In this document: positions 1 through 64,000 of the stretch, piece by piece
Layout of the letters: each line of letters begins with the position of its first letter
Numbering within the stretch: the stretch's first letter is position 1
From: an uncultured Phycisphaeraceae bacterium
GTDB lineage: Bacteria; Planctomycetota; Phycisphaerae; Phycisphaerales; UBA1924
Direction: 5' to 3'
NCBI GenBank assembly: GCA_964460345.1
Contig: CAYWRO010000011.1
Span: 1,872-65,871, forward strand
Length of the DNA stretch: 64,000 nt
Translations under genes and position numbers: made by a program
Notes under the pieces: generated by a model
What the model saw: the letters and a program-made list of their open reading frames with translations, nothing else
The model's database searches: none
Told to the model about the DNA's origin: nothing

Positions 1-1039
1 CCGGGACGAGGCGCTGGCGGCCCGCGGCGACGGTGATGTCGATGTCGGTCAGGCGGCCGTCCTGGCGGGCGACCATGCGGTTGGTGCGTCCGGCGAGGAT
101 GAGTTTCATGGCGTGGTGGCCGAAGCCGGTGGCGAGGATGCGGTCGGCGGCGATGGGTGGGCCGCCGCGTTGCACGTGGCCGAGGACGACGTAGCGCGAC
201 TCGACGCCCGTGCGCTGTTCGACGGCGTCGGCGATGAGGTGGGAGATGCCGCCGAGGCGAATGGGATCCGGGCTGGCGGGGTCGAGACGGCGGACGACCG
301 GCTTTCCGCCGACGGGGCGTGCGCCTTCGGCGGCGCAGATGATGGTGAAGCCGCGGCCGCTGGAGCGTCGGCGTGTGACGACGTCGGCCACGGCGTCCAT
401 CGAGAAGGGGATCTCGGGGAGGAGGATGACGTCGGAGCCGGAGGCGACGCCGGCGTGCAGGGCGAGCCAGCCGGCGTTGCGGCCCATGACCTCGACGACC
501 ATGGCGCGGTGGTGGCTGGCGGCGGTGGTGTGGACGCGGTCGAGCGCTTCGGTGGCGATGGCGGCGGCGGTGAGGAAGCCGAAGGTGATCTCGGTGCCCT
601 CGATGTCGTTGTCGATGGTCTTGGGGACACCGATGCACGGAACGCCGCATTCGACGAAGCGGGCTGCGCCGGTGAGGGTGCCGTCACCGCCGACGACGAC
701 GAGGGCGTCGATGCGGGCGTCGGAGAGTGTCTGGAGGCAGCGGTCGGTGAGGTCTTCAAAGACGAGCGCGCCGTCGGGGGCTTTTCCTGTCGGGTAGCGG
801 GCGGGGTTTGCCTTGTTGGAGGAGCCGAGGATCGTGCCCCCGATGGTGAGGATGCCGGAGACGTCCTGGAGGTTCAGTTCGCGCCAGCGTCCCTCGATGA
901 GGCCGAGGAAGCCGTCCGGGATGCCGACCACCTGGATGCCGTGGAAGATCGCCTCTTTGGTGACGGCGCGGATGACGGCGTTGAGGCCGGGGCAGTCGCC
1001 GCCGCCAGTGAGGAGGCCGATTCTGCGAGGGGGGGGCAT
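1..1039 (-). CDS. pfkA: ATP-dependent 6-phosphofructokinase, N-terminal ~346 codons (3' end lies beyond the window start)
   Basis: Absent from the ORF track because it is open at the window edge. My reverse translation from ATG at 1039 reads MPPPRRIGLLTGGGDCPGLNAVIRAVTKEAIFHGIQ, later VVVGGDGTLTGA and GVPKTIDNDI, the canonical PFK motifs. The 113..1513 + ORF is its antisense shadow. Confidence 0.9.
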   Translation of the reverse strand, partial: MPPPRRIGLLTGGGDCPGLNAVIRAVTKEAIFHGIQVVGIPDGFLGLIEGRWRELNLQDVSGILTIGGTILGSSNKANPARYPTGKAPDGALVFEDLTDRCLQTLSDARIDALVVVGGDGTLTGAARFVECGVPCIGVPKTIDNDIEGTEITFGFLTAAAIATEALDRVHTTAASHHRAMVVEVMGRNAGWLALHAGVASGSDVILLPEIPFSMDAVADVVTRRRSSGRGFTIICAAEGARPVGGKPVVRRLDPASPDPIRLGGISHLIADAVEQRTGVESRYVVLGHVQRGGPPIAADRILATGFGHHAMKLILAGRTNRMVARQDGRLTDIDITVAAGRQRLVP

Positions 1040-1153
1040 GGGGGATTGTTGGCGCGAGGCGGATTTGTGATCGGGCTCCGGGGTGCGAGGTGCGCGAGGG
1101 CCCCTTTCAGGGGAGCAGCTGGTACAACTTGCCCGCCAGACCCCCCTGTTGCG

Positions 1154-1405
1154 GGGCCAACTTGCGGTAAAAGCGGGCCGGAACACTTTATTTGTCCAGC
1201 CACACACTCTCTTTGTGGGCCCACGAAGAAACTTCTCGGGCCCGAGAAGAGACTTCTTTGGCCCATGAACGTCCTTCTCGGGCCCGCGAAGAGGCTTTTT
1301 GGGCCCGTCGACCTTCTTCTTGGGCCCATCAAGAGACTTTGCGGGCCCGGCAACGCTCTTCGTGGGCCCATCGACTCTCTTCTCGGGCCCGCGATGGACT
1401 GCCGT
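1154..1405. repeat. Tandem array A: about 12 units of 21 bp (9 well conserved) built around palindromic GGGCCC
   Basis: GGGCCC or a one-mismatch variant starts at 1154, 1175, 1217, 1238, 1259, 1280, 1301, 1322, 1343, 1364 and 1385. Every interval is 21 or 42 bp. Units read GGGCCC-nn-GAAGAnnCTTCTy. Confidence 0.9.
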
Positions 1406-1522
1406 GCCGCGGGGAGCTTCGCATCTGCCGCGTTGGCACCCGGCTGTCGCGCGGGTTGTCAGAGCGGCGCGCCGGGAAGGATCGGCTGCGGCCGCGGCGG
1501 CCGGGGGCCTTGATGCGGCGGC

Positions 1523-1539
1523 TTGGCACGCCGGTTGAT
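1523..1539 (+). promoter_or_regulatory. Candidate sigma54-type -24/-12 promoter upstream of the hsp20 cluster
   Basis: TTGGCACGccggTTGAt compared with consensus TGGCACG-N4-TTGCW; only the C of TTGC differs. It lies 68 nt upstream of the hsp20 ATG at 1607. Confidence 0.35.
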
Positions 1540-1606
1540 ATCCGCTCCGACGAAGGGTCAGAAGGCCGGGTGTGGCAGCCCGGATGTTTGAGAAGGAGGA
1601 CAACCG

Positions 1607-2059
1607 ATGTTGACACGAACGCTGTTGCAAAATGATCCGTTTGTGGCGCTGTCGCGTGAAATGGATCGCCTGTTTGAGACGTTTGCACCGACGGGGACTT
1701 CTGCGCCGGCGCTGGTGCGCGGGCAGTTTCCGATGCTGAACATCTGGCAGACGGATGAGGAGGTCCATGTCGAGGCGGAACTGCCGGGCTTCCGGCGCGA
1801 GGATGTAAGCGTGCTGGTCTTCGATGATGAACTGACGCTCAAGGGTGAGCGGCGCATCGAACATCCGGAAGAGGCGCGCATCGTCCGCGCCGAGCGGGCC
1901 GCGGGCAGCTTCGAGCGCTCCGTCAGGCTTCCGGTCGCGGTTGACGCCGACGGGACGACGGCGTCGTTCACCGACGGCGTGCTGCACATCACGCTGCCGA
2001 AGGCCGCGGCCGCGCTGCCGCGCCGGATCGAGATTACATCCGGCGAGCAGCGCGAGTAA
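1607..2059 (+). CDS. Hsp20/alpha-crystallin family small heat-shock protein
   Basis: 150 aa with an alpha-crystallin core (NIWQTDEEVHVEAELPGFRREDVSV ... GSFERSVRLP ... ASFTDGVLHITLPK). AAGGAGGA RBS sits 7 nt before the ATG. Confidence 0.9.
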   Translation: MLTRTLLQNDPFVALSREMDRLFETFAPTGTSAPALVRGQFPMLNIWQTDEEVHVEAELPGFRREDVSVLVFDDELTLKGERRIEHPEEARIVRAERAAGSFERSVRLPVAVDADGTTASFTDGVLHITLPKAAAALPRRIEITSGEQRE

Positions 2060-2107
2060 GCGTGGGGAGCAGGCGTGCGTGTTGGTTTGAAGAAGGAGGA
2101 CTGCACC

Positions 2108-2521
2108 ATGGCTGAGACGAACGCTATTACGAGAACGGAGCCGCAGAACGTGACCACCCGGCGCGCTGAGCCGGACTCGCGCAGCGCCGCCTGGTCGTAC
2201 CGCCCGCCGACGGACATCGTCGAGACCGGCGAGGGGTACACCCTCTGGGTCGATGTGCCGGGCGCCTCATCGGAGACGATCGACCTGAGCGTGGAAGACG
2301 GCGTGATGAGCATCCAGGCGCATGTGCCGCCGCGATATCCGGAGAATGTTCGTTTCGCGCACCAGGAGTACGGCGTCGGGAACTATCACCGCCGCTTCCG
2401 GCTGGGCGATGACATCGATCAAGAGGGAATCCGCGCCTCCTGCGAGCGCGGCGTGCTGACCGTTACGATGCCGAAGCGCGCCGCCGCGCGGGCTCGGCGC
2501 ATCGAGATCACGAGCAACTGA
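2108..2521 (+). CDS. Hsp20/alpha-crystallin family small heat-shock protein (second copy)
   Basis: Motifs TDIVETGEGYTLWVDVPGASSETIDLSV ... GNYHRRFRLG ... ASCERGVLTVTMPK. I prefer the ATG at 2108 (AAGGAGGA RBS just upstream) over the track start at 2075. Confidence 0.85.
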   Translation: MAETNAITRTEPQNVTTRRAEPDSRSAAWSYRPPTDIVETGEGYTLWVDVPGASSETIDLSVEDGVMSIQAHVPPRYPENVRFAHQEYGVGNYHRRFRLGDDIDQEGIRASCERGVLTVTMPKRAAARARRIEITSN

Positions 2522-2535
2522 CGGTGAACAGATGC

Positions 2536-2570
2536 GGGGGCGGCGGCGTAGCAGCGCGGTCGCCCCCTTT
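2536..2570 (+). terminator. Possible intrinsic terminator after hsp20 copy 2
   Basis: GGGGGCG (2536-2542) pairs with CGCCCCC (2561-2567) and is followed by TTT. The loop is long (18 nt). Confidence 0.35.
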
Positions 2571-2641
2571 CTCATGCCGCCATGCGGTGTGGCGGCTCGC
2601 GGCCCCGGGGCGGCGCACCACGAAACACAGGGGAAACTTCC

Positions 2642-4129
2642 ATGAACCGTCATTCGTTACGAGGCACGCTCGGTCGTTCCGCTGCGCTCACGGCGGCCCT
2701 CAGCGCAGTCGCGCTGTCGGCGCCGCTGGCGCTGGCCGACCGCCAGGATGTCACACCGGAACAGGCGATCGCGACGGCCGAAGCGCTGTCGGTCGCGTTT
2801 GAGCGGGCGGCGGCCCAGGTACGGGACTCGGTCGTGAGCATCACGACGCGTCGCGAGCCGGAGCAGCGGCAGCAGCCGATGCGCCAGCCCTTCCGCAACA
2901 GCCCCTTCCGCGACTTCTTCGGCGACGACTTCTTCGAGCGCTTCGAGATGCCGCCGCAGCAGCCCCAGATGGGGCAGGGCTCCGGCTGGATCTTCCGCGA
3001 AGACGGCTACATCGTCACCAACGCGCATGTGGTGGCGGGCGCCGACACCGTGACGGTGCAGTTCACGGACGACCGCCAGATGGAGGCCGAGGTCGTCGGC
3101 GTCGACCGCCAGACGGATGTGGCCGTGCTGAAGGTCGACCAGTCCGGCCTGGCGGCGGTGCAGATCGGCGACTCCGATGATCTGCGGATCGGGCAGTGGG
3201 TGATCGCGGTGGGCACGCCGTTCGGACTCGATTCGACGATCACGGCGGGCATCGTCAGCGCAACGGGGCGCTCGCGCGTCGGGCTGGCCGACTATGAGGA
3301 CTTCATCCAGACCGATGCGGCGATTAACCCCGGCAACTCCGGCGGGCCGCTGGTGAACCTGCGCGGCGAGGTCGTGGGGATGAACACCGCGATCTATACG
3401 CAGAACACCTTCGGCGGCCGCGGCGGCAACATCGGGATCGGCTTCGCCATTCCAATGCGGATGATCCAGGCGGTCGCCGCGGACCTGATCGAGGACGGCC
3501 AGGTGACGCGCGGCTTTTTGGGCGTGAACATCCAGGATTTGTCGGAGGGGCTTGCGCAGTCGTTCGGCTTCTCCGGGACGGAGGGCGTGCTGGTGGCGGA
3601 CGTCGTGGATGGCACCCCCGCGGCGGAAGCGGGCCTCCAGAGCGGGGACATCATCACGAGCATGAACGGGCGGAAGGTGTCGGACATGAACGACCTGCGG
3701 ATGCGGGTCGCCTCGACCGAGCCAGGCACGGAGGTGGAGTTCACCTTCTTCCGCGAGGGCGTTGAGAAGCAGGCGACGATCACGATCGGGAAGCTGGATG
3801 CGGAGCAGCCGGTCGCCTCGCGGCGCTCGGAGGGGCGGCTGGAGGCGAATCTGGGGCTGACGGTGCAGACCCTGGACGCGGCGACGGCGCGGCAACTCGA
3901 GGTGGATCCGAACCTCGGCGGGGCGGTGGTGATGAACGTGCAGCCCGGCAGCGACGCCCAGCAGGCGGGGCTGATGCGGGGCGACATCATCCTCCGGGTG
4001 GGCCAGGAGCGGGTGCGAACCGCGGAGGAACTGCGGTCCGCCCTCGCCGAGCATGACCTTAAGGAGGGCGTGCGGCTGACTGTGCGGACCGGGACGGCGA
4101 ACCGGTTCGTGTTCCTGCAGGCGAGGTAG
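2642..4129 (+). CDS. HtrA/DegP-family periplasmic serine endoprotease with two PDZ domains
   Basis: Catalytic triad contexts TNAHVV, DVAVLKV and GNSGGPLVN, followed by two PDZ-like segments. A signal-like N-terminus (MNRHSLRG..ALSAPLALA) supports the start at 2642 rather than 2582. Confidence 0.9.
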   Translation: MNRHSLRGTLGRSAALTAALSAVALSAPLALADRQDVTPEQAIATAEALSVAFERAAAQVRDSVVSITTRREPEQRQQPMRQPFRNSPFRDFFGDDFFERFEMPPQQPQMGQGSGWIFREDGYIVTNAHVVAGADTVTVQFTDDRQMEAEVVGVDRQTDVAVLKVDQSGLAAVQIGDSDDLRIGQWVIAVGTPFGLDSTITAGIVSATGRSRVGLADYEDFIQTDAAINPGNSGGPLVNLRGEVVGMNTAIYTQNTFGGRGGNIGIGFAIPMRMIQAVAADLIEDGQVTRGFLGVNIQDLSEGLAQSFGFSGTEGVLVADVVDGTPAAEAGLQSGDIITSMNGRKVSDMNDLRMRVASTEPGTEVEFTFFREGVEKQATITIGKLDAEQPVASRRSEGRLEANLGLTVQTLDAATARQLEVDPNLGGAVVMNVQPGSDAQQAGLMRGDIILRVGQERVRTAEELRSALAEHDLKEGVRLTVRTGTANRFVFLQAR

Positions 4130-4552
4130 CACTCTGGCGCAGCGAGCGCGCTGCGCCCATGCTTAGACAGTGGTTTGACGCGACCGGTGCACCTGTGTGC
4201 GCCGGTCGCTGTTATTTTGGTGTGCGGGCACGCGCGTCGCTGAGGGGCCAAAAACGCGTTGGCGCAGCGGAAAACAGGGTGGAAGTGCTACTTTCGCAAA
4301 TTGGGCATTTGGGCGGGAGGGTGGAAACGGAACCCATCATGTACACCATCGTAAATTTGGGGTAAGTTTCCCAAGCCAAGGGAAAAGCCGCGTCGGGAGG
4401 ACGCATCCCAACCGGAGCGGCACGGGGCAAGCGGCGAGAGGACAAGGGCGCGACCAACGGGGCGTTCAGACGAGCCCGGCGGAGCCGGGACGGGTGTTCG
4501 CTGTTTCCTGCGGCCGCACGAGCATTGACACTCAAGGAAGGGGGCCTTTGAA

Positions 4553-4810
4553 ATGCCCGCACGCAGAACGATGGAAATGCACCGTTTCACACTCGCCTGT
4601 GTTGCCGCCCGAGTCAGCCATGGGCAGCAGGGGGTGGGCTCAACGACGAGCCGCCGCGGCACCGATCCGCGGATCACGTATGAAATCATCGCCCCCCGCG
4701 GCGACTATGCCGGGGCCCGGGCACGCGCCTTCGCCCAGTTCAAGGCGGAGTTCGGCGCTGATTCCTCCCCGCGCCTGATGGGGTGGTCGATCGGCCCCTG
4801 CCTGAACTGA
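4553..4810 (+). CDS. Hypothetical small protein (85 aa), weak call
   Basis: ORF preceded by AAGGAAGGGGG about 10 nt upstream, with mostly G/C third positions. A strong hairpin plus T-tract follows at 4911-4953. No recognisable motif. Confidence 0.3.
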   Translation: MPARRTMEMHRFTLACVAARVSHGQQGVGSTTSRRGTDPRITYEIIAPRGDYAGARARAFAQFKAEFGADSSPRLMGWSIGPCLN

Positions 4811-4910
4811 CTCTCCAGGATTTCCCGGGCCTCCTGCCCGCGGCTGCGGCCTGCGAGAGACCGAGCCGCGGGCAGGCGGACCCTGCTCGCACGACAACCA
4901 AGCTCCTGGC

Positions 4911-4953
4911 GCGGCCGGCCTCCCTCTCTCTCCTGTGGGCCGGCCGCTTCTTT
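4911..4953 (+). terminator. Intrinsic-terminator-like hairpin
   Basis: GCGGCCGGCC (4911-4920), 17-nt CT-rich loop, GGCCGGCCGC (4938-4947), then TTCTTT. Confidence 0.5.
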
Positions 4954-5009
4954 GCGCGCGGGCTGTGGCGGAAGAGCAACCGGCGTGGTCCGGAGCGGGT
5001 ACGACCCGC

Positions 5010-5816
5010 ATGATTCCACCTTCTGCAACTGCTGCTGCTTCCGCCGCGGGTTCGGCTTGGGCGCAGCCCGTGACCCGGGCACGATTGATCGACACGCTGA
5101 CGCACGCCCTGCGCGAGGATGAAGCCGTTCTCGCGGCATGGCTGGGGGGCTCTGACGCCAACGCCCGAGCGGACGACTTGTCCGATGTCGACCTCTGCCT
5201 GATCGCGGCGGACGGTCGAGTCGAGGAGGCGTTCGCGGCGACGGAGCGGGCGCTGGAGTCGCTGTCACCGATCTCGCGTCGCTACCGACTGCCCTCGCCG
5301 ACGTGGCACGGGGCGGAGCAGTGCTTCTACCAGCTCCGCGATGCGCCGGAGTGGGTGATGGTCGACCTGTGTGTCTTCGGGCGCTCGCAGGAGCACCAGT
5401 TCTTTGATGGATCCCGGCACGGCGCGCCGGTGGTGCTCTTCGACCCGGAAGGGTTGGTGCGGCCTGTTGCGGGAGACGAGGCCGCGCGGGATGCCGCGAT
5501 TCGCAAGCGGGTTGAGGATCTGCGGGCCCGCTTCGAGCTGCTGGCGCACCTGCCGGTGAAGGAAGTACAGCGCGGCCGGAGCGTCGATGCGCTGGCGTTC
5601 TATCACTCGCTGGTGCTGCGGCCGCTGGTGGACCTGCTGCGCATCCGCTACTGCCCGGACCGGTACGACTTTTCGATGCGATACCTGGATGCGGATCTGC
5701 CCGCTGAGATTGCCGGGCGCGTGAAGCGCCTTGCGTTTGTGGGGGAGGCGGCGGAGATCCCGCCGCGTGTGGCGGAGGCGAGGCAGTGGTTCGCCGAGGT
5801 GATGGCAAGCCTCTGA
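5010..5816 (+). CDS. Nucleotidyltransferase-domain protein (Pol-beta-fold NTase, aminoglycoside-adenylyltransferase-like)
   Basis: NTase signature LGGSDANARADDLSDVDLCLI. The track start at 4935 overlaps the terminator hairpin, so I prefer the ATG at 5010. Confidence 0.7.
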   Translation: MIPPSATAAASAAGSAWAQPVTRARLIDTLTHALREDEAVLAAWLGGSDANARADDLSDVDLCLIAADGRVEEAFAATERALESLSPISRRYRLPSPTWHGAEQCFYQLRDAPEWVMVDLCVFGRSQEHQFFDGSRHGAPVVLFDPEGLVRPVAGDEAARDAAIRKRVEDLRARFELLAHLPVKEVQRGRSVDALAFYHSLVLRPLVDLLRIRYCPDRYDFSMRYLDADLPAEIAGRVKRLAFVGEAAEIPPRVAEARQWFAEVMASL

Positions 5817-5846
5817 TGCGCGGGGAGGCGGAGCTACCCTTCCGCA

Positions 5847-6734
5847 ATGCCCTCCGCGTATGACCTCATCGCCATCGATCTTGATGGCACGCTGCTGGAC
5901 CCGGCCGGCCAGGTTCGCGACGCCGAAGTCGCGGCGATCGAGCGCGCGCGCGAGGCCGGGGTGGTGGTGACGGTCTGCACCGGGCGCGGCCTCGTGGAGT
6001 GCCGCGGCATCCTGGATGCGATCCGTCAGGCAGAGCCGGTGGTGGTGGCCAGTGGGGCGATTCTCGCCTCGCCCGTGAGCGGGGCGACGATTCACCGGTT
6101 TCCAATGGACCTTGGGCTGGTGCGGCGGCTGGCCGCTTCGATGCTGGCGCACGACCATGCCGTGCTCGTCCTGAAGGATGCGGCCGAGGTCGGGTACGAC
6201 TACCTCGTTGTGTCGCCGAAGGGGATGCGGGCGGTCAGCCCGGTGTCGCTGTGGTGGTTTGAGCAGCTTAAGGTGCGAGTGCGCTTCGCGGCGTCGCTGG
6301 AGGAGGATGAGCATCCGGAGCACACCGTGCGCGTGGCGGTCTGCGGGATGCGGCGCGAGACGGAGCAGGTGGCGCGGGAGGTGCGCGGGGAGTTTGATCG
6401 CGAGATCACGGTGCATCATTTCGCCGCGGTCGTGCCGGATGGGGATCCGGACAACCCCGATGACCAGGTCGTGATCCTGGAGACGTTTGATCCGCGTGTG
6501 AACAAGTGGACGGCGATTGAATGGTTTGCGCGGCAGCGCGGGCTGGATGCAGGGCGCGTTGCCACGATCGGCAACGATGTGAACGACCTGGTGATGCTCG
6601 AGAAGAGCGCGCTGGGAGTTGCGATGGGGAATGCGATTCCCGATGCGAAGGCCGTCGCGGACCGCGTCACGGTCGACAACGATGCGGGCGGCGTGGCGCA
6701 CGCGATCGACCGGATTCTCGCGGGAGAGTGGTGA
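5847..6734 (+). CDS. Cof-type HAD-IIB family hydrolase (sugar phosphatase-like)
   Basis: HAD motif I IAIDLDGTLL, motif II TVCTGRG, motif IV GNDVNDLVMLEKSALGVAMGNA. Confidence 0.85.
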   Translation: MPSAYDLIAIDLDGTLLDPAGQVRDAEVAAIERAREAGVVVTVCTGRGLVECRGILDAIRQAEPVVVASGAILASPVSGATIHRFPMDLGLVRRLAASMLAHDHAVLVLKDAAEVGYDYLVVSPKGMRAVSPVSLWWFEQLKVRVRFAASLEEDEHPEHTVRVAVCGMRRETEQVAREVRGEFDREITVHHFAAVVPDGDPDNPDDQVVILETFDPRVNKWTAIEWFARQRGLDAGRVATIGNDVNDLVMLEKSALGVAMGNAIPDAKAVADRVTVDNDAGGVAHAIDRILAGEW

Positions 6735-6744
6735 GTAACGGTGT

Positions 6745-7590
6745 ATGCAGACGGTTTCGCAGATCAGGGCGATGCTGGATGAGCGCGGGCTGCGGCCGAA
6801 GCGATCGCTCGGGCAGAACTTTCTGATTGACCAGAACCTGATCCGCAAGCTGGTCGACGCCGCGGGCGTTGGAGTGGGCGACACAGTTCTGGAGGTTGGC
6901 CCCGGCACGGGGACGCTGACGGAGGAACTGCTTGCCCGCGGCTGTCGCGTGATCGCGAGCGAGCTGGATGATGCGCTGGCGGACCTGCTGCAGGAGCGGG
7001 CGGAGCGCATGGTCGCAACCAGCGGGGCGGCGGGGGCGAGCCTTTCGGTCGTGCGCGGCGACTGTTTAAAGAGCAAGCGGGAGATCAATCCGGCAGTGCT
7101 GGAGGCGCTGGGGGATGGGCCGTTTTCGCTGGTCGCGAACCTGCCGTACGGCGCGGCGACGCCGCTGCTGCTCACGCTGTTGACCGAGCACTCACGCTGC
7201 GGGGTGATGGCGGTGACGATTCAGCGCGAGGTCGCCGACCGACTGCTCGCGAGCCCGGGCACGAAGGAGTACGGGCTGCTGACGGTGCTGGCGCAGGCGA
7301 TGGCGCATGTCGAGCGGCTGGCGACGCTGCCGCCGTCGTGCTTCTGGCCCGCGCCGGAGGTGAGCAGCGCGATGGTGGTGCTGCGCCGGCGCGCGGCGGG
7401 CGAGGCGTTGACCGATGACCCGGCCTCGTTGCGTGAGACGTGCGAGCGCCTGTTCGCCTCGCGGCGCAAGCAGATCGGCGGCGTGCTGGGGCGTGAAGCG
7501 GTGCTGCCGGACGGGGTGACGCCGTCGATGCGGGCGGAGGAGTTGACGCCGGAGCAGTTGGTGGAGATTAGTGGGCGGCAGGGGAAGTGA
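6745..7590 (+). CDS. rsmA: 16S rRNA (adenine1518/1519-N6)-dimethyltransferase
   Basis: LGQNFLID, SAM-binding EVGPGTGTLT and VANLPYG motifs; 281 aa. Confidence 0.92.
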   Translation: MQTVSQIRAMLDERGLRPKRSLGQNFLIDQNLIRKLVDAAGVGVGDTVLEVGPGTGTLTEELLARGCRVIASELDDALADLLQERAERMVATSGAAGASLSVVRGDCLKSKREINPAVLEALGDGPFSLVANLPYGAATPLLLTLLTEHSRCGVMAVTIQREVADRLLASPGTKEYGLLTVLAQAMAHVERLATLPPSCFWPAPEVSSAMVVLRRRAAGEALTDDPASLRETCERLFASRRKQIGGVLGREAVLPDGVTPSMRAEELTPEQLVEISGRQGK

Positions 7591-7631
7591 GGCTGTGCGG
7601 GTTAGGACGTCTGCACGGCTGCGCCGCGGAG

Positions 7632-7695
7632 TACCGCGGCGAGCCGTGGCACCCATCGCGATGTACCGCGTCGAGCCGTGGCACTTATCGCGGTG
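7632..7695. repeat. Two tandem copies of a 32-bp unit in the convergent rsmA/mcsB spacer
   Basis: TACCGCGgCGAGCCGTGGCACccATCGCGatg (7632-7663) and TACCGCGtCGAGCCGTGGCACttATCGCGgtg (7664-7695). A CCGCGG-agta-CCGCGG hairpin precedes them at 7624-7639. Confidence 0.7.
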
Positions 7696-7719
7696 ACGCG
7701 TCGGATCGGGGCGCCCGGT

Positions 7720-8931
7720 TCACGTCGGCGTCGAGTTTGAGTCCTTTTCTCCACCCAGCCAGCGTCTGACGAGGTCGGCGCGCGCCTCGCGCCGCTCGTT
7801 CTGGTCCATCACGCGTCCGGCGACGCGTTGCAGGTGGGCCGGCTGCGTCAGGAGAAGCAACTGGTTCACATCGCTGATGCGGACGTCAGGGATGAGTTCC
7901 GTCAGAATGCCAAGCCGCACGTAGCTGAGCAGCGTCAGCGATTCCTCGGCCGTCAGGAGCCGCGCGTAACGGAGCGTGCCGAGGGCGCGGAGGACCTGGT
8001 CCTCCAGCCACCGGCGGCGCTTGCTCAGAAGCTGCTGCCGCGAGGCGCGCTCATAGAGCAGGACTTTCGGAAGGATCTCGCGCGAAAGCTCGTGCAGGAT
8101 GACGCGCTCGGATTTGCCGAGTGTGGTCTGGTTGGAGACCTGGTAGAAGTCGCCGACGTTGTCGGAGCCTTCGCCGTAATAGCCGCGGACCGCCAGCGAC
8201 ATGTCGCGCGCGGCGCGCTTGACCTTCTCGAGTTCTCCCATGAGTCGGATCGCCGGAAGGTGAAGCATCACGGAGACGCGGATGCCGGTGCCGACATTGG
8301 TGGGGCAGGCGGTCAGGTAGCCGAAGCGGTCGTCGTACGCGAAGCCCGGCCCTTCCTGGCCGGGGGCTGCCGCGGCGTCTCCCGCGCTTTCGTCCGCGCC
8401 GCCGTGGCGGGCGAGTTGGTCATCGACCTTGTCGATCTGCGCAAAGGCATTCTCAAGGGCCAGGCCCGGACGAATCACCTGGATGCGCAGGTGGTCCTCC
8501 TCGTTGACCATGATGGAGAGCTGTTCATCGGGGAGGGAGATCGCGACGCCGCGGGGCTCGTGTCCCTTGGCGTGGTCGCGCGAGATCAGGTGCCGCTCGA
8601 CCATGAGCGTGCGATCGAGTGCGGTGGCGCGATGGATGTGGACCCAGAGCAGCTTGTCGGCGGGGCGGGCGCTCATGATGCGCTGCCTGGCGAGGTCGAG
8701 CAGGGCCTGGCGCTGCGCCAGGCTGGCGCGCGAGAGGAAGGGGAAGCCCTCGAAGTTGCGCGCAAGACGCACGCGTGAGGAGACGACGACGTCGGCCTCC
8801 GCGCCCGCGCCGCTGAGCCAGCCGGCGCCGTGGCGGATCTGGTCCGGTGAAAGCGACGGTTGCGGCCGGCCCTCGCCGGGATTGGGCGAGCCGGCGGGCT
8901 GCGGTGTCGAAGGGGGCAGAGACTCAGGCAT
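7720..8931 (-). CDS. mcsB: Protein arginine kinase McsB (ATP:guanidino phosphotransferase family)
   Basis: Guanidino-kinase signature YLTACPTNVGTGIRVSVMLHLP, plus EEDHLRIQ and VSSRVRLARN. The 584-aa track ORF 7720..9474 is an in-frame upstream read-through. The ATG at 8931 overlaps the mcsA stop by 8 nt. Confidence 0.88.
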   Translation of the reverse strand: MPESLPPSTPQPAGSPNPGEGRPQPSLSPDQIRHGAGWLSGAGAEADVVVSSRVRLARNFEGFPFLSRASLAQRQALLDLARQRIMSARPADKLLWVHIHRATALDRTLMVERHLISRDHAKGHEPRGVAISLPDEQLSIMVNEEDHLRIQVIRPGLALENAFAQIDKVDDQLARHGGADESAGDAAAAPGQEGPGFAYDDRFGYLTACPTNVGTGIRVSVMLHLPAIRLMGELEKVKRAARDMSLAVRGYYGEGSDNVGDFYQVSNQTTLGKSERVILHELSREILPKVLLYERASRQQLLSKRRRWLEDQVLRALGTLRYARLLTAEESLTLLSYVRLGILTELIPDVRISDVNQLLLLTQPAHLQRVAGRVMDQNERREARADLVRRWLGGEKDSNSTPT

Positions 8932-9556
8932 CGCCCCCTCCCGCGCCGGCTTCGCGCGCCTGGTCCATGGCCTGTTGCAGCTCATCGCGAAGCTGGGCCG
9001 CACGCTCGTACTGCTCCGCCGCGACGGCCTCGGCCAGGCGCCGCTGGAGAGTCGCGATGCGGGCGAGCTGCGCTTCGGCCTCTTCCTCGCGCTTGCGCGC
9101 TTCGACCTTGCGCATCGCCGCGGCGTGGGCGCTGTCGCGACCAAGGCGGCCTCCGACGGCGGCGCTCCCGGCGGGCGGGGCCTTGCCGACGTGGTGGGTT
9201 CCCCCCTCGTGCGCCCGGGCCAGCAGCGGCCCGAGGGCGTCGGCGAACGCCTCGTAACAGTCCGGGCAGCCGAGCACCCCCGCCTGACGGAACTGGGCGA
9301 AGGAGAGCCCGCAGGTGCTGCAGATGGAGGCGGCCGCACCGGCGGGCTTGCGCTTCTTGCCCGCGCCGCCCGCGGCGGCCTGTCCGTGGGCGAGCACGAA
9401 CTGGGACACGACTTGCGCGCCAAGCGTTGCGGCAGGGGGCGGCTGCATGCCCTCGCGCACGGCGCAGCGCTCACACAGGTGCTTTTCCACCTTCTTGCCG
9501 CCCATGATCATGACTTCATGGACGGTGGCTTCGTTGTCGCAATGGTCGCACTTCAT
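8924..9556 (-). CDS. mcsA: McsA-like protein arginine kinase activator (zinc-finger plus UVR motif)
   Basis: Paired Cys motifs CDHC, CERC, CSTC and CPDC, plus a C-terminal UVR-like AAEQYERAAQLRDEL. Positioned immediately upstream of mcsB. Confidence 0.8.
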   Translation of the reverse strand: MKCDHCDNEATVHEVMIMGGKKVEKHLCERCAVREGMQPPPAATLGAQVVSQFVLAHGQAAAGGAGKKRKPAGAAASICSTCGLSFAQFRQAGVLGCPDCYEAFADALGPLLARAHEGGTHHVGKAPPAGSAAVGGRLGRDSAHAAAMRKVEARKREEEAEAQLARIATLQRRLAEAVAAEQYERAAQLRDELQQAMDQAREAGAGGGDA

Positions 9557-9689
9557 CCGTTCAAGTATGGTATCGGCGGTTCTGAGGGGGCGGTCCCAGT
9601 GGACGCCGGCGGCGATTGGGACCCGTGGCCCATGGGTGCGGCGGGCGTCGGTCCGCTTTCATGGGTTTGTCGGCTCGGAGGGACCAACC

Positions 9690-9914
9690 ATGATTGCCAG
9701 GTACCGCATCGGCCAGCGAGTGAGGTGGCGGTGGGGGCGCGGCTGGGGCCGCGGCGTGGTGCGGGAGCGTTTCACCTCGCCGGTGACGCGCTCGATCAAG
9801 GGCGCCCGCATCACGCGGAACGCGACGCAGGATGAACCGGCGTACCTCATCAACCAGGATGACGGCGCGCGAGTGCTCAAGTCGCACTCAGAACTGAGCC
9901 GAGCCCCGCGATGA
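9690..9914 (+). CDS. DUF2945-like (HVA Tudor-type) small protein
   Basis: 74 aa: RVRWRWGRGWGRGVV..TRSIKGARITRNATQDEPAYLINQDDGARVLKSHSEL, matching my memory of the DUF2945 pattern. GGAGGGA RBS precedes the ATG at 9690. Confidence 0.7.
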   Translation: MIARYRIGQRVRWRWGRGWGRGVVRERFTSPVTRSIKGARITRNATQDEPAYLINQDDGARVLKSHSELSRAPR

Positions 9915-10264
9915 AGAGCCGCGCGGACGAACTCGCCGACCATGAGAAGCGGAAGATCTACCGCGACTTCCGGGCGGCTGTGAACATGGCTCCGGCGGCG
10001 CTGGAGACGTGGCTTAAGTCGACTGAGTCGAAGCGCGTCGGGCAGAAGGTGAATGGGGGAGAGTCGGTCGGCCACGCGTCAGGACGCCGGATCGTGACGA
10101 TCAGGCGCACCAGGAAGGACGATCTGACCGATGCGCAGTATCAGCACATGCGAAAGGTGGTCGGCTACGTCCGGCGGCACCTTGCGCAGCGGCCGACGGG
10201 CGACGTGTCGCACACGCGCTGGCGGTACTCGCTCATGAACTGGGGGCACGACCCGTTAAAGTGA
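9911..10264 (+). CDS. DUF3140-like protein
   Basis: NMAPAALETWL, SVGHASGRRIV, MRKVVGYVRRHLAQRP and WRYSLMNWGHDPLK, recalled as the DUF3140 signature. ATGA overlap with the preceding gene. Confidence 0.7.
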   Translation: MKSRADELADHEKRKIYRDFRAAVNMAPAALETWLKSTESKRVGQKVNGGESVGHASGRRIVTIRRTRKDDLTDAQYQHMRKVVGYVRRHLAQRPTGDVSHTRWRYSLMNWGHDPLK

Positions 10265-10279
10265 ACTCGCGAAGCTTGA

Positions 10280-10576
10280 TCAGCCCTCGGCCGAGTCGTT
10301 GCCCTCTTCCGGCCTGTCGCCCACATCCACCTGGGACCAGTCGATGTTCTTCGCTTCGTCCCGGGCTCGCTGGAGAACGGCTTTCGCCGCGGCGATGTCG
10401 TCGGCGTGGACGAGCACGTCGACGGGCCTGGGCGCTTCGGCGCGCATGGAGCCGGTGATCTGGCCGCTCACGGTGCTCTCGATTCCCTCGGCCTGGAGTT
10501 CCTGGACGATCAGGGCGGCTTCGGCCTCCGTCATCACGCTGACGAGTGTGACGGGCTGCTCATCTGGTCTGGCCAT
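10280..10576 (-). CDS. DUF2007-like small protein (putative signal-transducing fold)
   Basis: 98 aa from the ATG at 10576 with a GGAGGG RBS; VSVMTEAEAALIVQELQAEGIES pattern. The track start at 10702 looks like an upstream extension. Confidence 0.55.
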   Translation of the reverse strand: MARPDEQPVTLVSVMTEAEAALIVQELQAEGIESTVSGQITGSMRAEAPRPVDVLVHADDIAAAKAVLQRARDEAKNIDWSQVDVGDRPEEGNDSAEG

Positions 10577-11031
10577 GGTCCCTCCGGTCTGGTGTGCAGG
10601 CTCCGGGCGCGCGAACACGCCGATGGAGCATTGTTGGCCAGTGCCCCTCGGCGTGCTCGCCGGCGCTGCGCGATTGGCCCAGCGCCGAAGTTCTTGTTCC
10701 ACCGGCCGCGGTTCGGGCAGCCCCTGGTGGGTGGGGGCTTGGAGTTCACGCCCGGGCTACGGACGCGCCGGTCGCTATGTCAGACGCCGGACTTCCCTGC
10801 GGGCACCTGCGGCTGGCCCGATGGCTGATTCCGTTCCATTTCTCGGTCCTTCGGAGGCACGACTCGAGTGACCGAACTGGATTTTCTTGTGTTGGGGCAT
10901 TTGCGAGCCCAAGCGAGTGCTGGAATGGCTGACGCCGGGCTCCTACACTCCGGGCTCGAATCCCCGGTGTCCTCATGGACCCAGGGATCGCGGAGCTGAT
11001 CCCAAGCCCCTCAATGGCAAGGACTTGAGTC

Positions 11032-11265
11032 ATGAAGGACAAGATTCACCCCGGCTACTACCCCGAGTGCAAGGTCTACCACAACGGCGAGGTCGTCATG
11101 ACCGTCGGGGCGACCGTGCCCGAGATGCACGTCGAAGTCTGGTCCGGCTCGCACCCGTTCTTCACGGGCAAGCAGGCGTTCGTGGACTCTGCCGGCCGCG
11201 TGGAGAAGTTCCAGCGCAAGTTCGGCGGGGACTACTTTGCATCGAAGAAGAAGGGCAAGAAGTAA
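11032..11265 (+). CDS. rpmE: 50S ribosomal protein L31 (non-zinc, type-B-like)
   Basis: MKDKIHPGYY...SGSHPFFTGKQ..DSAGRVEKFQRKF. The CxxC pairs of the zinc form are absent. Confidence 0.92.
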   Translation: MKDKIHPGYYPECKVYHNGEVVMTVGATVPEMHVEVWSGSHPFFTGKQAFVDSAGRVEKFQRKFGGDYFASKKKGKK

Positions 11266-11301
11266 GCCGATCCTTCGATCAACAAACACGAGCATTTGAC
11301 C

Positions 11302-11326
11302 CGCGGCGAGCCCCAGGCTCGCCGCG
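11302..11326 (+). terminator. Hairpin after rpmE
   Basis: CGCGGCGAGCC-cca-GGCTCGCCGCG (11-bp perfect stem) followed by TTGCAATT. Confidence 0.5.
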
Positions 11327-11360
11327 TTGCAATTCTGGCCCGAGCGCGCTACCCTCGTAT

Positions 11361-11388
11361 TCATCCATTCATCCGGATTAATGGATGA
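11361..11388. promoter_or_regulatory. 28-bp near-perfect AT-rich palindrome upstream of metH (candidate operator)
   Basis: TCATCCATTCATCC|GGATTAATGGATGA, one mismatch between the arms, 34 nt upstream of the metH ATG. Confidence 0.4.
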
Positions 11389-11421
11389 TATCGCAACTTC
11401 TTCTCTTCAAGGGGCCGGTTC

Positions 11422-14400
11422 ATGCCAGATCGCCAAGGCACCTCTCGATTTGTTCAGGAGCTCTCACGCCGGGTGCTGGTGCTCGACGGGGCCATGGGGA
11501 CGTCGATCCACGATCACGATCTGGATCTGGAGACGGACTATTGCGGCTGTGAGAACTGCACGGACCTGCTTGTCGCGACCCGGCCGGATGTGATTCAGGG
11601 AATCCACGAGTCGTTTCTGGCCGTGGGGGCGGATGCGGTGGAGACGGACACGTTCGGGGCGAACCGGCTGGTGTTGGCCGAGTTCGACCTGGCGGGGCGG
11701 GCGCTGGAGTTGAACCGGGCCGCCGCGGAGGTCGCCCGGGCGGCGTGCGAGAAGTTCTCCACGTCCGATAAGCCGCGGTTCGTGCTCGGCTCAATGGGGC
11801 CGGGGACTCGGCTGGTGACGCTGGGGAACACGACGTGGGACGAGATGCTGGCCTCGTACGCAGAGCAGGCGGCGGGGCTGCTGGCCGGCGGTGTGGATGC
11901 GTTCATCATCGAGACCTGCCAGGATCTGCTGCAGGTGAAGTGCGCGATTAATGCGTGCCTCAAGGCGCTGGCCGAGGCGGGGCGGACGCCGCAGGAGGTG
12001 CCGATCCTGGTGAGCGTCACGATCGAGACGACGGGTTCGATGCTGCTGGGGACGGAGATCGCCGCGGCGGCGACGGCGCTGGCGGAGTATCCGATTCTGT
12101 CGCTGGGGCTGAACTGCGCGACGGGGCCGACGGAGATGGCCGAGCACGTGCGGTGGCTCGGGAAGCACTGGGGGGTGGGGAAGACGGCGGGTCGGCATGT
12201 CTCGGTCGTGCCGAACGCGGGTCTGCCGGCGCTGGTGGAGGGGCGGACGGAGTACCCGCTCAAGCCGCGGCCGTTTGCCGATGCGCTGCTGGAGTTCATC
12301 AAGCGGGACGGGGTGCGGATTGTGGGGGGATGCTGCGGGACGACGCCGGAGCACATCCGGCTGCTGGTCGAAGGGGTGGAGGAACTGCAACGGGGGAGTG
12401 CGGCAACGAGTGGTGAGGGGCAAGCCGCGGAGGACGGCCGGGAAGCGCCGAAGCCTGGGTGCACGTCGCTGTACTCGGTGACGGAGTACCGCCAGGACGC
12501 TTCGTTCCTGATTGTGGGTGAGCGCTGCAACGCGTCGGGATCGCGCAAGTTCAAGCGATTACTGGAGGAGGAGGACTGGGACGGCATCGTGTCGCTGGCG
12601 CGCGAGCAGATGCGCGATGGCTCGCACGTGCTGGATGTGAACGTGGACTATGCCGGGCGCAATAACGCGGCGGACATGGAGGCGGTGGTGTCGCGTCTCG
12701 TTCGCCAGGTGGATGCGCCGCTGATGCTGGATTCGACGCAGATTGCGACGATCGAGGCGGGGTTGAAGCGTGCCGGCGGCAAGTGCATCATCAACAGCGC
12801 GAACTTCGAGGACGGCGAGGAGAAGTTCGACGAGATGTGCCGCCTGGCCCGGACTTACGGGGCGGCGCTGGTGATCGGTTCGATTGATGAGGACAAGGAA
12901 GCCGCGATGGCGCGCACGGCGGAGCGCAAGGCGGCCATCGCGAAGCGCGCGTTTGAGCGCGCCACGCAGGTGCATGGGCTCAGCGCGTCGGATATCTTTT
13001 TCGATCCGCTGGTCCTGCCGGTCTCGACGGGCATGGAGTCGGACAGGCGCTCGGCGCTGGAGACGATCGAGGGGACGCGCCGCATCGCGACGGAGCTGCC
13101 GGAGTGCCAGATCACGTGCGGGCTGTCGAATGTTTCCTTCGGGCTGAACCCGGCGGCGCGGCTGGTGATCAACTCGGTGTTCCTGCACGAGCTTGTGCAG
13201 GCGGGGATGACCAGCGCGATCGTTCACGCGAGCAAGATCCTGCCGCTGAACCGGATCGATGAGGCCCAGCGCGAGGCGGCGCTGCACCTGATCTACGACC
13301 GTCGGGCGGAGAGCCGCGGCGGGACGGGTCTTCCGGAAGGTGTTACCGATGAAGATTTCGATCCGCTCGAGGCGTTGATCGATCTCTTCAAGGACGCCAC
13401 AAGTGCTGCAGACGCGAAGAAGGAGACGAAGAACCTCACTTTGGAGGAGCGTCTCCGCGCCCACATCATCGATGGCGAGAAGGAAGGACTGCACGCGGCC
13501 CTGGATGAGGCGATGGCCAAGTACGCGCCGCTCGACATCATCAATGATCACCTGCTGGACGGCATGAAGACGGTGGGCGAGCTTTTCGGCTCCGGCCAGA
13601 TGCAGCTTCCCTTCGTGCTTCAGAGCGCGGAGGTGATGAAGATTGCCGTCGCGCATCTCGAGCCGCACATGGAGAAGGTGGAGGGCCAGAGCAAGGGGCG
13701 CATTGTTCTTGCGACGGTGAAGGGCGATGTGCACGACATCGGCAAGAACCTGGTCGACATCATCCTCTCCAACAACGGCTACACGGTCTACAACCTCGGC
13801 ATCAAGCAGCCGATCAACGACATCGTGGAGGCGTGGAAGAAGTACGACGCTCATGCGATCGGGCTCTCGGGCCTGCTCGTCAAGAGCGTGAACGTGATGG
13901 AGGAGAACCTGCACGAACTGAACCGGCTCGGCATCACGGCGCCGGTGATCCTCGGCGGGGCGGCACTGGCGCGGCACTACTGCGAAGGCCATCTCCGCGG
14001 CGTGTACGAAGGAACCTGCCTGTACGGCAAGGATGCCTTTGAAGGGCTGCGTCTGATGGACTGCATCACCACCAATCGTCTCGAGGAGGTGATGAAGGAG
14101 GTGGAGGAGCGTCTGAACAAGCGTGCCGCCGCGGAAGCGGTGATCGCGCGCAACAAGGCCGGGAAGGCGGGCGAGAACGGCACGCTGGATGATGAGGCGG
14201 CGCGTGCCGCGGCCGAGGCGGTCCGCAGCGGCAACGGCGCTGTTCCAGCGGGGGCGGGCGCCGGCGGTAACGCCGGTTCAGGCGAGGGGGGCAACGGCGT
14301 CGCTGTCGCGACCCGCACGCGGGTGCGCTCGGAGGTGGCGACGGACGTGGTGGTTCCCGCAGCGCCTTTCTACGGCTCGCGCGTGGTCGAGTCGATCGAC

Positions 14401-15147
14401 CTGGAGGAGATCTATCCGTTTATCAACCGGGTGGCGCTCTTCCGCGGCCAGTGGCAGTTCAAGAAGGGCGCCAAGTCCGACGCTGACTACGAGGCGATGC
14501 TCGAAGATACGGTGGAGCCGATCTTTGAGCGGTTGAAGCGCCAGTGCCGCGAGGAGGAGATCCTGCGGCCGCAGGTCGTCTACGGGTACTACCCCGCCGC
14601 GGCGGACGGGGACGACCTGGTGATCTATGACGCCGACGACCACGATCGGGAGATTGAGCGCTTCAGCTTCCCCCGCCAACCGAACCGCAAGCGGCTGTGC
14701 ATCAGTGATTTCTTCCGGCCCGTTGAGTCGGGAGAGAAGGACGTGGTGGCGTTCCACTGCGTGACGATGGGCAGCCGGGCCAGCCAGATCACGCGCAAGC
14801 TCTTTGAGGGCGGCGACTACACCGAGTACCTCTACCTGCACGGCATGAGCGTCGAGACCGCCGAGGCGCTGGCCGAACTCTGGCACAAGCGCATCCGCCA
14901 GGAACTGGGCATCGCCTCCGAGGACGCCCCGGAGGTCCGCAAGCTCTTCACGCAGCACTATCGCGGCAGCCGGTACTCCTTCGGCTACCCGGCCTGCCCG
15001 GAGATGAGCGACCAGGAGAAGCTGTTCCGGCTGATCCAGCCGGAGCGGATCGGCTGCGTCCTGACGGACAACTGGCAGATCGACCCTGAACAGTCGACGA
15101 GCGCGATCATCGTGCACCATCCTGAGGCGAAGTACTTCAACGTGTGA
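11422..15147 (+). CDS. metH: Cobalamin-dependent methionine synthase
   Basis: 1241 aa with Hcy-binding, pterin-binding, B12-binding (GDVHDIGKNLV, DxHxxG) and AdoMet-activation modules in the canonical order. Confidence 0.95.
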   Translation: MPDRQGTSRFVQELSRRVLVLDGAMGTSIHDHDLDLETDYCGCENCTDLLVATRPDVIQGIHESFLAVGADAVETDTFGANRLVLAEFDLAGRALELNRAAAEVARAACEKFSTSDKPRFVLGSMGPGTRLVTLGNTTWDEMLASYAEQAAGLLAGGVDAFIIETCQDLLQVKCAINACLKALAEAGRTPQEVPILVSVTIETTGSMLLGTEIAAAATALAEYPILSLGLNCATGPTEMAEHVRWLGKHWGVGKTAGRHVSVVPNAGLPALVEGRTEYPLKPRPFADALLEFIKRDGVRIVGGCCGTTPEHIRLLVEGVEELQRGSAATSGEGQAAEDGREAPKPGCTSLYSVTEYRQDASFLIVGERCNASGSRKFKRLLEEEDWDGIVSLAREQMRDGSHVLDVNVDYAGRNNAADMEAVVSRLVRQVDAPLMLDSTQIATIEAGLKRAGGKCIINSANFEDGEEKFDEMCRLARTYGAALVIGSIDEDKEAAMARTAERKAAIAKRAFERATQVHGLSASDIFFDPLVLPVSTGMESDRRSALETIEGTRRIATELPECQITCGLSNVSFGLNPAARLVINSVFLHELVQAGMTSAIVHASKILPLNRIDEAQREAALHLIYDRRAESRGGTGLPEGVTDEDFDPLEALIDLFKDATSAADAKKETKNLTLEERLRAHIIDGEKEGLHAALDEAMAKYAPLDIINDHLLDGMKTVGELFGSGQMQLPFVLQSAEVMKIAVAHLEPHMEKVEGQSKGRIVLATVKGDVHDIGKNLVDIILSNNGYTVYNLGIKQPINDIVEAWKKYDAHAIGLSGLLVKSVNVMEENLHELNRLGITAPVILGGAALARHYCEGHLRGVYEGTCLYGKDAFEGLRLMDCITTNRLEEVMKEVEERLNKRAAAEAVIARNKAGKAGENGTLDDEAARAAAEAVRSGNGAVPAGAGAGGNAGSGEGGNGVAVATRTRVRSEVATDVVVPAAPFYGSRVVESIDLEEIYPFINRVALFRGQWQFKKGAKSDADYEAMLEDTVEPIFERLKRQCREEEILRPQVVYGYYPAAADGDDLVIYDADDHDREIERFSFPRQPNRKRLCISDFFRPVESGEKDVVAFHCVTMGSRASQITRKLFEGGDYTEYLYLHGMSVETAEALAELWHKRIRQELGIASEDAPEVRKLFTQHYRGSRYSFGYPACPEMSDQEKLFRLIQPERIGCVLTDNWQIDPEQSTSAIIVHHPEAKYFNV

Positions 15148-15321
15148 TCAGGCCGTAACTTAGCCTTCTCACATCGGCAGGCGCCATATCGAGGGGGCGG
15201 CGGGGGGTGGCGCAATCTGCACGAGATGGCTGTCGCGTGCGCAGGAAACGGGGAATCACCTCGTACAAGAAGGTGTAGGGCGCGGCAGTTGCGCCCGAGG
15301 TCCACGAAAAAAGGAGGTACC

Positions 15322-16260
15322 ATGCAACCACGACGTGCCTATGCCAGGCCGGACCTGATTGCCATCGTGTCCGTCGCCGCGGTCGCCGCCTGTCTCGTAA
15401 TTCCAGCCCTCTCAAGGTCGCGGCAGGCGGCATGCCAGTTAACCGATGCCGATCATCTTCGACTAATCATTCAGGGGATGGGGGTTTTCGCCTTGGCGAA
15501 TGATGATGCATACCCGTTGCCGGGTGCGATTGACACAGGCAATGCCACGGTGGCAGCCGTGGCTGAAGCCAAGAACACCACGGGTCATCTGCTTTCGTTT
15601 CTGATCTACGAGGGCCATATCAAGCCTGAAACGTGCGTGAGCCCTGCAGAGGCAAACACTGCACAGGTGACGGTGTGCACCACATACGAATACGAAAATC
15701 CCGGATTCGCAGCGGACCCCGCCCACGCGTTGTGGGATCCCGGATTCAGCGGCACGCCAGTCGACCAGGGGCAACGGCACACGCCTCTAGCGTCCAACCA
15801 GTCGTATGCACCGCTGGTGTACTTCGGCGCGAAGCGCACGGAGCGATGGAGCAACCGTGGGGATTCACCGACGGCTTTGTTTGCCAATCGTGGGCCGTCG
15901 TACCAGGGGGTTGAGCATCCCGACAACGGAGTGTGGGAACTTGCGCAGAACGCAGTCGGCATCGGTTCTTGGACCCTGCTCTTTTACGGCGAGCCGAATG
16001 CCTGGGCCGGTCATGCCGCGTACGACGATGGAGCGGTGCTGTTCCACGAAACGCCGAATCCGGATCGGACAACCTACACGCGACCAGAGACCGCCGACCC
16101 GCGAGTGGTTGCCGACAACCTGTTCGTCAATGAGGCGGACGATGCAAGCGGGAGTGGATCCTCTGCGGAACTCAGCACGAGCCTGAACCTGCTGATGCGA
16201 CCGATTGCGCGCATTCAGGTATTCGGGCCATCGACAAGCATCACGATCTGGAATGACTGA
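15322..16260 (+). CDS. Hypothetical membrane-anchored/secreted protein with a degenerate pseudopilin-like N-terminus
   Basis: AAGGAGG RBS before the ATG at 15322. The N-terminal helix LIAIVSVAAVAACLVIPALSRSRQAACQ..HLRLIIQGMGVFA parallels the prepilin gene at 40146 but lacks the G/FTLIE cleavage motif. Confidence 0.6.
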   Translation: MQPRRAYARPDLIAIVSVAAVAACLVIPALSRSRQAACQLTDADHLRLIIQGMGVFALANDDAYPLPGAIDTGNATVAAVAEAKNTTGHLLSFLIYEGHIKPETCVSPAEANTAQVTVCTTYEYENPGFAADPAHALWDPGFSGTPVDQGQRHTPLASNQSYAPLVYFGAKRTERWSNRGDSPTALFANRGPSYQGVEHPDNGVWELAQNAVGIGSWTLLFYGEPNAWAGHAAYDDGAVLFHETPNPDRTTYTRPETADPRVVADNLFVNEADDASGSGSSAELSTSLNLLMRPIARIQVFGPSTSITIWND

Positions 16261-16285
16261 ATCTGTCCGTTCACGGAGATGAACC

Positions 16286-17737
16286 ATGAACTCACGAAGC
16301 GCGCTCACCATTGCGATGATGTTGTTTGCGGTGCATTCGGGCCAGGCGGAGGTTATCGTTGTCCACCCAGGTCCGGGAACGCCCGTTCAAGATGCGATAG
16401 ATAGTGCGAACGCCGGCGACGAGGTCGTTCTGATGCCTGGCGAGTACACTGAAACGATCGACTATCTCGGCAAGGCGATCACCATCCGGTCGGATGCTGG
16501 TCCTGGCGTCACAGTCCTGGACGCCGGCGGGCTTGGCCCCGCCGTTCGGTTTGTTACCGGCGAGGGCGCCGGGTCGGTTCTCGAAGGGCTCGCCCTTACC
16601 GGTGGGGTGGGCGAGTTTCGCGGCCAACTCCGCGTCGGGGGCGCTGTCTACATTGATGGTGCGTCCCCAACGCTGATCGATTGTGTGTTTCAAGGGAATA
16701 CTGCGGATGTCGGGGGGGCGGTAGCCGTGTTGGCCGAGGGCGCACCACTTGTCAGGGGCTGCTCGTTTCAGTCCAACACCGCCGATCAGGGTGGGGCGGT
16801 CTACGTGTTGGACGCCTCTCCTGGATTGCTTCAGTGCGTCTTCCACGCCAACGGTGCTGAGTTCCGCGGCGGGGCGATGCTCATTGACGGCGACGCGGCG
16901 CCGCAGATTGTCAACACAAGGTTTCATGGGTCGAATGCGGCGAAACTTGATGGCGGAGCAATCGCCTGTCTTCGCGATGCCGCGCCGACATTGATCAATG
17001 TCGTGCTGACCGGCAACGCCGCGGAATGCGGCGGAGGGGGCGTCTACGCATTCCACGGCTCTTCGCCTGTGATTGCGCACGCGACGCTGGTGGGTAATGC
17101 GGGGACTACGGGCCCTGGCTTCCTGGCGGAAGCTAGTTCCCAGGGAACAGTGGTCAACTCCATATTCGCCGGCGGCGCAACCGACCTCATCGCCGGCACG
17201 GGCCTCACCGTCAACTACTCGCTCGTCCAGGGGGGATGGAGCGGCGGCGGAGCAGGGAACATTTCATTGCCACCACGGTTGCTGGATCCGGTCGGCCCGG
17301 ACAACCTCCTTGGGACGCCGGACGATGATGTTCGCCTTGCTTCCGGCTCTCCTGCAATCGATGCCGCCAGCGGGGCGCTCCTGCCGGCCGACTCGCTCGA
17401 CGCCGATGCGAATGGTGATGTGAGTGAGCCGATCAGTGTGGATCTGGCTCTGGCCGCCCGCGCGATTGACGCCCTCGCTTACGCCGATGCGGGCGTCCCC
17501 GCCGCGAATGGGGCCGTGCCGGACATGGGCGCGTATGAGGCCGCGGCGGACGTTCTGCCCTTCTGCCTTTGCGAGGTCGACGGAGCGGCGGGGATAGACG
17601 TGATGGACTTGCTGGCGTACCTCGATCTTTGGTTCGAAGGCGCCGAAGCCGCCGAACTCACGGGAGACCAGCCGGCGGTCGTAGATGTATTCGACTTGCT
17701 CGTGTTCCTGAACTGCTGGTTCGTCGGCTGCGGGTGA
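16286..17737 (+). CDS. Secreted right-handed beta-helix repeat protein with C-terminal GC-type dockerin
   Basis: Signal peptide, repeated GGAVY/GGAI beta-helix rungs, and the tail [43 protein letters not shown]. Confidence 0.8.
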
Positions 17738-17958
17738 ATTCGCCTTGGGGCTGTCCCCCTCTAGCCGCGCGGGTGGTATCGGTCCGCCCGCGCGGCTTTG
17801 TTCGTTTGGGGACACATCGCGCGGCGCGCTGGCCGCTTCGCACTACCTCACCTACGCTGTCGGCAATTTGGCCGGGTCGGTCCGTGTGGCCCCCGGGTAC
17901 CAAGCGCCCACCGAACATTGCGGCCCCCGTGGGCCGGAGCGTGACCCGCCTGCCCATC

Positions 17959-20900
17959 ATGCCCAAGCGAACCGACATCAAAACCATCCTCATCCTCGGC
18001 TCCGGCCCCATCGTCATCGGTCAGGGGTGTGAGTTCGACTACTCCGGCACCCAGGCGTGCAAGGCGTTGCGCAGCGAGGGGTTCCGGGTTGTGCTGGTGA
18101 ACTCGAACCCGGCGACGATCATGACGGACCCGGAGTTCTCCGACCGGACGTACATCGAGCCGATCACGCCCGCGGCGGTCCGGAAGGTGATTGAGAAGCA
18201 GATCGAGATCGGGGACCCGATCGACGCCATCCTGCCGACGCTTGGCGGGCAGACGGCGCTGAACTGTGCGTGTGCGCTCTTTGACGATGGGACGCTGGAC
18301 AAGCACGGGATCGAGATGATCGGGGCGAACCGGCACGTGATCCACCGGGCGGAGGATCGCGCCGCGTTCAACGAGGTGTGTGCGCGCGTGGGGCTGCGCA
18401 TCCCGGAGAGCCGGACGGTCTCGACACTTGCCGAGGCGCGCGAGTTTCTGGAGCAGATCGGGCTGCCGGCGATCATCCGTCCGGCGTTCACGCTCGGCGG
18501 CAGTGGGGGAGGAATCGCGTACAACACGGAGGAGTTTGACGAGATTGTCAGCCGCGGGCTTCGGCTGAGCATGATCAACCAGGTGCAGATTGACAAGTCG
18601 CTGCTGGGGTGGAAGGAGTACGAGCTGGAGGTCGTGCGCGACAAGCGCGACAACTGCATCGTGGTGTGCGGGATCGAGAACTTCGATCCGATGGGCGTGC
18701 ACACGGGGGACTCGATCACGTTTGCGCCGATCATGACGCTGACCGACAAGGAGTATCAGGTGCTCCGCGACGCCAGCTTTGCGATCATGCGCGAGGTGGG
18801 CGTGGAGACGGGGGGGAGCAATGTGCAGTTCGCGGTGAACCCGAACCCGGAGGATGGGAAGTTCGAGTTCGTCGTCGTCGAGATGAACCCGCGCGTGTCG
18901 CGCTCCAGCGCGCTGGCATCCAAGGCGACGGGCTTCCCGATTGCGAAGATCGCGGCCAAGCTTGCGATCGGGTACACGCTGGACGAGCTGCGCAACGACA
19001 TCACGGGCACGACCAGTGCCTGCTTCGAGCCGAGCATCGACTACATCGTCACGAAGATGCCGCGGTGGACCTTTGAGAAGTTCCCCGAGGCGGATGAGAC
19101 GCTCACCACGCAGATGAAGAGCGTCGGCGAGGCGATGAGCATCGGGCGGACGCTGACCGAGTCGCTCCAGAAGGCGATCCGCTCGATGGAAGTGAAGCGC
19201 TTCGGCCTCGGGCTCGACCGCAACGACGACTGGCTGGAGGCCCGCCGCGCGACGAAGGACGAGCAGGGCGTGCCGCGGCGGACGGACGGCTCGCCGATCG
19301 AGTGGCCGATCCCCGAGGAGAAGCTGAGCCGCAAGCTCACGGTGCCGAGCCAGGGGCGGCTCTACTACATCCGCTACGCGATGAAGATGGGGTGGCCCGT
19401 CGAGCGCATCAACGCGCTTTCGAAGATCGATCCGTTCTTCTTGGACCAGATCAAGCGGCTCGTGGAGTTCGAGGACGAGCTGTGCGAGGTTGCGCGCCTG
19501 GAGGATTTGCCGCGCGAGACGCTTTTCCGCGCCAAGCAGATGGGGTACTCCGATGCGCAGCTTGCGAACCTGTACCTCGGGAAAATCTCGTCGGAGACGA
19601 TTCTGAAGGTGCGGGCGCATCGGAAGGCGCTCGGGATCGAGCCCGTCTACAAGCTCGTCGACACGTGCGCGGCGGAGTTCGAGGCGGTGACGCCGTATTA
19701 CTACTCGACGTATGAGCAGGGGGTGGAGCGGGCGAGAGACGGAGAGACGGAGAGACGAAGAGACGAAGTGGGGGATTCGCAAACGTCGTCCGACGCGCGA
19801 CACTCCGTCTCTTCGTCTCTAAGTCTCTCCGTCTCTCCCGACGACGAGATCCGCGTGACGGACCGCAAGAAGGTGATCATCCTCGGTGGCGGACCCAACC
19901 GCATCGGCCAGGGGATCGAGTTCGATTACTGCTGCGTGCACGCGGCGTTCGCGGCGAAGGAACTCGGCTTCGAGTCGGTGATGATCAACTCGAACCCGGA
20001 GACGGTATCAACCGACTACGACACGAGCGATCTGCTCTTCTTTGAGCCGTTGACGCTGGAGGATGTGCTGAACGTGGTGGAGCGGCTGAACGGGTCGGGG
20101 CCGGCAGTGGAGCAACTCGTCACGTCGGACGGGATCACGCTTGGCTTGGATCGTGCAAACGATGGTCAGCAGGTCCCTCCAGATTGGATTCAGCAGATTC
20201 GTCAGGCCGCGAGTGGCGCGGGTATCGGCCCCGTTGCAGTCGTGGACGCATTTCAGTCGCGGCACGAGACCGGAGTTCATGCCGTCGATCTTTCGGGAGG
20301 GTTGTGGAGGTTTGCGTTCAACGCTAAGAGCGGGGGCCCGGTCCACGTCGCGCAGTGGAACTGGGATGAAGCGCTGGGCGGTGACAATCGCGAGGAACGT
20401 GAACTGGCAGCGGCGTGGAGGGAACGTCGACGCCTCGTCAACGGCCTCATCGTCCAGTTCGGCGGCCAAACCCCCCTCAACCTAGCCCACGGCCTCGCCC
20501 GCGCCGGCGCCCCCATCATCGGCACCTCTCTCGACTCGATCGACCTCGCCGAAGACCGCGACCGCTTCGACAAGCTCCTCACGCAGCTCAATCTTCAAAA
20601 ACCTCCCAGCGGCATCGCCCGCTCCGTCGATCAGGCCGTTGAGATCGCCGGCCGCATCGGCTACCCCGTTCTCGTCCGCCCCTCGTACGTCCTCGGCGGC
20701 CGCGGCATGGAGATCTGCTCCGACGAGAAGGCCTTGCGGCACTACATGGCGACGGCGGTGGACATTTCCGAACTCGACAACGCCCCGGTGCTGATTGATA
20801 AGTTTCTTGATCGGGCGACGGAAGTGGATGTTGACGTCGTGGCTGACTTCGAACCTTCGGGGAGAGACAAAGAGACAAAGAGACGAAGAGACGAAGTGGG

Positions 20901-21936
20901 GGAGCCACAAGGTGCGTCCACCGCACAACACCCCGTCTCTTCCTCCCAGGCCATCTGCTGCGGCGTCATGGAGCACATCGAGCAGGCGGGCATTCACTCC
21001 GGCGACTCCGCCTGCACCACGCCTCCCTGGTCGCTCGCGAAGGACACCGAGCAGGAGATCCGCCGCATCGCCCGCACGCTGGCCGAGGCGCTGCGCGTAA
21101 ACGGCCTCATGAACGTCCAGATGGCCGTGAAGCAGAACGGCGACTCGAACGGCGGGGGTGATGAGATCTACATCCTCGAGGTCAACCCCCGCGCCTCCCG
21201 CACCGCGCCCTTTGTCGGCAAGGCCAAGCACGTTCCCTGGCCGCGGATCGCGGCCCGCGCCATGATGGGCCTCTCCCTCGCCGAGCAGAACGTTCGCGAA
21301 GTCCGCGACACGGGCGCATTCGCCGTCAAAGAGTCTGTCTTCCCCTTCAGCAAGTTCCCCAACGTCGATGTCGTCCTCGGTCCGGAGATGCGCTCGACCG
21401 GCGAGGTGATGGGCATCGACGCTTCGTTGCCGATCGCCTTCGCCAAGAGCCAGTTCGCCGCGAGCGTGGACCTGCCGCTTGAAGGCGCAGTCTTCATCTC
21501 CGTGCACGAGCGGGACCGGCAGGAAGTCACGGGCGTCGCCCGTCTCCTCGCCGAGATGGGTTACACGCTCTACGCGACGGCAGGCACCGGAGCACACCTC
21601 CAGCAGCACGGCGTCGAGGCGCACATCCTTCAAAAGATCGCCTCGGGCGCGCGCCCCAACGTCATCGACCTGATGAGCGACGGGAAAATTCAGTTTGTCA
21701 TCAACACGGCGACAAAGGTTGGCTGGCAGACAGACGAGGGCCGCATCCGTGCCGCGGCGACCCGCCTGGGCATTCCGATGATCACCACCATGACGGGCGC
21801 GCTGGCCGTTGCCAAGGCGATCCTCGCCCTGCGGGAACGGGGCTGGGGTGTCAAGGCGATGCAGGACTACGCGGCGGAGAGCGGAGCGCCGGTGGTGCAG
21901 GTCAAGGCCGCCTCGGGCGAGCCGGCAGCGAGGTAG
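17959..21936 (+). CDS. carB: Carbamoyl-phosphate synthase large subunit (1325 aa, about 250 aa longer than typical)
   Basis: [33 protein letters not shown] at 17959; second half [24 protein letters not shown]; [16 protein letters not shown]; MGS-like C-terminus. The track start at 17569 is an in-frame extension. Confidence 0.93.
19734..19837. repeat. Purine-rich octamer-repeat inverted-repeat element, in frame inside carB
   Basis: The 37-nt arms (GAGAGACG)x3-AAGAGACGAAGTG at 19734-19770 and 19801-19837 are 34/37 complementary, around a 30-nt loop. Confidence 0.8.
20862..20945. repeat. Second copy of the octamer-repeat element, in frame inside carB
   Basis: GAGAGACAAAGAGACAAAGAGACGAAGAGACGAAGTGGGGGA. 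Positions 20879-20903 are identical to 19751-19775 (25 nt). There is a partial right arm CACCCCGTCTCTTCCTC. Confidence 0.75.
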
Positions 21937-21989
21937 GCTGGCGGCTTGATTGGCATGGGGTACAGTACAGGGTTGAAAGGAACCAGCCG

Positions 21990-22265
21990 ATGGACGTGCC
22001 CCTGACACCGGAACTGGAACGCCTCATTCAAGAGAAGGTGGCATCAGGCCAGTATGAGTCGCCGGCGGAGGTCGTGCGAGAGGCGGTGCGGCTCCTGATC
22101 CGGCGCGACGAGGAGTACCAGGCACGTTTGGAGGCATTGCGGCGGGAGATCCAGATCGGCCTCGATCAACTCGATCGCGGCGAAGCGATCATCGCTGATG
22201 ATGAGTTTTTTGAGGCCATCAAGCGCAATGGGCGTGCCCGTCTGCGGGAACGCAGATCCGCGTGA
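21990..22265 (+). CDS. parD: ParD-type (RHH/CopG) antitoxin
   Basis: 91 aa; LTPELERLIQEKVASGQYESPAEVVREAVRLL is the typical ParD4/COG3609 N-terminus. It overlaps the toxin gene by 4 nt. Confidence 0.8.
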   Translation: MDVPLTPELERLIQEKVASGQYESPAEVVREAVRLLIRRDEEYQARLEALRREIQIGLDQLDRGEAIIADDEFFEAIKRNGRARLRERRSA

Positions 22266-22567
22266 GCACACTCAGCTTCTCCCCGCAGGCCCAGGTGGAT
22301 CTGTCGAACATCTGGGATTACGTTGCGCTGTCATCAGGAAGTGTTGAAGTCGCGGACGACTTTATTGACGTACTGCGCACGCGCTGCCGAGAGTTGGCCC
22401 GAGCCCCGCACGTCGGCCGCCTTCGGCCCGAACTGAAGCCTGGTTTGCGGACACTGCCGTTCCGGCTGTACCTGATTGTGTATTGCGAGCGCGAAGATAT
22501 GGTCGAAATCGTACGGGTGCTTCACGGAATGCGCGATACACACCGCGCGATTGCCGAGCCGCCTTGA
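22262..22567 (+). CDS. parE: ParE/RelE-family toxin
   Basis: 101 aa; A..DL..IWDYV, then RLYLIVYCEREDMVEIVRVLHGMRD. GTG start is coupled to the parD stop. Confidence 0.8.
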   Translation: MSTLSFSPQAQVDLSNIWDYVALSSGSVEVADDFIDVLRTRCRELARAPHVGRLRPELKPGLRTLPFRLYLIVYCEREDMVEIVRVLHGMRDTHRAIAEPP

Positions 22568-22568
22568 T

Positions 22569-23714
22569 TCACTTCGTCGTCAGCCCCGCTCCCGTTCCAT
22601 CCCGGTCCCACATCCACGCCGGCCCGTTCCTCTTCTCATAGTGCGACCAGGTCTCGAACCAGTAGCTGCGGAAGCGGTGGGCGCCGAAAGCTTCGTAGTG
22701 GGCGTGCAGGCGCTTGCTGATCTGGGCGTCGGTCCCTTCCATGCCCAGCACCGTCCGTCCGTGCCTGATGCACTCGGAGTCGACCGCCAGGCGCGAGTAC
22801 CGCCCCAGCAGCATCATGATGTTCGCCGCGGCGTACGGACCGATGCCGGGGAGAGCCTTGAGGCGCTTGAAGACCGCCTCATCGATGTTGGCGGGATCGG
22901 TAAGCCAAGCTTCATCGACATCGCCCCTGGCGAACAGCCGTGCGAGTTCCACGATCCGTGCATCGCGGTATCCCACGCCGCAGCGCGATCGCAGCGTCGC
23001 CGGGCGCATCCGCGCCAGCCGGCGGGCGGTCGGAAAGGCGAGTCGTCCGGTTGCGGACTTTCGCCCCGCGACTTCGCACAGGCGCCGGTTCATGTTCACC
23101 GTTCCGCCCCACGTGACGTTGCATGAGGTTACGGTCTTGACGATGTCTTCAAAGAGCGTCGCCGACCGGAACAGCCGGGCGCGGCCGAGCCCGCCGCGGG
23201 AGACGGCCCAGCGCGGGTCGACCCGGTGGAACGCCGCAACCGCGCTCTCATCTTCATCCAGGCGCAGCAGGCGCGAGATCTGTTGCTTTGCTTCGGCACG
23301 CTCGGCATTGCTCAAGGCACGATCGCACGACACAGTCAGCGGTTGGCCTGCCCGTGCCAATGGACCGCCGGCTTCCAGCCGGCCGTTCCGCGTTGCTGGC
23401 GTTGTGGCCGCATCGCCGTTCGAGTGCACGCCCGCTCCCGCACGCTGGCGCACCACCACGTGCACCACGCCGAACTCGCTCACGCTTCCGCCGCCCGCGG
23501 CCAGATCCAGCGTGCACTCCAGCGCCTGCTCTGCAACCATCCACCGGCTCGGTGCGAGCACGAAGTAGCCGTAGGAGGCGACATCCCGCGCCAACACGAA
23601 GTCTGCCGGAACGGCAAGCGTAAACCGCGTCCCGCCCGCCGCACGTTCGGTCGATGCGCGTGAATCCGTCGCACGCGCCACCGCTTTGCTCTTCGTCCGC
23701 GCTCGCTGCGCCAT
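22569..23714 (-). CDS. HhH-GPD superfamily DNA glycosylase (AlkA-like)
   Basis: C-terminal HhH-GPD region FKRLKALPGIGPYAAANIMMLLGRYSRLAVDS, with an AlkA_N-like N-terminal extension. Confidence 0.7.
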   Translation of the reverse strand: MAQRARTKSKAVARATDSRASTERAAGGTRFTLAVPADFVLARDVASYGYFVLAPSRWMVAEQALECTLDLAAGGGSVSEFGVVHVVVRQRAGAGVHSNGDAATTPATRNGRLEAGGPLARAGQPLTVSCDRALSNAERAEAKQQISRLLRLDEDESAVAAFHRVDPRWAVSRGGLGRARLFRSATLFEDIVKTVTSCNVTWGGTVNMNRRLCEVAGRKSATGRLAFPTARRLARMRPATLRSRCGVGYRDARIVELARLFARGDVDEAWLTDPANIDEAVFKRLKALPGIGPYAAANIMMLLGRYSRLAVDSECIRHGRTVLGMEGTDAQISKRLHAHYEAFGAHRFRSYWFETWSHYEKRNGPAWMWDRDGTGAGLTTK

Positions 23715-23748
23715 CTCCGCGTCTCTGCGTTTCTACTGTCCCTTGTTC

Positions 23749-24465
23749 CTACAGCGTCACCTTGCGCGACAGCGGGAACAGGAAGGACGCCATGTTCACG
23801 AAGAGCCGCCTGGAGAGCCGGTCGAACGTGGCGTAGTGCTCCGTGATCTGCCTTTCGATGTCGACATCCGTCCATCCGCGCGCCATCGTGCGGATTGTGT
23901 CCGCATCGCACTCGGGGTGATACTGGAAGCCGTACGTGCGCATCCCCGCCGTGAAGGCCTGAACCTTCGAGCCTGCGGGATCGCCCGCCGTCTGCAGGAG
24001 CGTCGCACCCGGCGGTGGTCCCTTCACCTCCCACTCGTGCGACTGAAACTGCCAGGAAGTCCACGGCACGCCGGCCAGAATGCGATCGGTATTGCCCGCG
24101 GGCGTCTGCACGACGCGCGTGAAGCCGCGCTCGCCGCGCTCGGCCCGGCCGACTTCGCCTCCCAAGGCCCTGCCGAGAAGCTGGCAGCCGAGGCAGATCC
24201 CGAGCACCGGCAGCGCCGCCTCGTGCGCTGCGCGGAGGAACTCAATCTCCTGCTCGACCCAGGGCTCCTTTGTCATCACGTCCTGCGGCCCGCCGAGGGA
24301 GATCACGCCATCCACATCGTCCAGGTCGCCCGGAATCGGCGCTCCGCCATCGGCCGCGGCAAGGTCGACGCGTCGAACATCAAGCGCAAAGCCATGGTCC
24401 CGGAACACCCGCCCGAGTCGCCCGGGCCCGCCAACGTCGCTGTGCTGAAAGACAAGAATCGGCAT
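23749..24465 (-). CDS. Class I glutamine amidotransferase-like protein (GMP-synthase-type GATase1 domain)
   Basis: Nucleophile elbow PVLGICLGCQLL and the C-terminal FQYHPE histidine motif. Confidence 0.85.
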   Translation of the reverse strand: MPILVFQHSDVGGPGRLGRVFRDHGFALDVRRVDLAAADGGAPIPGDLDDVDGVISLGGPQDVMTKEPWVEQEIEFLRAAHEAALPVLGICLGCQLLGRALGGEVGRAERGERGFTRVVQTPAGNTDRILAGVPWTSWQFQSHEWEVKGPPPGATLLQTAGDPAGSKVQAFTAGMRTYGFQYHPECDADTIRTMARGWTDVDIERQITEHYATFDRLSRRLFVNMASFLFPLSRKVTL

Positions 24466-24599
24466 GCCCGATGGTAGGGTGGCATGCTTCAGCCGGTGCC
24501 AAGCGCGCAGATGCGCACCAGGCCATTGAACGCCGATGCGGCTGCCGCTGCGCCTACATCATCTTGTCTGGAAAATGCCCGCTGCTACTCGTAGTCGCA

Positions 24600-24878
24600 T
24601 TACCGCTCGCGACGTCCCGCCTGAAACCACGGCAACTCAAACACGGCCAGCAGCAGCCCTGCACCGACCGCCGCCGCTCCCGCCGAGCCGAAGTAGAGCG
24701 CCTGGCGATCGTGGTCGTCCACCTGCCATGCTTCCAGTTCGGTCTCCTGGCCGTAACGTGCCTGCACCCACGCGCCCTCGCGCTGCTTGAAGTCCATGTA
24801 GATGAGGCCGAGCGCGATTCCCACCAGCCCCAGCCCACCGGCGAAGAGCAGCACGGCGATGATGCGACGAATGGACAT
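24600..24878 (-). CDS. Small two-TM membrane protein, hypothetical
   Basis: MSIRRIIAVLLFAGGLGLVGIALGLIY ... AVGAGLLLAVF. GGAGG RBS before the ATG at 24878. Confidence 0.5.
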   Translation of the reverse strand: MSIRRIIAVLLFAGGLGLVGIALGLIYMDFKQREGAWVQARYGQETELEAWQVDDHDRQALYFGSAGAAAVGAGLLLAVFELPWFQAGRRER

Positions 24879-25175
24879 GGGCAGGGACCTCCGCGGCGTT
24901 GATGAGGGGCCCCATTGTAACCCTGAGTGTGATCCGACCCGCCGCGGTGGGGCCTCTGGCAATATGGATTCTTTGCCGCGGGCCGCACGGTCCGCCGCGG
25001 CCGAGGCGGCGACGCTGCCGATGGACCCGCCGGCCGCCCCCTCCCTGCTATCATGCGCAGCGCTTCAGCGGTTTCATTCTTCTGGAGAGCGAGCTAAGTA
25101 GCCGGTCGTCGCGTGCCCCCGTCGCGTCGACTCGTGGTTCAGTCACGGGAACGGGGCGCTGGAGATCCGCCTCAC

Positions 25176-25409
25176 ATGGCGAAAGATGATGACAAGTTCA
25201 CGCTTGAGGGCGTGGTGACCGAGGCGCTGCCGAACGCCATGTTCAAGGTGAAGTTGCCGGGCCAGGCGGGAGGGCCTGACAATGAGGTTCTGGCCTATCT
25301 CTCGGGCAAGATGCGCAAGTTCCGCATCCGAATCCTCCCCGGCGACACGGTCACGGTCGAGTTGAGCCCGTACGATCTGACCAAGGCGCGGATTACCTAC
25401 CGCCGCTGA
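25176..25409 (+). CDS. infA: Translation initiation factor IF-1
   Basis: S1-like fold sequence [14 protein letters not shown]...[34 protein letters not shown]; 77 aa from the ATG at 25176. Confidence 0.92.
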
Positions 25410-25503
25410 AGCCGTGCCCGGCGCGGAAGCGCGGCCGGGACGGAGCGGGGGGCCAGCAAGGGGGGACGTCATGAGGGCAGGGGAAACATTGGGAGGGCGC
25501 TCA

Positions 25504-25905
25504 ATGAGCCAGGCAGACCGGCTTCGGGTTCCGCCGCGTGAGCGATTTGCGGGGGATGAACACTTCTACGACCTTGCGGAGGCGTTCGCGCGCCTTCCGC
25601 ACGAGAGCACCGGCGAGCACGGGGTCATCGGCAAGACCCTCTACAAGCATGGCGCCTGCACCACGGCGATCTTCGCCTTTGAGCAAGGGGCGTCTCTCAG
25701 GCGTCATGTGGTCGAAGGGGAGGCGATTCTCCAGGTCATCACCGGGCGCCTCTTTGTCGGCACCGCGGGCGATGTCAGTGAGCAGGGAGGGCACGAACTC
25801 GCCCCGCACCAGATTCTTCTGCTCGCTTCCGGCGTCGGCCACGATCTCCGGGCCATCGAGCCGACGCGCGCTCTAATGCATGTCATTCTGAACGAGAGCG
25901 CCTGA
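25504..25905 (+). CDS. Cupin-domain protein
   Basis: Cupin-like GKTLYKHGACTTAIFAFEQGASLRRHVVEGEAILQVITG...ASGVGHDLRA. GGGAGGG RBS before the ATG at 25504. Confidence 0.6.
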   Translation: MSQADRLRVPPRERFAGDEHFYDLAEAFARLPHESTGEHGVIGKTLYKHGACTTAIFAFEQGASLRRHVVEGEAILQVITGRLFVGTAGDVSEQGGHELAPHQILLLASGVGHDLRAIEPTRALMHVILNESA

Positions 25906-25930
25906 TCGGCTCTGAGCGTGGAAGACGCCC

Positions 25931-26944
25931 TCAGAGGCGCTGCCGGCCAGGCCACACCCGCGCCGGGAACCCCGGCGGCCCAACCTCCGGCCTTCCGTTC
26001 AGCCAGCCGACCAGCCATTCCTGCGCTTCGACCAGCCGCGGCCCGGGGCGGTTGAACATCGCGTTCCCGTCGACGACCGCGACGCGGCCCATCCGAACGG
26101 CCGGCAGGTCCTCCCACCACGACTCGCCGCTGAGGCGTTGCACGTACTCCAGCGCCCCCTCCAGCCCCACCCCGCACGGTGCAATCACCAGCGCTTCGGG
26201 ACCAATCGCGGCCAGTTCCTCCGGCGACGCACGCCTGGAGGGCCCCGCCTCACGCATCGTCAGCCCGATCGGCCCCGCCGCGGCCCCCGAGCCCTCGACC
26301 GCCTGGGTCGGGTTGAGCGGGTGCCGCGCTCCGGCCCGCTCCACCATCTGGGCGGTCCAGTGCCCCGCGACGTAGAGCGGGTCCGTCCAGTCCAGGAACA
26401 CCGCCACCGGCCCATCGTCGTAGGGGTTCACGTAGTCCGCGGCCTGGTAGAGCCGTTCGCGGAGCCGCAGGACGGTCAGTTCCGCCTCGCGCTCCAGCCC
26501 CGCCGCTGCCCCGATCCGCAGGTGATCGTCCAGCACCCCCTCGACCGTCGTCGGGTTGAGTGACAGCACCTGGGGGGCTGGATCCAGCGTCGCGGCGACC
26601 CGCCGGACAGATTCCAGATCGATCGAGCAGACGCTGCAGAGGTCCTGCGTGAGGATCAGGTCCGGCCGCAGGTCCGCCAAAAGGGCCTCATCGATCTGGT
26701 ATAGAGGTTTGCCCGCCTCGACCCGCTCGCGAACGGCCCGATCGATCTCTTCCGGCTTCGCGGGCTCGGGACCCGCCTCCCCACCCCACGTCGCACGGGT
26801 GAGGACGGCCGCGTCCTCCAGCCCCGCTGGATGATCACATTCGTGAGATCGCCCGACCAGCAGCCCGCGGCCGCCGATCGCGCACACGATCTCCGTTGCC
26901 GATGGCAGGAGAGACACGATCCGCATGGTCGATGGTAGTGGCAC
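25931..26944 (-). CDS. TroA/BtuF-like periplasmic-binding-fold protein (cobalamin/iron-chelate binding family)
   Basis: RIVSLLPSATEIVCAIGG..LVG.SHECDHP, then PDLILTQDLC, typical of BtuF-like class III binding proteins. No obvious signal peptide. Start is uncertain (GTG 26944 or ATG 26926). Confidence 0.7.
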   Translation of the reverse strand: MPLPSTMRIVSLLPSATEIVCAIGGRGLLVGRSHECDHPAGLEDAAVLTRATWGGEAGPEPAKPEEIDRAVRERVEAGKPLYQIDEALLADLRPDLILTQDLCSVCSIDLESVRRVAATLDPAPQVLSLNPTTVEGVLDDHLRIGAAAGLEREAELTVLRLRERLYQAADYVNPYDDGPVAVFLDWTDPLYVAGHWTAQMVERAGARHPLNPTQAVEGSGAAAGPIGLTMREAGPSRRASPEELAAIGPEALVIAPCGVGLEGALEYVQRLSGESWWEDLPAVRMGRVAVVDGNAMFNRPGPRLVEAQEWLVGWLNGRPEVGPPGFPARVWPGRQRL

Positions 26945-27120
26945 CCAGACGGGTGTACGCTCGATGCAGAGCGCTTCCGTCTCGAAATATGGCTGTTACC
27001 GGCCCCGGAGGCCGATCCAGCCGCCCACCGCACGACCATCCACCCCCGTTCAGTGCACTAAAACGGGGGGCCTACCGTTGGACGTTCCGTCAAGGGAGGT
27101 GCAGCATTCTTCACCGGCAG

Positions 27121-29814
27121 ATGAACACGCCACGCATGCAAACTCGCCATCGGAACATCGCTTGCAGACACCCGCGCCTCGCCGCGGCTCTTCTGGCCGC
27201 GTGCGGCCTGGCCGTCACGCTCGCCGTTCCGGCCGTCTCGATCGCGCAGGAAGGCCAGCCGGACGAGATGATCCAGCGCGAGATTCGCCAGCTTCGCAAC
27301 TCGCTGGAAGACCTTGAAGCCCGCGCGCTGGAGGTCCGCATCAGCATCGCCGAAGCCGACGATGGAGATGAGCGCGCTCGGCTTCAGGACGAACTCTTCG
27401 GCATTGAGTCGGAGATCGAGACGGTCCGCGAGTCGATCATCCGCCGCGGCGGGGACCCGGACGCCGCCGCACAGCCTGCGCCGGCCCAGCCTGCCCGGCC
27501 CGGTGTTGACCGCAGGGCCGAGGCATTGGCCGCCCTGCAGCAGGCCGAGGCCCAGGAGGGCATGGTCGAGATCGGTCCGTTTTCCGAGCCGGTCGACATC
27601 ATGCGGCTCGTTGAGTTCGTCCAGCAACTGCTGGATCTGAACCTCATGGTGGTCGACCCCGGCCTCGAGGGCCAGCAGGTCGTCATCCGCACCCCGATCT
27701 CCGTCCCGGAAGAAGGACTGCTCGACTTCCTCGTCCTTCTGCTCGAGCAGAAGGGCTACACGCTCGTGCCCGATCGCGGCGTCTACCTCATCGTGCAGAG
27801 CGTCAATCCGCCGGCGGGGCCCGCCACGACGCAGATCATCCCGACGCAGGGGCTGCGTCCCAGCCAGGTGGCTCAGCTCATGAGCAGCATCGTGGCGCAG
27901 AGCGGCCGCATTCAGCCGCTGGATGAGATGGGTGCGCTGCTCGTCACGGCGACGCCGCGCCAGATCGGGCTGGTCAACGACCTGCTCAACGACCTGGTCG
28001 CCAAAGCCAGCGAGGTGCAGTGGTTCCGCTTCGATTTGAAGCACGTCACGGCTGACATCGCTCGTCAGCGCATTCTCGAACTTCTCGATCCGGCCCGGGG
28101 CGCACCGCGCACGCCGGTCCCCGGTCAGCAGGCCGACCCCCGCAGCGCCGTCGCCGTCACCGCTTCCGTCGTGGATCTCCCCCAGCGCCTCACCGTCGAC
28201 AGCCAGTCCAATGCGCTCATCTTCAAGGGCCGCCCGGATGAGCAGCTCATGCTTGAGGATCTGCTCAAGGTCGTCGACCAACCGAGTGAACTCGTCACAC
28301 GCTGGTACGAGGTCAGCATGGAGACCGCCACGAAGATGGTCAATGCCGGCCAGCGCGAGGGCCTCGGCCGCGTTGTCTATGAGGACGCCGTCGGCCAGCA
28401 GCCCGCCTTCCGCAGCGTTCGGGCGCCGCAGCTTCAGAATCAGTTTGATACCACCGGCGGCCCCGCCTTCATCATCTATCCCGACGCCTCCGGCTTCATG
28501 TACTACGGCACCGAGACGCAGCACCAGCGCATCGAACAGCTCATGTACCAGTTCGAGGGCATCGAGAGCGGCGACACGATCGTTTACGAGTTCTACAAGC
28601 TCAAGCACTCCGACGCCGCCGAGGTCGCCGCGCTCATCCAGGATCTCATTTCCTCTCAGGGGCAGGCCGGCAACCGCGGCCTTGTCGGTAGCGATCTCTC
28701 CCGTCGTGGCGAGCTCACGCCCCCCCCGCAGACGCCCCAGCCGGAGCCGCAAGTCCAGTCTCCCGCAGCGGGGGGCCTGGAAGCGCAGATCGGCGCGATC
28801 CTCCCCACGGAGGACATCAATGTCCTCGCCGACGAGTTCAACAACCAGATCATCGTGAAGGCGCCCAGCCGCCTGCAACCGGTCTTCGCCCGCATCATCG
28901 AAAAGATCGACCTCCGCCGCCCGCAGGTCTACCTCGAGGCGATGATCGTCACGGTGACCCACGACGACACCTTCAACTGGTCCGTCGATACCCAGGGCGT
29001 GTTCGGGCAGTTCGGCATCCAGAGCGTCTTCGGCCTCACCAGCGCCAGCGAGGGCGCCACGCTCCTTGATCCGCGTCAGGCAGGCACCGGTTTCAGGGGC
29101 CTCACGGCGGCCCTGATCCGCTCTGACAGCGTGCCGTTTGTGCTCAACGTGCTCGCCTCCGACGCGGACACCCGCATCGTCGCCAGCCCCCAGGTTTTGG
29201 TGGACGACAACGAGACGGCCACCATCCTGAGCCAGGAGGGCCAGCCGACCACCTCCATCAGCCAGGGCACGACCACCGACGTCACGAGCTTCCAGGGCTT
29301 CGAGGAGGCCGGTCCAGAGCTGACGATTACCCCCCATATCAGTGAGGGCGGCTACGTCCGGCTCGAGTTCGCCGCCACGCTCTCCTCCTTCATCGGCGAA
29401 TCCCCTTCTCCGGGGATCCCGCCGCCACGCCTCGAGAACAGCATCGAGACCAGCAGCGTACGAGTTCCATCGGACTCGACGATCATCGTGGGCGGTCTCT
29501 CCTTCGAGACCACCAGCGACACGGTCTTTAAGGTGCCGATCCTGGGGGACATTCCCCTGCTGGGGCTGGCCTTCCAGGACATCCGCAAGAACAACAGCAC
29601 AACCACGCTCTACGTCTTCATCACGCCGCGGATCATGCGGGATGACCACTTCCTCGGCGAGATCCTCAACACGGCCGAGCCGATCGCCGCGGCGGGCGTT
29701 GAACCCGCCGGGCCGCCGCCGCCGACCATCGCCAGGATGCGCCTGCGGTCGCACGACCGGCTTGCCGACGAGGTTGAGGAGACGTTGATGCGGTACGGAG
29801 ACACGGGCGAGTGA
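27121..29814 (+). CDS. gspD: Type II secretion-family secretin (GspD/PilQ-like)
   Basis: Signal-like N-terminus, repeated secretin N-domains, and a C-terminal secretin domain ending VPILGDIPLLGLAF....TTLYVFITPRIM. The track start at 26896 is an extension. Confidence 0.85.
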   Translation: MNTPRMQTRHRNIACRHPRLAAALLAACGLAVTLAVPAVSIAQEGQPDEMIQREIRQLRNSLEDLEARALEVRISIAEADDGDERARLQDELFGIESEIETVRESIIRRGGDPDAAAQPAPAQPARPGVDRRAEALAALQQAEAQEGMVEIGPFSEPVDIMRLVEFVQQLLDLNLMVVDPGLEGQQVVIRTPISVPEEGLLDFLVLLLEQKGYTLVPDRGVYLIVQSVNPPAGPATTQIIPTQGLRPSQVAQLMSSIVAQSGRIQPLDEMGALLVTATPRQIGLVNDLLNDLVAKASEVQWFRFDLKHVTADIARQRILELLDPARGAPRTPVPGQQADPRSAVAVTASVVDLPQRLTVDSQSNALIFKGRPDEQLMLEDLLKVVDQPSELVTRWYEVSMETATKMVNAGQREGLGRVVYEDAVGQQPAFRSVRAPQLQNQFDTTGGPAFIIYPDASGFMYYGTETQHQRIEQLMYQFEGIESGDTIVYEFYKLKHSDAAEVAALIQDLISSQGQAGNRGLVGSDLSRRGELTPPPQTPQPEPQVQSPAAGGLEAQIGAILPTEDINVLADEFNNQIIVKAPSRLQPVFARIIEKIDLRRPQVYLEAMIVTVTHDDTFNWSVDTQGVFGQFGIQSVFGLTSASEGATLLDPRQAGTGFRGLTAALIRSDSVPFVLNVLASDADTRIVASPQVLVDDNETATILSQEGQPTTSISQGTTTDVTSFQGFEEAGPELTITPHISEGGYVRLEFAATLSSFIGESPSPGIPPPRLENSIETSSVRVPSDSTIIVGGLSFETTSDTVFKVPILGDIPLLGLAFQDIRKNNSTTTLYVFITPRIMRDDHFLGEILNTAEPIAAAGVEPAGPPPPTIARMRLRSHDRLADEVEETLMRYGDTGE

Positions 29815-31562
29815 TGAGCCCTTTGACGAAGGTACGGCTGAAGAATCCGCTCAAGCGGGCCGCGGCGGGGCACGCCAACGGCGCCGCCGGTGCGCCGGAG
29901 AGCGGCGGCGGTGCGCTGGCGACCGCGCAGTGGGCCGCCGTGGCGCGCCGGTTTGGGGAGCTGACCGTTCATCCGGAGCAGCTTCGCTCTTACGCGCAGC
30001 TTCCGGACGCCGACAACGAACCGTGGGACGTCCTGCTGTCCGTGCTGGCGATCGATGAGCACACGGCCCTGGCCCGCCTCAGCGAGCGCACGGGCCTGCC
30101 CCTGCAGATCGAGCCGAAGTACCAGGAGTCCGCCGGCCGCTTCTACGAGGTCGTCTCGCCGAACACCGCGCGCGAGCGGCTGCTGGCGGGCCTGTCCAGC
30201 GATGGGCACGTCATGACCGTGGCCACCGCCCAGCCGATGCAGCCGGCCGTCTTCAACCAGCTTGAAGAGCAGCTCGGCATGCCGATCCGGCTCGTGCTCG
30301 CGCCGCGGGCGGCCGTGGTGAACCTCATCAACCGCGGCTACGAGCAGCGCCAGGACCTGGTCACCGAGATCGTCGAAGAGCTGCCGCTGGACGAGCGCGC
30401 GATCGAGTCCGCCGCCGGCTCGCTGCGCACGAGCACGGACCTTCTGCAGCTTGCGCGGCAGACGCCCGTCATCCGCCTCGTCAACATGATTCTCTTCGAG
30501 GCGCTGCGCCGCCGCGCCTCGGACATCCACGTGCACCCGATGGAGACGAAGCTGGTCATCCGCTTCCGCATCGACGGCATGCTTGTGGACGCCTTCCAGC
30601 CGCCCCTTGCGCTCGCGGCCGCGATCTCCAGCCGCCTGAAGGTGATGACCGAGCTGGACATCGCCAACCGCCATTCGCCGCAGGACGGCCACTCGACCGT
30701 GCGCGTCGGCAGCCGCAAGATCGACATCCGCCTCTCGTGCATTCCGACCGTGTACGGCGAGCGCGTCGTGCTTCGCCTGCTCGATCAGTCGCAGACGCAG
30801 CTCTCGCTCGACGAGGTCGGCATGACGCGCGAGATGCAGGAGGAGTTCGACGATCTCGTCGAGCGCCCCACGGGCATCATCCTCGTCACCGGCCCGACCG
30901 GCTCCGGCAAGACGACGACGCTCTACGGCGGGCTCGGCAAGATCGACCGCACCAGCCGCAACGTCATGACGATCGAGGACCCGGTCGAGTACCACCTTGA
31001 GGGGATCAGCCAGACGCAGGTGAACGTGAAGCGCGGCGTGACCTTCGCCGCGGGGTTGCGCTCGCTGCTGCGGCAGGATCCGGACGTCATCCTCGTCGGC
31101 GAGATCCGCGATCCGGAGACGGCGCAGCTCGCCGTGCAGGCGTCCTTGACCGGCCACCTCGTGCTGGCGACGCTGCACACCAACGACGCCCCGAGCGCCA
31201 TCGCGCGACTGATCGACATCGGCGTGGAGCCGTACCTGATCACCTCGACGCTGCTGGCGGTGATGGCCCAGCGCCTGCTTCGGCGCACGTGCACGGCCTG
31301 CGCCGGCAGCGGCCTCGACCCCGCGGGCGCGGAGGGGCGCTGCGAGCGTTGCTTCGGCAGCGGCTATTACGGCCGCATCGCGGTCTTTGAGATCATGCGC
31401 ATGACCGATGAGCTGCGCCACCTGACCATCCAGGGCGCCGACGCCGTCACGCTCGCCAACACGGCCCGCACGGGCGGCATGCGCACCATGACGGACGATG
31501 CGCGCGAGAAGGTCGCCCGCGGCCTGACCACCGAGGCGGAAATGCGCCGCGTCCTGCACTGA
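29811..31562 (+). CDS. gspE: GspE/PilB-family type II secretion ATPase
   Basis: Walker A VTGPTGSGKTTTLY, Walker B DVILVGEIRD, His box GHLVLATLHTNDA, tetracysteine CTAC...CERC. ATGA-type overlap with gspD. Confidence 0.9.
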   Translation: MMSPLTKVRLKNPLKRAAAGHANGAAGAPESGGGALATAQWAAVARRFGELTVHPEQLRSYAQLPDADNEPWDVLLSVLAIDEHTALARLSERTGLPLQIEPKYQESAGRFYEVVSPNTARERLLAGLSSDGHVMTVATAQPMQPAVFNQLEEQLGMPIRLVLAPRAAVVNLINRGYEQRQDLVTEIVEELPLDERAIESAAGSLRTSTDLLQLARQTPVIRLVNMILFEALRRRASDIHVHPMETKLVIRFRIDGMLVDAFQPPLALAAAISSRLKVMTELDIANRHSPQDGHSTVRVGSRKIDIRLSCIPTVYGERVVLRLLDQSQTQLSLDEVGMTREMQEEFDDLVERPTGIILVTGPTGSGKTTTLYGGLGKIDRTSRNVMTIEDPVEYHLEGISQTQVNVKRGVTFAAGLRSLLRQDPDVILVGEIRDPETAQLAVQASLTGHLVLATLHTNDAPSAIARLIDIGVEPYLITSTLLAVMAQRLLRRTCTACAGSGLDPAGAEGRCERCFGSGYYGRIAVFEIMRMTDELRHLTIQGADAVTLANTARTGGMRTMTDDAREKVARGLTTEAEMRRVLH

Positions 31563-31605
31563 GCGCGCGGCGGCGTTCTGCGGTTGAGCCGCGCGGGGGC
31601 GGGGG

Positions 31606-31710
31606 AGTTCACGACAGAGACACTGAGACACGGAGAGGTCACGGAGAGTGCCGGGCGCTTTCTGTCCCTCTCGCCTGACTTTTCTCTGTGCCTCTGCGCC
31701 TCTGTGGTTC
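31606..31710. repeat. Intergenic purine-rich octamer-repeat imperfect hairpin
   Basis: Left arm CACGACAGAGACACTGAGACACGGAGAGGTCACGGAGAGTG faces the CT-rich right arm CTTTCTGTCCCTCTCGCCTGACTTTTCTCTGTGCCTCTGCGCCTCTGTGG. Both have an 8-nt periodicity. Confidence 0.6.
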
Positions 31711-31780
31711 AATTTATCAGTTGCACGGAGCGTCGCGTGGGTCCGCGGTTTGTTCGGGTCGAAGGTCCGGATAACGCAGG

Positions 31781-32011
31781 CAAATGATCAAATGAGCGGC
31801 CCAAATGATCAAATGGACCGGGCAAATGATCAAATGGACGGAGCAAATGATCAAATGGACGGGCCAAATGATCGAATGAGCGGGCCAAATGATCAAATGG
31901 ATGGAGCAAATGATCAGATGGCCCGTTTCATTCGTTCAGATGGATGGTTCAATCGTTCAAATGAGCGGCCCATTCGTTCAAGTGGCTCGTCCATTCGTTC
32001 GAATGAAGCGT
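31781..32011. repeat. Tandem array B: 11 units of exactly 21 bp (7 x CAAATGATCAAATGnnnnGnn, then 4 x yCATTCGTTCAAATGnnnnGn)
   Basis: CAAATGATC starts at 31781, 31802, 31823, 31844, 31865, 31886 and 31907. The variant units start at 31928, 31949, 31970 and 31991. Confidence 0.9.
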
Positions 32012-32069
32012 TTGAAGAGCCTGTCGCCGAGGCGCGCGGGGCGGACCGGTTGACCACCGGTTGCAGGCC

Positions 32070-33545
32070 CTAACACGCCCCCGCGCTGGCCGGGAACCAG
32101 CAGTCCAGGTACATCAGCAGGTCGAAGACGTCCACCCCCGCCTGGCCGTCGAGGTTCGCCGAGGCATCGTGCGCGAACCACGCATCGAGGTAGGCCAGCA
32201 GGTCGAAGACGTTCACGCCGTCCGCACCGTCGAGTTCGCACAGGCACGCCTCGACCGGCAGGAAATGGTGCTCCGCGATGTAGTCGGCGATCTCGGAGCC
32301 GACCTGGCGTCCGACCGTGTCGTCGAAGTTCCAGTGAATCCCGAGGTAGACGCGGCTGCGGCCGTTCTCTTCCATCGCCTGGCTGAAGCTGCTGAAGGAG
32401 CGCACGACGCCCGGCAGTTCCGGGCTTTCAAGCTGGAAGGGGATTGAATCGGTGCCGTAAAAGCGTTCCAGCGCGCGAAAGGCTGCGCCGCCGAAGGTCG
32501 CGTGCCCGGAGAGATACGTCGGAAACGGCGGCGTGAAGTTGTTGATGGTTGACCCATCCGGGTGCACCCCGCCCGGCGCGCCGAGCGGCGTCCATGTCGG
32601 ATCGCCGACCGTGTCCGGGTTCCCGTCGAAGTCTCCCTGGCGGATCCCCGTCACGGGCCGCCAGAAGTCGTAGCGGTACTTGGCGTCCCACGCGACGCAT
32701 CCGGCGTCCGCCATCGCCACCCCGGCCATGGCAAAGAGGTGCGCGTTCTCCCACAGGTCATTGCCCTGCTGCTCGGCGACGACGAGCAGCGCATCGGTGT
32801 AGATCACCATCGGCGTGCCCATCCCCGCGCGGTCGAGCGCCCAGAAGAGGCCGATCTCCGTCTGCTCCGCCGTTCTCGTGGTGCTGTTGAGCGCGCCGAG
32901 CGACTTCACCTCGTTGTACGATTCGGCATACTCAACGCTTGTCATGTCGCCCACCGGCGGGACGTGCATCTGAAAGACCGACGAGATCGCAAACGTGCGC
33001 AGTTCTCCCCACGCCGGGCCCCACGCTTCCTGGTGCGGGTTCAATGGATCCGGCTGCCAGTGCCCCGGCAGGGGCGTCGGTTCATACTCGACCACGGTGT
33101 CGAAACCATCGTCGGCCCGCAGCGCGACGATGTGCGCGCCGACGGCGTCGCCGTAAGCGATGCCGTCCATCTTGCCCGGGCCGTCCGGCATCTCCGCGAG
33201 CATGTCGGCGACCGCCGCGTCCAGCAGGGCCGCCTGCTCCGGATAGATCGACATCAGCACGCGGTACGCCGCCTGCGCGCCCGCCGCTTCGGCCGAAGCG
33301 CCCGCCGGCGCCGGCGCGTGTTCGTAAAACTGTTCGTGGCGAGGCGAGACGCCGTTGATGGCGTCGTACATCGCCAGGTTCACCAACGCGAGCGTGCGCG
33401 ACGTCATGCCTGGATTCTGATAGGGCAGGTCAGCCGTCATCACGGCCTTGGTGACCTCGTTCCACTCGAGCACGACATCGGCCGATGCCGGCGCGCCGAC
33501 AGCGCACAGAAGACTCACCGCCGCGATTCGCCTGACGCTACTCAT
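32070..33545 (-). CDS. Secreted PAP2/vanadium-haloperoxidase-family protein with C-terminal GC-type dockerin
   Basis: PAP2 motifs PTYLSGHATFGGAAF and SRVYLGIHWNFD; signal peptide MSSVRRIAAVSLLCAVGAPASA; tail CLCELDGADGVNVFDLLAYLDAWF...VDVFDLLMYLDCWF. Confidence 0.8.
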   Translation of the reverse strand: MSSVRRIAAVSLLCAVGAPASADVVLEWNEVTKAVMTADLPYQNPGMTSRTLALVNLAMYDAINGVSPRHEQFYEHAPAPAGASAEAAGAQAAYRVLMSIYPEQAALLDAAVADMLAEMPDGPGKMDGIAYGDAVGAHIVALRADDGFDTVVEYEPTPLPGHWQPDPLNPHQEAWGPAWGELRTFAISSVFQMHVPPVGDMTSVEYAESYNEVKSLGALNSTTRTAEQTEIGLFWALDRAGMGTPMVIYTDALLVVAEQQGNDLWENAHLFAMAGVAMADAGCVAWDAKYRYDFWRPVTGIRQGDFDGNPDTVGDPTWTPLGAPGGVHPDGSTINNFTPPFPTYLSGHATFGGAAFRALERFYGTDSIPFQLESPELPGVVRSFSSFSQAMEENGRSRVYLGIHWNFDDTVGRQVGSEIADYIAEHHFLPVEACLCELDGADGVNVFDLLAYLDAWFAHDASANLDGQAGVDVFDLLMYLDCWFPASAGAC

Positions 33546-33782
33546 GCACATCTCCGGGCTTGCTTCATTGTGCGGGTAAGGAACCGCGCCATGCACCGCG
33601 CACGGCGCGAAGATCCGCCCCCCATGATCTCGTGATAGCGTACACAGAATCACCACTCCCGCAACACGCGCCAGGCGAATCAGGGAGAACCCGAGGGGGT
33701 TACCTTGAGTGATTCTTAGTTGCGCGCACGAATGGGCGCAGATGCTCCCCGAATGCCTTCCGCACGCGCGATGCGCAAGGTG

Positions 33783-34853
33783 TCAAGCGACGGCGCTGCT
33801 CTCTCGCACGATGAACGTCGTCGGGATGCGCACATGCACCGGCTCGGCGCTCGGCTCGTCAATGCGGCGCACGAGCGTGGCAATCGCCGCCGCGCCCAAC
33901 TCCGCCAGCGGCACGCGCACGCTTGAGAGCGACGGCCGCACCAGCGATGCGATGCGCGTGTCGTCAAACCCGACCACCCGCAAGTCTCCCGGCACCGCCA
34001 GCCCGGCATCCTCCGCGCCGCGAACAATGCCAAGCGCGATTTCATCGTCCCCCGCCAGCACCGCTGCGCTGCGCAGATCGACGCGCTTGCGATAGTCCTT
34101 CACCCAATCGAGCCCCCAGTTCAGGTCATACTGCCCGAACGCGAACTGCTCCTCCGTCGGCTCATGCCCCGCCTGCCGCAGCGCCTGGCGGAAGACCTCG
34201 GCTCGCCGCTGCGTGTCGAAGTTTTCCCGCGGCCCGCCCACGAAATAACAGCGCTCCGGCGGCGTGTGCGCCAGCAGGTGCATCATCGCCTCGCGCGCGC
34301 CCGTCGTGCTGTCCACCATCACCGAATCAATCTGCTCATCGCGCTCCTGCGAATCCAGCACGACGATCGGCATGCCGAGCTGACGCGCTTCTCGCCACAG
34401 CCGCTCGTTCGGCTCCGTGATCATCAGCACCAGCCCGTTGATGAGCCCGAAAGCGAGGGAACCCCCCCCGCTCCCAGCGCCCCCGCCGCCCGAGCCGGCT
34501 CCGTTGCCCGCCTCGCTGTCGCCCCCGTTGAGCGCTTCGGATGAAACCAGCAGGTGGTACCCGAGACGATGCGCCTCCGCGTCCGCCCCGCGCAGCAGGC
34601 CGGAGTAAAACTCGCCGTGAATGTCCGGCAAGGCGATTCCGATCACGCGCGTCCGGCGCGTCATCAGGCCCTGGGCCATCAGGTTCGGCCGGTAGCCAAG
34701 CTCGCGGATCGCCGCCTGCACGCGCTCGGCCGTTCCCGCCGCCACCAGAGACGGGTTGTTGAGCACACGCGAGACCGTCGCCGTCGACACGCCCGCGGCG
34801 GCGGCGACATCCTGAATCGACGGTGGCTGCCGCTGAGGGCTGGGGTCGGGCAT
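33783..34853 (-). CDS. LacI-family transcriptional regulator
   Basis: HTH SIQDVAAAAGVSTATVSRVLNN plus a periplasmic-binding-fold effector domain. ATG at 34853. Carries a Gly-rich insert (GNGAGSGGGGAGSGGGS). Confidence 0.88.
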   Translation of the reverse strand: MPDPSPQRQPPSIQDVAAAAGVSTATVSRVLNNPSLVAAGTAERVQAAIRELGYRPNLMAQGLMTRRTRVIGIALPDIHGEFYSGLLRGADAEAHRLGYHLLVSSEALNGGDSEAGNGAGSGGGGAGSGGGSLAFGLINGLVLMITEPNERLWREARQLGMPIVVLDSQERDEQIDSVMVDSTTGAREAMMHLLAHTPPERCYFVGGPRENFDTQRRAEVFRQALRQAGHEPTEEQFAFGQYDLNWGLDWVKDYRKRVDLRSAAVLAGDDEIALGIVRGAEDAGLAVPGDLRVVGFDDTRIASLVRPSLSSVRVPLAELGAAAIATLVRRIDEPSAEPVHVRIPTTFIVRESSAVA

Positions 34854-34908
34854 GCTGAGGAACCTTGTGGCTGCGCGATTGTAACGGTCTGCGGGTGGCT
34901 TACCGTCC

Positions 34909-34922
34909 TGTAAACGCTTACA
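34909..34922. promoter_or_regulatory. LacI-type operator candidate O1
   Basis: TGTAAACGCTTACA (LacI-family consensus TGTAAnCGnTTACA) in the divergent spacer between the LacI gene and the GH144-like gene. Confidence 0.6.
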
Positions 34923-34954
34923 TTCTTCGCAGCCACAACGCAAGGAGGACAAGC

Positions 34955-36559
34955 GTGCCGACGCCCAAACGCCCCGCCACAGCCGCCCCACGCCGCGTAC
35001 CCCTCCTGGCGATCCTCTCGGCCATGGGGGTTGGCTTCACAGCGCCCGTGGCATCATGCCAGACGGAGCCCGCTGAGCCTTCGGCCCCGGCCCGAACCCA
35101 CCCCGCCGTTCGTGCCGCGGATGTGACGATCGAGGCCCCGCCGGGCGTTCAACGGCCCCCGTTTGAGTTCTCGAAGGAGGATGATGCGCTGCTGGAAGAG
35201 ATTCAGCGCGCCGCGTTCGGCTATCTGTGGCACGGCTGCTCCCCCGACACGGGCATGGTCTACGACCGATCGAGCAAGACGGTTGTCAGCGTCGCCGGGG
35301 TCGGGTTTCAGCTCTCGGCTATCCCGATCGGGGTCGAACGTGGCTGGATCAGCCAGGAGGAGGGCACGGCCCGCGCGCTCAAGATTGTCACCGCCCTCCG
35401 CGGAAATCCGAACAATCGCAAGGCCGGTCTCTTCTACCACTACCTCGACCCGCGCGACGCCGGCCCCTCGCGCGAGGCGTATGAGCACATCGTCAGCACG
35501 GTCGACTCAGCCCTGCTGATGGCCGGGCTGGCGACGGCCTCCAGCTACTTCGGCGGTGAGGTTGCCGAACACGCCGATGCGCTGCTGCGCGAGGCGGATT
35601 GGGCGTATTTCGTGAATGAGGGCACCATCGACCCGCGCCTCGATGGCTTCATCTCGCTCGGCTGGAAGCCAGCCGACCCGGATGAACCCACAGGCGAGGG
35701 TGAGCTGCTCGATTACGGCTGGGTTGATGCGGGCGATGAGCATCGCCTGGTCACGTTCCTGGCGGTCTGCGCGCCGGAGCGGGACCATCGCGTGCCCCCG
35801 GCGTTGTACTACCGGCTGCGCCGCACGCTCGGGCACCACGAAGATTGCGACCTGATGGTCTGGTTTCCCTGGTCGGGCGCGCTCTTCACCGCCTTCTTCG
35901 CCCACTGCTGGATCGACTACGCCCACATGGGTCCGGACAACCCCGCGGCCTTCGGCGTCGAGCATCGCGCTCGCGTTGACTGGTGGGAGAACAGCCGGCG
36001 CACCGCCTGCCTGCACCGCGCGGAGGCAATCCGGAACCCCAAGGAGTTCCCGGGGGTCGGCCCGAACCTCTGGGGTTTGAGCGCCTCAGACTCGCCTGAC
36101 GGCTACAGCGTCCCCGGGCTCTTCCCCAGGTTTGTCGAGATGATCGGCGCGGAGCCGGAGATCGACTTCCCGGTCGCCGCGGCGGAGCGGGAACACACAA
36201 ACTGGGGGGATGGTACCATCGCGCCGTACGCCTCCGGGTGCACGATCATGTTTTCGCCCGATGAGGCGGTTGCCGCGCTACGGTACTTCCGGGAGTTGAA
36301 GGACGCCCAGGGAAAACCCTGGATCTGGCGTGACCCAGGGGAGAGTCCGGATAACCACGGGCTGCTGGATTCGCTGAACATCGGCAAGTCTTGGGTGGCC
36401 GACGATTACGTGGCGATCGACGAGGGGCCGCTCGTCCTGGCGATCGAGAACGCCCGCTCGGGGCTCATCTGGCGGTTGTTCCACGAGCATCCGTTTGTCC
36501 GGGAGGGGAGCGCCCGGCTCCGCCTGGTGCGGGATTTGCCCGAGGCGGCAGAGGAATGA
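34955..36559 (+). CDS. Glucoamylase-family (GH144-like) candidate endo-beta-1,2-glucanase, lipoprotein-like
   Basis: AAGGAGGA RBS plus GTG at 34955, signal with ..APVASC. Recognisable segments AFGYLWH, GMVYDRS, VAGVGFQLSA, LFYHYLD, STVDSALLMAG and LWGLSASDSPDGY, recalled as the PF10091/GH144 type. Confidence 0.7.
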   Translation: MPTPKRPATAAPRRVPLLAILSAMGVGFTAPVASCQTEPAEPSAPARTHPAVRAADVTIEAPPGVQRPPFEFSKEDDALLEEIQRAAFGYLWHGCSPDTGMVYDRSSKTVVSVAGVGFQLSAIPIGVERGWISQEEGTARALKIVTALRGNPNNRKAGLFYHYLDPRDAGPSREAYEHIVSTVDSALLMAGLATASSYFGGEVAEHADALLREADWAYFVNEGTIDPRLDGFISLGWKPADPDEPTGEGELLDYGWVDAGDEHRLVTFLAVCAPERDHRVPPALYYRLRRTLGHHEDCDLMVWFPWSGALFTAFFAHCWIDYAHMGPDNPAAFGVEHRARVDWWENSRRTACLHRAEAIRNPKEFPGVGPNLWGLSASDSPDGYSVPGLFPRFVEMIGAEPEIDFPVAAAEREHTNWGDGTIAPYASGCTIMFSPDEAVAALRYFRELKDAQGKPWIWRDPGESPDNHGLLDSLNIGKSWVADDYVAIDEGPLVLAIENARSGLIWRLFHEHPFVREGSARLRLVRDLPEAAEE

Positions 36560-36670
36560 CGGGCGATATCGGCGGGAGGGGGCTTGCCATCGGGCGGGAG
36601 TCGTGGCAGAATGAAAGCGTTTACAGGAGGAGGCGCGGCCACGCCGCGTCCACATAAAGGGAGAGATCGC

Positions 36671-37468
36671 ATGAGAACTCAGAGTTTTGGTGTCGGCTGC
36701 GCGTGCCTTGTTGCGTTGGCCGGGTCTGCGGGCGTCGCATTCGGCCAGATCGATGGCGCCGTGCTGCACACGCGCATTTTCAATGACTTTCCAGGGTCGA
36801 CGCTGACCACCGTCAACAACTACCCGGCGACGGTCGAGTTCATGGACGGGCCGATCGGCGGCCCGGCGGGCTGGGCGAACCTTCACAACTTCCACCTCTC
36901 CGAAGACGGCGGTGTGAGTGATGCGCTGTTCGCCAACGGTGATGCGTTCAGCATCCAGGCCGATGTGACGCTGCTGGGTAACGGGACGGCCGAGGCCGGC
37001 CTGCAGGTCGCGCCGTGGTGGTCGCCCAACGTGGACGGCCGCTTCAACATCCGCAACACGGACGGCGAAGTGGCAGTCTTCGGGGGTCGTCTGCCGTTTT
37101 ACAGCTTCACCACCTCGCATGGCGTGACGTACACCCCGGGCACGACCATCACCCAGAAGATCATTTACAGCCCGAACAGCCTCACCGAGATGGACCCGGC
37201 GACGATCGAGTACATCTACACCGACTCGAGCGGCACGTATTCGAGTGGTCCGTTGGCCTTCGACATGGGCAACCCGGCCGAGCCGTACGGGCTGTGGGGG
37301 ATGCTGGATGACGCCCGCATCGGTGGGTACGTGCAGGTCTTCAATGGCCTGGGCGGCGCCGAGCACACGAGCGGCGCTCGGTTTGAGAACATCGTGTTCG
37401 TCCCCGCGCCCGCCGCGGCGGGCCTGGGCCTTGGTCTCGGGCTGCTGGGTCTTCGCCGCCGGCGCTGA
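36671..37468 (+). CDS. Secreted hypothetical protein with PEP-CTERM-like sorting tail
   Basis: Signal peptide ..LAGSAGVAFGQ and C-terminus VPAPAAAGLGLGLGLLGLRRRR (P-x-P, hydrophobic helix, Arg cluster). Confidence 0.7.
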   Translation: MRTQSFGVGCACLVALAGSAGVAFGQIDGAVLHTRIFNDFPGSTLTTVNNYPATVEFMDGPIGGPAGWANLHNFHLSEDGGVSDALFANGDAFSIQADVTLLGNGTAEAGLQVAPWWSPNVDGRFNIRNTDGEVAVFGGRLPFYSFTTSHGVTYTPGTTITQKIIYSPNSLTEMDPATIEYIYTDSSGTYSSGPLAFDMGNPAEPYGLWGMLDDARIGGYVQVFNGLGGAEHTSGARFENIVFVPAPAAAGLGLGLGLLGLRRRR

Positions 37469-37574
37469 TTGAACTGGCCTGAATGGCTGTTTGCTCTGTT
37501 CGGGGACGGGCATCCGCCCGTCCCCGTTCTCTTTCCCCTTATCAGGGGTGTGTTGATCTGGCGCGCGCTTCGGG

Positions 37575-37603
37575 TTGACAGAACGCCGGACACCCCCCAT
37601 ACT
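37575..37603 (+). promoter_or_regulatory. Candidate sigma70-type promoter for the GH94 operon
   Basis: TTGACA (37575-37580), 17-nt spacer, CATACT (37598-37603). Confidence 0.4.
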
Positions 37604-37607
37604 GCTG

Positions 37608-37623
37608 ATGTAAGCGATTACAT
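37608..37623. promoter_or_regulatory. LacI-type operator candidate O2
   Basis: ATGTAAGCGATTACAT lies directly downstream of the putative -10 and is identical to the site at 44732-44747. Confidence 0.65.
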
Positions 37624-37635
37624 TGAGCCTTCTCC

Positions 37636-40149
37636 ATGCCCCACAGCACACCACGAGCCCAGCCGCCCGGACACTTCACCGACGATGGTCGACGCTTTGC
37701 GATCGCCCGGCCCGACACGCCGACGCCGTGGGTGAACGTCATCTCCAACGGGCGCGACGAGGACGGTTATGGACTCGTCGTCAGTCAGGCTGGCGGCGGG
37801 TTCTCGTGGATGGGCAACAGCCAACTCAACGTGCTGACGCGCTGGGAGATGGACCTGGTGCAGGACCGCCACGGCAAGTTCCTGTACCTGTGCGACCTTG
37901 ACGCTGACACGACCCGGCCTGGAAGGCCGGCCTACCCCGAGGTGTGGTCGCTCGCCCCGGCGCCGTGCCGCCCCGCGTACGACTCGTACCGGTGCGAACA
38001 CGGTCCGGGCGCGAGCGTGTTCACGACCGAGTGCCGCGGCATCCGGGCGCGCTGGACGCTGACGGTCAGCCCCTCTGATCCGGTCGAGATCTGGGCGGTC
38101 GAGCTTGAGAACGTCTCCGGGCGCGACCGCCGGCTGCGCATCGCTTCGTATTTGGAGTGGTGCTGCGGAGTTGCGCCGGATTCCAAGCGCGAGTTTCACC
38201 GCCTGTTCATCACGACGAAGCATGATGCGCAGCGCCGGGCGATTTTGGCGACGAAGAACATGTGGGACGTTCCGCCCCGGCACGAAGGGGAGCACTGGAA
38301 TCGCCCCTGGCCGTATGTTGCCGCGCACGCGGTGAACCTTGAAGCCGGCAGGGCGTTTGAGCGTGAGATTGCGATCGGCGACAAGACGCTCTTCATCGGG
38401 CGCAACGGGGACACCCACGCGCCGGCTGCGCTGGCTGCGCCGCCGGAGGCGGGGGCCGGCATCGGCCGGTTCGCGGACGGCATCGCGTCCCTTGGGGGGG
38501 ACTTCACGCTTGAAGCCGGGGAAACGATCCGCCTCTCCTACCTCCTGGTGTGCGCGGAGGATGAGCAGCGCGTTCTGAGTCTGCTGGACCGCTACGCGAA
38601 TCTGCGCATCGTGGACGAAGCGATTGAAGCGGCGGAAACCGCGTGGGAAGACCGGCTCAGCACGACGCGCATCAACACGGAGCGGGCGGACTTCGACCTG
38701 CTCAACCACACGTGGCTGCCGTACCAGGCGATCAGCGGACGGATGTGGGGTCGCACCGGGTACTACCAGCAGTCCGGCGCGTTCGGCTTCCGCGATCAGC
38801 TTCAGGACAGCCAGGTGTGGCTCCCGATTGATCCGCAGCGCACGGCCGAACAGATCCTGCTGCATGCCGCGCACCAGTTTGCTGACGGAAGCGTCTATCA
38901 CTGGTGGCACCCGTTGACCGAGAGCGGGCTGCGCACTGCGTGCAGCGACGACTATCTCTGGCTTCCCTTCATCACGGCTTCCTACATCCGCGAGACAGGC
39001 GACGCATCGATCCTTGAGCAAGTGGCGCCGTTTGTGGATGACAAACGTCCGGCGACACTGCTTGAACACTGCAAGCGCAGCGTCGCACGCGCGTTCTCGC
39101 GCATGTCGCCGCGCGGGTTGCCGTTGATCGGATCCTGCGACTGGAACGATGGGCTCTCGGCGATGGGGATCGAGGGCCGCGGCGAATCGGTGTGGCTTGC
39201 ATTCTTCCTGGCGGAGCTGTTGCAGCAGTTCACGCATGCGCTGCGGCTGATCGACGACGACGTGACGGCCCACGACTGGCTCGCCGGGCGCGACAGGCTC
39301 GTTCGCGCCGTGAACCAGCACGCGTGGGACGGCGCCTGGTTCCGGCGCGCGACCAACGACGATGGGGAGTGGATCGGCTCATCGCGGAATAATGCGGGGC
39401 GCATCTACCTGAACCCGCAGACCTGGGCCATTCTTACCCGCGGCAGCACCGCCGAACGTCTCACTACGGCGTGGGAGAGCGTGAAGGAACACCTGGTCCG
39501 CGACATGGGGCCGCTGCTGCTCGCCCCCGCGTATTCGGTGCCGGACCCGTCAATCGGCTACATCACGCGCTACACGCCGGGCTCGCGCGAGAACGGGGGC
39601 GTGTACATGCACGCCGCAACATGGGCGCTCGCCGCGGCGTGCGCCATGCAGGACCGCGAGACAGTCGGGCGGATCTGGGAGTCCATCTCGCCGCCGGCGC
39701 GCTCGGCGCGTGATCCGGAGCTCTATGCGGCGGAGCCGTACGTGACGCCCGGGAACGTGGACGGCCCGGATTCGGCCACGCCCGGCCGGGCCGGTTGGAC
39801 GTGGTACACGGGGTCCGCGGCGTGGCTGAACCGGGTGTCGCTCGAAGGCATTCTGGGGATCCGGCCCACCTGGGAGGGGCTGAGCATCCGGCCGTGCGTG
39901 CCGGCGTCGTTCGGCAAGGTGGAGGCCAGGCGCCGCTGGCGGGGCGTGGATGTCGTGGTGCGGTTTGACGCTGCGGCGTGGTCGAGCGTGGAGCCGCGAC
40001 TGACGGTCAACGGAGCTCCGATCGCCGGGTGCACGCTGCGGGCGGAGGATATCGTGGGTCTGAAGGAAGTCGTCGTCGATCTTGACTGGGGCGTGCAGAC
40101 GCGGCCGGTTCTCGGCCAGGTCGGCGCCCCCGGGAGGGCCACTCCATGA
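37636..40149 (+). CDS. GH94-family glycoside phosphorylase (cellobiose/beta-glucan-oligosaccharide phosphorylase type)
   Basis: 837 aa. [48 protein letters not shown] and WYTGSAAW align with the cellobiose-phosphorylase sequence I recall. Confidence 0.88.
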
Positions 40150-40952
40150 GCGCCCAGACAGAACATCGGGTGGCACGGGCAACGCTTCTTGCCTGTGCGC
40201 GGCAGTCGAGACAGCAGGCGCAGCGCACCTGCGGCGCTTTCACGCTGATCGAACTGCTGGTCGTGATCGCGATCATCGCGCTGCTCATCTCGATCCTGCT
40301 GCCCGCGCTGGAGGGGGCGCGCCGCAGCGCGTGGGATGTTCTGTGCCAGAACAACCTGCGCCAGATTGGGATTGCGATGCAGGTGTACATGGATGAGCAG
40401 GACGATCCTCGCTATCCGGACCTGTACCCGCGTCATCCCAACGCGCGCGATCAATGGAACATCATTCCAACGCTGGAAGAGTACCTCGGTGCTGATCCGA
40501 GCATTCTCAACCGCGGTCTGGCGACGGAGGAGTTCGTCGGCGCAGCGCCCAACAAGATTTTTGCCTGTCCGGCCGCACGGGGCGAAGCGAGCGTGACGGA
40601 CCCATACACGCGCGCCTTCCTGGAGAGCGGCGGGCGCATCTTCGTCTGGGACTATGACCGGGACGGCAAGGACGATTACATTACTGAATACTGGTTCAAT
40701 GACTCGCCGATCCAGAGCCAGGGCAATGTTCGGAGCGGCGTCTCCAACCAGTTCATCCGCGCCATGAAGCGGCCTGAGAATGTCGTTTGGGCAACGGACG
40801 CGTACGACGAGGTTCCGCGGCACGATGGCGAGAACTTCTTCCTGTTCGGCGACCAGCGCATCGAGCGGCTGACGCGCGCTGAGTATTACGGACCGGACCA
40901 GTATGGCGCTCCCCAGCCGTTCTACAACTGGGGTCACTACTACCCGAACTAG
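40146..40952 (+). CDS. Prepilin-type N-terminal cleavage/methylation domain protein (pseudopilin-like, H-X9-D C-terminal motif)
   Basis: [26 protein letters not shown] plus the C-terminal [18 protein letters not shown] overlap with the GH94 stop. Confidence 0.85.
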
Positions 40953-40961
40953 GACCGAGCC

Positions 40962-41339
40962 ATGCAAGCACTCCGCGAGATCGCCCGCGAGAAGCCGTGT
41001 GTGCTGTGGGCGGCCATCGGCGCCCTGGTCCTGGCGGCGGTCCTGGTGCTCGTGCGCTTCACCGCCGGCGGGCATGCTCCCGACAGCATCGAGGCGCTCA
41101 GCCAGGAGGTGACGATCCGCTGCAGCGAGACCGGCAAGGAGTGGACCGTGCAGCGCGGCCGGATGGAGCGCGACCTGCTTCTACGCGGCGTGCCGATCGA
41201 TCCCTCGGTGGGCCTTCCAAACCCGGATACGGGTCGCCCAACCGGCTTTCCCGCCGATCGCGACATGTGGGAGCGGACGATCAAGCGCCTGAACAACGAA
41301 GCCGCTGAGGCTGGGGCATTGAAGAGGCGCGGGTCGTGA
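40962..41339 (+). CDS. Hypothetical membrane-anchored protein
   Basis: Single N-terminal TM (VLWAAIGALVLAAVLVLV). No recognised domain. Sits in operon position between the pseudopilin and the ABC binding protein. Confidence 0.5.
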   Translation: MQALREIAREKPCVLWAAIGALVLAAVLVLVRFTAGGHAPDSIEALSQEVTIRCSETGKEWTVQRGRMERDLLLRGVPIDPSVGLPNPDTGRPTGFPADRDMWERTIKRLNNEAAEAGALKRRGS

Positions 41340-41355
41340 CCAACACTGTTCTGCC

Positions 41356-42885
41356 ATGCGCAGCGATCTCAAGCCGCTGACCGTCACCCGCCGCGCCGCC
41401 ATCGGCGCGCTCGGGGCGGCGGCGCTCGGCTTTGCGGCGTTCGGCCCGCGTCCGCGGCGTGAGCGCGTGGATGGGCGCATCGTGCTCGACTACTGGGAGA
41501 AGTGGACCGGCCACGAGGGCGCGGCGATGCGCGCGATCGTGGATGAGTTCAACGAGTCGCAGTCAGATTGCTACGTCCGCTATTTCGCGATGAGCGCGAT
41601 TGATCAGAAGGCGCTCATCGCCATCGCGGGCAACTCCCCGCCGGACATCCTCGGCCTGTGGAACTTCAACATCCCGGCGTACGCCGAATCCGGCGCCCTC
41701 ATGCCGCTGACGGAAATGGCCGCCGCGGCGGGGCTGACGCGCCAGCGGTACGCGGCGGGGGTGTGGCCGCTCATCACGCATCAGGATCAGCTCTGGGGGC
41801 TGGTGAGCACGTGCGGCAGCATCGCCCTCTTCTACAACCGCGCGTTGTTCCGTGAGGTCGGACTCGACCCTGACCGCCCGCCGCGGACGATTGAGGAACT
41901 GGACGAGTACAACCGGCGGCTGACGGTTGTGGAGGGCGGCGGTGGGGCGGGGAGTGGGGGTGGCGGCGTCAAGGGCGGGCGGATCGCGCGCATGGGCTTC
42001 ATCCACACGGAGCCGGGGTGGTGGAGCTGGCTGTGGGGGTACTTCTTTGGAGGCACGCTCTACGAACCGTGGCGCCGGCCTCTGGCCGGTGAGGAACTGT
42101 GGCACCGGCCTCTGGCCGGTGAAGGAGAGAACCAAAGCAACCGAGCCGGTGAGCCTCTAGAGGCGGACGTCACCGGCCAGAGGCCGGTGCCACGGGGCGG
42201 GCGCGCCACCGCGGCGAGCGCCGCGAATGTACGCGGGTACGAGTGGGTGCAGACGTGGCCGGAGCGGTTCGGTGTCGAGGCGCTGCAGACCTTTCAGAGC
42301 GGGCTCGGCTTTTACGGCAGCGCTGAGCATCCGTTCCTGACCGGGCGCGTGGCGATGACGAACCAGGGGCCATGGCTGGCGAACAACATCGTGGCGTTCA
42401 AGCCGGATCTGGACTACGCCGCAGCGCCGTTTCCGGTGGCAAGCGAGTTGTATGACCCCCAGCAACCGATTGGGCTGCTGGATGCCGATGTGCTCGTGAT
42501 CCCGCGCGGAGCTCGGCGCCCGGAGCTGTCGTTCCGGTTTATCGAGTATTGCCAGCAGCAGGGTGTGATGGAGCGGCTTGCGCGGGCGCACTGCAAAAAC
42601 TCACCGCTGGCCGTGTCTTCGTCGGCGTTTCTCGAGGACCATCCGCACCGTTCCATTCGCGCGCACGACGCCATCGCCAACAGCCCGCGCGCGTTCGTCT
42701 TTCCGCGCACGCGCACGTGGCCGCAGTATGAGGCGGACTTCAACGCGGGGATGCAGCGCATGTGGACACTGGCGGCCGATGCAGCCACGACACTGAAAAG
42801 GATCGAGCGCCGCGCCCAGGCGGCGATCGATCATGCCGCCCGGCAGCGCGAGCGCCGGGCGCGCCTGAAGGAACAGTCCTCGTGA
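41356..42885 (+). CDS. Carbohydrate ABC transporter substrate-binding protein (family 1) carrying an in-frame repeat insertion
   Basis: Tat-like leader TRRAAIGALGAAALG and typical SBP_bac_1 segments (LDYWEKW, PPDILGLWNF). Followed by two MalF/G-type permeases. Confidence 0.85.
   Translation: MRSDLKPLTVTRRAAIGALGAAALGFAAFGPRPRRERVDGRIVLDYWEKWTGHEGAAMRAIVDEFNESQSDCYVRYFAMSAIDQKALIAIAGNSPPDILGLWNFNIPAYAESGALMPLTEMAAAAGLTRQRYAAGVWPLITHQDQLWGLVSTCGSIALFYNRALFREVGLDPDRPPRTIEELDEYNRRLTVVEGGGGAGSGGGGVKGGRIARMGFIHTEPGWWSWLWGYFFGGTLYEPWRRPLAGEELWHRPLAGEGENQSNRAGEPLEADVTGQRPVPRGGRATAASAANVRGYEWVQTWPERFGVEALQTFQSGLGFYGSAEHPFLTGRVAMTNQGPWLANNIVAFKPDLDYAAAPFPVASELYDPQQPIGLLDADVLVIPRGARRPELSFRFIEYCQQQGVMERLARAHCKNSPLAVSSSAFLEDHPHRSIRAHDAIANSPRAFVFPRTRTWPQYEADFNAGMQRMWTLAADAATTLKRIERRAQAAIDHAARQRERRARLKEQSS
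42069..42193. repeat. Palindromic (REP/RPE-like) element: two direct and one inverted copy of a 24-nt self-hairpin unit
   Basis: GTGGCgCCGGCCTCTGGCCGGTGA at 42069-42092, GTGGCACCGGCCTCTGGCCGGTGA at 42099-42122, and its exact reverse complement at 42170-42193. A central 12-bp palindrome GCCTCTAGAGGC lies between them. Confidence 0.85.
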
Positions 42886-43820
42886 CGGTGCGCCCTCTCC
42901 ATGACGCGGCGGAGACCGCGCCGGCCGCTGCGCCCCGCCGATCGGCCCGGCGCGTGCCGCAGACGCTGGTGGGGCTTGCCTGGGTCAGCCCGTGGATCAT
43001 CGGCTTCGGCGTCTTCTTTGCGTTCCCGATCGCGCTGAGCTTCTACTACTCACTCACAGATTACCCGCTACTCGAGCCGCCGCTGTTCGTCGGCGTCGAC
43101 AACTATCGCAACCTGCTGACCGATGACCTCTTCGGCATCGCCATCCGCAACACGCTGGTGTATGCGCTGATCGCGATCCCCGCCGGAACCGTGATTGCAC
43201 TGGTCGTGGCCGGGTTGCTCAACCAGCGCGTCCGCGGCGTGGGGCTCTTCCGCACGGCTGTTTTCGTGCCGACGCTCGTGCCGATCGTGGCGTCGGCCAT
43301 GATCTGGCTGTGGCTCTTCAACGGCGAATACGGCCTGATCAACAGGGGGCTTGCCGCCGTCGGTGTGCAGGGGCCGAACTGGCTGCAGGACCGCTTCTGG
43401 GCCATGGCGGCGATCATCATCATGAGCCTGTGGATCATCGGCCAGCCCGTCGTGATCTACCTGGCGGCGCTGCAGGATGTGCCGCGGTCGTTGTATGAAG
43501 CGGCCGCGCTGGACGGCATGGGGCCACTGCGCCGGTTTTGGCACATCGCCCTGCCGGCGATCTCGCCAATCATCCTGTTCAACGTGATCATCCTCACCAT
43601 CGATGCGTGGCAGGTCTTCGCCGTGCCGTACATCATGACGGAGGGCGGGCCGGACCGGGCGACGTACTTCTACTCGCACTATCTGTATGACACGGCGTTT
43701 CGCGACCAGCAGATGGGGTACGCCAGCGCGCTGGCGTGGGTGCAGTTCATCATCATCCTGGCGTTGACGGGGCTGATGTTTCTCGTCAGCCGTCGCCTCG
43801 TGCAGCGGGGGTTTGCATGA
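42882..43820 (+). CDS. Carbohydrate ABC transporter permease (MalF/UgpA-like)
   Basis: EAA loop YEAAALDGMGPLRRFWHIALP and six TM-like segments. The GTG at 42882 overlaps the SBP stop. Confidence 0.88.
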   Translation: MTVRPLHDAAETAPAAAPRRSARRVPQTLVGLAWVSPWIIGFGVFFAFPIALSFYYSLTDYPLLEPPLFVGVDNYRNLLTDDLFGIAIRNTLVYALIAIPAGTVIALVVAGLLNQRVRGVGLFRTAVFVPTLVPIVASAMIWLWLFNGEYGLINRGLAAVGVQGPNWLQDRFWAMAAIIIMSLWIIGQPVVIYLAALQDVPRSLYEAAALDGMGPLRRFWHIALPAISPIILFNVIILTIDAWQVFAVPYIMTEGGPDRATYFYSHYLYDTAFRDQQMGYASALAWVQFIIILALTGLMFLVSRRLVQRGFA

Positions 43821-44671
43821 GGTTCCGTCCGCTTCACCGCACGCTCGTCTGGCTTCTCCTGGCCATCGTCGCGCTGGTCTACGCCGCGCCGCTGCTCTGG
43901 ATGCTTGCCACGTCGGCCAAGCCTGCCGACCAGGCGATGCAGCGCGACATCACGCTGCTGGCCGACCCGCCGGGCGAGACGGTCTCCATCGCGGCGGAGA
44001 ACTACGCCGCCGTCTGGAACGATCCGGTCGTCGACTTTCCGCTTTACTTCCGCAACACGCTTGTCGTTGCGCTGCTCGCGGTGACCGGGGTGGTGCTCTC
44101 CAGTGCGATCGTGGCGTACGGCTTCGCCCGCATCCGCTGGCGCGGCCGCGGCGCGTTCTTCGCCGTCACGCTCGCGACGATGATGATCCCCTTCCCCGTG
44201 CTGATGGGGCCGTTGTACGTGATGTACTCCGAACTCGGGTGGGTGGGAACGTTCAAGCCGCTGTGGGTGCAGTTCTGGTTTGGGAATGCCTTCAGCATCT
44301 TCCTGCTGCGGCAGTTCTTCCTGGGGATTCCGCGCGAGTTGGATGAGGCGGCGCGGCTCGATGGGTGCGGACACTGGGGAATCTTCTGGCGGATTGTCCT
44401 GCCGCTCTCCAGGCCCGCGCTGGCCGTCGTGGCCCTGCTGCACTTCACGTACATGTGGAAGGACTTTCTGGCCCCGCTCATCTTCCTGACGCATCGCGAT
44501 CAGTTCACGCTGGCTCTCGGGCTGCACCTTTACCAGAGCCAGGCCGGCAACACGCCGTGGAACCTGCTCATGGCGGCCAGCACGATGGTGGTCGCCCCGG
44601 TGCTGCTCCTGTTCTTCCTGACGCAGCGAACGTTCGTGCAGGGGATGGCGATGGAGGGACTGAAGGGGTAG
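43817..44671 (+). CDS. Carbohydrate ABC transporter permease (MalG/UgpE-like)
   Basis: EAA loop DEAARLDGCGHWGIFWRIVLP. ATGA overlap with the upstream permease. Confidence 0.9.
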   Translation: MRFRPLHRTLVWLLLAIVALVYAAPLLWMLATSAKPADQAMQRDITLLADPPGETVSIAAENYAAVWNDPVVDFPLYFRNTLVVALLAVTGVVLSSAIVAYGFARIRWRGRGAFFAVTLATMMIPFPVLMGPLYVMYSELGWVGTFKPLWVQFWFGNAFSIFLLRQFFLGIPRELDEAARLDGCGHWGIFWRIVLPLSRPALAVVALLHFTYMWKDFLAPLIFLTHRDQFTLALGLHLYQSQAGNTPWNLLMAASTMVVAPVLLLFFLTQRTFVQGMAMEGLKG

Positions 44672-44731
44672 CGGCCCCTTCGGGCCGCCGCCAAGGCGAT
44701 TTCGCTTGACGCGGCGGCAAAATCCATCACA

Positions 44732-44747
44732 ATGTAAGCGATTACAT
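44732..44747. promoter_or_regulatory. LacI-type operator candidate O3 with an adjacent promoter-like TTGACG-17-CACAAT
   Basis: ATGTAAGCGATTACAT is identical to O2. TTGACG lies at 44705-44710 and CACAAT at 44728-44733. Confidence 0.65.
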
Positions 44748-44837
44748 ATGGCCCCGGCCCCCGTGTCAGGTATGTTGGCCGGGCCCGCCGCCGCTCCCCC
44801 GCCGCGGCGACGACCCCAAACGGAAAAGGAGGCACTC

Positions 44838-45569
44838 ATGTTGACACGTCTGACGGCAGCCACCCTCGGTCTCGCGGCGCTGGCCACCCCGACTCTGGGC
44901 CAGAACCTCATCTACAACCCCAGTTTCGAGGAACTGAACGTCCTCGGCCCTGTCGGCTGGCGGGCGTTCAACTCCGCCCGGTACCGCACGACCACAGACG
45001 GCCTCACGCCGGCAGTGACCCCCCGTACGGGTGACGTCTGCATCGAGCTCGTCGGAGACGGGAGTACCGACTTCTCCGCCTTCACTACGGACGTCTTCAA
45101 CCCAATCGAGGCCGACTTCTACAACCCGGATCTGGAGGTCCCCAGCGGGGACGTCACCGTCACCGGCTGGTACATGATTCCCGCCGATCGTCCGCTGACG
45201 GACGCCGCGGGCATTAAGCTCGAGTTCCGGCGCGAGAACAGTTCAATCTGGCAGGCGATCGAGACGCGCACGATTACCGGTCACACGAACGGCGAGTGGG
45301 TGCAGTTCAGCGTGACCATCCCGGCCGGCGACCTCGACCCCTCCAACCAGGGCGGGGATCCGCCGACGCAGGTCAGCGTTCTGCCTCTGTTCTTTTCACC
45401 CGGCGGCGTCGAGACCGGCACGATCTTCTGGGACGATTTTGAACTGACGCAAGGCGAGCCGCCCTGCATTCTCGAAGGCGACTTGAACAACGACGATGTC
45501 GTCGACGTCTTCGACCTGCTCGCCTATCTCGACATCTGGTTTGATGAGAGCGCCAACGGCTGCCCGTAA
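44838..45569 (+). CDS. Secreted carbohydrate-binding-module-like protein with a single GC-type dockerin repeat
   Basis: AAAGGAGG RBS, signal ..LATPTLGQ, NLIYNPSFEE start typical of CBM4/9-like jelly rolls, and the tail [33 protein letters not shown]. Confidence 0.7.
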   Translation: MLTRLTAATLGLAALATPTLGQNLIYNPSFEELNVLGPVGWRAFNSARYRTTTDGLTPAVTPRTGDVCIELVGDGSTDFSAFTTDVFNPIEADFYNPDLEVPSGDVTVTGWYMIPADRPLTDAAGIKLEFRRENSSIWQAIETRTITGHTNGEWVQFSVTIPAGDLDPSNQGGDPPTQVSVLPLFFSPGGVETGTIFWDDFELTQGEPPCILEGDLNNDDVVDVFDLLAYLDIWFDESANGCP

Positions 45570-45594
45570 GCGGCAGCAGCTATTGTCGAAGTCG

Positions 45595-47601
45595 ATGTGT
45601 ATGCCCCGTTCCATCCGAACCGCGGCCGTCTACCTGGCGGCCGCGGTTCTCTTCATGCTGCTGGCGGTTTCCGGGGCGCAGGCCTGTCCCGTTACGGTGA
45701 CGCCGCCCGCTGGCGCGACGCTCGAGCGGTCGGTATTTGCTGTAACCGAGTTCGCAAACCTCACCTACCACGACAGCTTCTCCGGCCAGGTTGGCCAGAC
45801 CGCGACGTGGCCCGGCGAGATGGGGTGGCAGGGGGATCGCATCGATGTCGGCTTCATAGTGCCAGAGCTTCCCGCCGGCGAGGCCGAGCCGCTGCACTAC
45901 CGGCTGTCGATTCAGATCACCCAGCAGTTTGCGCAAGAGTTCCATCTGGCAGTGCTTGTCGGCGCAGACGCGGCCGACCTGGAAGAGGTCCACCGGGAGT
46001 TCATCGATTCACCACGCACGTATGTGGCGTTGATTCCCGCGTGCCAGCTCACACCGGGCGGGCAGAACCTGATCCGTCTTCAGGGAGTCGGCGTGAGTGT
46101 CGGCTTCGGCGAAGCGCCTGGTGTTCTGTGGAGCAACTGGAGCCTCGCAGCGGTGCACGAGGCAGATCTGGATGCCGTGCGCGCCGATCAGCTTCAGCGC
46201 CTGACGACGTACATCACGGATGCAATCACGCCCTCCGGCCTGGTTCGCGACACACTGCCGCTTTCGCCGGACGTCGCGGCGACCCCGGCCACGCCGGATG
46301 CCGCGGGCTTCGCCCTGCTTGGTCTCGCCGCGGCGGACCACCTCGGTCTGATCGCCGATGCGCCGGATCGCGTGCGTTCCATCCTCCGCGCTTACGCGGG
46401 GTACGCGCCGGGCGTCACGCCGCAGCGGTCCGCGGATGGATTCTGGATTCACTACATGGATCCGGCCACCGGCCGGCATCCCGGCGGCGGCTACGACAGT
46501 GCGTACACGCCGATCGGCGCAGCGCTGCTTGTGACAGGCGCCCGCTTCGCGGCGAATCACTTCATCGACGATGCCGAGATCAACGAACTCGCTGCGGAGC
46601 TCGAAGCAACGGTCGACTTTGACGCGGCGATTCATCCGTCTCTTGACGGCCGCATCTTCCTGAGCATGGCCCCGGGCGGTGGGGGGGATACCAACTTTGG
46701 CGTCACGCGCCCGTGGAATGAGTACATGCTCGTCGTTTCCGCGGCGTTACGCCAGCCTGGGCCCGCGCCCCGGGCCCAGGCGGTGCGCCACCTGTGGATG
46801 AATCCCGCGAACCTGCCGCGGGCCAGCCACAACGGCATCAGCACGCTGACCGATGTGCCCGGCGTCTTCGCGCCCGCGTTCTGGGTTCATCAGAGCCACT
46901 ATTTCAACGCGGACTTCTCAACGGATGCGGCGCTGACGCCGTTCTTTACCAATCACCGCGTTGCGGATCGGGTCTACTGCCTGGATGCGCTCAGCGAGCC
47001 ATTTCGTTACGGGCTGACCGCCGGCCCGACTCCCGGCGGCTACGGCGTCGAGCGCATCGGCAACAACAATCGCGTCTTTTCTCCCGAGGCGGTCGCGGCG
47101 TGGGGAGACATGGACACGTTGCTGAAGTTTTACGCGGCGCAGCCGATCGCTCCCTCCGACCCGCGCGCCCGGTACGGCATGGTCCGCGTCAGCGCCATCG
47201 ACCCCGGATGGATCCCACCCGATGCGCCGCTGGTCGATCACCTCTTCCTCATGTTCGGTCTCGTGGAGAGCCTCGACCCGGTCTTCTTCAAGCAGCGCCA
47301 ACCCGGGCAGATCGACGCCGATGCGGACGGCATCGCCGATGCGTTCGACAACTGCCCGGGGCTCTACAACCCGGCTCAATCCGACGCCGATGCCGATGGA
47401 ACAGGTGATGCGTGCGACTGCACGCCGGACCTGACCAACGACGGTACCGTCGATGTCTTTGACCTGTTGGCGTATCTCGATCTCTGGTTCGCTGCGGATC
47501 CAGCCGCCGACCTCGTGAACGGTGGCGGAGCGACCGTGGTCGATGTGTTTGACCTCCTGGCTTATCTCGACTCCTGGTTCGCGCCGCCCGCCGCCTGCTG
47601 A
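45595..47601 (+). CDS. Secreted (alpha/alpha)6-type glycoside-hydrolase-like protein with TSP3-type Ca-binding repeats and GC-type dockerin
   Basis: Signal peptide; central region resembling the glucoamylase/GH144-like fold (weak, by eye); DADADGIADAFDNCPGLYNPAQSDADADGTGDACD; tail [14 protein letters not shown]...VDVFDLLAYLDSWF. Confidence 0.7.
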   Translation: MCMPRSIRTAAVYLAAAVLFMLLAVSGAQACPVTVTPPAGATLERSVFAVTEFANLTYHDSFSGQVGQTATWPGEMGWQGDRIDVGFIVPELPAGEAEPLHYRLSIQITQQFAQEFHLAVLVGADAADLEEVHREFIDSPRTYVALIPACQLTPGGQNLIRLQGVGVSVGFGEAPGVLWSNWSLAAVHEADLDAVRADQLQRLTTYITDAITPSGLVRDTLPLSPDVAATPATPDAAGFALLGLAAADHLGLIADAPDRVRSILRAYAGYAPGVTPQRSADGFWIHYMDPATGRHPGGGYDSAYTPIGAALLVTGARFAANHFIDDAEINELAAELEATVDFDAAIHPSLDGRIFLSMAPGGGGDTNFGVTRPWNEYMLVVSAALRQPGPAPRAQAVRHLWMNPANLPRASHNGISTLTDVPGVFAPAFWVHQSHYFNADFSTDAALTPFFTNHRVADRVYCLDALSEPFRYGLTAGPTPGGYGVERIGNNNRVFSPEAVAAWGDMDTLLKFYAAQPIAPSDPRARYGMVRVSAIDPGWIPPDAPLVDHLFLMFGLVESLDPVFFKQRQPGQIDADADGIADAFDNCPGLYNPAQSDADADGTGDACDCTPDLTNDGTVDVFDLLAYLDLWFAADPAADLVNGGGATVVDVFDLLAYLDSWFAPPAAC

Positions 47602-47603
47602 GC

Positions 47604-47688
47604 GTGGCACCGGCCTCTGGCCGGTGACGGGGACGAGGCGCTGGCGGTGGGACCATTCCTACACACACCGGCCAGAGGCCGGTGCCAC
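47604..47688. repeat. Intergenic copy of the palindromic element (24-nt terminal inverted repeats, 38-nt core)
   Basis: GTGGCACCGGCCTCTGGCCGGTGA at 47604-47627 is identical to 42099-42122. CACCGGCCAGAGGCCGGTGCCAC lies at 47666-47688. The element starts 3 nt after the upstream stop codon. Confidence 0.85.
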
Positions 47689-47707
47689 GGGCCACTACCA
47701 TCCGGAC

Positions 47708-49306
47708 ATGCCGAACACTCGACGGGCGGTCCTGCACGGATATCTCGTGATCGTCGCCACCGCCGTTCTCGCGGGCTCGGCGGCGCTTGCTCAGCCAGAC
47801 CCGGCAAGCGCGGATCAATCCGCCGACGCCCCCTTCGTCATCACGATCGTCGACGAAGCCACGAATCGCGGCATCCCGCTCGTCAAGCTCACGACAACCA
47901 GCAACATCGCCCTGTACACCGACAGCGCAGGCGTCATCGCCTTCGACGAGCCCGGCCTGATGGACAGGAAGGTCTGGTTCACGATCGAAAGCCCCGGCTA
48001 CGAATATCCGGCTGACGGCTTCGGTTCCCGCGGCCGCGCTCTTGTCACCAGGCGTGGTGACAGCGTCACCATCCCGCTCAAACGCACGCAGATCGCCGAG
48101 CGTCTGTACCGCATCACCGGACAAGGGATTTACCACCACAGCACACGCGCCGGCCTGAACGTCCCCCTCGGTGAAGGCAGCGCCAACCTCAACGGCCGCG
48201 TCACAGGCCAGGATTCAGTCATTGCTCTGCCGCACGGGGGCAAGCTCTACTGGTTCTGGGGAGACACCGGACGCCCTGACTACCCCCTCGGCAACTTCGG
48301 CACGTCCTGCGCCACTTCACCACTGCCCGGCGAGCCGGGGTGTGATCCTGCCACCGGAATCGAGCTCACGTACCTCGTCAACGATGACGGCTTCAGCCGT
48401 CCCGTCTTTGATCTCGACCGCCCCGGCGTGGTCTGGATGGGCGGCGCGGTGGAACTGCCGGCTCCCAACGGCGGCAGCGATGGGTCGCCGCGCATCATCG
48501 CCGCGTGGTCACGACTGAAGGGGCTGGGCGAGTTGCTTGAGCATGGCATCGCCGCGTTCGACGATCAAACGCAGATGATGGAGGTCGTCGCCACCTTCCC
48601 GCTTGATGCGCCCCTCATCCCGAGCGGACATACCGTCCGCCACACTGACGACGGCGTCGAGTACGTCTACTTCACATCGCCGTACGCCCTCGTACGAGTT
48701 CCCGCGACCTGGGAGGCATTCATCGATCCGGACCAATACGAGGGGTTCACTCCGCTGGTGCCCGGCACGCGCACACTGAATCTCGAAGCGCCGCAGATCG
48801 AGCGGGATGCAGAGGGCCGGCCCGTCTACGGCTGGAAAAAGAAAACCGCCGTCCTCAGCCCCCAGGACCAGCAGAAGCTCATCGACGCCGGTCATCTCGC
48901 CGCGGAACAGGCGCGCTATCGAACGAACGACGCCGGGACGGGTGAGCCGATCCTCCTCCACGGCGGCACGATCCGCTATAACGAGCGCCGCAACGCCTGG
49001 GTCATGATCGCCACGCGCATCTTCGACGAGGCGTCTCTGCTGGGCGAGGTCTACTACGCGGAAGCTCCGACCATCCACGGCCCCTGGCCGCGCGCCGTCA
49101 AGGTCGCGACGCACCCGAAGTACAGCTTCTACAACCCCGTCCACCACGAGTTCTTTGATGCAGACGGCGGCCGCGTCATCTACTTCGAGGGCACCTACAC
49201 GATGATGTTCTCAGGAACCACCGTTCCCACGCCCCGCTACGAGTACAACCAGCTCATGTACCGGCTGGACTTGTCCGACGAGCGTATAACCAGCGTCTTC
49301 GATTGA
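47708..49306 (+). CDS. Secreted hypothetical protein
   Basis: Signal/TM LHGYLVIVATAVLAGSAALAQ from the ATG at 47708. The track start at 47522 reads through the palindromic element. GC3-rich; no domain I can name with confidence. Confidence 0.65.
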   Translation: MPNTRRAVLHGYLVIVATAVLAGSAALAQPDPASADQSADAPFVITIVDEATNRGIPLVKLTTTSNIALYTDSAGVIAFDEPGLMDRKVWFTIESPGYEYPADGFGSRGRALVTRRGDSVTIPLKRTQIAERLYRITGQGIYHHSTRAGLNVPLGEGSANLNGRVTGQDSVIALPHGGKLYWFWGDTGRPDYPLGNFGTSCATSPLPGEPGCDPATGIELTYLVNDDGFSRPVFDLDRPGVVWMGGAVELPAPNGGSDGSPRIIAAWSRLKGLGELLEHGIAAFDDQTQMMEVVATFPLDAPLIPSGHTVRHTDDGVEYVYFTSPYALVRVPATWEAFIDPDQYEGFTPLVPGTRTLNLEAPQIERDAEGRPVYGWKKKTAVLSPQDQQKLIDAGHLAAEQARYRTNDAGTGEPILLHGGTIRYNERRNAWVMIATRIFDEASLLGEVYYAEAPTIHGPWPRAVKVATHPKYSFYNPVHHEFFDADGGRVIYFEGTYTMMFSGTTVPTPRYEYNQLMYRLDLSDERITSVFD

Positions 49307-49327
49307 CTTGCCTGTCGCGTGCGACGC

Positions 49328-49819
49328 TCACGCATGCAGGAAAGACAAGTGCAGCTTCGCGTGGCCGAGGTGCAGGCTCGTCCACTGCTCGTGTGTCAGC
49401 GGTCCGAAGGCGGGGCTGGGGTGCGCAAACCGTTCCCCATTCAACGCGCGATCCACCTGCTTCAACAGCAGCGCTTCCCCTTCCTCCAGCGACACCACGT
49501 CCCGCGGCAGCATGAAAGTCGCCTCGGCCGGCAGCTTCAGGCCGGCCGGCGCCGGCTTCCCCGCAACGGCGTGTCCCTTCATCAATCGTGCAAACGCGCG
49601 CACCCACCATGGCGGCGTCGCCTCCGGCGGGAACCCGTCAAGCGACATCGCCATGAACTTGCCGAGGTGCTCGAAAATCTGGCCCGTGCTCCAGTTGCCC
49701 GTTCTCCGCAGCGTTCCGGCCCGCTCCGCCGCGGCGAGGCGCTCAACCTCCGCGCGCAGATCCTGCAAGGAACCAAGCCGCACCTCCCGCCGCTCCGCAC
49801 GCCTCGTGTTCACCGCCAT
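49328..49819 (-). CDS. DinB-superfamily (DUF1569-like) protein
   Basis: 163 aa, four-helix pattern with His motifs (IFEHLGKF, HLGHAKLHLSF). Confidence 0.6.
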   Translation of the reverse strand: MAVNTRRAERREVRLGSLQDLRAEVERLAAAERAGTLRRTGNWSTGQIFEHLGKFMAMSLDGFPPEATPPWWVRAFARLMKGHAVAGKPAPAGLKLPAEATFMLPRDVVSLEEGEALLLKQVDRALNGERFAHPSPAFGPLTHEQWTSLHLGHAKLHLSFLHA

Positions 49820-49825
49820 ACCGAT

Positions 49826-50380
49826 CTACCTCGCTTCCATCCCCGGCGTGTCCCGCCCGGTCACACTGCGGACGAATGACAGAAAGCGACCCTCCGTCGG
49901 AAACGCCAGCAACATCGCCACCACCGCCGCGGCGGGCGCGGCCAGAGCCTCCGCACGGCCGGTGATCATGTACACCACCGCGCCGAACAGGCCGACCGAC
50001 TCCGCCATGGCTGCGCTGATGATCACGTAGGTCATCCAGGGGCCCGCCAGCCGCTCGGGCGCATCGACCTCCGCGGGCGCATCGCCCCAGACGACGCGGG
50101 CGGTCTTCATCCGGATCATCGGGACGACGAGGTACGCCATCGGCAGCAGTGTGACGGAGAAGACTGCCAGCATGATCAACATCGGGCCGTGCGCCGAGCC
50201 GCCGGGCGGGCTGCCGATGCCATTCCCCGCCCCCGTGCCGCCCGTCCCGCCGGTGGCGCCGGTTGCACCCTGTTGCACCACCAGCGTCATGACCACCGTC
50301 ATCACGACCACACCGCTCGCGAGGACGGCGGTGAGGAGTTGGGCGGTGCGAATGCGGGTCCGGATGGTTGGGGAGAGCAT
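49826..50380 (-). CDS. Hypothetical integral membrane protein
   Basis: Four hydrophobic segments plus a Gly/Thr-rich loop. Tightly spaced with the downstream gene. Confidence 0.5.
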   Translation of the reverse strand: MLSPTIRTRIRTAQLLTAVLASGVVVMTVVMTLVVQQGATGATGGTGGTGAGNGIGSPPGGSAHGPMLIMLAVFSVTLLPMAYLVVPMIRMKTARVVWGDAPAEVDAPERLAGPWMTYVIISAAMAESVGLFGAVVYMITGRAEALAAPAAAVVAMLLAFPTEGRFLSFVRSVTGRDTPGMEAR

Positions 50381-50540
50381 GGCCCAGTGTAGAACGGGCG
50401 GCGCGTCGCCTCGCCGGGAGAGCAGAAACGCTGCGTCGGACGCAAAATCAGGGTTGGCAGCGGGCCAACCTCCTGTATGCTCTCCGTGCCGGGAATCTCA
50501 GGTGCGACCCGGCGTCCGATAACACAGGAGCCTCACACCC

Positions 50541-52352
50541 ATGCGCAGAACGGCCGATCGTTGTCGTCTCCTCCAGTTGCTCTGCGCCGCCGGCGCGCTT
50601 TGCAGCGCCGCCGGCCTCGCCTCGGCAAAGGACATCATCTATGTCTCCGCCGCCACGGGCAGTGACTCGGCCGACGGCTCCTGGGCCCAGCCGCTGGCGA
50701 CCATTCAGGTCGCCCTTGCCCAGGCCGATGCCATGCCCGGGGTGCAGTCGATCTTCGTTGCCACCGGCAACTATGAACCCATTCAGTTGGTTTCGGACGT
50801 CCGTCTCTTCGGAGGCTTCGATTCATCGACCTGGCAGCGCAGTCAGGCCGGATTCGATCTCACTGTGATCCGCGCTACCGACGGACCGACCAATGCCGCC
50901 GTGCACGGCAGCAACGTCGGCAATGTCCTCATGGATGGGTTCACCATTCTGACGGACGATCGCACCGCTGCTCAGGAGAGCGCCTACGGCGTGCGCCTCT
51001 TCAGTTGCACGGCAGTTGAGATCAGCAACAGTTCGATCGTTGTGGGCGCGGGCGGTGACGGCGTGAACGGCGGTCCCGGCGCTTCAGGTGCGCCGGGCTC
51101 GCCGGGGGCGACCGGGCAGCCGGGATGCGAAAACAGCGCCGCCTTCTGCGGCACGTGCGCTCAACCCATGGGCGGTTCTGGGGGCTTCGGGGGCGGCGGC
51201 GCGGGGGCGGGAGGCAGAGGCGGCCGCGCCGGTCTGGCCGACGCGCACGGCGAGGCTGGTCAAACCGGCCAGTCCGCGATCGGAGGCGCCCCGGGCGGTA
51301 GTGGAGGGGCGGGAGTTCCGTCCGGGAGGGGCCAACTGCCGCCTCCGGGTTCCAGCTACGGCCAGCCGGGCACCCCCGGTCAGGCTGGCGCGCACGGCTC
51401 AGCCGGCGAACCGTACGGAACGGATGTGCCCGGCGCGGGGTACACGCCGAGTGACGGCAGTCCGGGTTTGAACGGCCGCGGCGGCGCTGGCGGCGGGGGT
51501 GGAGGCGGCGGGGGTGGAGGCACTAGCTCTTGCGACAGCTACGGCAGCAGTGGCGGGGGTGGGGGCGGTGGTGGTGGACCCGGCCAGGGCGGGCAGCCGG
51601 GAACCGGTGGCGGCGGCTCGTTCGGCATTTACCTCACAAGCTGTGCGGGCATCACCGTGGTGCACTGCCACGTCGCGACAGGTCCGGGCGGCGAAGGAGG
51701 CGCCGGCGGCACTGGCGGCAACGGTGGGGCTGGCGGCCCCGGCGGCTTTGGCGGTCCCTACGGCGGCGCTGCGGAACAGGACGACGGCTCAAACGGTGCG
51801 CCGGGCGGCCAGGGAGGCGCCGGCGGTTCGGGCGGACATGGCGGTGGCGGTGGGGGCGGCCCCTCGGTCTGCATTGTCAATGCCGATGCAGCAGATCCCG
51901 TCATGCTCGCATCGGTCACCCTCATGCCGACGGCGTCTGGCAATGGTGGCCTCAGCCAGGGCAACAGCGGGCCTGACGGCTTTGTTGCCCCGGTTCGCGG
52001 ATCATCGGCAGGCGCCATCGTCAACCCCGACTGCGATGCTGACAGCGTCAACGACTTCCTGCAGATCGCGGAAGACCCGTTCACGCGCGACTGCAACTGC
52101 AACGATGTGCTGGACGCCTGTGAAATCGCGGCGGGAACGGCCGTCGACGCCAATGGCGATGGGCTGCTGGATGCCTGCCAGACCTGTCCATGCGACATGA
52201 ACAACCCGTACGACGGTGTCGATGTGTTCGATTTGCTGGCGTACCTCGATCTCTGGTTCGCCGGTGCGCCAAACGCAAACTTCAACCTCGACGGCGGGGT
52301 CGATGTATTCGATCTGCTGGCGTACCTGGATTGCTGGTTTGAGGGGTGCTGA
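50541..52352 (+). CDS. Secreted beta-helix/DUF1565-like protein with a long collagen-like Gly-rich region and GC-type dockerin
   Basis: Signal peptide, IYVSAATGSDSADGSWAQPLATIQVAL, GxP/GGxG-rich tract of about 250 aa, and the tail [15 protein letters not shown]...GVDVFDLLAYLDCWFEGC. Confidence 0.8.
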   Translation: MRRTADRCRLLQLLCAAGALCSAAGLASAKDIIYVSAATGSDSADGSWAQPLATIQVALAQADAMPGVQSIFVATGNYEPIQLVSDVRLFGGFDSSTWQRSQAGFDLTVIRATDGPTNAAVHGSNVGNVLMDGFTILTDDRTAAQESAYGVRLFSCTAVEISNSSIVVGAGGDGVNGGPGASGAPGSPGATGQPGCENSAAFCGTCAQPMGGSGGFGGGGAGAGGRGGRAGLADAHGEAGQTGQSAIGGAPGGSGGAGVPSGRGQLPPPGSSYGQPGTPGQAGAHGSAGEPYGTDVPGAGYTPSDGSPGLNGRGGAGGGGGGGGGGGTSSCDSYGSSGGGGGGGGGPGQGGQPGTGGGGSFGIYLTSCAGITVVHCHVATGPGGEGGAGGTGGNGGAGGPGGFGGPYGGAAEQDDGSNGAPGGQGGAGGSGGHGGGGGGGPSVCIVNADAADPVMLASVTLMPTASGNGGLSQGNSGPDGFVAPVRGSSAGAIVNPDCDADSVNDFLQIAEDPFTRDCNCNDVLDACEIAAGTAVDANGDGLLDACQTCPCDMNNPYDGVDVFDLLAYLDLWFAGAPNANFNLDGGVDVFDLLAYLDCWFEGC

Positions 52353-52402
52353 GACGAGCGCTGGTGCGCACTGGCCGCGGCCCGAACGAGTACCATCGCC
52401 CG

Positions 52403-52717
52403 ATGCAACCGCGCGAGCGTTCAACACCGTCTTCCACGAATCCTGCGCCACCGCCGACGCGGCAGGGCGATGATCCACTCGCCGACTACCACCGGGTCGC
52501 CGACACGATCGGCGGACTTCCGAACCTGCGCCTGAAGGACAACCTTTATCAGGCCGCGTTCATCTTCGCCGTCACGGGCGCGGCCGCCTTTGTCGGCTTC
52601 TTCATAAGTGGCATGGGCGGGCTGATCATCGGCAGCCTCGCCGGGCTGGTCGGCTCCGCGTTCATCAGCGGCGTGGTCCTGATGGTCCTCGGCTTTATCC
52701 GTGCCGCGCGGAAGTGA
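52403..52717 (+). CDS. Hypothetical small membrane protein
   Basis: Two TM-like segments (AAFIFAVTGAAAFVGFFI, LVGSAFISGVVLMVLGFI). Start chosen at the internal ATG 52403. Confidence 0.45.
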   Translation: MQPRERSTPSSTNPAPPPTRQGDDPLADYHRVADTIGGLPNLRLKDNLYQAAFIFAVTGAAAFVGFFISGMGGLIIGSLAGLVGSAFISGVVLMVLGFIRAARK

Positions 52718-52824
52718 GGGAGTGCGAGATTCCGCTCGCGCTCCCAGGGCGGCGAGTCACTGCCGCGGGCAGTGACCACTCGCTCGCCGCGTTCATCCAA
52801 CACGCAGGGCAGGTGTGGCCTGGA

Positions 52825-52944
52825 TCATTGGCCGTACAGCAGGATTCCAATGATGACCAGCGCAAGATCGGCTCCCAGGAATGCCCACCAGAGTCCTCGC
52901 TGAAAGCTCCCAGCCGACGCCACGAACTCCATCTTGTTCGCCAT
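52825..52944 (-). CDS. Candidate 39-aa single-TM peptide (below the ORF-track length cutoff)
   Basis: My translation: MANKMEFVASAGSFQRGLWWAFLGADLALVIIGILLYGQ*. AGGAG RBS sits 7 nt upstream. Divergent from the XRE regulator. Confidence 0.35.
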   Translation of the reverse strand: MANKMEFVASAGSFQRGLWWAFLGADLALVIIGILLYGQ

Positions 52945-53048
52945 AGTAGAATCTCCTGCGGCTGATCCAGCCTGCCAAGCAGCCTCAGTCCGCTATAGTA
53001 GTAGATGCTCGCAATAGCGAGCAAGATTCGCGATAGTAGGATTTTTCG

Positions 53049-53603
53049 ATGCAGATCGGTCAGAACATCCGGCGCAAACGGCTCGACATGGGCCTGACAC
53101 AATCCGAACTGGCCGACCGTTCGGGTGTCTCCAAGGCGATGATCTGCGACGTTGAGGCCGACAAGAAGAACCCCACGATCAAGGTGGTTGGGCAGCTTGC
53201 CGCCGGGCTTGATTGCACGATCTCAGACCTGCTCGACCTTGAAGACCGTCCCCGCTTCGTCCCCTGCCGGCGCGATCAACACCGCGTGCTGGTCGATCCG
53301 GAAACCGGCATCGAGCGGCGGCTCCATTCCCCCGTACTGGTCCGCCGCGGCGTCGAAATTCTCGAGTACGTCTACCCCCCCGGTACAGGGATGGCCGACT
53401 TTCCGCCGCACCCCTCCGGCGCCATCGAGCATGCCACGGTCCTGCAGGGGCGGGCTCGCGTCGTCGTCGGCGACGATTCCGTTGAACTCGAGGCCGGCGA
53501 CAGCGTCACCTACGAGGCCGACCGCGAACACGGCGCGATCAACATCGGAGACGGCGTCGCCCGCGTGCTCTTCGTGCAGATGTTCCCGGAACGCCGGAAG
53601 TAG
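53049..53603 (+). CDS. XRE-family HTH regulator with C-terminal cupin domain
   Basis: HTH LTQSELADRSGVSKAMICDVEADKKNPT and a cupin core GDSVTYEADREHGAIN. Confidence 0.85.
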   Translation: MQIGQNIRRKRLDMGLTQSELADRSGVSKAMICDVEADKKNPTIKVVGQLAAGLDCTISDLLDLEDRPRFVPCRRDQHRVLVDPETGIERRLHSPVLVRRGVEILEYVYPPGTGMADFPPHPSGAIEHATVLQGRARVVVGDDSVELEAGDSVTYEADREHGAINIGDGVARVLFVQMFPERRK

Positions 53604-53638
53604 TCATCGCGGCGCCGTCTCGGAAGGCGATGCCACGA

Positions 53639-56600
53639 TCACCAGTCCAGCGTTCCGCGCCAGGCTCGCGCCAGCTCCTCGACGCCCGCTTCCTCATCGA
53701 CATCCCCCTCCAGCCGCAGGACGCCGTCGTCGGTGGTCTCGCCCAGGCGCGTCAGGGAGACATCGCGCGTCTCCATGAGCTGGAAGAACTTGCCGTGATG
53801 CTCCGGCGTGATCTCGAGGATGTATGCGCCCGGGCGCTCGCCGAACGCCCGCGCCATCTCCGGCTCGATGAGCGTGAAGGTCGCCCCGATCGGCGACTCC
53901 GGCGTTGAGCCGGCAATCAGCATCTCCGCGACCGCGCACAGCGCGCCACCGTCCGACACATCATGTGCGGACGCCACGAGCCCAAGTCGGATCGCCTCGG
54001 CCACGGCCTTCGCCACGCGCGGGCACCACTCCAGGTCCACGAACGGCATCAGCCCGGCCCCGTCCGTCTTCGGCAGTCCGAAGAGGCGCTCGTAGTGTGA
54101 CCCGCCCAGGCGCACGCCGTTCGGCGCATCCATCTCCCGCTCGTGCGGCTCGACGAGATACAGGTGGTTGCCCGGCCGCTTGGCATCCATGCTCACGGAT
54201 CGTGACACATCCTCCACGATCCCCACGCCGGAGATCAGCAGCGTCGGCGGGATCCGGATCTTGCGCCCATCTTCCATCGTGAACTGGTTGTTCAGCGAGT
54301 CCTTTCCGCTGATGAACGGCGTGCGGTACGCCTTCGCCCCGTCGTAACACCCCTCCGCGGCCCGCACCAGCCACCCCATCGACTCAGGATCGTCGCACGA
54401 CGGCCAGCAGAAGTTGTCCAGAATTGCAATCCGATTCGGGTTCGCCCCGGTGCAGACCAGGTTGCGCACGCACTCGTCGATCGCCGCGAGCGTCATCTGG
54501 TAGGGATCGCCGCCGCGGGCCGGGTCGCCGATGCCTGTCGCCAGTCCGCACGCGATGGCCAGACCCTTGTCCGACCCGGCGACGGGCTTGATCACCGCGG
54601 CGTCCGAGGGCCCGCGCCCCAGGGGTCCGACCAGCGGCTTGCCGACGGTTCCGCCCCGCACCTCGTGGTCGTACTGCCGGATGATCCAGTGCTTGCTGGC
54701 AATGTTCGGATGGGCCAGAAGCTTCAGCAGCGCCTCCCGCGGCGAGGGAGTTCTACTCTGCGCGCCTCCCTGCCGCCTTACCTCCGCGCCCCTTGCCCTC
54801 CATGCTGCTTCGCGCGTGACCTGCGGGATCCCCTCGTGCAGGAATGCCATCGGCAAGCGTCCGACTTCCTGCCCGTTGTAGTTCAGGATCAACTCCCGTC
54901 CCGGCGTGCCGAAACGACCGAGCACGGCCAGTTCGACGTGCTCTTCATCGCAGATCCGCTGCAGCGCCGCAAGGTTCTCCTCGGGCACCGCCAGCACCAT
55001 GCGCTCCTGCGCCTCGCTGATCCAGATCTCCGTGTAGGTGAGCCCCTCGTACTTGAGCGGCGCCCGCTCCAGGTGGACCTCGGCCCCGAGCTTCTCGCCC
55101 ATCTCGCCGACCGCCGATGAAAACCCGCCCGCTCCGCAATCGGTGATGGCGCTGAAGAGGGGCGCCGACACCGGCGAGACGCCTGTGCCACTCTTCCCTC
55201 CGCCCCCCCGTGCGCGCATGATCGCATCCAGCAGCCGCTTCTCCTCGATCGGGTTGCCGATCTGCACCGCGTGCGCGAACTCGTCCGCGTGCGTGTCGGT
55301 CAGCTCCGCGCTGGAGAACGTCGCGCCGTGGATGCCGTCCCGCCCCGTCCGTCCGCCCATCGCGACGATCAGGTCGCCCTCCTTCGCCTCTCCTTTGATG
55401 AGATCCGCCGGCATCACGCCGATGCACCCGCAGAAAACCAGCGGATTCCCGACGTACCGGTCATCGAAGTACACCGCGCCGTTCACCGTCGGGATGCCCA
55501 TCCGGTTCCCGTAGTCGCGCACGCCCGCGACCACCTGCGTCAGGATCCGCCGCGGATGCAGGCAGCCGGCCGGAAGCGTGTCGCCATCCCCATTGGCCTC
55601 GGCGCTCCAGTGTTCCGGGAATGCCACGCAGAACACATCCGTGTTCGCCACCGGCAGCGCCGCCAGCCCCGTGCCCATGATGTCGCGGATGCACCCGCCC
55701 GCGCCGGTCGCTGCGCCACCGTACGGCTCGATCGCCGAAGGATGGTTGTGCGTCTCCACCTTCACGCACACCGCGTGCTGATCGTCGAACCGGATGATCC
55801 CCGCATTGTCGACAAACACCGAAAGCGTCCAGTCCACCCCGTCGGCGATCAACTCGTGCGTCGCCGCGGCGACCGTGTGCTTCAGCAGGTTGTCGATCGT
55901 GACCGACCCGTCGGCATTCACCGTGTGCCCCGGACGATTGTTCCAGTCGATCACCGCCGGCCCGGGAGCGTCGGTCGACTGCGTGCCCTGGCCGGTCTCC
56001 CGCGTCCCCTTTCCGCTGGAGGTAAACGCAAACGAAACGTCCCCGTCTGCTTTCTGTCCCCTTGTGCTGTTCCCCTGTCCCTCTTCTGGAACGGCCTCCT
56101 CCCAATACACAACCCGGCTCTTGAGCGTCTTGTGAACACAGTGTTCCGACCAGGTCTGCGCCAGCGTCTCCAGTTCGATGTCCGTCGGCTCGCGCCCCAG
56201 CCGCTGGTACTCCGCCTGGATCGTCTTCATCTCCTCCAGCGACAGGAACAGGTGAGCCTCGCGCGACAGCTTGGCAAGCTGCGCATCGCTCAGGTCGCGG
56301 ATGGCGATGTGCCGCAGCACGGACTCGCGCTTCACGCCCCGCGGCAGCGATTCCGGCGTAAACGGCGTGTCATGGATCGCGTGGATCACGGTGTTGGCCA
56401 GCAGCCGCTCGGCGAGACGCCGAGACTCGGCCTGGTCGATCCCCGCCAGTTCGTACCGCCACCCCGTCGCAACCGCCGTCTCCACGCCGGCAAGGTCCTT
56501 GATCGCTTCCCGCACCGACTGGGCCACCGGGTCCATCACCCCCGGCAGCGGGTGTACCTCGATCAGCGAGCCGCCTTCCCCCGCCGGCGTCGCCCCGATC

Positions 56601-56866
56601 CTCACCTCCTCCGTGACCGGGTCCGCCAGCAACTGCTCCGCCACCGTCCGCCGCTGCCGCTCGTCCAACTCACCCTGTACCAGGTAGACACGCGCGGTCC
56701 GCGCCGCGGCAAGCTCCACGCCAATCGCCCGCGCATCGCGCACGAGCGACGCCGCGGCGGGGTCGCCGATCCCTTCCCGAGGCCGGACCTCAAACCGATG
56801 AACCGGGGCGCTGGCCGGGACAGTGGGGGAGGTGGCGGACGTCGACGGTGGAGAGAGCGTGCTCAT
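53639..56866 (-). CDS. purL: Phosphoribosylformylglycinamidine synthase, PurS-PurL fusion type
   Basis: 1075 aa. N-terminal PurS-like repeats, then WSEHCVHKT, VETHNHPSAIEPYGGAATG and the duplicated AIR-synthase-like fold. Confidence 0.92.
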   Translation of the reverse strand: MSTLSPPSTSATSPTVPASAPVHRFEVRPREGIGDPAAASLVRDARAIGVELAAARTARVYLVQGELDERQRRTVAEQLLADPVTEEVRIGATPAGEGGSLIEVHPLPGVMDPVAQSVREAIKDLAGVETAVATGWRYELAGIDQAESRRLAERLLANTVIHAIHDTPFTPESLPRGVKRESVLRHIAIRDLSDAQLAKLSREAHLFLSLEEMKTIQAEYQRLGREPTDIELETLAQTWSEHCVHKTLKSRVVYWEEAVPEEGQGNSTRGQKADGDVSFAFTSSGKGTRETGQGTQSTDAPGPAVIDWNNRPGHTVNADGSVTIDNLLKHTVAAATHELIADGVDWTLSVFVDNAGIIRFDDQHAVCVKVETHNHPSAIEPYGGAATGAGGCIRDIMGTGLAALPVANTDVFCVAFPEHWSAEANGDGDTLPAGCLHPRRILTQVVAGVRDYGNRMGIPTVNGAVYFDDRYVGNPLVFCGCIGVMPADLIKGEAKEGDLIVAMGGRTGRDGIHGATFSSAELTDTHADEFAHAVQIGNPIEEKRLLDAIMRARGGGGKSGTGVSPVSAPLFSAITDCGAGGFSSAVGEMGEKLGAEVHLERAPLKYEGLTYTEIWISEAQERMVLAVPEENLAALQRICDEEHVELAVLGRFGTPGRELILNYNGQEVGRLPMAFLHEGIPQVTREAAWRARGAEVRRQGGAQSRTPSPREALLKLLAHPNIASKHWIIRQYDHEVRGGTVGKPLVGPLGRGPSDAAVIKPVAGSDKGLAIACGLATGIGDPARGGDPYQMTLAAIDECVRNLVCTGANPNRIAILDNFCWPSCDDPESMGWLVRAAEGCYDGAKAYRTPFISGKDSLNNQFTMEDGRKIRIPPTLLISGVGIVEDVSRSVSMDAKRPGNHLYLVEPHEREMDAPNGVRLGGSHYERLFGLPKTDGAGLMPFVDLEWCPRVAKAVAEAIRLGLVASAHDVSDGGALCAVAEMLIAGSTPESPIGATFTLIEPEMARAFGERPGAYILEITPEHHGKFFQLMETRDVSLTRLGETTDDGVLRLEGDVDEEAGVEELARAWRGTLDW

Positions 56867-57077
56867 CGGCCATGATATGAACCGACAATCAGCACCAACC
56901 CGCCGACCGCCGCACGCGTATCATCGACGCCGGTCGGAACGCCACGAAGCCTGTTGCCCACACACGCCGCGGCGACACCCGGCCGGATGTACGCGCGGGC
57001 GGGAGCGAGCAGGGGCGAGCCGGGCCGGTTGCCGCCAGGCAGCGGGCGCGGCAGAGAACGCGGCGAGTACTTCCAGC

Positions 57078-58523
57078 ATGACCTTTGCGGGCTCGGATCG
57101 GCGGCTGCGGTGGTTCTCCCGGATCATTCGGGCAGCGGTGGTCGGCGCAATCGTGGTGGTCTCCATCGCGATCGCCTTCTGGCTGATCGCCACGCGCCCT
57201 GCCATCGATCGCGCCCCGCCCACCGAACACGCCCGCTCCGTCACCGCCATCCTTGCCGAGCGGCGGCCGGTGGCCCGGCTCTGGCAAGGGCACGGCGCGG
57301 CCCGGCCCCGTGACGCCGCGGACGTCGCCGCGGAGGTCGCCGGCGTGGTGCAGGTCCGCCCGGAGGGGATCGAGGCCGGCGCGCGCGTCCGCGCTGGAGA
57401 TGTCATCGTCCGCCTCGACGACGCCGACTACGCCAATCAGCTCGAGGCCGCGCAGCAGAGCGTCGCCGCGCTCACGGCGCAGCGCGCCACGCTGGAGGCC
57501 GAGCAGGCCCAACTCGATTCGCAGATCGTCCAGATCCAGGAGCAGATCGACGTCACCGAGGAAGAGATCCGCCGCTGGGGGGAAGCCCGCGCCAGCGGCG
57601 CGGCCTCCGAGATCGAGCAGCTTCGCCTCCGCGGCACGCTTGCCGGCCTGCGCGAGGCCTTGGCCGCCCTGACGGGGCAGCTCAGCCAGATCCCTTCCCG
57701 GCGCGAGCGCATCGAGGCGGAGATCGGCGCTCAGCGAAACAGCGCCAACACCGCCCAGCGCAACCTCGAGCGCACGCGCATCATCGCGCCCCTCGATGGC
57801 TACCTGCAGTCGGTGAACGTCGACGTTGGCGAGTTCGTCGCGGTGGGCACGCCCGTCGCACGCATCGTCGACCTGTCGCGCATTGAAATCCCCATCCGCA
57901 TCGGTGCCTCGGCGTTCGGACGAATCCGGGTCGGTGACCAGGTCGATCTCCGCGCTCCCGGGCCCACGCAGGACCGCTGGACCGGCCGCATCGCGCGCAT
58001 CGCCCCGGAAGTTGACGAGGCCCGCACGCTCACCGTCTTCGTCGAGGTCGATCAATCTGCCCCGGCGAGCCTTGACGCCGCGGCGGACAGCGTCACCGCC
58101 GCCGCGGACTCGCGCTCAGCCTCACCGTTGCTCCTCCCCGGGCGCTTCGTGGTCGCGGCCATCCGCAGCGCCGATCCCGAACCGCTCTTCCTCGTTCCGC
58201 GTTTCGCCGTCCGTGACGACCGCGTGCTTGTCGCCGTGAATGGACGCGACGTTCCCCGCATCGCCGCCCGCCAGGTCGAAGTCCTTTTCCATCTTGAGGG
58301 GGAGTATCCCGAACTGGACCCCGGCGTGCGCGAGTGGGCCGCCATCGCCAGCGGGATCAACGAGGGCGACCTCGTCGTGACCTCCAACATCGATGAACTC
58401 GAACCCGGCGAGGCAGTCGCCGTTCGCGACGTGGGCGAGCGTGCCTCCACCAGTGAGGCCGCGGCGGGTGGGGACGCCTCCCCCGAGTCTCTCGCCGAGC
58501 CCGAGAGGGGCCGCGGCGGATGA
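57078..58523 (+). CDS. Efflux RND transporter periplasmic adaptor (HlyD/MFP family)
   Basis: N-terminal TM, lipoyl-like GDVIVRLDD, a long coiled coil, and RTRIIAPLDGYLQSVNVDVGEFV. The stop overlaps the RND pump start. Confidence 0.85.
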   Translation: MTFAGSDRRLRWFSRIIRAAVVGAIVVVSIAIAFWLIATRPAIDRAPPTEHARSVTAILAERRPVARLWQGHGAARPRDAADVAAEVAGVVQVRPEGIEAGARVRAGDVIVRLDDADYANQLEAAQQSVAALTAQRATLEAEQAQLDSQIVQIQEQIDVTEEEIRRWGEARASGAASEIEQLRLRGTLAGLREALAALTGQLSQIPSRRERIEAEIGAQRNSANTAQRNLERTRIIAPLDGYLQSVNVDVGEFVAVGTPVARIVDLSRIEIPIRIGASAFGRIRVGDQVDLRAPGPTQDRWTGRIARIAPEVDEARTLTVFVEVDQSAPASLDAAADSVTAAADSRSASPLLLPGRFVVAAIRSADPEPLFLVPRFAVRDDRVLVAVNGRDVPRIAARQVEVLFHLEGEYPELDPGVREWAAIASGINEGDLVVTSNIDELEPGEAVAVRDVGERASTSEAAAGGDASPESLAEPERGRGG

Positions 58524-61500
58524 TGCGCGCCATCGCCCACTACGGCGTTCATCACCCGGTGGTCGTTAACCTCCTGGTCTTCACGCTCGTCGCCGCGGGG
58601 CTCATCTTCGGCGTGACGCTGCGGCGCGAGTTCTTCCCCGAGGTGCGGCCGAACCTCGTCGTGGTCGCAGCGCCGTATCCCGGCGCTGCGCCCGATGAGA
58701 TCGAGCAGTCCCTCGTCCTCAAGATCGAAGACGCGATTGCGGACCTCAACGACGTCGTCGAGATCCAGACGACCGTGACCTTCGGCGCGGCGAGTGTCCA
58801 GGTCGAGTTCGCCGAGGGCGTGGACATCGAGGACGCCGTCGCGCAGGTCAAGCGCAAAGTCGACGCCCTTGAAGACCTGCCCCCGCAGAGCGAACGCATC
58901 GTCGTGCAGGAACTGGAGCCGAACCTCCCCGCCATCGCGCTCACGTACACCGGGGAGGGCGATGAACGGCAGATGAAGCGCATCATCCGCGGCATGCGCG
59001 ACGACCTCGAGTCCTTCCCCGAGATGGGGGGCATCGTCGTCTCAGGCGTCCGCAACGATGAGATTTCCGTCGAGGTCCACCCGCCGGCGCTGCTGGAGCA
59101 CTCGCTCTCCATCGCCGCCGTCAGCCAGCGCATCACCGAGGCGATGCGCGAGATCCCCGGCGGCTCCGTGCGCACGAGCAGCGCCACCATCTCCATCCGC
59201 ACCATCGGCGCGCAGGAGCAGGCCGAGGAGGTGCGCGACATCGTCGTCAAGGCGCTGCCGGAAGGGTCGGCCATCCGCATCCGCGACATCGCCGATGTGA
59301 CCGTCGGCTTTGAGGATGTGGACCTCATCACGCGCCTCAACGGCAAGCCGGCCGTCTCCCTGACCGCCTTCAAGGTCGGCGATGAGGACGCCGTGCTCAT
59401 CAGCGAGATGGTCCGCGCCTACGCCGCCGGACGCACGCGCCAGCCCCTGGAGCTGTCGCGCCGCGAGAGCCTGTCCATTGCCGCCGTCGAGCGCTCCGGT
59501 TCGGCTCTCCCGCCGCGCATCGCGGCGTACCGCCTCGGCCTTGCCCGCCCGCCGATCGACGCCGAAGACCTCATCCCCAATACCGATCTGGCCCGCTTCA
59601 TCACCGACCGCCTTGAGCTGCTCAGCCGCAACGCTTTCTGGGGCGGCATCTTCGTGTTCGCGTCGCTCCTGCTGCTCTTAAACCTGCGCGTCGCGCTGTG
59701 GGTCACCGCCGGGCTCATCATCAGCATCCTCGGCACGCTCGCCTTCATGGCCGCGGCGGACATCACGCTCAACCTCATGACGATGTTCGGCCTCATCATC
59801 GTCATCGGCATTCTCGTCGACGACGGCATCGTCATCAGCGAGAACATCACGGCTCGCCACGAGGCGGGAGAGCCGGCGCTGACCGCCGCCGTCAACGGCA
59901 TGCGCGAGGTCGCCTGGCCGGTCGTCGCGACGGTCATCACCACGGTGCTGGCCTTCGGCTCGCTCGTATTTGTGCAGGGGCAGGTGGGGGACATGCTCGC
60001 CGTGCTGCCGGCGGTCGTCGTGGTTGCGCTGAGCGTCTCGCTCATCGAGGCGCTCTTCGTCCTGCCCAGCCACATGGCCCACTCCCTGCACCGCCACGAG
60101 CAGCGCGCCAGGCCCGGGCGCGTGGCGCGGTTCATGGACCGCATGGATGAGCGCCGCCTCCGCCTCATCCAGCAGGTCATCGTGCCGCGCTACCTCGTGA
60201 TCCTGCGCACCTGCGCCACGCACCGGTACATCACCTGCGCGGCCGCCGCGGCCCTGCTCATCATTTCGCTGGCGATGGTCGCGGGGGGGCGGCTGCCCTT
60301 CTCCTTCCTCGGCACGCAGGACGCCGAAACCATCGTCGTCGACCTGCAGATGCCGATCGGCACGCCGTTGTCCGCGACCGAGCGCATCATGGCTCGGATC
60401 GAGCGCGCTGCGCTTGACCAGCCGGAGGTCAGCACCGCGCTGGCCGTCATCGGGGCGCGCTCCAACGCCGACGGCCGCGAGAACATCGCCCAGTCGCACG
60501 TGGGACAGATCTGGATCGAGCTCAAGCCCGGCGAGGAGCGTGACCGCACCAGCGACGACGTCATCGCCTCCATCCGGCAGGGTGCGGGCGACCTTCCGGG
60601 CATCCGCTCGCTGCGCATCAACGGCCTCTCCGGCGGCCCCGAAGGCCCCGCGCTCACGTACACGGTCACGAGCGACCGTCCCTCGCTCATCCCGCCGGTC
60701 GTGCAGGCCGTGAAGGACCTGCTGGCCACTGTGCCCATGGTCTACGACGTCGCCGACGATGCCGACGCCGGCGCGCGGGAGCTGCGCATCGAGCTTCTTC
60801 CCGGCGCGCGCGAGCTCGGCTTCACCGTCGAGTCGATCGCCATGCAGATCCGCGGCTGGGTCTACGGCCTGGAGCCGCACACCTTCGCCGCGCCCGATGA
60901 GGACGTCGATGTGCGCGTCATGCTCGATGCGCCGTGGCGGCGCTCGCTCGCCGCGATCGAGCACCTGGACGTCTTTACGCCGGATGCCGGAGGGGGGGGA
61001 GGGGGAAGCCGCGCGGTGCCGCTGCGCGAGGTCGCCCGCCTCACCGAGGCGGAGGCATACGCCACCGTGCGCCGCCTCGACCGCCGCCGCGCCGTCTCCG
61101 TCACCGCCGAGGTCGTCGACAAGGCGAGCCAGACGGAGAAGATCGCCGCGCAGTTGGCGCCGCTCATCGCGGAGATCGAGCGCGAGCACCGCGGCGTGCG
61201 CATCCTCGAGCGCGGCCAGCAGGAGGAGGTCGCCGACTCGCTTTCGACGCTTCCCCTGGGCATCCTCGTCGCGTGCTCGCTGATTTACGTGACGCTCGTC
61301 ATCCTCTTCAACTCATTCCTGCAGCCGGGGATCATTCTCTTCACCGTTCCCTTCTCAATCGTCGGGATGGTGTGGGGGCACCTGGCCCTCGGCTACGACC
61401 TGACGATGCTGTCGCTCATCGGCTTCATCGCCCTGACCGGCGTCGTCGTCAACGACGCCATCATCTTCATCGAGTTTTACAACCACAAGCGCCGCGAAGG

Positions 61501-61819
61501 GGTCAACGTCTTCGACGCCGTGATGGAGGCCGGCCGCGCGCGCCTCCGTCCGATCATCCTCACCACGCTCACGACCGTCCTCGGCCTGCTCCCCCTCATC
61601 ACGGAAACGTCCTTCCAGGCCCGCTTCCTGATCCCCATGGCGATCACGATCAGCTTCGGCCTCCTCGCCGCGACGGTCGGCGTGCTGCTCGTCACCCCGT
61701 GCGTCATCCTCATCGGCGACGACCTCCGCGCGCTCGCGCGGCTGCTGTGGAAAGGCGAGCGCCGCCCCGACCCCGCCGAGGCGTACACCATTACGCCGTC
61801 CGAGCACGCCCGGATGTGA
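58520..61819 (+). CDS. Efflux RND transporter permease (AcrB/CzcA superfamily)
   Basis: 1099 aa with the 12-TM, two-large-loop architecture. Typical GLIIVIGILVDDGIV and GFIALTGVVVNDAII TM4/TM10 motifs. Confidence 0.92.
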   Translation: MMRAIAHYGVHHPVVVNLLVFTLVAAGLIFGVTLRREFFPEVRPNLVVVAAPYPGAAPDEIEQSLVLKIEDAIADLNDVVEIQTTVTFGAASVQVEFAEGVDIEDAVAQVKRKVDALEDLPPQSERIVVQELEPNLPAIALTYTGEGDERQMKRIIRGMRDDLESFPEMGGIVVSGVRNDEISVEVHPPALLEHSLSIAAVSQRITEAMREIPGGSVRTSSATISIRTIGAQEQAEEVRDIVVKALPEGSAIRIRDIADVTVGFEDVDLITRLNGKPAVSLTAFKVGDEDAVLISEMVRAYAAGRTRQPLELSRRESLSIAAVERSGSALPPRIAAYRLGLARPPIDAEDLIPNTDLARFITDRLELLSRNAFWGGIFVFASLLLLLNLRVALWVTAGLIISILGTLAFMAAADITLNLMTMFGLIIVIGILVDDGIVISENITARHEAGEPALTAAVNGMREVAWPVVATVITTVLAFGSLVFVQGQVGDMLAVLPAVVVVALSVSLIEALFVLPSHMAHSLHRHEQRARPGRVARFMDRMDERRLRLIQQVIVPRYLVILRTCATHRYITCAAAAALLIISLAMVAGGRLPFSFLGTQDAETIVVDLQMPIGTPLSATERIMARIERAALDQPEVSTALAVIGARSNADGRENIAQSHVGQIWIELKPGEERDRTSDDVIASIRQGAGDLPGIRSLRINGLSGGPEGPALTYTVTSDRPSLIPPVVQAVKDLLATVPMVYDVADDADAGARELRIELLPGARELGFTVESIAMQIRGWVYGLEPHTFAAPDEDVDVRVMLDAPWRRSLAAIEHLDVFTPDAGGGGGGSRAVPLREVARLTEAEAYATVRRLDRRRAVSVTAEVVDKASQTEKIAAQLAPLIAEIEREHRGVRILERGQQEEVADSLSTLPLGILVACSLIYVTLVILFNSFLQPGIILFTVPFSIVGMVWGHLALGYDLTMLSLIGFIALTGVVVNDAIIFIEFYNHKRREGVNVFDAVMEAGRARLRPIILTTLTTVLGLLPLITETSFQARFLIPMAITISFGLLAATVGVLLVTPCVILIGDDLRALARLLWKGERRPDPAEAYTITPSEHARM

Positions 61820-61868
61820 CGCTCGCCTCCCCCATTGCGTGCGTCCTCCCCGTTATCGGTGGCTCGTT

Positions 61869-61887
61869 GCCGCAAAAGCGGCTTTCT
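61869..61887 (+). terminator. Small hairpin plus T-tract after the RND gene
   Basis: GCCGC-aaaa-GCGGC followed by TTTCT. Confidence 0.3.
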
Positions 61888-61925
61888 GCCTCGCCACAGC
61901 GGTTTTCACGTCCGAATAACCGGCG

Positions 61926-62156
61926 CCTGAAATGATTTCTGACGCACCAGAATTGATTTCGGACGAGTCGGACACGAGTTTGCACGCGTCGGAAGTGGGT
62001 CCGCACGCGTCCGAAACGACATCCGATGCGTCCGACACGAAGTCGCACGCATGAGAACTCAAGTCGGACGCATCAAAAACGAGGTTGCACGCGTCTCAGA
62101 CGAACTCGCACGCGTCTGAGATGAAATCGCACGCTCCTGAAATGAAGTCGCACACA
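61926..62156. repeat. Tandem array C: 11 units of exactly 21 bp (consensus TCnGAnAcGAnnTcGCACGCG)
   Basis: Unit starts at 61926, 61947, 61968, 61989, 62010, 62031, 62052, 62073, 62094, 62115 and 62136. A degenerate extra unit lies at 61905. Confidence 0.9.
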
Positions 62157-62172
62157 CGCCTCCCCGCCCCCC

Positions 62173-62235
62173 ATTCTCTATTCTCTCTTCTCTATTCTCT
62201 AATCACTACCCACTGTCCACTATCAACTATCAACT
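62173..62235. repeat. Nine tandem heptamers (ATTCTCT x4-like, then AnyCACT / ATCAACT)
   Basis: ATTCTCT ATTCTCT CTTCTCT ATTCTCT AATCACT ACCCACT GTCCACT ATCAACT ATCAACT. AT-rich, and immediately 3' of the rnr stop. Confidence 0.8.
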
Positions 62236-62241
62236 GCCAAA

Positions 62242-64000
62242 CTACTTCTTCTTCCCCTTCCGCGGGTTCCGGTGCTCCGTCTTCCCGCGGTCGCGCTGCT
62301 TGCTGCGGCGTGAGCGCTTCTCCGCCCCCGTGCTCTTGCGGCCCTTGAAGGCGTCCCAGTCGATGTTCAAGCCGCCCTCGCCCAGCCCGCCCGTCAGGTC
62401 GCGGCGCTTGCCGACGTCGCGCGACTTGGAGTCCGCCAGCACGACGGTCAGCCGACGCGCGGACAGGTCGATCTCCGCGATCCGAACCGTCACGCGGTCG
62501 CCGATGCGGAAGGAGCGCCCCGTCGAGGCGTTCACGAGCGAGCCGGTGCGCTGGTCGATCCGCCACCCGCCCGGCCCGCCCTGGCCCCCCGGCAGGTCCG
62601 ACGTCGGGATCGCGCCGTCGGCCCGGTACTTCTCGATCTGCACGAAGACCTGCCGCGGCGACACGCCCGTGACGATCGCGGGGAAGTCTTCGCCCGCCTT
62701 GGTCTCGAGGAACTGCAGCACGAGGAACTGCCGCAGGTCGCGCTCCGCCTCCTGCGCCTGCACTTCCGTGTTCGAGCAGTGCCGCCCGATGATGACGAGC
62801 TCATCCTGGTTGGGCACCTTGCCGGAGTCGAGCATGTCGCTTCCGAGGTTGCGGCGGGCGTTCTCGTTGGTCGGGATCTTCTCGCCGTTGTCGGTGCGCT
62901 TGAGGTACTCGGCCAGCGCGCGGTGCACCGTCAGGTCCGGGTAGCGGCGGATCGGGCTGGTGAAGTGCGCGTACGCCTCGCTGGCGAGCGCGAAGTGGCC
63001 GACGAGCGCGGGGGAATACTCGGCTTTCGAGAGCGTCCGCAGCAGCGCCATGTGCACGGCGGGGGCGATCGGCGTGCCGGCGGTGGCGTCGAGGATCGAC
63101 TGCAACTCTTCGCGCGTCGGGCTCTTGGGGATCTTGATCCCCGCGACCGAGGCGCTGATGCGCAGCTCTTCCGTGTCTCCCGGCGTCGGCTCCGGGTGGA
63201 TGCGCCGCAGGAGCGGCACGCCGAGCCCTTCGAAGAGGCGCGCGAGGACTTCGTTCGCCTCGACCATGAACATCTCGATGAGCGTGTGCGTGAAGGCGTC
63301 GTCCTCCGGGTGCACATCGATCACGCGGCCGGAATCGTCGAACTCCAGCTCGGCGTCCGGCAGCTCCAGGTGGATCATCCCCGCCTTGCGGCGCCGCTCG
63401 CGGATGGCGTGGGCGAGCGTGTTCATCTCGCGCAGCGCCTGGATGAGCTCATCCGTGTACTTCGGCTCCGTTTTGGCGTGCTTGCGGGCTTCCTTGATGT
63501 CGCCGTCGATCAGCGCCTGGGCTTCGAGATACGTCAGGCGCTTGTTGGACTTGATCACCGTGTTGGCGACGCCTTCTCCGGTGCGCCGCCCCTGCCGGTC
63601 GTAGCGCATGAACGCGCTCTTGGTGAAGCGCGTCACGCCCTCGGCCAGCGAGCAGATGCCATTGGAGAGAATCTCCGGCAGCATCGGGATCACCAGCCGC
63701 GGCAGGTAGACGCTGTTGCCGCGCTGGTGCGCCTCGACGTCCATGGGCGAACCCGCCGTGACGAAGTGCGAAACGTCCGCGATGTGCACGATCAGTTCCC
63801 AGCCGTCGCCATCCTCCGTGCGGCGGATGCTGATCGCATCGTCGTAGTCGCGCGCATCGGGCGGGTCGATCGTCGCGGTGAACGTCTCGCGATGATCCTC
63901 GCGGATCGTCCGGTCGTACCCCTCCTTCTCCAGCCGCTCGACCTCTTCCTCAAACTCCGCCGTGACGCGCCGCGCGTGTTCGACGACCCCCTTCGGAAAC
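62242..64000 (-). CDS. rnr: Ribonuclease R (N-terminus beyond the window end)
   Basis: RNB motif TIDPPDARDYDDAISI upstream of the track ORF (read by me in frame to position 64000), then a C-terminal S1 domain and a Lys/Arg-rich tail. Confidence 0.9.
   Translation of the reverse strand, partial: FPKGVVEHARRVTAEFEEEVERLEKEGYDRTIREDHRETFTATIDPPDARDYDDAISIRRTEDGDGWELIVHIADVSHFVTAGSPMDVEAHQRGNSVYLPRLVIPMLPEILSNGICSLAEGVTRFTKSAFMRYDRQGRRTGEGVANTVIKSNKRLTYLEAQALIDGDIKEARKHAKTEPKYTDELIQALREMNTLAHAIRERRRKAGMIHLELPDAELEFDDSGRVIDVHPEDDAFTHTLIEMFMVEANEVLARLFEGLGVPLLRRIHPEPTPGDTEELRISASVAGIKIPKSPTREELQSILDATAGTPIAPAVHMALLRTLSKAEYSPALVGHFALASEAYAHFTSPIRRYPDLTVHRALAEYLKRTDNGEKIPTNENARRNLGSDMLDSGKVPNQDELVIIGRHCSNTEVQAQEAERDLRQFLVLQFLETKAGEDFPAIVTGVSPRQVFVQIEKYRADGAIPTSDLPGGQGGPGGWRIDQRTGSLVNASTGRSFRIGDRVTVRIAEIDLSARRLTVVLADSKSRDVGKRRDLTGGLGEGGLNIDWDAFKGRKSTGAEKRSRRSKQRDRGKTEHRNPRKGKKK

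Follow-up and report, generated by a model that had tools for sequence, protein, structure and literature searches.

Anatomy of three intergenic arrays

The window that we analysed, a 64-kb segment of a Phycisphaerales (Planctomycetota) chromosome, carries three intergenic arrays of about 11 operator-like units each, here called A, B and C, whose neighbours are pfkA, hsp20, gspE, PAP2, acrB and RNase R (arrays and repeat elements are given without strand). By TRF and autocorrelation, 21 bp, together with its multiples 42 and 63, is the sole period with long-range self-identity in the window, and TRF and a sequence-agnostic autocorrelation scan agree in placing the period-21 signal at exactly three positions, ~1.2 kb, 31.8 kb and 62 kb. 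Two repeats are all that a scan for shorter arrays (at least 4–5 copies) adds, one at 51.5 kb that is G-rich and coding, and one at 62.17 kb with a 7-bp unit. In the register tables A has 9 (+2) units, B 7 + 4 and C 11, which makes the arrays ~231 bp long (~11 × 21). All three follow one general plan, in which a 14–18-bp core with two half-sites is joined to a variable linker of 3–7 bp; identity between the units of an array is 60–85%, and each array contains large inverted repeats. The consensus units of A, B and C are unrelated in any rotation and on both strands (p 0.24–0.92), and none of the cores recurs outside its own array in the 64 kb. At lags of 7 and 14 the self-identity of all three arrays is that of the background, and an origin from triple heptamers (STRR, 3 × 7) was rejected for want of a signal at these lags. 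Spacing between the arrays is roughly 30 kb (n = 2 intervals only); A lies between divergent genes and B and C between convergent genes, with no consistent relation to promoters.

These observations bear out a preliminary description of the same DNA in three respects, namely that the arrays lack mutual similarity, that they are lower in GC (0.61 for A, 0.47 for B and 0.56 for C, against 0.67 for the window) and that a conserved core alternates with a variable segment, for which the dimensions are now those given above. Its 21-bp period without indel drift holds at all three arrays as far as the period goes, but B contains a register slip of +1 bp; its count of 11–12 units each agrees with C (11) and B (7 + 4), whereas A has 9 clear units and 2 degenerate ones; and the several open frames that it mentioned exist in A and B, but in C every frame has a stop inside the array.

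Array A (1216..1404) comprises 9 clear 21-bp units, seen by TRF, by autocorrelation and in the register table, and is flanked by divergent pfkA and hsp20-hsp20-htrA, so that it lies upstream of both sides. In each unit an imperfect palindrome of 18 bp, CTTCTY-GGGCCC-RnsAAG, is joined to a linker of 3 bp, and T-type and C-type units alternate, which creates a 42-bp super-period. Two degenerate units lie in register at 1174..1215 (starts 1174 and 1195), with mean identity to the core units of 10.3 and 8.6 of 21 positions against a background of 4–7. Conservation is roughly symmetric about the dyad, and the palindromy exists at the level of the consensus: complementarity between a unit's own arms is 3.8/6, vs 3.2/6 with the arms of other units, and the arms show almost no compensatory covariation apart from one Y..R pair. 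A sigma-54-like −24/−12 motif, TGGCACGCCGGTTGA (1524..1538, + strand; one mismatch at the −12 GC, in the C), lies 120 bp downstream of A and 70 bp upstream of the first hsp20 (1607–2059), with a weaker copy at 1432–1446; as the window-wide count of such motifs is at chance level, only the position of this one is suggestive. In addition, array A could be a platform from which an activator or repressor controls, from upstream, the divergent promoters of pfkA and hsp20-hsp20-htrA. The motif, imperfect as it is, occurs downstream of A only, and no gene is downstream of B or C, since both lie between convergent gene ends.

Array B falls into two blocks. In B1 (31779..31925) the 21-bp unit occurs 7 times. 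Its core, CAAATG-AT-CAAATGG, includes TGATCA and has two hexamer half-sites in direct orientation at a distance of 8 bp, and its linker of 6–7 bp is variable and GC-rich. B2 (31927..32010) has 4 units of 21 bp in a register shifted by +1 relative to B1, the slip falling between units 7 and 8, and in its core, CATTCG-TT-CAAATG, the left half-site is inverted relative to B1. B2 and part of B1 together make up an inverted repeat of 51 nt (71% complementary), and throughout B, 22 hexamers resembling CAAATG recur at fixed phases, either direct or inverted. The conserved core is AT-rich and the linker has a genome-like GC content, a combination opposite to the compositional drift to be expected when genome GC is 67%. 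Between the gspE stop (31562) and B lies a short-period GAGAC/CTCTG hairpin element (31610..31705) that is separate from the 21-bp array.

Array C (61923..62153) consists of 11 units of 21 bp with sharp boundaries. Its core is a 14-bp quasi-palindrome, TCGSACG-CGTCYGA, centred on ACGCGT, with conservation roughly symmetric about the dyad, and its linker of 7 bp is A-rich and variable. Heptamer repeats, (ATTCTCT)x4 and (ACTATCA)x2.4, occupy 62173..62235 between C and the RNase R stop (62242).

Base rate, distribution and mutational record

Period 21 accounts for ~3 of 130 unselected tandem arrays (~2%) in 2.7 Mb of other DNA, in a census that counted arrays with a period of at least 9 and at least 3.5 copies, and at this base rate the chance of two further arrays matching the period of the first is ~4e-4. 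That unrelated arrays share both a period and a near-identical length (~231 bp) by chance is unlikely, and the base rate thus supports the earlier claim that the convergence in period and length exceeds chance. In viral control scans, period 21 was found in 3 stretches, period 18 in 43 and period 24 in 6, so 21 is not generally favoured.

No such array was found in 80 other Phycisphaerales loci (1.47 Mb) or at the orthologous junctions of the nearest available relatives, which are distant (identity at most 82% for GspE, 71% for PfkA and 65% for RNase R), and all three arrays lie at gene junctions unseen in relatives. The preliminary description had taken absence from orthologous loci as pointing to ordinary minisatellites, and such absence is what we observe, though in distant relatives; any function of the arrays would consequently be young or dispensable. 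The clade is rich in short intergenic tandem repeats, with heptamer arrays at three loci (L006, L035 and L082) and GAGAC hairpins. RNase R directly adjoins a BP2-secretin-gspE block in 27 of 81 relatives, and in the window the 30-kb B-to-C segment intervenes, with the housekeeping genes purL, a sugar ABC transporter, GH94 and acrB. In metagenomes, GGGCCC repeated four times at 21-bp spacing gave more than 120 heterogeneous matches, about half of them coding Gly-Pro heptads, and none adjoins relatives of the window's genes. GGGCCC hairpin arrays of period 21 also occur in a phage-like contig (L218/L219), between genes that run in the same direction; kinship of A with these was rejected, the agreement at 9/15 positions outside the core not being significant after multiple testing.

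Across the arrays we counted ~137 substitutions from consensus and one indel only, the register shift of 1 bp. With 20 substitutions per indel, the ratio reportedly given by Chen et al. 2009, the expectation is ~7 indels, and P(<=1)=0.008. Mismatches cluster in the linker columns of A (p=0.011–0.016), B1 (p=0.029) and C (p=0.009). Such clustering could partly come from higher-order duplication of 42- or 63-bp blocks.

The assemblies that carry the window's proteins are Logan contigs of less than 11 kb and one 2-kb ENA contig. Independent public assemblies, 9 Logan contigs for A and 1 for B, are base-identical across the array, which means that these two arrays are not assembly artefacts. The comparison of strains for unit gain or loss that had been proposed revealed no copy-number change among 10 assemblies (9 for A and 1 for B, including one ~1%-diverged strain that covers part of A), and this diverged strain has no indel in the part of A that it covers. 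Between strains, A has 5 SNPs in 169 bp as compared with 8 in 492 third codon positions, approximately the synonymous rate, and its SNP density shows no sign of purifying selection, on small numbers.

Pfam scans of the window's genes detected no partition, rep, bEBP or other obvious cognate-binder gene next to any array, and no ParA/ParM/TubZ NTPase or centromere-binding protein beside them. Reverse transcriptase, integrase and transposase are absent from the 64-kb window, and no leader motif common to the array flanks was found, so that the template-driven generator proposed earlier finds no support. A link to partition or bEBP proteins is likewise unsupported, as no such gene adjoins any array and the sigma-54-like motif lies near A only. 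Nor is DNA curvature, another early suggestion, common to the three arrays: predicted intrinsic curvature, computed with wedge parameters, is extreme for B, in the top 1% for C and ordinary for A, and we rejected it as a shared property since only B, and weakly C, is predicted to be curved. Rfam and tRNA searches of the arrays returned no family match, a mir-50-type match being just a hairpin. BLAST against 72,556 plasmids (PLSDB) and 50,697 phages gave no array matches, a viral pattern scan for B returned nothing, and a dif site was not found at the GC-skew switch. CRISPR was rejected as an identity, since the arrays have 14–18-bp cores with linkers of 3–7 bp that are diverged copies of one another, and cas domains are missing. 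A literature search found no description of such arrays.

Phased binding sites and the rival explanations

Judging from the anatomy of the units, we tentatively favour the reading that each array is a row of sites in helical phase, specific to this lineage, at which dimeric DNA-binding proteins would bind, although we would not put it above even odds. Dimeric DNA-binding proteins usually have a footprint of this kind, a core of 14–18 bp with two half-sites, and an exact repeat of 21 bp, two helical turns, places all sites on the same face of the duplex. Cores with two half-sites, variable linkers and few indels despite many substitutions make up an anatomy that fits phased binding sites. Each array would be a row of ~11 operator-like sites, with two half-sites per core, that its own sequence-specific dimeric protein might coat cooperatively, building a nucleoprotein filament or a single superhelical turn of ~230 bp; selection on helical phase and total length could then yield unrelated sequences with a common period and unit number. 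Such a structure may act in insulation, nucleoid anchoring or regulation. On sequence grounds the arrays look like putative scaffolds for protein binding, of a type so far uncatalogued in bacterial chromosomes, and the phased scaffold raised in the preliminary description finds backing in the cores, linkers and rarity of indels, but not in its neighbours, as no partition or bEBP gene is adjacent. It counts against the binding-site reading that three unrelated cores would need three different binders. Also counting against it are the lack of a cognate-binder gene beside the arrays, their absence in relatives and the near-synonymous SNP rate in A, as well as the inconsistent placement relative to promoters, the unshared curvature and the share that 42- or 63-bp block duplication may have in the clustering of mismatches.

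The main rival to phased binding sites, a possible but somewhat doubtful one, sees in the arrays fossil minisatellites, selectively neutral tandem duplications peculiar to the lineage. Slippage or unequal exchange would have expanded them in a single episode, substitutions would have eroded them since, and their common period and ~11 units would be a coincidence or the outcome of a lineage-specific mutational bias. Absence from the relatives' orthologous junctions and the 80 Phycisphaerales loci, placement of all three at junctions unseen in relatives, a clade generally rich in short intergenic tandem repeats, the SNP density of A close to the synonymous rate and the lack of associated genes are all consistent with such an origin, as are the 42- and 63-bp higher-order periods, which are typical of satellite evolution. 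Fossil minisatellites fit less well with a probability of ~4e-4 for two more period-21 arrays at a ~2% base rate, with the coincidence of unit numbers, with one register change against ~137 substitutions, with mismatches concentrated in linkers and with a copy number constant in 10 assemblies, the diverged strain included; and slippage cannot produce the B2 half-site, which is inverted with its phase kept.

We consider it unlikely that the arrays are REP/BIME-like transcribed hairpins, acting at the RNA or single-strand level as multi-hairpin 3′-end stabilisers, terminators or insulators between convergent genes (B and C) or within a long leader (A). Folding does beat shuffled controls (z = −6.7, −5.6 and −2.8 for the three arrays), each array has its large inverted repeats, no canonical intrinsic terminator is present at the convergent 3′ ends on either side of B and C, and the phage-like contig offers a 21-bp parallel in its hairpin arrays between co-directional genes. 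Transcribed hairpins, however, leave the exact 21-nt period and common unit number without a reason, and the B1 units are direct repeats instead of palindromes, the arms of A are nearly devoid of compensatory covariation (one Y..R pair), A lies upstream of both flanking genes, Rfam has no match and the cores, unlike a REP consensus, are not dispersed in the window. It is very unlikely, in our estimate, that the arrays are what remains, or one end, of an element able to move or replicate (as iterons, binding sites at a transposon end or a partition site would be), and equally so in the variant in which B and C bound a 30-kb insertion. Unit size, phasing and copy number do resemble the iteron and centromere arrays generally known from R6K, P1, R1 and F, and the B-to-C segment does split the RNase R and BP2-secretin-gspE neighbourhood found in 27/81 relatives; but a single inversion explains that synteny equally well, the B-to-C genes are housekeeping, rep, par, integrase and transposase genes are missing from the window, plasmids and phages gave no BLAST matches, and B and C, being unrelated on either strand, cannot be terminal inverted repeats. 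Protein-coding heptad repeats, at seven codons per 21-bp unit, are suggested by the open frames of A and B and by the coding Gly-Pro heptads that make up about half of the metagenomic GGGCCC arrays, and are refuted: GC3 is 0.48–0.64 in every frame compared with 0.78–0.94 in genes of this genome, variable positions form contiguous blocks instead of falling on third codon positions, stops interrupt all frames of C, and gene callers place no gene at the arrays in Logan contigs. An assembly artefact is refuted by the identity of independent assemblies.

A bolder version of the binding-site reading, and one that we regard as quite improbable, would make the arrays undescribed chromosomal architectural elements, that is, sequence-diverse, phase-locked 231-bp arrays at regular ~30-kb intervals on a planctomycete chromosome with their own paralogous binders, which together would anchor domains or insulate at gene junctions; 231 bp would then represent 11 × two helical turns, or about one nucleoprotein superhelical turn. 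Should the arrays be bound scaffolds, phased repeat arrays of the plasmid style would operate within ordinary bacterial chromosomes too, and the selected property would be helical phase and array length and not sequence. This would open nucleoid organisation to concrete tests in Planctomycetota, a phylum with poorly known chromosome biology, and searches elsewhere would go by period and length instead of sequence. If they are fossil satellites, the common period would indicate a mutational process particular to this lineage, one that merits study although its interest would be narrower.

Comparison with known systems

CRISPR arrays have 23–50-bp repeats, unique spacers of similar length and cas genes, and the present arrays show none of these. 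VNTRs and minisatellites, such as the mycobacterial MIRUs, are likewise head-to-tail, intergenic and lineage-specific, with 10–100-bp units, but have diverse periods per genome, high unit identity and copy-number polymorphism, whereas the period here is uniform and unit identity 60–85%. REP/BIME elements of enterobacteria and pseudomonads, for which binding of the architectural proteins IHF and gyrase has been proposed, resemble our arrays as tandem palindromic units that are extragenic and often lie between convergent genes; REPs, however, are RAYT-mobilised copies of one consensus, hundreds per genome, whereas here each core is found in its own array only (64 kb) and the arrays are mutually unrelated.

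Iterons, as in the R6K gamma ori (7 × 22 bp) and P1 incA (9 copies), share with the arrays units of 17–22 bp, two-turn spacing, 4–9 or more copies and a conserved core with a short variable spacer. They are co-oriented, whereas the units of A and C are palindromic and B and C have inverted half-sites or units, and their neighbours are a rep gene, DnaA boxes and an AT-rich unwinding element, of which we found none here; their context is plasmids and phages, to which the arrays have no similarity (PLSDB plasmids and phages). Partition centromeres (R1 parC, 10 × 11 bp; pSK41 parC, 4 × 20 bp; F sopC, 12 × 43 bp) are likewise short, phased tandem sites, ~4–12 in number as against 9–11 here. Their dimer-bound, helically phased sites form one superhelical or ring-like nucleoprotein turn. 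Different centromeres have a common architecture built from unrelated site sequences, as A, B and C do. Centromeres lie beside parA, parM or tubZ and an adaptor gene, on plasmids and phages or near oriC; the arrays have no such genes, and three different ones occur within 64 kb in a housekeeping chromosomal context.

Sigma-54 enhancers have a GG-N10-GC element about 80–200 bp downstream of the sites, and the TGGCACGCCGGTTGA of A has the −12 C mismatch. Several regulator dimers may line up at a single promoter, as with the ARG boxes of ArgR and the BvgA dimers along the ptx promoter (PMC7250471). Such multi-dimer arrays have 2–6 sites directly at the promoter, in contrast to 9–11 sites here, where B and C have no promoter to serve. 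ARG boxes are 18-bp palindromes 3 bp apart, and this 18 + 3 = 21 bp geometry, with several dimers on one DNA face, is an exact match to that of array A.

Three intergenic arrays with a 21-bp period

Tandem Repeats Finder (TRF) and a sequence-agnostic autocorrelation scan of periods 4–69 concur that the 64-kb window holds a single long-range period, 21 bp (together with its multiples, 42 and 63 bp), and that it is confined to exactly three places. A scan for shorter arrays added only two repeats, a coding G-rich one at ~51.5 kb and one of 7 bp at 62.17 kb. Extents were set by laying out the sequence as 21-bp rows and scoring every row against the remaining units. Array A has nine strong units (1216–1404) and two weak, degenerate ones (1174 and 1195) that keep the register; array B has seven units (31779–31925, B1) and then four (31927–32010, B2); and array C has 11 units with sharp borders (61923–62153). 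The preliminary description had given each array about 11–12 units without indel drift, a count that holds for B and C (11 units, 231–232 bp each) but not for the nine clear units of A, whereas the claimed lack of drift breaks down in B, where a +1 bp slip between the two sub-arrays is the only register change in all three arrays. Its shared period was borne out by both scans, and we likewise found no likeness among the three consensus units (p = 0.24–0.92 over 42 rotation and strand combinations) and a GC content (0.61, 0.47 and 0.56 for A, B and C) below the 0.67 of the window. The statement that several frames stay open fails for C, all of whose frames are interrupted by stop codons; GC3 in the array frames is 0.48–0.64 vs 0.78–0.94 in genes, no frame carries a coding signature, and a coding repeat was rejected on these grounds.

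The pfkA-hsp20 spacer, including array A, is identical to the window throughout in nine Logan contigs (independent public assemblies) from different runs, and one Logan contig shows no difference from the window through array B, so the arrays are not assembly artefacts. Logan contigs bearing acrB (L002–L004) stop a few bases past its stop codon (window ~61835–61850) in poly-C/poly-G, and these ends arise from sequencing or assembly; they reflect neither variation at array C nor a property of it.

The window comes from the chromosome of an uncultured Phycisphaerales bacterium (Planctomycetota). Its RNase R has a best match of 63–65% identity among 185,579 species representatives, the top matches all being Phycisphaerales MAGs. 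Its own GspE and PfkA proteins are also recorded from an NCBI contig and from Logan assemblies. Array A lies between the divergent pfkA (minus strand, start 1039) and hsp20-hsp20-htrA cluster (from 1607). Arrays B and C both lie between convergent 3′ ends, those of the secretin-gspE operon (stop 31562) and a PAP2/vanadium-haloperoxidase-like gene (stop 32070) for B, and of hlyD-acrB (stop 61819) and RNase R (stop 62242) for C. Other genes in the window are housekeeping or metabolic (ksgA, mcsA/mcsB, L31, metH, carB, IF-1, a LacI regulator, GH94, a sugar ABC transporter and purL), and none encodes a reverse transcriptase, transposase, integrase, Rep, Par or Cas protein. The spacings between arrays, 30,563 and 30,144 bp, have a ~2% chance under random placement, with two intervals only. 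Two TTGGCAC(C/G)CCGG(C/T)TG motifs resembling sigma-54 −24/−12 elements (1432–1446 and 1524–1538) lie upstream of hsp20-hsp20-htrA; the second, TGGCACGCCGGTTGA, lies between array A and hsp20, 120 bp from the former and 70 bp from the latter, is mismatched at the conserved −12 GC, and belongs to a motif class found in the window at chance frequency. As mcsA/mcsB is located 6 kb from these motifs, this may be a heat-shock region with non-sigma-70 control.

Unit anatomy and the odds of a common period

Each core is confined, within the window, to its own array. The A unit consists of an imperfect palindrome of 18 bp, CTTCTY-GGGCCC-RnsAAG, plus 3 bp, with conserved columns symmetric around the GGGCCC dyad, and the C unit is a 14-bp quasi-palindrome, TCGSACG|CGTCYGA, around ACGCGT, then a 7-bp A-rich linker. 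Array B holds 22 CAAATG-like hexamers in two fixed phases: units 1–7 carry direct hexamers (CAAATG-AT-CAAATG), and in the last four the left hexamer is inverted (CATTCG-TT-CAAATG) with the spacing unchanged. Mismatches between units concentrate in the linker columns (p = 0.011–0.016 for A, 0.029 for B1 and 0.009 for C); TRF also picked up higher-order blocks of 42 and 63 bp, whose duplication could account for part of this clustering. Larger inverted repeats occur in all three arrays, and each array folds more favourably than shuffled controls (z = −6.7, −5.6 and −2.8 for A, B and C). The arms of A units are scarcely more complementary to their own partners (3.8/6) than to arms from elsewhere in the array (3.2/6), so the palindromy of A is a consensus-level property, not covariation that preserves hairpins. 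A dinucleotide wedge model puts B well ahead of every other 210-bp segment of the window in predicted curvature, places C in the top 1% and shows nothing unusual in A, which suggests that intrinsic curvature is not the common property of the arrays. No residual 7- or 14-bp periodicity, flank motif common to the three, or Rfam or tRNA match was detected in the arrays.

To gauge whether chance could produce the common period, we used ~2.7 Mb of comparison DNA (80 Phycisphaerales loci, 120 metagenome loci not among the selected matches and 49 viral loci), in which arrays of period at least 9 and at least 3.5 copies had periods from 9 to 126, with ~3 of 130 at period 21. Minisatellite-rich contigs have scattered periods (18–44 in L146, 10–54 in L129), and, given one 21-bp array, the probability of two further ones at the same period is ~4e-4, an improbability to which the near-equal unit numbers add. 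Control scans of IMG/VR gave 3 stretches at period 21, 43 at period 18 and 6 at period 24, so period 21 is not favoured in general. Across the arrays, ~137 substitutions from the consensus units accompany the single register change; a substitution:indel ratio of 20, as reportedly found by Chen et al. 2009, would predict ~7 indels (P(≤1) = 0.008), whereas a ratio of 40 gives P = 0.14, and because P depends on this ratio the scarcity of indels is suggestive, not decisive. The three arrays are a genuine and statistically unusual feature that is specific to this lineage.

Relatives and repeats elsewhere

The nearest available relatives are distant (GspE 81–82%, PfkA 71% and RNase R at most 65% identity), and in 1.47 Mb surrounding RNase R in 80 other Phycisphaerales, TRF and autocorrelation detected only heptamer-based arrays and none with a 21-bp period. 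In relatives, different genes follow gspE after 49–75 bp, and pfkA has another upstream neighbour across a gap of 57–248 bp. In 27/81 relatives, RNase R directly adjoins a block of BP2 (a periplasmic binding protein), secretin and gspE (loci compared include L005, L008, L018 and L097); in the window (25931–31562 vs 62242–63999) RNase R lies ~30 kb off, on the other side of gspE and inverted. The junctions at which all three arrays sit are thus particular to this lineage, with the caveat that synteny is low in general at such evolutionary distance. One inversion of the BP2-to-acrB block, with array C at a breakpoint, would explain the split synteny. In one relative (L040), RNase R adjoins a lacI-glucoamylase-GH94-DUF1559 cluster, found at 33.8–41 kb in the window. 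The GC skew changes sign at ~20400 (1–20 kb vs 22–64 kb), the plus strand being G-rich to ~20.4 kb and mostly C-rich beyond, independently of gene orientation; this marks either the terminus of replication or a trace left by a recent inversion, and no dif-like site was found at the switch. A slightly diverged strain, represented by one ENA contig covering part of A, differs by 19 SNPs and 0 indels in 2015 bp, which suggests that the unit number of A is stable between strains. Five of these SNPs fall in 169 bp of array A vs 8 in 492 third codon positions, and no purifying selection on A was detectable at the depth of one diverged strain with partial coverage.

BLAST of A, B and C against PLSDB plasmids and INPHARED phages gave no match, and IMG/VR contains no occurrence of the B pattern. 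Scanning metagenomes for four GGGCCC cores 21 bp apart returned >120 stretches (L098–L217), of which about half are coding Gly-Pro heptad repeats (e.g. L145) and ~25 look intergenic, with 5–17 units of conserved core and variable linker (e.g. L101, L116, L119/L169, L130 and L166); none was linked to relatives of the window's genes. Many such intergenic-looking arrays are carried by unrelated organisms in metagenomes, some forming families with several loci (L098/L118/L137/L138), and L166 has three inverted then nine direct units, much like array B. The 208-kb phage-like contig IMGVR_UViG_3300042340_000379 bears four arrays, all of one GGGCCC family, TTTAGGGCCCGYSAAAGKCC (L218 2256–2401 and 7430–7578; L219 1696–1884 and 3941–4172), with a 21-bp period, 42-bp alternation and 7–11 units. 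Their position, in every case between small co-directional genes and shortly before a gene start, makes them probable regulatory or terminator arrays. They may be an analogue of interest for array A, which they match outside the core at 9/15 positions, not significant after multiple testing.

Other repeats are also present. The carB gene (17569–21936, plus strand) is extended by three in-frame insertions when compared with E. coli CarB (aa 721–763, 839–957 and 1096–1128; window 19734–19838, 20083–20440 and 20863–20940), two of which are palindromic elements of 8-bp tandem repeats, (GAGAGACG)x4 ... (CGTCTCTC)x4, akin to the in-frame Rickettsia palindromic elements, here within an essential gene. 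A GAGAC/CTCTG short-period hairpin element (31610–31705), just downstream of the gspE stop and adjoining array B, has a 28-nt match (96%) in another Phycisphaerales MAG (L074 4970–5060) and therefore looks like a dispersed, clade-wide family. Heptanucleotide repeats (ATTCTCT and ACTATCA at 62173–62235; CCCGTCT x14, GCTGATG x13 and CCCACTG-type in relatives, L006 4485–4590, L082 1–95 and L035 19626–19734), often directly upstream of gene starts, are reminiscent of cyanobacterial STRR repeats. A 603-aa ORF (50541–52352) with G-rich tandem repeats (51473–51853) of period 9, 12, 15, 18 and 27 bp appears to encode a glycine-rich low-complexity protein.

Candidate functions and known repeat arrays

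The anatomy is best accounted for, we tentatively propose, by rows of helically phased putative binding sites for dimeric DNA-binding proteins, a reading to which we give somewhat less than even weight. It draws on the two half-sites within a 14–18 bp core followed by a short variable linker, the exact two-turn spacing that persists through heavy substitution, the half-site inversion in B with phase preserved, and the recurrence of ~11 units in three unrelated sequences. The main rival, that these are fossil, neutral minisatellites of a repeat-prone lineage, is in our view only somewhat less likely: relatives are devoid of the arrays, no associated genes accompany them and the SNP rate looks neutral, all of which agrees with it, whereas the coincidence of period and length across three arrays, the near absence of indels and the contrast between core and linker do not. 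A REP-like role as RNA or hairpins is possible for B and C but leaves the 21-bp period unexplained. We give transcribed hairpin arrays a low weight; mobile-element remnants and other readings jointly make up the remainder.

Among known systems, the arrays fail the defining features of REP/BIME elements, CRISPR, STRR and coding repeats, and fit the definition of minisatellites only trivially, as tandem repeats. Plasmid tandem-repeat centromeres and iteron arrays have the same phased-row architecture, but both of their hallmarks, the defining linked genes and the replicon context, were tested and found absent, so the window arrays are neither. Thus, while no catalogued family fits, the arrays, whose function is putative, probably resemble known phased repeat arrays in how they work.

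Follow-up and report, generated by a model that had tools for sequence, protein, structure and literature searches.

Iterons (R6K, RK2, P1 and pPS10) are repeats of 17-22 bp at a spacing of ~21-22 bp. They invite comparison with the element analyzed here, array A, which comprises 12 units of 21 bp at positions 1154-1405 of a 64,000-nucleotide stretch of DNA (the window), in the spacer between the divergent genes pfkA and hsp20. Array A resembles iterons in its head-to-tail arrangement, two-turn spacing, copy number (5-12 in iterons) and non-coding nature, and it may likewise carry an oligomerising protein on one face. In addition, TTATCCGGAC, a motif at the end of related arrays, loosely resembles the DnaA box. 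Unlike iterons, array A is not accompanied by a rep gene or an AT-rich unwinding region and does not lie in a plasmid context. The genes flanking array A encode PFK and HSP20, array and spacers are at least 62% GC, and array A is one of ~95 chromosomal arrays of differing units.

The type II/Ib centromeres bound by ParR (parC of R1 and pSK41) also consist of short tandem repeats that support a continuous nucleoprotein filament. In pSK41 parC, 8 repeats of 20 bp are present, and the array length of ~200 bp is comparable. However, no partition operon was found adjoining array A, neither parM/parR nor another cognate gene lies beside it, and the arrays are too many for segregation sites.

REP/BIME elements of enterobacteria share with the present arrays a genome-wide, intergenic distribution, palindromic sequence and organization in arrays. 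They are bound by gyrase and IHF and are thought to manage supercoiling. REP sequences form one family of hundreds of copies in alternating orientation, mostly at 3' gene ends, whereas the units described here are private to each array, run head-to-tail in strict 21-bp phase and in many cases lie upstream of genes. The array A 18-mer, allowing up to 2 mismatches, occurred in array A only; a single genomic copy with 3 mismatches was present elsewhere (C61:8510). Minisatellites (VNTRs, e.g. mycobacterial MIRUs) are intergenic tandem repeats with a copy number that shifts between close relatives, as observed here for an array of another genus (g31). However, MIRUs, which form a single family, are 40-100 bp long and often show translational coupling. 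Minisatellites have nothing to match the dyad units with their strict 21-bp period, the conserved end motif or the association with a gene family.

The CTT..AAG-type arms beside a small heat-shock gene recall the HAIR operator of HspR (CTTGAGT-N7-ACTCAAG), and the location at enhancer distance from a sigma-54 promoter recalls a sigma-54 UAS. Arm sequence and spacing differ from HAIR (7-4-7 versus 7-7-7), and the UAS type actually used in this family is another palindrome. Single-copy array A sites were not found upstream of other genes in the genome, and on this ground a dispersed regulon or HspR-type operator set was rejected. By analogy, array A would be closest to iterons and type II centromeres in its working, to REP/BIME in its distribution and to minisatellites in its turnover. 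It does not carry the defining features of iterons, centromeres or REP/BIME, having no rep or par gene and not being a dispersed single family.

Anatomy of array A

A pattern search of the window located exact GGGCCC at 1217, 1238, 1280, 1301, 1322, 1343, 1364 and 1385, confirming all eight positions given in the initial annotation, together with its one-mismatch sites at 1154 (GGGCCA), 1175 (GGGCCG) and 1259 (TGGCCC). The slot at 1196 is degenerate (CCAGCC), and an extra GGGCCC at 1098 lies outside the 21-bp phase. Given the genomic frequency of GGGCCC (1,373 copies in 3.83 Mb, 0.36 per kb), phased recurrence at seven further fixed positions has a chance probability of ~1e-24. The window contains 25 copies compared to 44 ± 6 expected from shuffles, and because 8 of the 25 reside in array A, GGGCCC is depleted elsewhere in the window. 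Under-representation of this ApaI-type palindrome outside arrays may reflect restriction avoidance.

Tandem Repeats Finder returned a period of 21 bp with a super-period of 42 bp and 0% indels. Units two apart are 71% similar, compared to 61% for neighbors. Each unit consists of an 18-bp dyad, CTTCTC-GGGCCC-GAGAAG, followed by a free 3-bp spacer. The information content is 1.3-1.7 bits in GGGCCC, 1.1-1.3 bits in CTTC, intermediate in the mirrored GAAG and ~0 in the spacer (column heterogeneity within units, p = 0.012). The array is composed as follows:

1154-1216, no strand assigned: three degenerate units (GGGCCA.., GGGCCG.., CCAGCC..) at the pfkA-proximal edge, in register with the core
1217-1405, no strand assigned: nine well-preserved units with the consensus GGGCCC-G-n-GAAG-nnn-CTTC-T-y, a 42-bp super-period and no indels
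1232-1249, no strand assigned: CTTCTCGGGCCCGAGAAG, the sole perfect 18-bp palindrome in array A, unique in the genome

The degenerate units (1154-1216) retain a GGGCC head and a CTTT..TTTGT tail. Near-perfect dyads number 2-4 of 9, the remainder having 2-4 mismatches in their 9-bp arms. With z = 5.0, the dyad symmetry of array A ranks second among the 95 arrays. The dyad symmetry, two-turn phase and divergent-spacer location first described for the array are thus borne out, and the conserved arms with a free 3-bp spacer resemble tandem operators, in keeping with the dimeric-binder-like pattern that had been proposed. The second dyad reported alongside, GAAG-N3-CTTC, is present, exact in two units only (1225 and 1246) and with one mismatch at 1267 and 1288. 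It does not stand as independent evidence, because the periodicity forces a second dyad centre 10.5 bp from the first.

Promoters and genes around array A

Pfam searches identified PFK on one side of the array and two HSP20 genes followed by an HtrA-type protease on the other. The start codons (pfkA ATG 1039, hsp20 ATG 1607) are separated by 567 bp, of which array A occupies 252 bp (44%), not most of the spacer as initially described. The control elements around it are the following:

1045-1050, minus strand: AACAAT, -10 candidate of pfkA, 6 nt before the ATG at 1039 and outside array A
1434-1449, plus strand: TGGCACCCGGCTGTCG, sigma-54-like box without the -12 GC
1457-1469, plus strand: TGTCAGAGCGGCG, UAS-like site similar to TG(C/T)CA-N3-TG(G/A)CA, starting 52 bp past array A
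1524-1539, plus strand: TGGCACGCCGGTTGAT, putative sigma-54 promoter of hsp20-hsp20-htrA, 118 bp past the last unit and 67 nt before the hsp20 ATG

Upstream of hsp20, 18 of 24 loci from other genera of this family carry a sigma-54 -24/-12 element of the TGGCAC type. It lies 60-170 bp before the start codon, mostly as TGGCACG-N4-TTGC(A/C); four of the 18 elements have a -12 box of TTGAA or TTGAT, like the element in the window. Since a sigma-54 element is kept upstream of hsp20 in the relatives, TGGCACGCCGGTTGAT is assigned as the hsp20 sigma-54 promoter, based on conservation and consensus. Many relatives carry the UAS palindrome TG(C/T)CA-N3-TG(G/A)CA 60-100 bp upstream of this promoter, and TGTCAGAGCGGCG is close to TGTCAAAGCGGCG of one such locus (L144). 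Alternatively, the array-end motif GGGTTATCTGACG could have given rise to the site at 1457-1469 by decay. The box TGGCACCCGGCTGTCG is probably not a promoter and may belong to the enhancer region.

The pfkA genes of relatives have a -10-like TAsCAT 7-12 nt before the ATG, and by position and conservation AACAAT is the probable -10 of pfkA in the window. The short distance from -10 to ATG in the family (6-12 nt; window 1040-1050, L001-L020) suggests that the pfkA mRNA is leaderless or has a very short leader. Transcription is predicted to start near 1040-1045 on the minus strand for pfkA and at about 1550 on the plus strand for hsp20. A sigma-70 promoter scan of the pfkA/hsp20 spacer gave no match, and 'terminator' matches in the spacer were dismissed as merely the perfect dyad, detected on both strands.

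Measured from the pfkA ATG, array A lies 114-366 bp upstream, and from the -24 box of the hsp20 sigma-54 promoter 118-370 bp upstream; it therefore overlaps neither core promoter. The initial annotation had placed it across both; however, the hsp20 promoter and UAS-like site lie beyond its end and the probable pfkA -10 abuts the ATG. None of the relatives' hsp20 loci with sigma-54 promoter or UAS carries a 21-bp array. Judging from the retention of promoter and UAS in array-less relatives, array A is not the ancestral hsp20 enhancer. For annotation, the gain is that array A is separated from the true hsp20 control elements, the sigma-54 promoter and the UAS.

Besides rpoN, the genome contains six full bEBP genes. 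Upstream of dnaK (C70:17647) there is likewise a sigma-54 box close to consensus, TGGCACACCCCTTGCA, at a distance of 49 bp, and sigma-54 promoter and UAS palindrome are conserved at the hsp20 loci of the family (L124-L147). These observations suggest a sigma-54-dependent heat-shock regulon in this Phycisphaerales family.

A genome-wide class of 21-bp arrays and its turnover

The assembly (3.83 Mb, 66.6% GC, 152 contigs) belongs to the Phycisphaerales according to the relatives of its PfkA. It contains 144 non-redundant tandem arrays of period 21, compared to 1-51 for any other period, and an additional 30 arrays of period 42 and 20 of period 63. After merging, 95 arrays of at least 84 bp were obtained, totalling 18.6 kb or 0.5% of the genome. 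The class was defined by head-to-tail units with a period of 21 bp (or 42/63), at least 4 units and essentially no indels. Array A belongs to it by its exact period, unit number and lack of indels, and is intergenic and non-coding.

The arrays lie in co-directional (40), divergent (17) and convergent (7) spacers, at contig ends (20) and in called genes (11), so that 84 of 95 are intergenic. Note that the spacer-type counts are approximate, as genes were called by a crude codon-usage caller, and that some of the 11 genic calls are probably miscalls. Two more 21-bp arrays in the window, array B (31779-31921) and array C (62087-62153), are both in convergent spacers, and therefore the class is not confined to promoter regions. 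The initial interpretation of array A as a dedicated pfkA/hsp20 control element does not hold, array A being one of ~95 arrays of the same period, some of them in convergent spacers. Array A is thus not a locus-specific operator but one of a class of phased intergenic arrays, and an orphan within it. The class is specific to this Phycisphaerales family, with array A as a minisatellite of that class. Full-text searches found no literature describing 21-bp arrays in Planctomycetota.

Units differ from one array to another. Recurring cores are GGAGCG/CGCTCC (15 arrays) and AAAT(C/G)ATTT-type sequences (~8 arrays). Significant dyad symmetry (z > 2) was detected in 45 of 95 arrays and in 37 of 74 some unit positions are conserved more than others (p < 0.05), while 44 of 73 diverged period-21 arrays have zero indels. 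GGGCCC punctuates four or five other arrays as well (C8, C9 and the C75/C113/C101 copies), and the nearest relative of the array A unit is the C75-type unit CTTTTGGGGCCCGTGAAA. An array-containing segment of ~560 bp is duplicated (C75:14980-15530 versus C113:2700-3230); a third copy (C101:10232-10520) has only the array and end module in common with these. Upstream lies a palindrome, GCGGTAC(T/C)CCGCG(C/T)GGGCATGC(CACCC), that recurs upstream of several other arrays.

A different kind of repeat brackets the PF05635 genes (23S-rRNA-IVS four-helix bundle; C23:3716-4212, C52:18179-18715, C106:692-1153), which are enclosed by inverted 7-8-bp arrays (AGAGACGA ... CTTCGTCT; TTGGGCT ... AGCCCAG). A link between the 21-bp arrays and these 23S-IVS-protein cassettes was rejected: the repeat class differs, and there was only one weak, sub-threshold match near a 21-bp array.

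About 40 arrays carry an end motif, at one end only and always directed outward. It takes the forms (G/C)TTAT(C/T)-n-GGAC, ACGTCCGCA-N4-GTTATC, GTTATCCGGAC(C/G) and GTTATCTGACGT. All 20 intergenic occurrences of TTATC(C/T)GGAC and GTTATCTGAC lie no more than 150 bp from an array. The motif often recurs in inverted orientation 50-80 bp further out, one end module of ~50 bp abuts arrays of unrelated units, and variants of the motif adjoin arrays in other genera too. The motif could be a protein site, a promoter element or a recombination site. Examples are:

window 31763-31774, minus strand: GTTATCCGGACC, left of array B
C75:15481, C57:7435 and C45:28503+: end motifs of arrays on other contigs

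No exact copy is present at array A, the nearest sequences being GGGTTGTCAGAGC (1454-1466) and CTTTATTTGTCC (1185-1196). About half of the array class also has no end motif.

A family of ~26 paralogous genes for proteins of ~220 residues (for example C7:18243-18923, C54:13501-14172 and C98:10773-11453) is associated with the arrays: 18 members have an array directly upstream. It is next to these genes that the array class is most clearly delimited. These private arrays are situated 100-400 bp upstream, and the conserved leader that follows the array contains an A-tract and GCT(C/T)AAG(C/T)C ~70-110 bp before the start codon. A Pfam search of the proteins gave no match. AlphaFold (pLDDT 90) predicted a long helical hairpin, a proline-rich linker and an FN3 domain, and the top Foldseek matches of the model were all FN3 domains. 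Multiple copies of the family are present in 19 genera of the order, and in other genera its members again have upstream 21-bp arrays, with different units. The FN3-family protein was considered as a binder of the arrays and set aside, as no DNA-binding fold was recognized in the model and the genes are monocistronic and have no conserved partner. Contig C11, on which array A resides, carries no FN3-family gene, the neighbors being PFK and HSP20. Array A is classed as an orphan because it has no FN3 gene alongside and no clear end motif.

Array A proved to be private to its locus. Among 185,579 species genomes the unit pattern gave only 10 single chance matches, and metagenome contigs contained no array related to it, only 18 unrelated arrays, mostly perfect, coding-looking repeats. 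The genomes compared included no congener of the source genome. Since pfkA and hsp20 are not neighbors in any of 80 relatives (0/80), array A marks a lineage-specific junction. The initial annotation had named absence of the array from otherwise syntenic relatives as a refutation; none of the 80 relatives is syntenic, and no array is present at their pfkA or hsp20 loci. Random 200-kb samples of four family genomes, too small to relate array density to the FN3 family, contained 3, 0, 0 and 0 arrays.

Across genera, conservation of unit sequence is at most marginally above the shuffled null. Within one genus (g31), an orthologous slot could be followed through four species:

G036:C1:415597-415803, with orthologous positions in G031, G046 and G033 (L149, L230-L232): 9.9 units in one species, 5.6 from the same unit family in another, 10.7 of an unrelated 21-bp unit in a third, no array in a fourth

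The sister species G036 and G046 carry unrelated units. Comparison of this slot shows that unit number, unit sequence and presence vary, and therefore that the arrays are labile. In at least the g31 case, the slot outlives the sequence.

A proposed docking platform and its alternatives

We propose, at a probability of roughly 0.4, that array A is a one-face docking platform for an oligomerising DNA-binding protein. According to this model, the array would have been acquired in this lineage at the junction of pfkA and hsp20-hsp20-htrA, upstream of both promoters. Successive 18-bp dyads would face one side of the helix, two turns per unit, and hold a DNA-binding or nucleoid-associated protein, either dimeric or oligomerising, which would build a nucleoprotein filament of ~250 bp. 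The filament might have an architectural effect on both promoters. It might, for instance, form a barrier of a topological or insulating kind, or modulate looping between the hsp20 enhancer and the sigma-54 promoter. We infer both protein binding and any regulatory effect.

The phase without indels, the conserved arms, the end motif and the cross-genus gene association point to constraint on geometry and positions, and since such constraints are typical of tandem docking sites, a nucleoprotein platform is favored. In array A, 12 units with only 61-71% similarity have accumulated 0 indels. In g31, the orthologous slot keeps its array across species with a changed copy number. On the other hand, unit diversity and unit replacement (G036 versus G046) are hard to reconcile with sequence-specific recognition. 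Arrays in convergent spacers, the lack of an end motif or FN3 gene at array A, the small number of near-perfect dyads (2-4 of 9) and the fact that the FN3 protein is not a recognizable DNA binder also argue against docking. These points keep two rival explanations alive.

The stronger of these, though somewhat less likely than docking, is a neutral or selfish, fast-evolving minisatellite that arose and is homogenized through slippage or unequal recombination and has no function at the junction; the process generating the FN3-cassette arrays may have seeded it. It would account for an array missing from every relative's pfkA or hsp20 locus, a unit confined to its own locus, and congeners whose arrays are present, shorter, unit-replaced or absent. 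Arrays in every spacer type (convergent included), the degenerate edges predicted by concerted evolution and the absence of arrays from the random samples of three family genomes are also consistent with it. However, phase is kept without indels at 30-40% unit divergence, as in the 44 of 73 diverged arrays with 0 indels. Moreover, constraint inside units is position-specific, a period of 21 is far more frequent than one of 20 or 22, and end motif and gene-family association are conserved across genera.

The second rival, a structure-forming element, is rather improbable. Here array A would extrude cruciforms under negative supercoiling, or form tandem hairpins if transcribed, with geometry and not sequence being what matters. 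The single-strand fold of -67 kcal/mol (z = -5.75 relative to shuffles) agrees with this, as does the recurrence of dyad symmetry while the unit sequence is free to vary. In the dyad arrays of the class, compensated double changes number 36, compared to 17 expected. Rfam at gathering score assigned no family to array A; its only sub-threshold chance matches were long hairpins (microRNA-precursor-like). Arguing against a structural role, near-perfect dyads are few in array A, where compensated and uncompensated double changes are nearly equal (5 versus 4). Across the class, 22% of mirrored cells carry single, unpaired changes (512 such changes), and about half of the arrays are not palindromic. 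In addition, the best-conserved stretch of the unit, GGGCCC, would be the loop of the GGGCCC-centred hairpin.

A broader version, in which the ~100 phased dyad arrays per genome, nucleated or anchored at a conserved TTATCCGGAC-type site, constitute a lineage-wide DNA-organizing system of the Phycisphaerales with one geometry-reading 'ruler' protein, is to our mind a long shot. Such a protein would coat the arrays and read two-turn spacing and dyad symmetry, not sequence. The arrays would set the expression of the hypervariable FN3 surface-protein family, and orphan arrays such as array A would insulate or tune housekeeping and stress promoters (pfkA and sigma-54 hsp20-htrA). The free unit sequence, and unit replacement as between G036 and G046, would then mean that a dedicated mechanism keeps rebuilding the arrays de novo.

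It is very unlikely that array A serves the sigma-54 hsp20 promoter as an upstream enhancer composed of bEBP sites. Its end is 118 bp upstream of the promoter, a typical enhancer distance, and the genome has rpoN and six bEBPs. However, the hsp20 promoter of relatives is accompanied by a different short UAS palindrome, TG(C/T)CA-N3-TG(G/A)CA, and no array, and a UAS-type copy lies between array A and the promoter. With one exception, other good sigma-54 promoters (dnaK etc.) have no array, and 95 arrays face only 6 bEBPs. A role of the arrays as generic bEBP enhancers was rejected on the same ground, other sigma-54 promoters being without arrays. The enhancer reading is thus largely excluded, and so is a coding one.

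A heptad-repeat peptide (GPxKxxx; 21 bp corresponds to 7 codons) or an N-terminal extension of PfkA is practically untenable: three frames are stop-free across the array, one of them in frame with pfkA (GPEKRVD/GPTKSVA...), but open frames are expected anyway at 62% GC with a self-complementary GGGCCC, each of the six frames scores below zero in codon log-odds (-0.22 to -0.59 per codon, the flanking genes reaching +0.44 and +0.48), GC3 of 0.53-0.64 contrasts with 0.79-0.90 in the flanking genes, and PfkA homologues align from residue 1-6 without an extension, the PFK domain beginning at residue 6. Array A is non-coding.

Returning to the docking platform, tandem sites two turns apart are a hallmark of cooperative nucleoprotein filaments like those of iterons and centromeres, which are known as single, gene-linked plasmid arrays. 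Here the same geometry occurs ~100 times in a 3.8-Mb chromosome, with free units and with an end motif and partner gene family conserved across genera. Array A probably serves in protein docking or DNA architecture, as an element of a type absent from the literature we found. The position of 20 of the 95 arrays at contig ends explains why Phycisphaerales assemblies break. Should the arrays be neutral, an unexplained mechanistic preference for 21-bp units remains. If they are bound, array A and its siblings would serve as a probe set for fishing out the protein, and the arrays would point to a new chromatin or regulatory layer in a poorly studied phylum.

Follow-up and report, generated by a model that had tools for sequence, protein, structure and literature searches.

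How does a palindrome built of tandem octamers come to lie in frame within carB, and is it translated, removed or put to use? The locus belongs to a 64,000-nucleotide contig segment from an uncultured Phycisphaeraceae bacterium (hereafter the window). Here a plus-strand reading frame at 17962–21936 encodes a product of 1324 aa, which its translation and its match to E. coli CarB (1BXR; E = 0, four collinear blocks) identify as the large subunit of carbamoyl-phosphate synthase. This gene hosts both copies of the element, A and B. To our knowledge, palindromes inserted in frame into essential genes have so far been known mainly from Rickettsia, as a curiosity. The evidence set out below makes it probable that the carB palindrome is a cargo-less miniature from a Phycisphaerales insertion family that resembles intervening sequences (IVSs), and that it is carried as a tolerated, translated selfish passenger.

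An octamer palindrome is read through in the CarB linker

Copy A (19734–19837, + strand) spans 104 bp and consists of two 37-nt arms that are complementary at 34 of 37 positions (92%), with 30 nt between them. The 5' (purine) arm (19734–19770) contains four tandem GAGAGACG units followed by AAGTG, the loop (19771–19800) reads GGGGATTCGCAAACGTCGTCCGACGCGCGA, and the 3' (pyrimidine) arm (19801–19837) begins with CACT and continues in CCGTCTCT-type octamers, amounting to 4.5 units of CTCCGTCT. In the carB frame, the three parts encode 12, 10 and 12 residues, respectively. Arm alignment thus bore out the octamer inverted repeat described in the initial annotation, and the 1324-aa frame gives the read-through peptide exactly as quoted there. 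The predicted RNA fold of copy A is very stable (−77.3 kcal/mol; z = −8.0 against dinucleotide shuffles), and none of 200 shuffles was equally stable. The 3' arm now bears a TAA, which is out of frame.

The extra residues of copy A map between residues 552 and 557 of E. coli CarB (1BXR), where, by the known E. coli structure, the oligomerisation domain meets the second synthetase half. About 43 residues occupy this site in the window's CarB, compared with 4 in E. coli, which agrees with the earlier placement of the insert in a linker between the synthetase halves that is only a few residues long in E. coli. An AlphaFold2 model of CarB residues 514–1324 was confident in the core and had pLDDT below 50 over both inserts (model residues 79–110 for insert A and 455–478 for insert B), a drop that comes in part from the shallow alignment in those columns. 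The model is consistent with inserts A and B being exposed, flexible segments; copy A adds about 38 low-confidence residues, probably disordered, to a linker on the CarB surface. A scan of the whole 64-kb window against Rfam 15 gave no matches at the gathering threshold.

carB contains a further, half-decayed copy

The 25-nt core of the element occurs twice in the window, against 0.00 occurrences expected by chance. The second occurrence (20879–20903) is exact and lies within the carB reading frame, 1.1 kb downstream of copy A. It marks copy B (20862–20945, + strand), which escaped notice in the initial annotation. The 5' arm of copy B (20862–20898) reads GAGAGACA, AAGAGACA, AAGAGACG, AAGAGACG and then AAGTG, and encodes 12 residues. 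Its 30-nt loop (20899–20928) aligns with that of copy A, and the two copies are collinear across the 5' arm and loop, with 19 of 30 loop positions identical and no gaps. Of the 3' arm, a 17-nt remnant, CACCCCGTCTCTTCCTC (20929–20945), is left with 82% complementarity; the remainder has been lost. Copy B is half-decayed and still decaying. It is read in the same register as copy A and is located between E. coli CarB residues 771 and 774, where the second ATP-grasp domain has a loop.

Three CarB loops are occupied repeatedly and turn over rapidly

In the 120 closest CarB orthologues (60–80% identity, 1160–1391 aa), nearly all of the variation in length fell at three places: site A, site B and a middle site (E. 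coli 631/636). At least one of the three carried translated octamer arms of this family or a sister family in 49 of the 120 proteins, and the arm patterns matched 78 times at the sites versus once elsewhere. At the DNA level, one orthologue (P0001) has hairpins of GGGATCAA octamers at sites A and B; another (P0024) combines a GAGACG hairpin at site A, whose loop is about 7 nt long, with a GGCACG/GCGACG hairpin at the middle site. The use of three loops by several octamer families had been missed in the initial annotation. Many orthologues lack the segment altogether, so that the alignment of orthologues suggested in the initial annotation does reveal presence and absence; the sites are empty in P0006, where this was seen in the DNA, and also in P0026 and P0003. 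On the CarB tree the insert states are patchy, and the neighbours of the window's CarB, of which the nearest are only about 82% identical to it, have empty sites.

Close pairs show what changes at these sites. P0014 and P0024 share 98.6% amino acid identity over conserved columns, but the middle site and site B have different contents in the two, and the differing segments are bounded by identical sequence. The same pattern was seen in P0048 and P0082 (98.2% identical). Because such near-identical proteins differ between fixed boundaries, we regard the CarB loops as hot spots of fast turnover in which content is replaced, rather than as targets of cut-and-paste insertion. Neither the two pairs nor the sequence bordering copies A and B showed a target-site duplication, and the CarB orthologues compared yielded no clean empty/filled pair for the exact insertion seen in the window.

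Two further readings were considered for the 119-aa middle insert of CarB. Its origin as the host-frame read-through of a decayed PF05635 cargo gene was rejected, as no frame gave a significant signal of the intervening-sequence protein (IVP). The idea of a mobile domain shared with other proteins found no support, with only three weak matches among 1.8 × 10^9 representatives.

The element belongs to a dispersed family in Phycisphaerales

The initial annotation had singled out the 25-nt core as a probe for further copies, and the core did recover them, both as the second exact copy in the window and as a dispersed family. In a scan of one genome per species with GAGACRRAGAGACRRAGTGGGG as the query, the family core was present at no fewer than 117 loci, nearly all in metagenome-assembled genomes (MAGs) of Phycisphaerales, Phycisphaeraceae, Tepidisphaeraceae or unclassified Planctomycetota, with several core matches per MAG among the loci listed. 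The family unit is a run of three to eight RAGAGACG octamers that ends in RAGTGGGG. The loci listed contained 122 arrays, 108 of them solo and 14 in hairpins, although the Phycisphaerales loci were chosen through the GAGACG pattern and these proportions may be biased accordingly. Wherever these arrays were paired, the complementary arm lay 3' of the purine arm (23 of 23 cases). The spacing of complementary arrays was bimodal, being either 8–180 nt or about 400–485 nt, with nothing in between. Hairpin loops varied strongly from copy to copy, the number of units also varied, and neighbouring arrays were made of other octamers, among them GGCACGRA, GCGACGRA and GAGACTGA. At the loci listed, no transposase was seen between matching arms, and no parent insertion sequence (IS) with a transposase was found.

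Among the loci listed, 15 of the 110 evaluable arrays (~14%) were in frame inside coding sequence, as defined by a stop-free frame together with a GC3 > GC1 > GC2 signature on both flanks. Their hosts, identified by Pfam, included Pol III alpha-type polymerases (DnaE), Mfd/TRCF, NadA, UDP-glucose dehydrogenase (Ugd), phosphoglucomutase, an amidohydrolase and a VWA protein; one polymerase bears two hairpins. The consensus purine arm is free of T and the consensus pyrimidine arm is free of A, so both arms are stop-free in all six reading frames. A broader census of host proteins, in which a profile of the read-through peptides was run against 5.8 × 10^9 proteins, gave one weak match and was set aside; the word prefilter probably fails on peptides of such low complexity.

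In full-length relatives, matching arms enclose a PF05635 gene

The bimodal spacing fits a link between the arrays and PF05635 genes. At one locus (L073), a purine GAGACG array, an ORF of 116–123 codons and a complementary array all lie between accB and accC, and the ORF encodes a PF05635 protein (23S_rRNA_IVP; E = 2.7 × 10^−31). We take PF05635 to be the 23S rRNA intervening-sequence protein, an Avd-like four-helix bundle. This link to PF05635 had also gone unnoticed in the initial annotation, together with the fixed-boundary replacement in near-isogenic pairs. All nine PF05635 genes in the loci listed were flanked by purine and pyrimidine arrays, which represent four octamer families, and PF05635 was the only type of cargo found between complementary arrays at these loci. 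Cassettes with GAGACG arms have the same inner ends as the carB element, AAGTGGGG and CCCCACT, and base-pairing between the two arms, with the cargo in between, is predicted for one full cassette (L107). The carB element itself has no such gene, and no PF05635 signal was detected in any frame of carB or of the 64-kb window. The IVP proteins were 53–71% identical in pairwise comparisons. The best pairs were L030/L032, both with GGCACG arms, and L006/L107, with GAGACG and GAGACT arms, respectively; clustering of the proteins with arm family was weak.

Inverted arms are also found in a wider sample. In unrelated metagenome loci picked by PF05635 similarity alone (72 evaluable loci, GC 0.30–0.72), 50 of 72 had inverted arms, and in 42 of these the arms were tandem 7- or 8-mers.

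These relatives bear on the possibility that no mobile element is involved, and that carB was shaped by local replication slippage at fragile loops combined with template switching, the arrays elsewhere having arisen from a shared mutational bias. Slippage would account for the differing number of units between copies, for the missing target-site duplications and the replacement of content between fixed boundaries, and for the repeated involvement of the same three CarB loops. It does not readily explain why an identical 25-nt core, whose AAGTGGGGGA end is not repetitive, is present in two places in the window and at 117 or more loci, why the 30-nt loops of copies A and B are homologous, why the polarity of the arms is strict, or why PF05635 genes lie between these same arms, down to their inner ends. 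We thus consider slippage unlikely.

It is similarly improbable that the palindrome is a selected cis-regulatory RNA, acting in the carB mRNA as an RNase III site or as a translational pause at a domain boundary that aids expression or folding. The great stability of the stem and its position exactly at the domain junction would suit such a role, and the stems of IVSs are RNase III substrates (PMC4990558). Against this, the closest orthologues do without the element and the sites of P0006, P0026 and P0003 are empty, one and the same site can hold different octamer families and loops of different length, most of the 3' arm of copy B is gone, and similar elements are dispersed in unrelated genes and intergenic DNA. 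The evidence instead favors a passenger that the protein tolerates, and the inserts are probably neutral.

Host reading frames are kept open through the cassettes

If the inserts are passengers, they may be either translated or removed, and the cassettes with cargo provide a way to distinguish between the two. Seven of the nine cassettes are sense-oriented within a long host ORF that stays open through the arm, the cargo and the second arm. Their hosts are a DnaE2-like polymerase, in which the same loop is occupied in five cases, and an amidohydrolase (two cases). In all seven, the PF05635 ORF lies in frame +1 relative to the host. An eighth nested cassette, L030, is antisense within a polymerase ORF. 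Altogether, the host frame is open in 8 of 9 cassettes, whereas synonymous recoding of the nine genes leaves it open in 2–13% of trials per gene (P = 4.9 × 10^−10); the host frame has been under selection to remain open across the cassettes. The nested cases in the metagenome sample (n = 3) have the same relative frame as those in Phycisphaerales.

An insert that is excised or bypassed would be under no constraint of this kind, and the conserved frame is our strongest evidence for translation of the elements over their removal. Judging from frame conservation, ribosomes apparently read through the inserts in the frame of the host. The converse reading is that the insert never reaches the protein, either because it is excised from the mRNA and the ends are ligated, in the manner of an IVS, or because ribosomes bypass it in a programmed way. 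This has the analogy with rRNA IVS excision in its favor, as well as a long stem that would draw both flanks together. However, the constraint on frame and stops should then vanish, yet every CarB insert is in frame, the cassettes just described are stop-free in the host frame and both flanks always share one frame. Removal or bypass is thus very unlikely. Finally, an artefact of sequencing or assembly, for instance a fold-back chimera, can for practical purposes be dismissed as the source of the palindrome: library artefacts can generate palindromes and no other record of the window's CarB was found, but orthologous hairpins occupy the same site in independent assemblies (P0014 from JGI, P0024 from NCBI), the reading frame is intact and hundreds of copies are spread across MAGs.

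Relation to known repeats and intervening sequences

The initial annotation likened the element to the Rickettsia palindromic elements (RPEs), with the proviso that the sequence family is different, and both parts held up. RPEs are dispersed palindromes of about 100–150 bp, many of which lie in frame in housekeeping genes, where the host fold tolerates them (review, PMC10969869). The carB family is likewise palindromic, dispersed and often in frame (CarB, DnaE, Mfd, NadA, Ugd). It differs from RPEs in its Planctomycetota hosts, in its arms of tandem octamers and in its highly variable loops, whereas RPEs encode a conserved peptide; in addition, the carB family has PF05635 relatives, re-uses the same protein loops and shows turnover of families. 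Since the matching loci listed are from Planctomycetota and the arms are made of GAGAGACG octamers, host and arm type set the element apart; it works like an RPE and is not a member of the RPE family.

A closer analogue is the rRNA intervening sequence. IVSs bearing a PF05635 ORF are found in the 23S rRNA of Coxiella, Leptospira and other bacteria. The Coxiella IVS has an inverted-repeat stem that is cut by RNase III and contains an S23p ORF, near the start of which an AG-rich stretch is followed by a variable number of tandem GACAGAT heptamers (PMC4990558). It is regarded as selfish, its origin and mobility are unexplained, and the PF05635 protein was once proposed as a factor (cited in PMC4990558). 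As in 23S rRNA IVSs, an inverted-repeat stem surrounds the PF05635 ORF in 9 of 9 cassettes and in 42–50 of the 72 metagenome loci, and the carB element has the long complementary stem and the 7–8-nt tandem repeats in variable number. Unlike the rRNA IVSs, which are excised by RNase III, the Phycisphaerales elements lie in or between protein genes and are apparently translated. The carB copy has a loop of 30 nt in place of a PF05635 ORF within the stem-loop and is located outside any 23S rRNA helix.

Miniature inverted-repeat elements (MITEs) are a poorer fit. They too are small, multicopy and seemingly non-autonomous, with terminal inverted repeats and occasional in-frame fusions, and the 37-nt arms and 104-bp size of copy A fall within this description. 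For the carB family, however, neither target-site duplications nor a parent IS with a transposase were found, and its internal sequence varies between copies. REP/BIME sequences are extragenic imperfect palindromes of 20–40 nt with a GTAG or CGTC head and are associated with RAYTs; the carB element is intragenic and has tandem-octamer arms. PARCELs are coding repeats with dyad symmetry in the DNA that spread by genomic shuffling (PMC2996958). They form tandem domains of 25 residues in ORFs of unknown function, mostly for membrane proteins, in contrast to the single hairpins of the carB type in loops of conserved enzymes. Inteins resemble the carB-type inserts as selfish in-frame inserts in large essential proteins such as polymerases, but the carB-type inserts have no splicing motifs, lie in variable loops and are apparently retained in the protein. 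In open-access papers and preprints, nothing relevant was found beyond work on the Coxiella IVS, MITEs and PARCELs: we met no account of such elements from Phycisphaerae, none that places PF05635 genes inside protein genes, and none that treats arms of tandem repeats as a general trait of PF05635 cassettes.

A proposed model for translated intervening sequences

We propose that full-length members of the family consist of a PF05635 gene of about 120 codons enclosed by the same tandem-octamer arms, and that the family would be the counterpart, outside rRNA, of the bacterial 23S rRNA IVSs. In Phycisphaerales, the elements would reside largely within protein-coding genes and be read in the host frame, with the cargo gene dual-coded such that the host frame is kept open. 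Miniatures such as those in carB may have been derived by loss of the cargo, and copies A and B would then be tolerated selfish passengers rather than a functional module of CarB. As to how they spread, fixed-boundary replacement, the loops shared by copies A and B and the presence of several families at the same sites all suggest recombination or copying at the arms. Our best guess is that elements are copied or replaced through recombination at the repeat arms, possibly with the help of the PF05635 protein.

More broadly, PF05635 cassettes with inverted arms of tandem 7–8-mers could be a widespread, undescribed class of selfish element, whose Phycisphaerales members and miniatures have become specialised for loops of essential genes through their translatability in the host frame. 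We consider the case for this wider view to be evenly balanced. Such a "translated intervening sequence" lifestyle would be distinct from those of introns, inteins, MITEs and bypass elements.

Behavior of the kind seen in Rickettsia is now found in a free-living phylum, at high frequency and with rapid turnover at fixed protein loops. We know of no explanation, since the early 1990s, for the function and mobility of the PF05635 gene of rRNA IVSs. In-frame palindromes are here physically linked to that gene, and the wider view, if true, would offer a handle on the nature of rRNA IVSs and their ORFs. The dual-coded cassettes suggest a model in which the arms are modules for recognition and structure, with the PF05635 protein as a candidate factor of the element. 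Insertion of this kind may also be a route by which CarB, DnaE-type polymerases, Mfd and NadA gain new surface segments. In practice, the inserts lengthen proteins and can mislead alignment, orthology assignment and gene calling in Planctomycetota MAGs.

One further octamer-type hairpin, degenerate and composed of GAGACAC/GAGACACG units, is found in the window at 31611–31708 (+ strand), in intergenic DNA just past the stop codon of the ORF at 29811–31562. Its 26-nt arms are 77% complementary and enclose a loop of 46 nt. This hairpin belongs to a sister family, with a core that differs from that of the carB element.

Tandem-repeat inverted arms around PF05635 genes

In the metagenome loci sampled by PF05635 similarity (L124-L203), genes for this 23S rRNA intervening-sequence protein lie between inverted arms built from tandem 7- or 8-mers, across widely differing GC backgrounds and with arm units that include AGTGGTT, GAGTTGT, AGGGACT and GGCATTA. 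Such arms around PF05635 genes are a general architecture, of which we found no earlier description in open-access papers or preprints. Nesting inside a host ORF was seen in only 3 of the 72 evaluable loci.

Complete cassettes, each a PF05635 gene enclosed by its complementary arms, lie in the DnaE2-like Pol III alpha polymerases of six loci that carry the 25-nt carB element core (L032, L004, L006, L049, L107 and L030). All six occupy one common loop, in the interval between the Pol3-alpha and finger domains, and the host frame stays open across the cassette, which in L030 is antisense to the polymerase. The L032 polymerase (3529-7710, minus strand) holds two solo arrays in frame besides its cassette. 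In L004 (host ORF 314-3904, oriented coordinates), about 55 conserved residues (VYDMIC..GVFQIESRAQ..) are missing immediately past the cassette, which suggests either an element-associated deletion or a gene in decay.

A few of the core matches listed (L002, L065) come from contigs that carry a Patescibacteria or Cyanobacteria label; wrong binning of Phycisphaerales contigs, or chance matching, could explain them.

Additional segments in CarB

At the middle variable site of CarB, between the two in-frame element copies, there is an extra segment of 119 aa (window 20083-20439), in which GC3 is lowered to 0.70-0.74, compared with about 0.9 in the remainder of carB. Structure modeling predicts that this segment folds as an alpha/beta unit (pLDDT 70-87). 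Between orthologues of 98% identity it is variably present, and the other allele, with the same boundaries, has a repeat array or a hairpin in its place. Searches found no convincing relatives of the segment outside CarB, and no PF05635 signal was present in any frame.

Separately, the oligomerisation domain (residues ~416-460; window 19207-19340) has about 20-25 residues more than that of E. coli CarB. These are common to orthologues and are not repeat-derived.

Other repeats in the window

A degenerate octamer-type hairpin with GAGACAC units (31611-31708; 26-nt arms, 77% complementary) is intergenic, directly past the stop of ORF 29811-31562, and is adjoined by 21-nt tandem arrays (31779-31921 and 31953-32006) of the unit GGCAAATGATCAAATGGACGG and a related unit. 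Another array, at 1216-1391, has 21/42-nt units, e.g. CTTCTCGGGCCCGAGAAGAGA; because GGGCCC lies at the centre of each, every unit is itself palindromic. Finally, the stretch 62087-62235 has 21-nt repeats (GCACGCGTCTGAGATGAAATC), next CCCCCC, and then solo pyrimidine heptamer arrays (four copies of ATTCTCT, then CACTATCAA-like units), which may be solo arms from a different 7-mer family.

Follow-up and report, generated by a model that had tools for sequence, protein, structure and literature searches.

Array B, a tandem repeat at positions 31781-32011 of the window (the whole stretch of 64,000 nucleotides that was analysed), is probably a non-coding, polar minisatellite module made of a head, TCGAAGGTCCGGATAAC, followed by 21-bp units, and one of about 100 such modules dispersed in the genome, belonging to a class that also occurs in other Phycisphaerales families. 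The conserved core of its units is most likely a putative binding site presented every two helical turns.

By direct reading, the array consists of eleven 21-bp units in strict 21-bp phase, which bears out the earlier note's description of 11 x 21 bp with a switch of core after unit 7 and no change of phase. The features of the locus are the following:

29811/29823-31562, + strand: GspE/T2SSE, type II secretion ATPase (Pfam T2SSE, 3.3e-130)
31648-32073, + strand: sole open frame through Array B, 141 codons with ANDQMDG heptads, not regarded as a gene
31759-31775, + strand: head motif TCGAAGGTCCGGATAAC, with GATAAC at 31770-31775, 5 nt before unit 1
31781-31927, + strand: type-1 units 1-7, head-proximal, core CAAATGATCAAATG plus a 7-nt variable segment
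31928-32011, + strand: type-2 units 8-11, distal, core CATTCGTTCAAATG with a CCATT...AATGG dyad
32041-32061, + strand: weak candidate for a partner of the head at the distal end, GCGGAC at 32041-32046, with the small dyad ACCGGTtgaccACCGGT (32045-32061) overlapping it
32070-33473/33656, - strand: PAP2/vanadium-haloperoxidase-like gene with weak Pfam matches to VCPO_N and PAP2, the codon-usage gene call being 32070-33473

The core CAAATGATCAAATG is exact in five of units 1-7 and carries one A>G change in the two others; at no more than 2 mismatches it is matched 7 times, compared to 0.11 expected from shuffles. All four type-2 units are one mismatch off their consensus CATTCGTTCAAATG (4 matches, 0.14 expected) and stay in the phase of type 1. 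The half TCAAATG is common to both unit types, the type-1 core being a direct repeat of this half-site (CAAATGA followed by TCAAATG) and the type-2 core an inverted arrangement (CCATT...AATGG). TGATCA, which includes GATC, is present in every type-1 unit. GTAG is absent from the units of Array B, the type-2 dyad is only 5 bp long and the type-1 unit is without self-complementarity (fold z=0.09). The array as such folds better than shuffles on both strands (z=-4.8 and -6.2), an advantage that tandem repeats have by construction. TRF reports a period of 21, with higher orders of 42 and 63. The alternation of a constant 14-nt core with a 7-nt variable segment, proposed from the first reading, was supported by a permutation test on the TRF-called part of the array (31779-31921, six whole units), in which 92% of the between-unit differences fell inside one 7-column window (p=0.001). 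The low GC content already pointed out for the array was confirmed at 0.47-0.50, compared to about 0.69 in the flanks.

The array lies, as previously described, between the 3' ends of two convergent genes, gspE on the + strand and the PAP2-like gene on the - strand, with 197 nt from the end of gspE to the head. Its neighbours encode GspD, GspE, the PAP2-like protein, a LacI-type regulator and a glucoamylase-like protein, and Pfam annotation of these neighbours found no adjoining cas, rep or par gene. Neither a sigma-70-like promoter nor an intrinsic terminator was predicted at the locus. Rfam gave no match at gathering score in the window; a search of 7 array loci at E<=1 yielded two matches to miRNA models, both by chance, and nothing else.

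Array B is far from isolated in its genome (G000, a 3.83-Mb Phycisphaerales MAG), where about 98 arrays of period 21, 42 or 63 were counted at a threshold of at least 84 bp, that is at least 4 units. Among 832 TRF rows, 234 had a period of 21, 54 of 42 and 29 of 63, and 17 each had periods of 20 and 22. The arrays reach a density of about 26 per Mb and make up about 3% of the intergenic DNA; 92 of the 98 are non-coding according to a codon-usage gene caller. They are distributed among tandem, divergent and convergent gaps roughly in proportion to gap length, and their orientation showed no link to the strand of neighbouring genes, to local GC skew or to local gene-strand bias. Their enrichment at contig ends is modest (6 vs 2.65 expected). 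An artefact of assembly at k=21 was rejected because the units differ among themselves and because arrays also occur in the complete chromosomes of G006 (3.9 Mb) and G153 (4.6 Mb). The literature searched contained no account of bacterial arrays locked to a 21-bp period.

Several side observations accompany this census. The genome also holds 80 period-7 TRF rows, often beside 21-bp arrays. Outside the arrays there is a small excess of autocorrelation at lag 21, confounded by unrecognised coding sequence and coiled-coil heptads. The class of about 98 arrays was not covered by the earlier note, nor were the paralogue of Array B and the recurrence in other Phycisphaerales families that are presented below.

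Arrays oriented by their head are polar as a set. Across 35 of them, the identity of adjacent units falls from 0.80 in the third next to the head to 0.74 in the third farthest from it; the proximal value is the higher one in 25 arrays and the distal value in 7 (Wilcoxon p=3.8e-4). This trend is not seen in the TRF-defined part of Array B (proximal 0.76, distal 0.81), whose polarity rests on the uniformity of its type-1 units as opposed to the decay of type 2. Variation is clustered in one segment of the unit in 20 of 74 arrays at p<0.05; such column-specific variation can stem in part from 42- and 63-bp higher-order duplication and need not reflect selection.

The unit sequences are diverse. 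Perfect palindromic 10-mers are found in 18% of units compared to 4.3% in shuffles, and 12-mers in 12% compared to 1.2%; a perfect palindrome of 10-12 bp such as GGAGCGCTCC forms the core in many other arrays, and the mean fold z of array units is -0.97. Short cores recur, AAATGAT in 9 arrays (0.39 expected) and GAGCGC in 15 (3 expected). Pairs of arrays sharing at least 17 of 21 positions number 21, with none expected, and the arrays form 16 multi-member families. Two heads of about 90% identity, at C5:64893 and C5:65281, precede arrays that are unrelated to each other.

Array B begins abruptly beside its leader-like head, and elements of this head recur at other arrays. Of the 98 arrays of the genome, 27 have an outward-reading GATAAC no more than 80 nt away. 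Read outward, GTTATC occurs in 27 of 189 array flanks, where 1.6 are expected, an enrichment of about 17-fold; GTTATT (9 vs 0.43 expected) and GTCCGC (22 vs 7.8 expected) are also frequent in flanks. At least 27-38 arrays have GATAAC outside one end, so that about 28-39% possess a recognisable head, and each of the nine GTCA-GATAAC sites in intergenic DNA is followed by an array. Since the first unit begins anywhere from 1 to 56 nt away from the head, depending on the array, the head is not a precise ruler origin. The bipartite motif GATAAC-N5-GCGGAC, the form that many heads take, has 9 copies in the genome vs 1 for its control and, across 200 genomes of the order, about 36 matches vs about 6. 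In about 10 of 16 fetched loci this motif stood 20-450 nt upstream of a co-oriented ORF, and the downstream ORFs are diverse (response regulators, SpoIID, RsmE, PilM, L9 operon). A partner of the head at the distal end of Array B is only weakly suggested, the alignment of its tail with that of the paralogue not being significant (p=0.13).

Known categories of site were compared with the head. A DnaA box (TTATCCACA-like) was rejected because the CACA half is missing and only TTATC is kept, the bases that follow being CGGAC, TGACG or ACCGC. Sigma-54 and ECF sites were rejected by comparison with their consensus sequences, and no -35 element at 17-bp spacing from GATAAC is conserved among heads. 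A role of GATAAC as a general -10 element was not supported in the genome, where 56% of its occurrences are co-oriented with genes (p=0.15). In one head subfamily, direct reading found a hairpin and a T-run just outside GTTATC, and the implied direction of transcription differs among head subfamilies.

A paralogue of Array B lies on another contig (G000:C9:42421-42653), with the same head and the same first unit. Its head, TCGAACGTCCAGATAA, stands at an identical distance from the first unit. The balance of units is different, with 7 type-1 and 4 type-2 units in Array B vs 1 type-1 and 10 type-2 units in the paralogue: the head-adjacent type was amplified in Array B, whereas the expanded units of the paralogue are not of that type. 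A common head and first unit combined with a different unit balance indicate that arrays disperse and turn over in register.

Heads with 21-bp arrays were also found in other Phycisphaerales families, most relatives having few. In one family (f4), 21-bp GAGCGC arrays are present in G064, G153, G044, G179 and G170, with outward GATAAC at 5 of 10 fetched array loci. The complete 3.9-Mb chromosome of G006 carries two 11-unit arrays within 200 kb, and G046 has a 21-bp array whose core, TCAAATGGAACCGGG, is close to TCAAATGGACCGGG of Array B. On the other hand, no long 21-bp arrays were seen in random 200-kb samples of G003, G153 and G038. This patchy presence implies that the class is dispensable, and is as compatible with selfish or neutral DNA as with a function. 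Downstream of gspE, no array of at least 3 units was found in 80 relatives, and in the closest relative synteny breaks after gspE. An exact-protein look-up retrieved no contig with an identical GspE protein. A metagenome scan for two adjacent Array B cores returned one unrelated low-GC contig, a chance match. The GGAGCGCTCC triple was rejected as a marker of the class, since its 18 loci in a scan of 185,579 species were scattered over many phyla and differed in period (17-27).

Candidate machineries were also sought. A Y1_Tnp (RAYT-like) protein is encoded in the genome (105.7 bits) and in 9 of 9 other genomes tested, including G003, whose 200-kb sample had no arrays. One RAYT-like Y1 transposase gene, at C130:5273-5725, is flanked by GTAG-bearing palindromes and has a 21-bp array directly downstream. 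For RAYT as a mobiliser, this distribution was not discriminating, its homologues being present whether or not samples showed arrays. An Argonaute system with phased 21-nt small RNAs was rejected, no Piwi domain being found in 10 genomes.

These data may be combined in a model of dispersed, polar modules. The modules stand at many unrelated intergenic sites and in either orientation to genes, which indicates that they are self-contained and not parts of particular operons. Related modules occur at different loci, as seen in the head, spacing and first unit common to Array B and its paralogue and in the 16 unit families, implying that modules are copied to new places. Unit number and type change in register between these two arrays, and head-adjacent units are statistically the most uniform while distal ones are degenerate. 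Growth or homogenisation would thus take place beside the head by in-register duplication, possibly through slipped-strand replication or unequal recombination, with decay at the far end. The 14-nt core would be held constant as a putative recognition site while the 7-nt segment drifts; in Array B this site may consist of TCAAATG half-sites paired in direct or inverted orientation. With a period of 21 bp, such sites would recur at every second turn on the same face of the helix, an arrangement suited to cooperative protein binding. The head could be a promoter-type or other protein-recognised motif, a tentative likeness suggested by the presence of GATAAC-N5-GCGGAC upstream of diverse genes in other Phycisphaerales.

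Other explanations have to be weighed against this model. One of them is a plain neutral VNTR, that is the one-off slippage of a short local duplication devoid of head, function or kin arrays. The intergenic position and low GC of Array B, the lack of an array after gspE in the 80 relatives, the patchiness among genera and the higher orders of 42 and 63 bp, typical of unequal exchange, all fit this idea. However, it does not account for about 98 arrays of different units with one 21-bp period, for the enriched flank motif and the polarity relative to it, for a paralogue that stands at an unrelated locus and has its head and first unit in common with Array B, or for a core that is nearly invariant while its 7-nt segment varies; as a sufficient account it is largely refuted, and we regard it as improbable. 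Somewhat better placed, although still unlikely, is a small transcription unit in which the head would be a promoter-type element and the array would give a repeat RNA, which might act as a sponge offering many sites to an RNA-binding protein, for example, or as a run of hairpins. It would agree with the over-representation of the bipartite head across the order, often upstream of co-oriented diverse ORFs, with the independence of modules from the orientation of neighbouring genes, with the folding of both Array B strands and with the hairpin and T-run of one head subfamily. Yet any tandem repeat gains in fold z, Rfam and the predictions of promoters and terminators at Array B were negative, the implied direction differs among head subfamilies, GATAAC is not gene-oriented in the genome, and many units are loop-less perfect palindromes, better suited to double-stranded DNA sites than to RNA hairpins. 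A third mechanism, which we hold to be quite improbable, is a head-anchored ruler copying de novo whatever 21 nt adjoin it, the unit sequence being arbitrary and only its length specified. A period of strictly 21 across dissimilar units, polarity from the head, the two nearly identical heads followed by unrelated arrays and the amplification of the head-adjacent unit type in Array B speak for it. Against it stand the unfixed distance between head and array, the expansion of units of another type in the paralogue, unit similarity above chance with recurring cores (AAATGAT, GAGCGC) that point to common descent or shared binding motifs, and the lack of a candidate enzyme tracking the arrays, with Y1 transposase homologues in 10 of 10 genomes and Piwi in none.

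Two further readings fare worse. That the open frame 31648-32073 is the gene of a small heptad-repeat protein, 21 bp corresponding to 7 codons, is very doubtful: one frame is open across the whole array and 21 is divisible by 3, but it is the only open frame of the six, and chance alone opens several frames in high-GC tandem repeats, shuffled units giving 4-6. Moreover, its product has no Pfam match and no homologue among 5.8 billion clustered proteins; its GC3 across the repeat is about 29% by direct reading, compared to 0.82-0.93 in neighbouring genes and at least 80% in the long ORFs that trained the gene caller; and the units of the paralogue and of most other arrays are palindromic. Array B is non-coding. 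Hardly any credence is due to a replication origin or partition site of the iteron type, or to a CRISPR-like memory array in miniature, although the repeats are direct, measure about 21 bp, are spaced by two helical turns and keep their core constant, with a motif containing TTATC at one end and a leader-like polarity. The earlier note had likened the array to a miniature repeat-spacer architecture; polarity from a leader-like motif agrees with this likeness, whereas spacer content and the lack of cas neighbours do not. The seven 7-mers each occur about 680-1580 times in the genome, near compositional expectation, and at such copy numbers they cannot carry target information, so that their role as spacers is not upheld. 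CRISPR had been excluded on grounds of scale, rightly in view of a whole unit of 21 bp with a variable part of 7 nt. With about 98 loci in 3.8 Mb, no adjoining rep, par or cas genes, a head lacking the CACA half of a DnaA box and an uninformative variable part, the iteron and CRISPR-like readings fail on adjacency, copy number and spacers, and are refuted.

The model of dispersed, polar modules does not explain why the period is exactly 21 whatever the unit sequence. One speculative answer, to which we give little weight, is an undescribed Phycisphaerales process measuring DNA in 21-nt quanta, in which a factor acting at a GATAAC-type head would duplicate or homogenise the adjacent 21 nt whatever their sequence and so give rise to polar arrays locked to one period at some 100 places in each genome; another possibility would be that a chromosome-organising protein gripping DNA every 21 bp selects for the arrays.

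Several known repeat systems resemble the present arrays in part. The iterons of plasmid replication origins, as in R6K, RK2, P1 and pSC101, are 17-22 bp long, directly repeated and spaced by about two helical turns. Their sequence is particular to each system, some positions being free and a core conserved, and they act as platforms for cooperative binding; a replicon has one or a few such sites, accompanied by its rep gene, by DnaA boxes and by an AT-rich unwinding element. Array B is alike in being a phased direct repeat of that size class (11 units, strict 21-bp phase), but it has none of these companions, and its class counts about 98 loci. The BOX elements of Streptococcus pneumoniae are organised as boxA-boxB(n)-boxC, with two conserved ends and a single family of 45-nt internal units. 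These and other MITE-like repeats share with our arrays a conserved end module, a variable tandem count and intergenic dispersal, whereas only one end is conserved here and the internal unit varies by locus at constant length. CRISPR arrays are similar in behaviour only, through polarity from a leader-like sequence, a degenerate far end and alternation of constant and variable parts; their repeats of about 23-50 bp are separated by unique spacers of similar length, while the units described here measure 21 bp with a 7-nt variable part, are duplicates of their neighbours and not acquisitions, and have no cas neighbours.

REP/BIME elements with RAYT are also abundant, intergenic, palindrome-bearing and sometimes clustered, and a RAYT-like gene is present in the genome; however, the main unit of Array B is non-palindromic and without GTAG, and REPs alternate in orientation where the arrays run head-to-tail at a fixed period. 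MIRUs and other bacterial VNTRs are likewise non-coding, intergenic, dispersed families changing by whole units. MIRUs measure 40-100 bp and form one sequence family, whereas the approximately 100 arrays here combine many unit sequences with one exact period of 21, a polar GATAAC head in many of them and a unit quality decaying away from it. Satellites exceed 4 per Mb in only 18 of 119 bacterial reference genomes (PMC6749651), and the period-21 class alone, at its 26 or so per Mb, lies above the satellite density in that survey (PMC6749651). Direct repeats of the heptamer TAACTGA are found in Beggiatoaceae, Cyanobacteria and Bacteroidetes, in intergenic regions just upstream of start codons (PMC4679880). 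They resemble our arrays as short-period intergenic direct repeats of obscure origin in patchy lineages, but involve a single heptamer (PMC4679880), while the arrays have a period of 21, variable units and no tie to start codons.

Bacterial tandem repeats are usually seen as isolated products of slippage or as typing markers. Here, about 100 non-coding arrays have in common an exact period of two helical turns but not a sequence, and many of them bear one conserved end motif. The combination of a common period, an end motif and polarity points to a length-measuring duplication process or to a protein reading a 21-bp register, neither of which was found described for Planctomycetota in the literature searched. 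In practice, gene callers can turn period-21 arrays into spurious ORFs and, if they prove variable in copy number, these arrays would make sensitive markers for telling apart strains of an uncultured group.

Array B, a 21-bp tandem array at 31781-32011, reads directly as 11 head-to-tail units of 21 bp. Units 1-7 (type 1) carry the core CAAATGATCAAATG, five of them exactly and two with a single A>G change, and units 8-11 (type 2) carry CATTCGTTCAAATG, with one mismatch each and no change of phase. The switch of core after unit 7 described in the earlier note was borne out by seven matches to CAAATGATCAAATG at no more than two mismatches (0.11 expected from dinucleotide shuffles) and four to CATTCGTTCAAATG (0.14 expected). 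TRF called a period of 21, with higher orders of 42 and 63. The description as a constant core and a 7-nt variable segment also holds, because 92% of between-unit differences fall within one 7-column window (p = 0.001; TRF-called part only, 31779-31921, six whole units). The low GC content (0.47-0.50, against about 0.69 in both flanks) and the position between the 3' ends of two convergent genes were confirmed as well. Just outside one end lies a head, a GATAAC-type motif that reads GTTATC outward from the array.

3' end at 31562, + strand: GspE-type secretion ATPase (Pfam T2SSE, 3e-130)
31759-31775: head of Array B, TCGAAGGTCCGGATAAC, 5 nt ahead of unit 1
3' end at 32070, extending to 33656, - strand: PAP2/haloperoxidase-like gene

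Directly upstream of this head, an imperfect inverted repeat (31600-31712) is composed of short sub-repeats (7-8 nt) rich in GAGA or CTCT (GAGACACG... / ...CTCTGCGC). A version of its inner end, CCTCTGTGGTTCAATTT, is seen as CCTCTGTGGTTCACTTT next to the related array (G000:C121:5251-5355), and its 8-mers (GAGAGACG/CGTCTCTC) are found again at 19734-19838 and 20863-20896 of the window and in the relative G006.

The source genome (G000) is a 3.83-Mb MAG of 66.6% GC in 152 contigs and the sole species of its genus among the genomes compared; its GspE groups with Phycisphaerales/Phycisphaeraceae, the best relative showing 79-81% identity. Over the whole genome, TRF returned 832 rows, including 234 of period 21, 54 of 42 and 29 of 63, against 17 each for periods 20 and 22. 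Merging yielded 243 arrays of the 21/42/63 class with TRF's boundaries, 98 of them at least 84 bp long, although copy numbers may be collapsed in this short-read MAG. A crude custom codon-usage gene caller (81% coverage, conservative starts) placed 92 of these 98 in non-coding DNA, where tandem (43), divergent (20), convergent (8) and contig-edge (21) positions occur about as intergenic length predicts. The 21-bp class alone reaches about 26 per Mb; in a survey of bacterial reference genomes, only 18 of 119 exceeded 4 satellites per Mb (PMC6749651). Two further members lie in the window:

1154-1405: 21-bp array with GGGCCC-centred palindromic units
61926-62156: Array C, 21-bp array with GCACGCGTC units

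Beyond Array C lie 7-nt repeats (ATTCTCT x4 at 62173-62201, ACTATCA at 62219-62235). A second abundant class, of period 7 (80 TRF rows) or 14 (27 rows), often adjoins 21-bp arrays, with units such as CAATGGA, CAGTGGA and CCCATTC (C82:7586-7659, C8:1481-1667, C12:5866-5949, C52:23700-23816). Periods 28, 35 and 49 are almost absent, so the preference for 21 does not extend to multiples of 7 in general. Different 21-bp arrays often stand back to back, two to four per gap and sometimes each with its own head copy, building intergenic blocks, up to about 1 kb long, that consist of repeats alone (G000:C5:64793-65572; C10:15138-16089; C5:3375-3864; L119 150-766 in G170). With arrays masked, lags 21, 42 and 63 keep a small excess of base identity over neighbouring multiples of 3 in the intergenic and coding DNA of the genome (for instance, in intergenic DNA, 0.2935 at lag 21, 0.2906 at 18 and 0.2873 at 24), a possible trace of decayed arrays or of coiled-coil heptads.

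The core of Array B was found again on contig C9 of the same genome. Oriented from its head, this locus reads cgaacGTCCAGATAATcccgg, then CAAATGATCAAATGAGCCGCC, then 10 type-2 units, alternately CATTCGTTCAAATG and CATTCGCGCGTTTG. The two loci have the same head, head-to-array spacing, first unit and type-1/type-2 junction, which marks them as copies of one module (head plus array); beyond the 16-nt head, the flanks do not match. With 7+4 type-1 and type-2 units in Array B against 1+10 on C9, the two copies have since changed their unit numbers in phase. Looser relatives occur at C10:67104, C54:14440 and C121:5356. Across the genome, 21 array pairs have at least 17 of 21 unit positions in common (0 expected), and 16 multi-member unit families cover 42 arrays. 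Certain short cores are shared between arrays as well: AAATGAT is present in 9, where 0.39 would be expected, and GAGCGC in 15, where 3 would be.

In phased print-outs, many arrays had GATAAC immediately beyond one of their ends. Among its 379 copies in the genome, it lies in outward sense within 80 nt of 27 of the 98 arrays; read outward, GTTATC marks 27 flanks against 1.6 expected from the intergenic background, GTTATT 9 against 0.43 and GTCCGC 22 against 7.8. GTCA-GATAAC has nine intergenic sites, and an array follows each of them. Head subfamilies comprise ACGTCA-GATAAC-CCTCGC, CCG-GATAAC and GGT-GATAAC-ACGGT-GCGGAC, and in two neighbouring modules on C5, heads with about 90% identity across 71 nt precede arrays of unrelated units. 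In 35 head-oriented arrays, mean adjacent-unit identity was 0.80 in the head-proximal third versus 0.74 in the distal third (proximal higher in 25, reverse in 7, 3 tied; Wilcoxon p = 3.8e-4). In Array B, the seven head-proximal type-1 cores are near-identical and the four distal type-2 units are all off consensus. Module orientation was unrelated to neighbouring gene strand, local GC skew or local gene-strand bias in this genome.

Dyad symmetry is enriched among units: a perfect 10-bp palindrome is present in 18% and a 12-bp one in 12%, against 4.3% and 1.2% after shuffling. Mean unit fold z was -0.97. The type-1 unit of Array B departs from this (z = 0.09), repeating the half-site TCAAATG directly, whereas in type 2 that half-site forms a dyad. 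Variation was non-uniform between core and spacer in 20 of 74 arrays at p < 0.05 (3.7 expected), to which 42/63-bp higher-order duplication may contribute.

What the head does may be approached through the bipartite motif GATAAC-N-C-NNN-GCGGAC, present 9 times in the source genome (control 1); 28 further genomes of the order hold about 36 occurrences (about 6 control matches). At about 10 of the 16 loci fetched, this motif stands 20-450 nt upstream of a co-oriented ORF, and these ORFs are diverse (HTH-receiver regulators, SpoIID, RsmE, PilM, an L9 operon), which suggests that the head is a promoter-type or otherwise generally used recognition element. Against this, GATAAC alone shows no significant orientation towards genes in the source genome, no conserved -35-like partner was found, and a simple promoter and terminator scan of Array B found nothing; transcription of the array from a head acting as its promoter is therefore a live rival only. 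In other Phycisphaerales, GATAAC-N5-GCGGAC precedes diverse co-oriented genes (L166 1501-1517 (-), L167 1498-1514 (-), L171 1534-1550 (-) and others among L165-L180) and could be a promoter-type element of this order that has not been described. Three genomes of one genus have it in a conserved leader of an HTH_17-receiver regulator and HDOD gene pair, a leader adjoining long heptamer arrays (CCACACC x15, AAATCAT, GAACATC).

Only one of the six frames of Array B is open throughout and would encode ANDQMDG heptads; G+C at its third codon positions is about 29%, against more than 80% in the genome's genes, and it matched neither a Pfam family nor any homologue in a 5.8-billion-cluster protein collection, so that a gene was rejected. 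A known RNA was likewise rejected, Rfam giving no match in the window at gathering score and nothing meaningful at E<=1 over seven array loci. The likeness to a miniature repeat-spacer layout does not extend to a CRISPR-like reading, which is contradicted by the size and information content of the spacers and by the cas context; an iteron reading fails on the number of copies and the neighbouring genes. The common period, the head and the polarity go beyond what a plain, isolated VNTR would explain. An Argonaute/21-nt small-RNA idea was removed by the absence of a Piwi domain from the ten genomes searched. A candidate enzyme lies on contig C130:

G000:C130:5273-5725: RAYT-like Y1 transposase (105.7 bits)
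C130:5784-5921: 21-bp array immediately 3' of this gene

The transposase is flanked by GTAG-bearing, REP-like palindromes (CGCCCCTCCGGGGCG, and GTAGCCACGGGCG...CGCCCGTGG; flanks 4800-6024). Homologues occur in all ten genomes tested, including G003, whose 200-kb sample is without arrays, and thus nothing links the enzyme to the array class.

When 200 genomes of the order were scanned for three copies of GAGCGC at a spacing of 15-27 bp, the source genome gave 70 matches, versus 1 for the reversed control, and clear 21-bp arrays appeared in five genomes of another family (G064, G153, G044, G179, G170), most of them with GGAGCGCTC or GAGCGCAG as core and with spacers that vary. GATAAC stood outward at 5 of 10 fetched GAGCGC-array loci, two with a common 50-nt leader, GATAAC-ACGGCAAATCGCGTCCATCCGTGGCTTACCCACGGGTTTTCCAC. 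Within the family of the source genome, the complete 3.9-Mb chromosome G006 held two 11-unit arrays in a 200-kb sample, neither with GATAAC within 105 bp, and another genus (G046) has an array whose core, TCAAATGGAACCGGG, resembles TCAAATGGACCGGG of Array B:

L182 1340-1560 (G046, contig C19): about 10 units of 21 bp, unit GGGAAGGCCTCAAATGGAACC

This array and Array B both carry TCAAATGGA(A)CCGGG; CCCAATG-type heptamers precede the G046 array, with no GATAAC visible nearby. In these small samples, no long 21-bp array was found in 200 kb each of G003, G153 and G038, nor any array of at least three units at 80 gspE loci of relatives (694 kb). Array density is very uneven among genomes. In the closest relative, gspE is followed by a 95-nt gap (L009 5746-5841) that contains an ordinary hairpin, and then by a different gene; synteny stops directly after gspE, and the PAP2/dockerin gene, hairpin element and Array B are all missing.

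No account of period-locked 21-bp arrays in bacteria was found in the literature searched; the closest published work surveys satellites in prokaryotes (PMC6749651) or treats heptamer repeats between genes (PMC4679880). Array B is non-coding and belongs to a dispersed, 21-bp period-locked and often head-anchored class, whose arrays are polar and whose modules are copied between loci and alter by whole units. Growth or homogenisation of the arrays would adjoin the head, and the core would stay conserved as a putative recognition site presented on one helical face every two turns.
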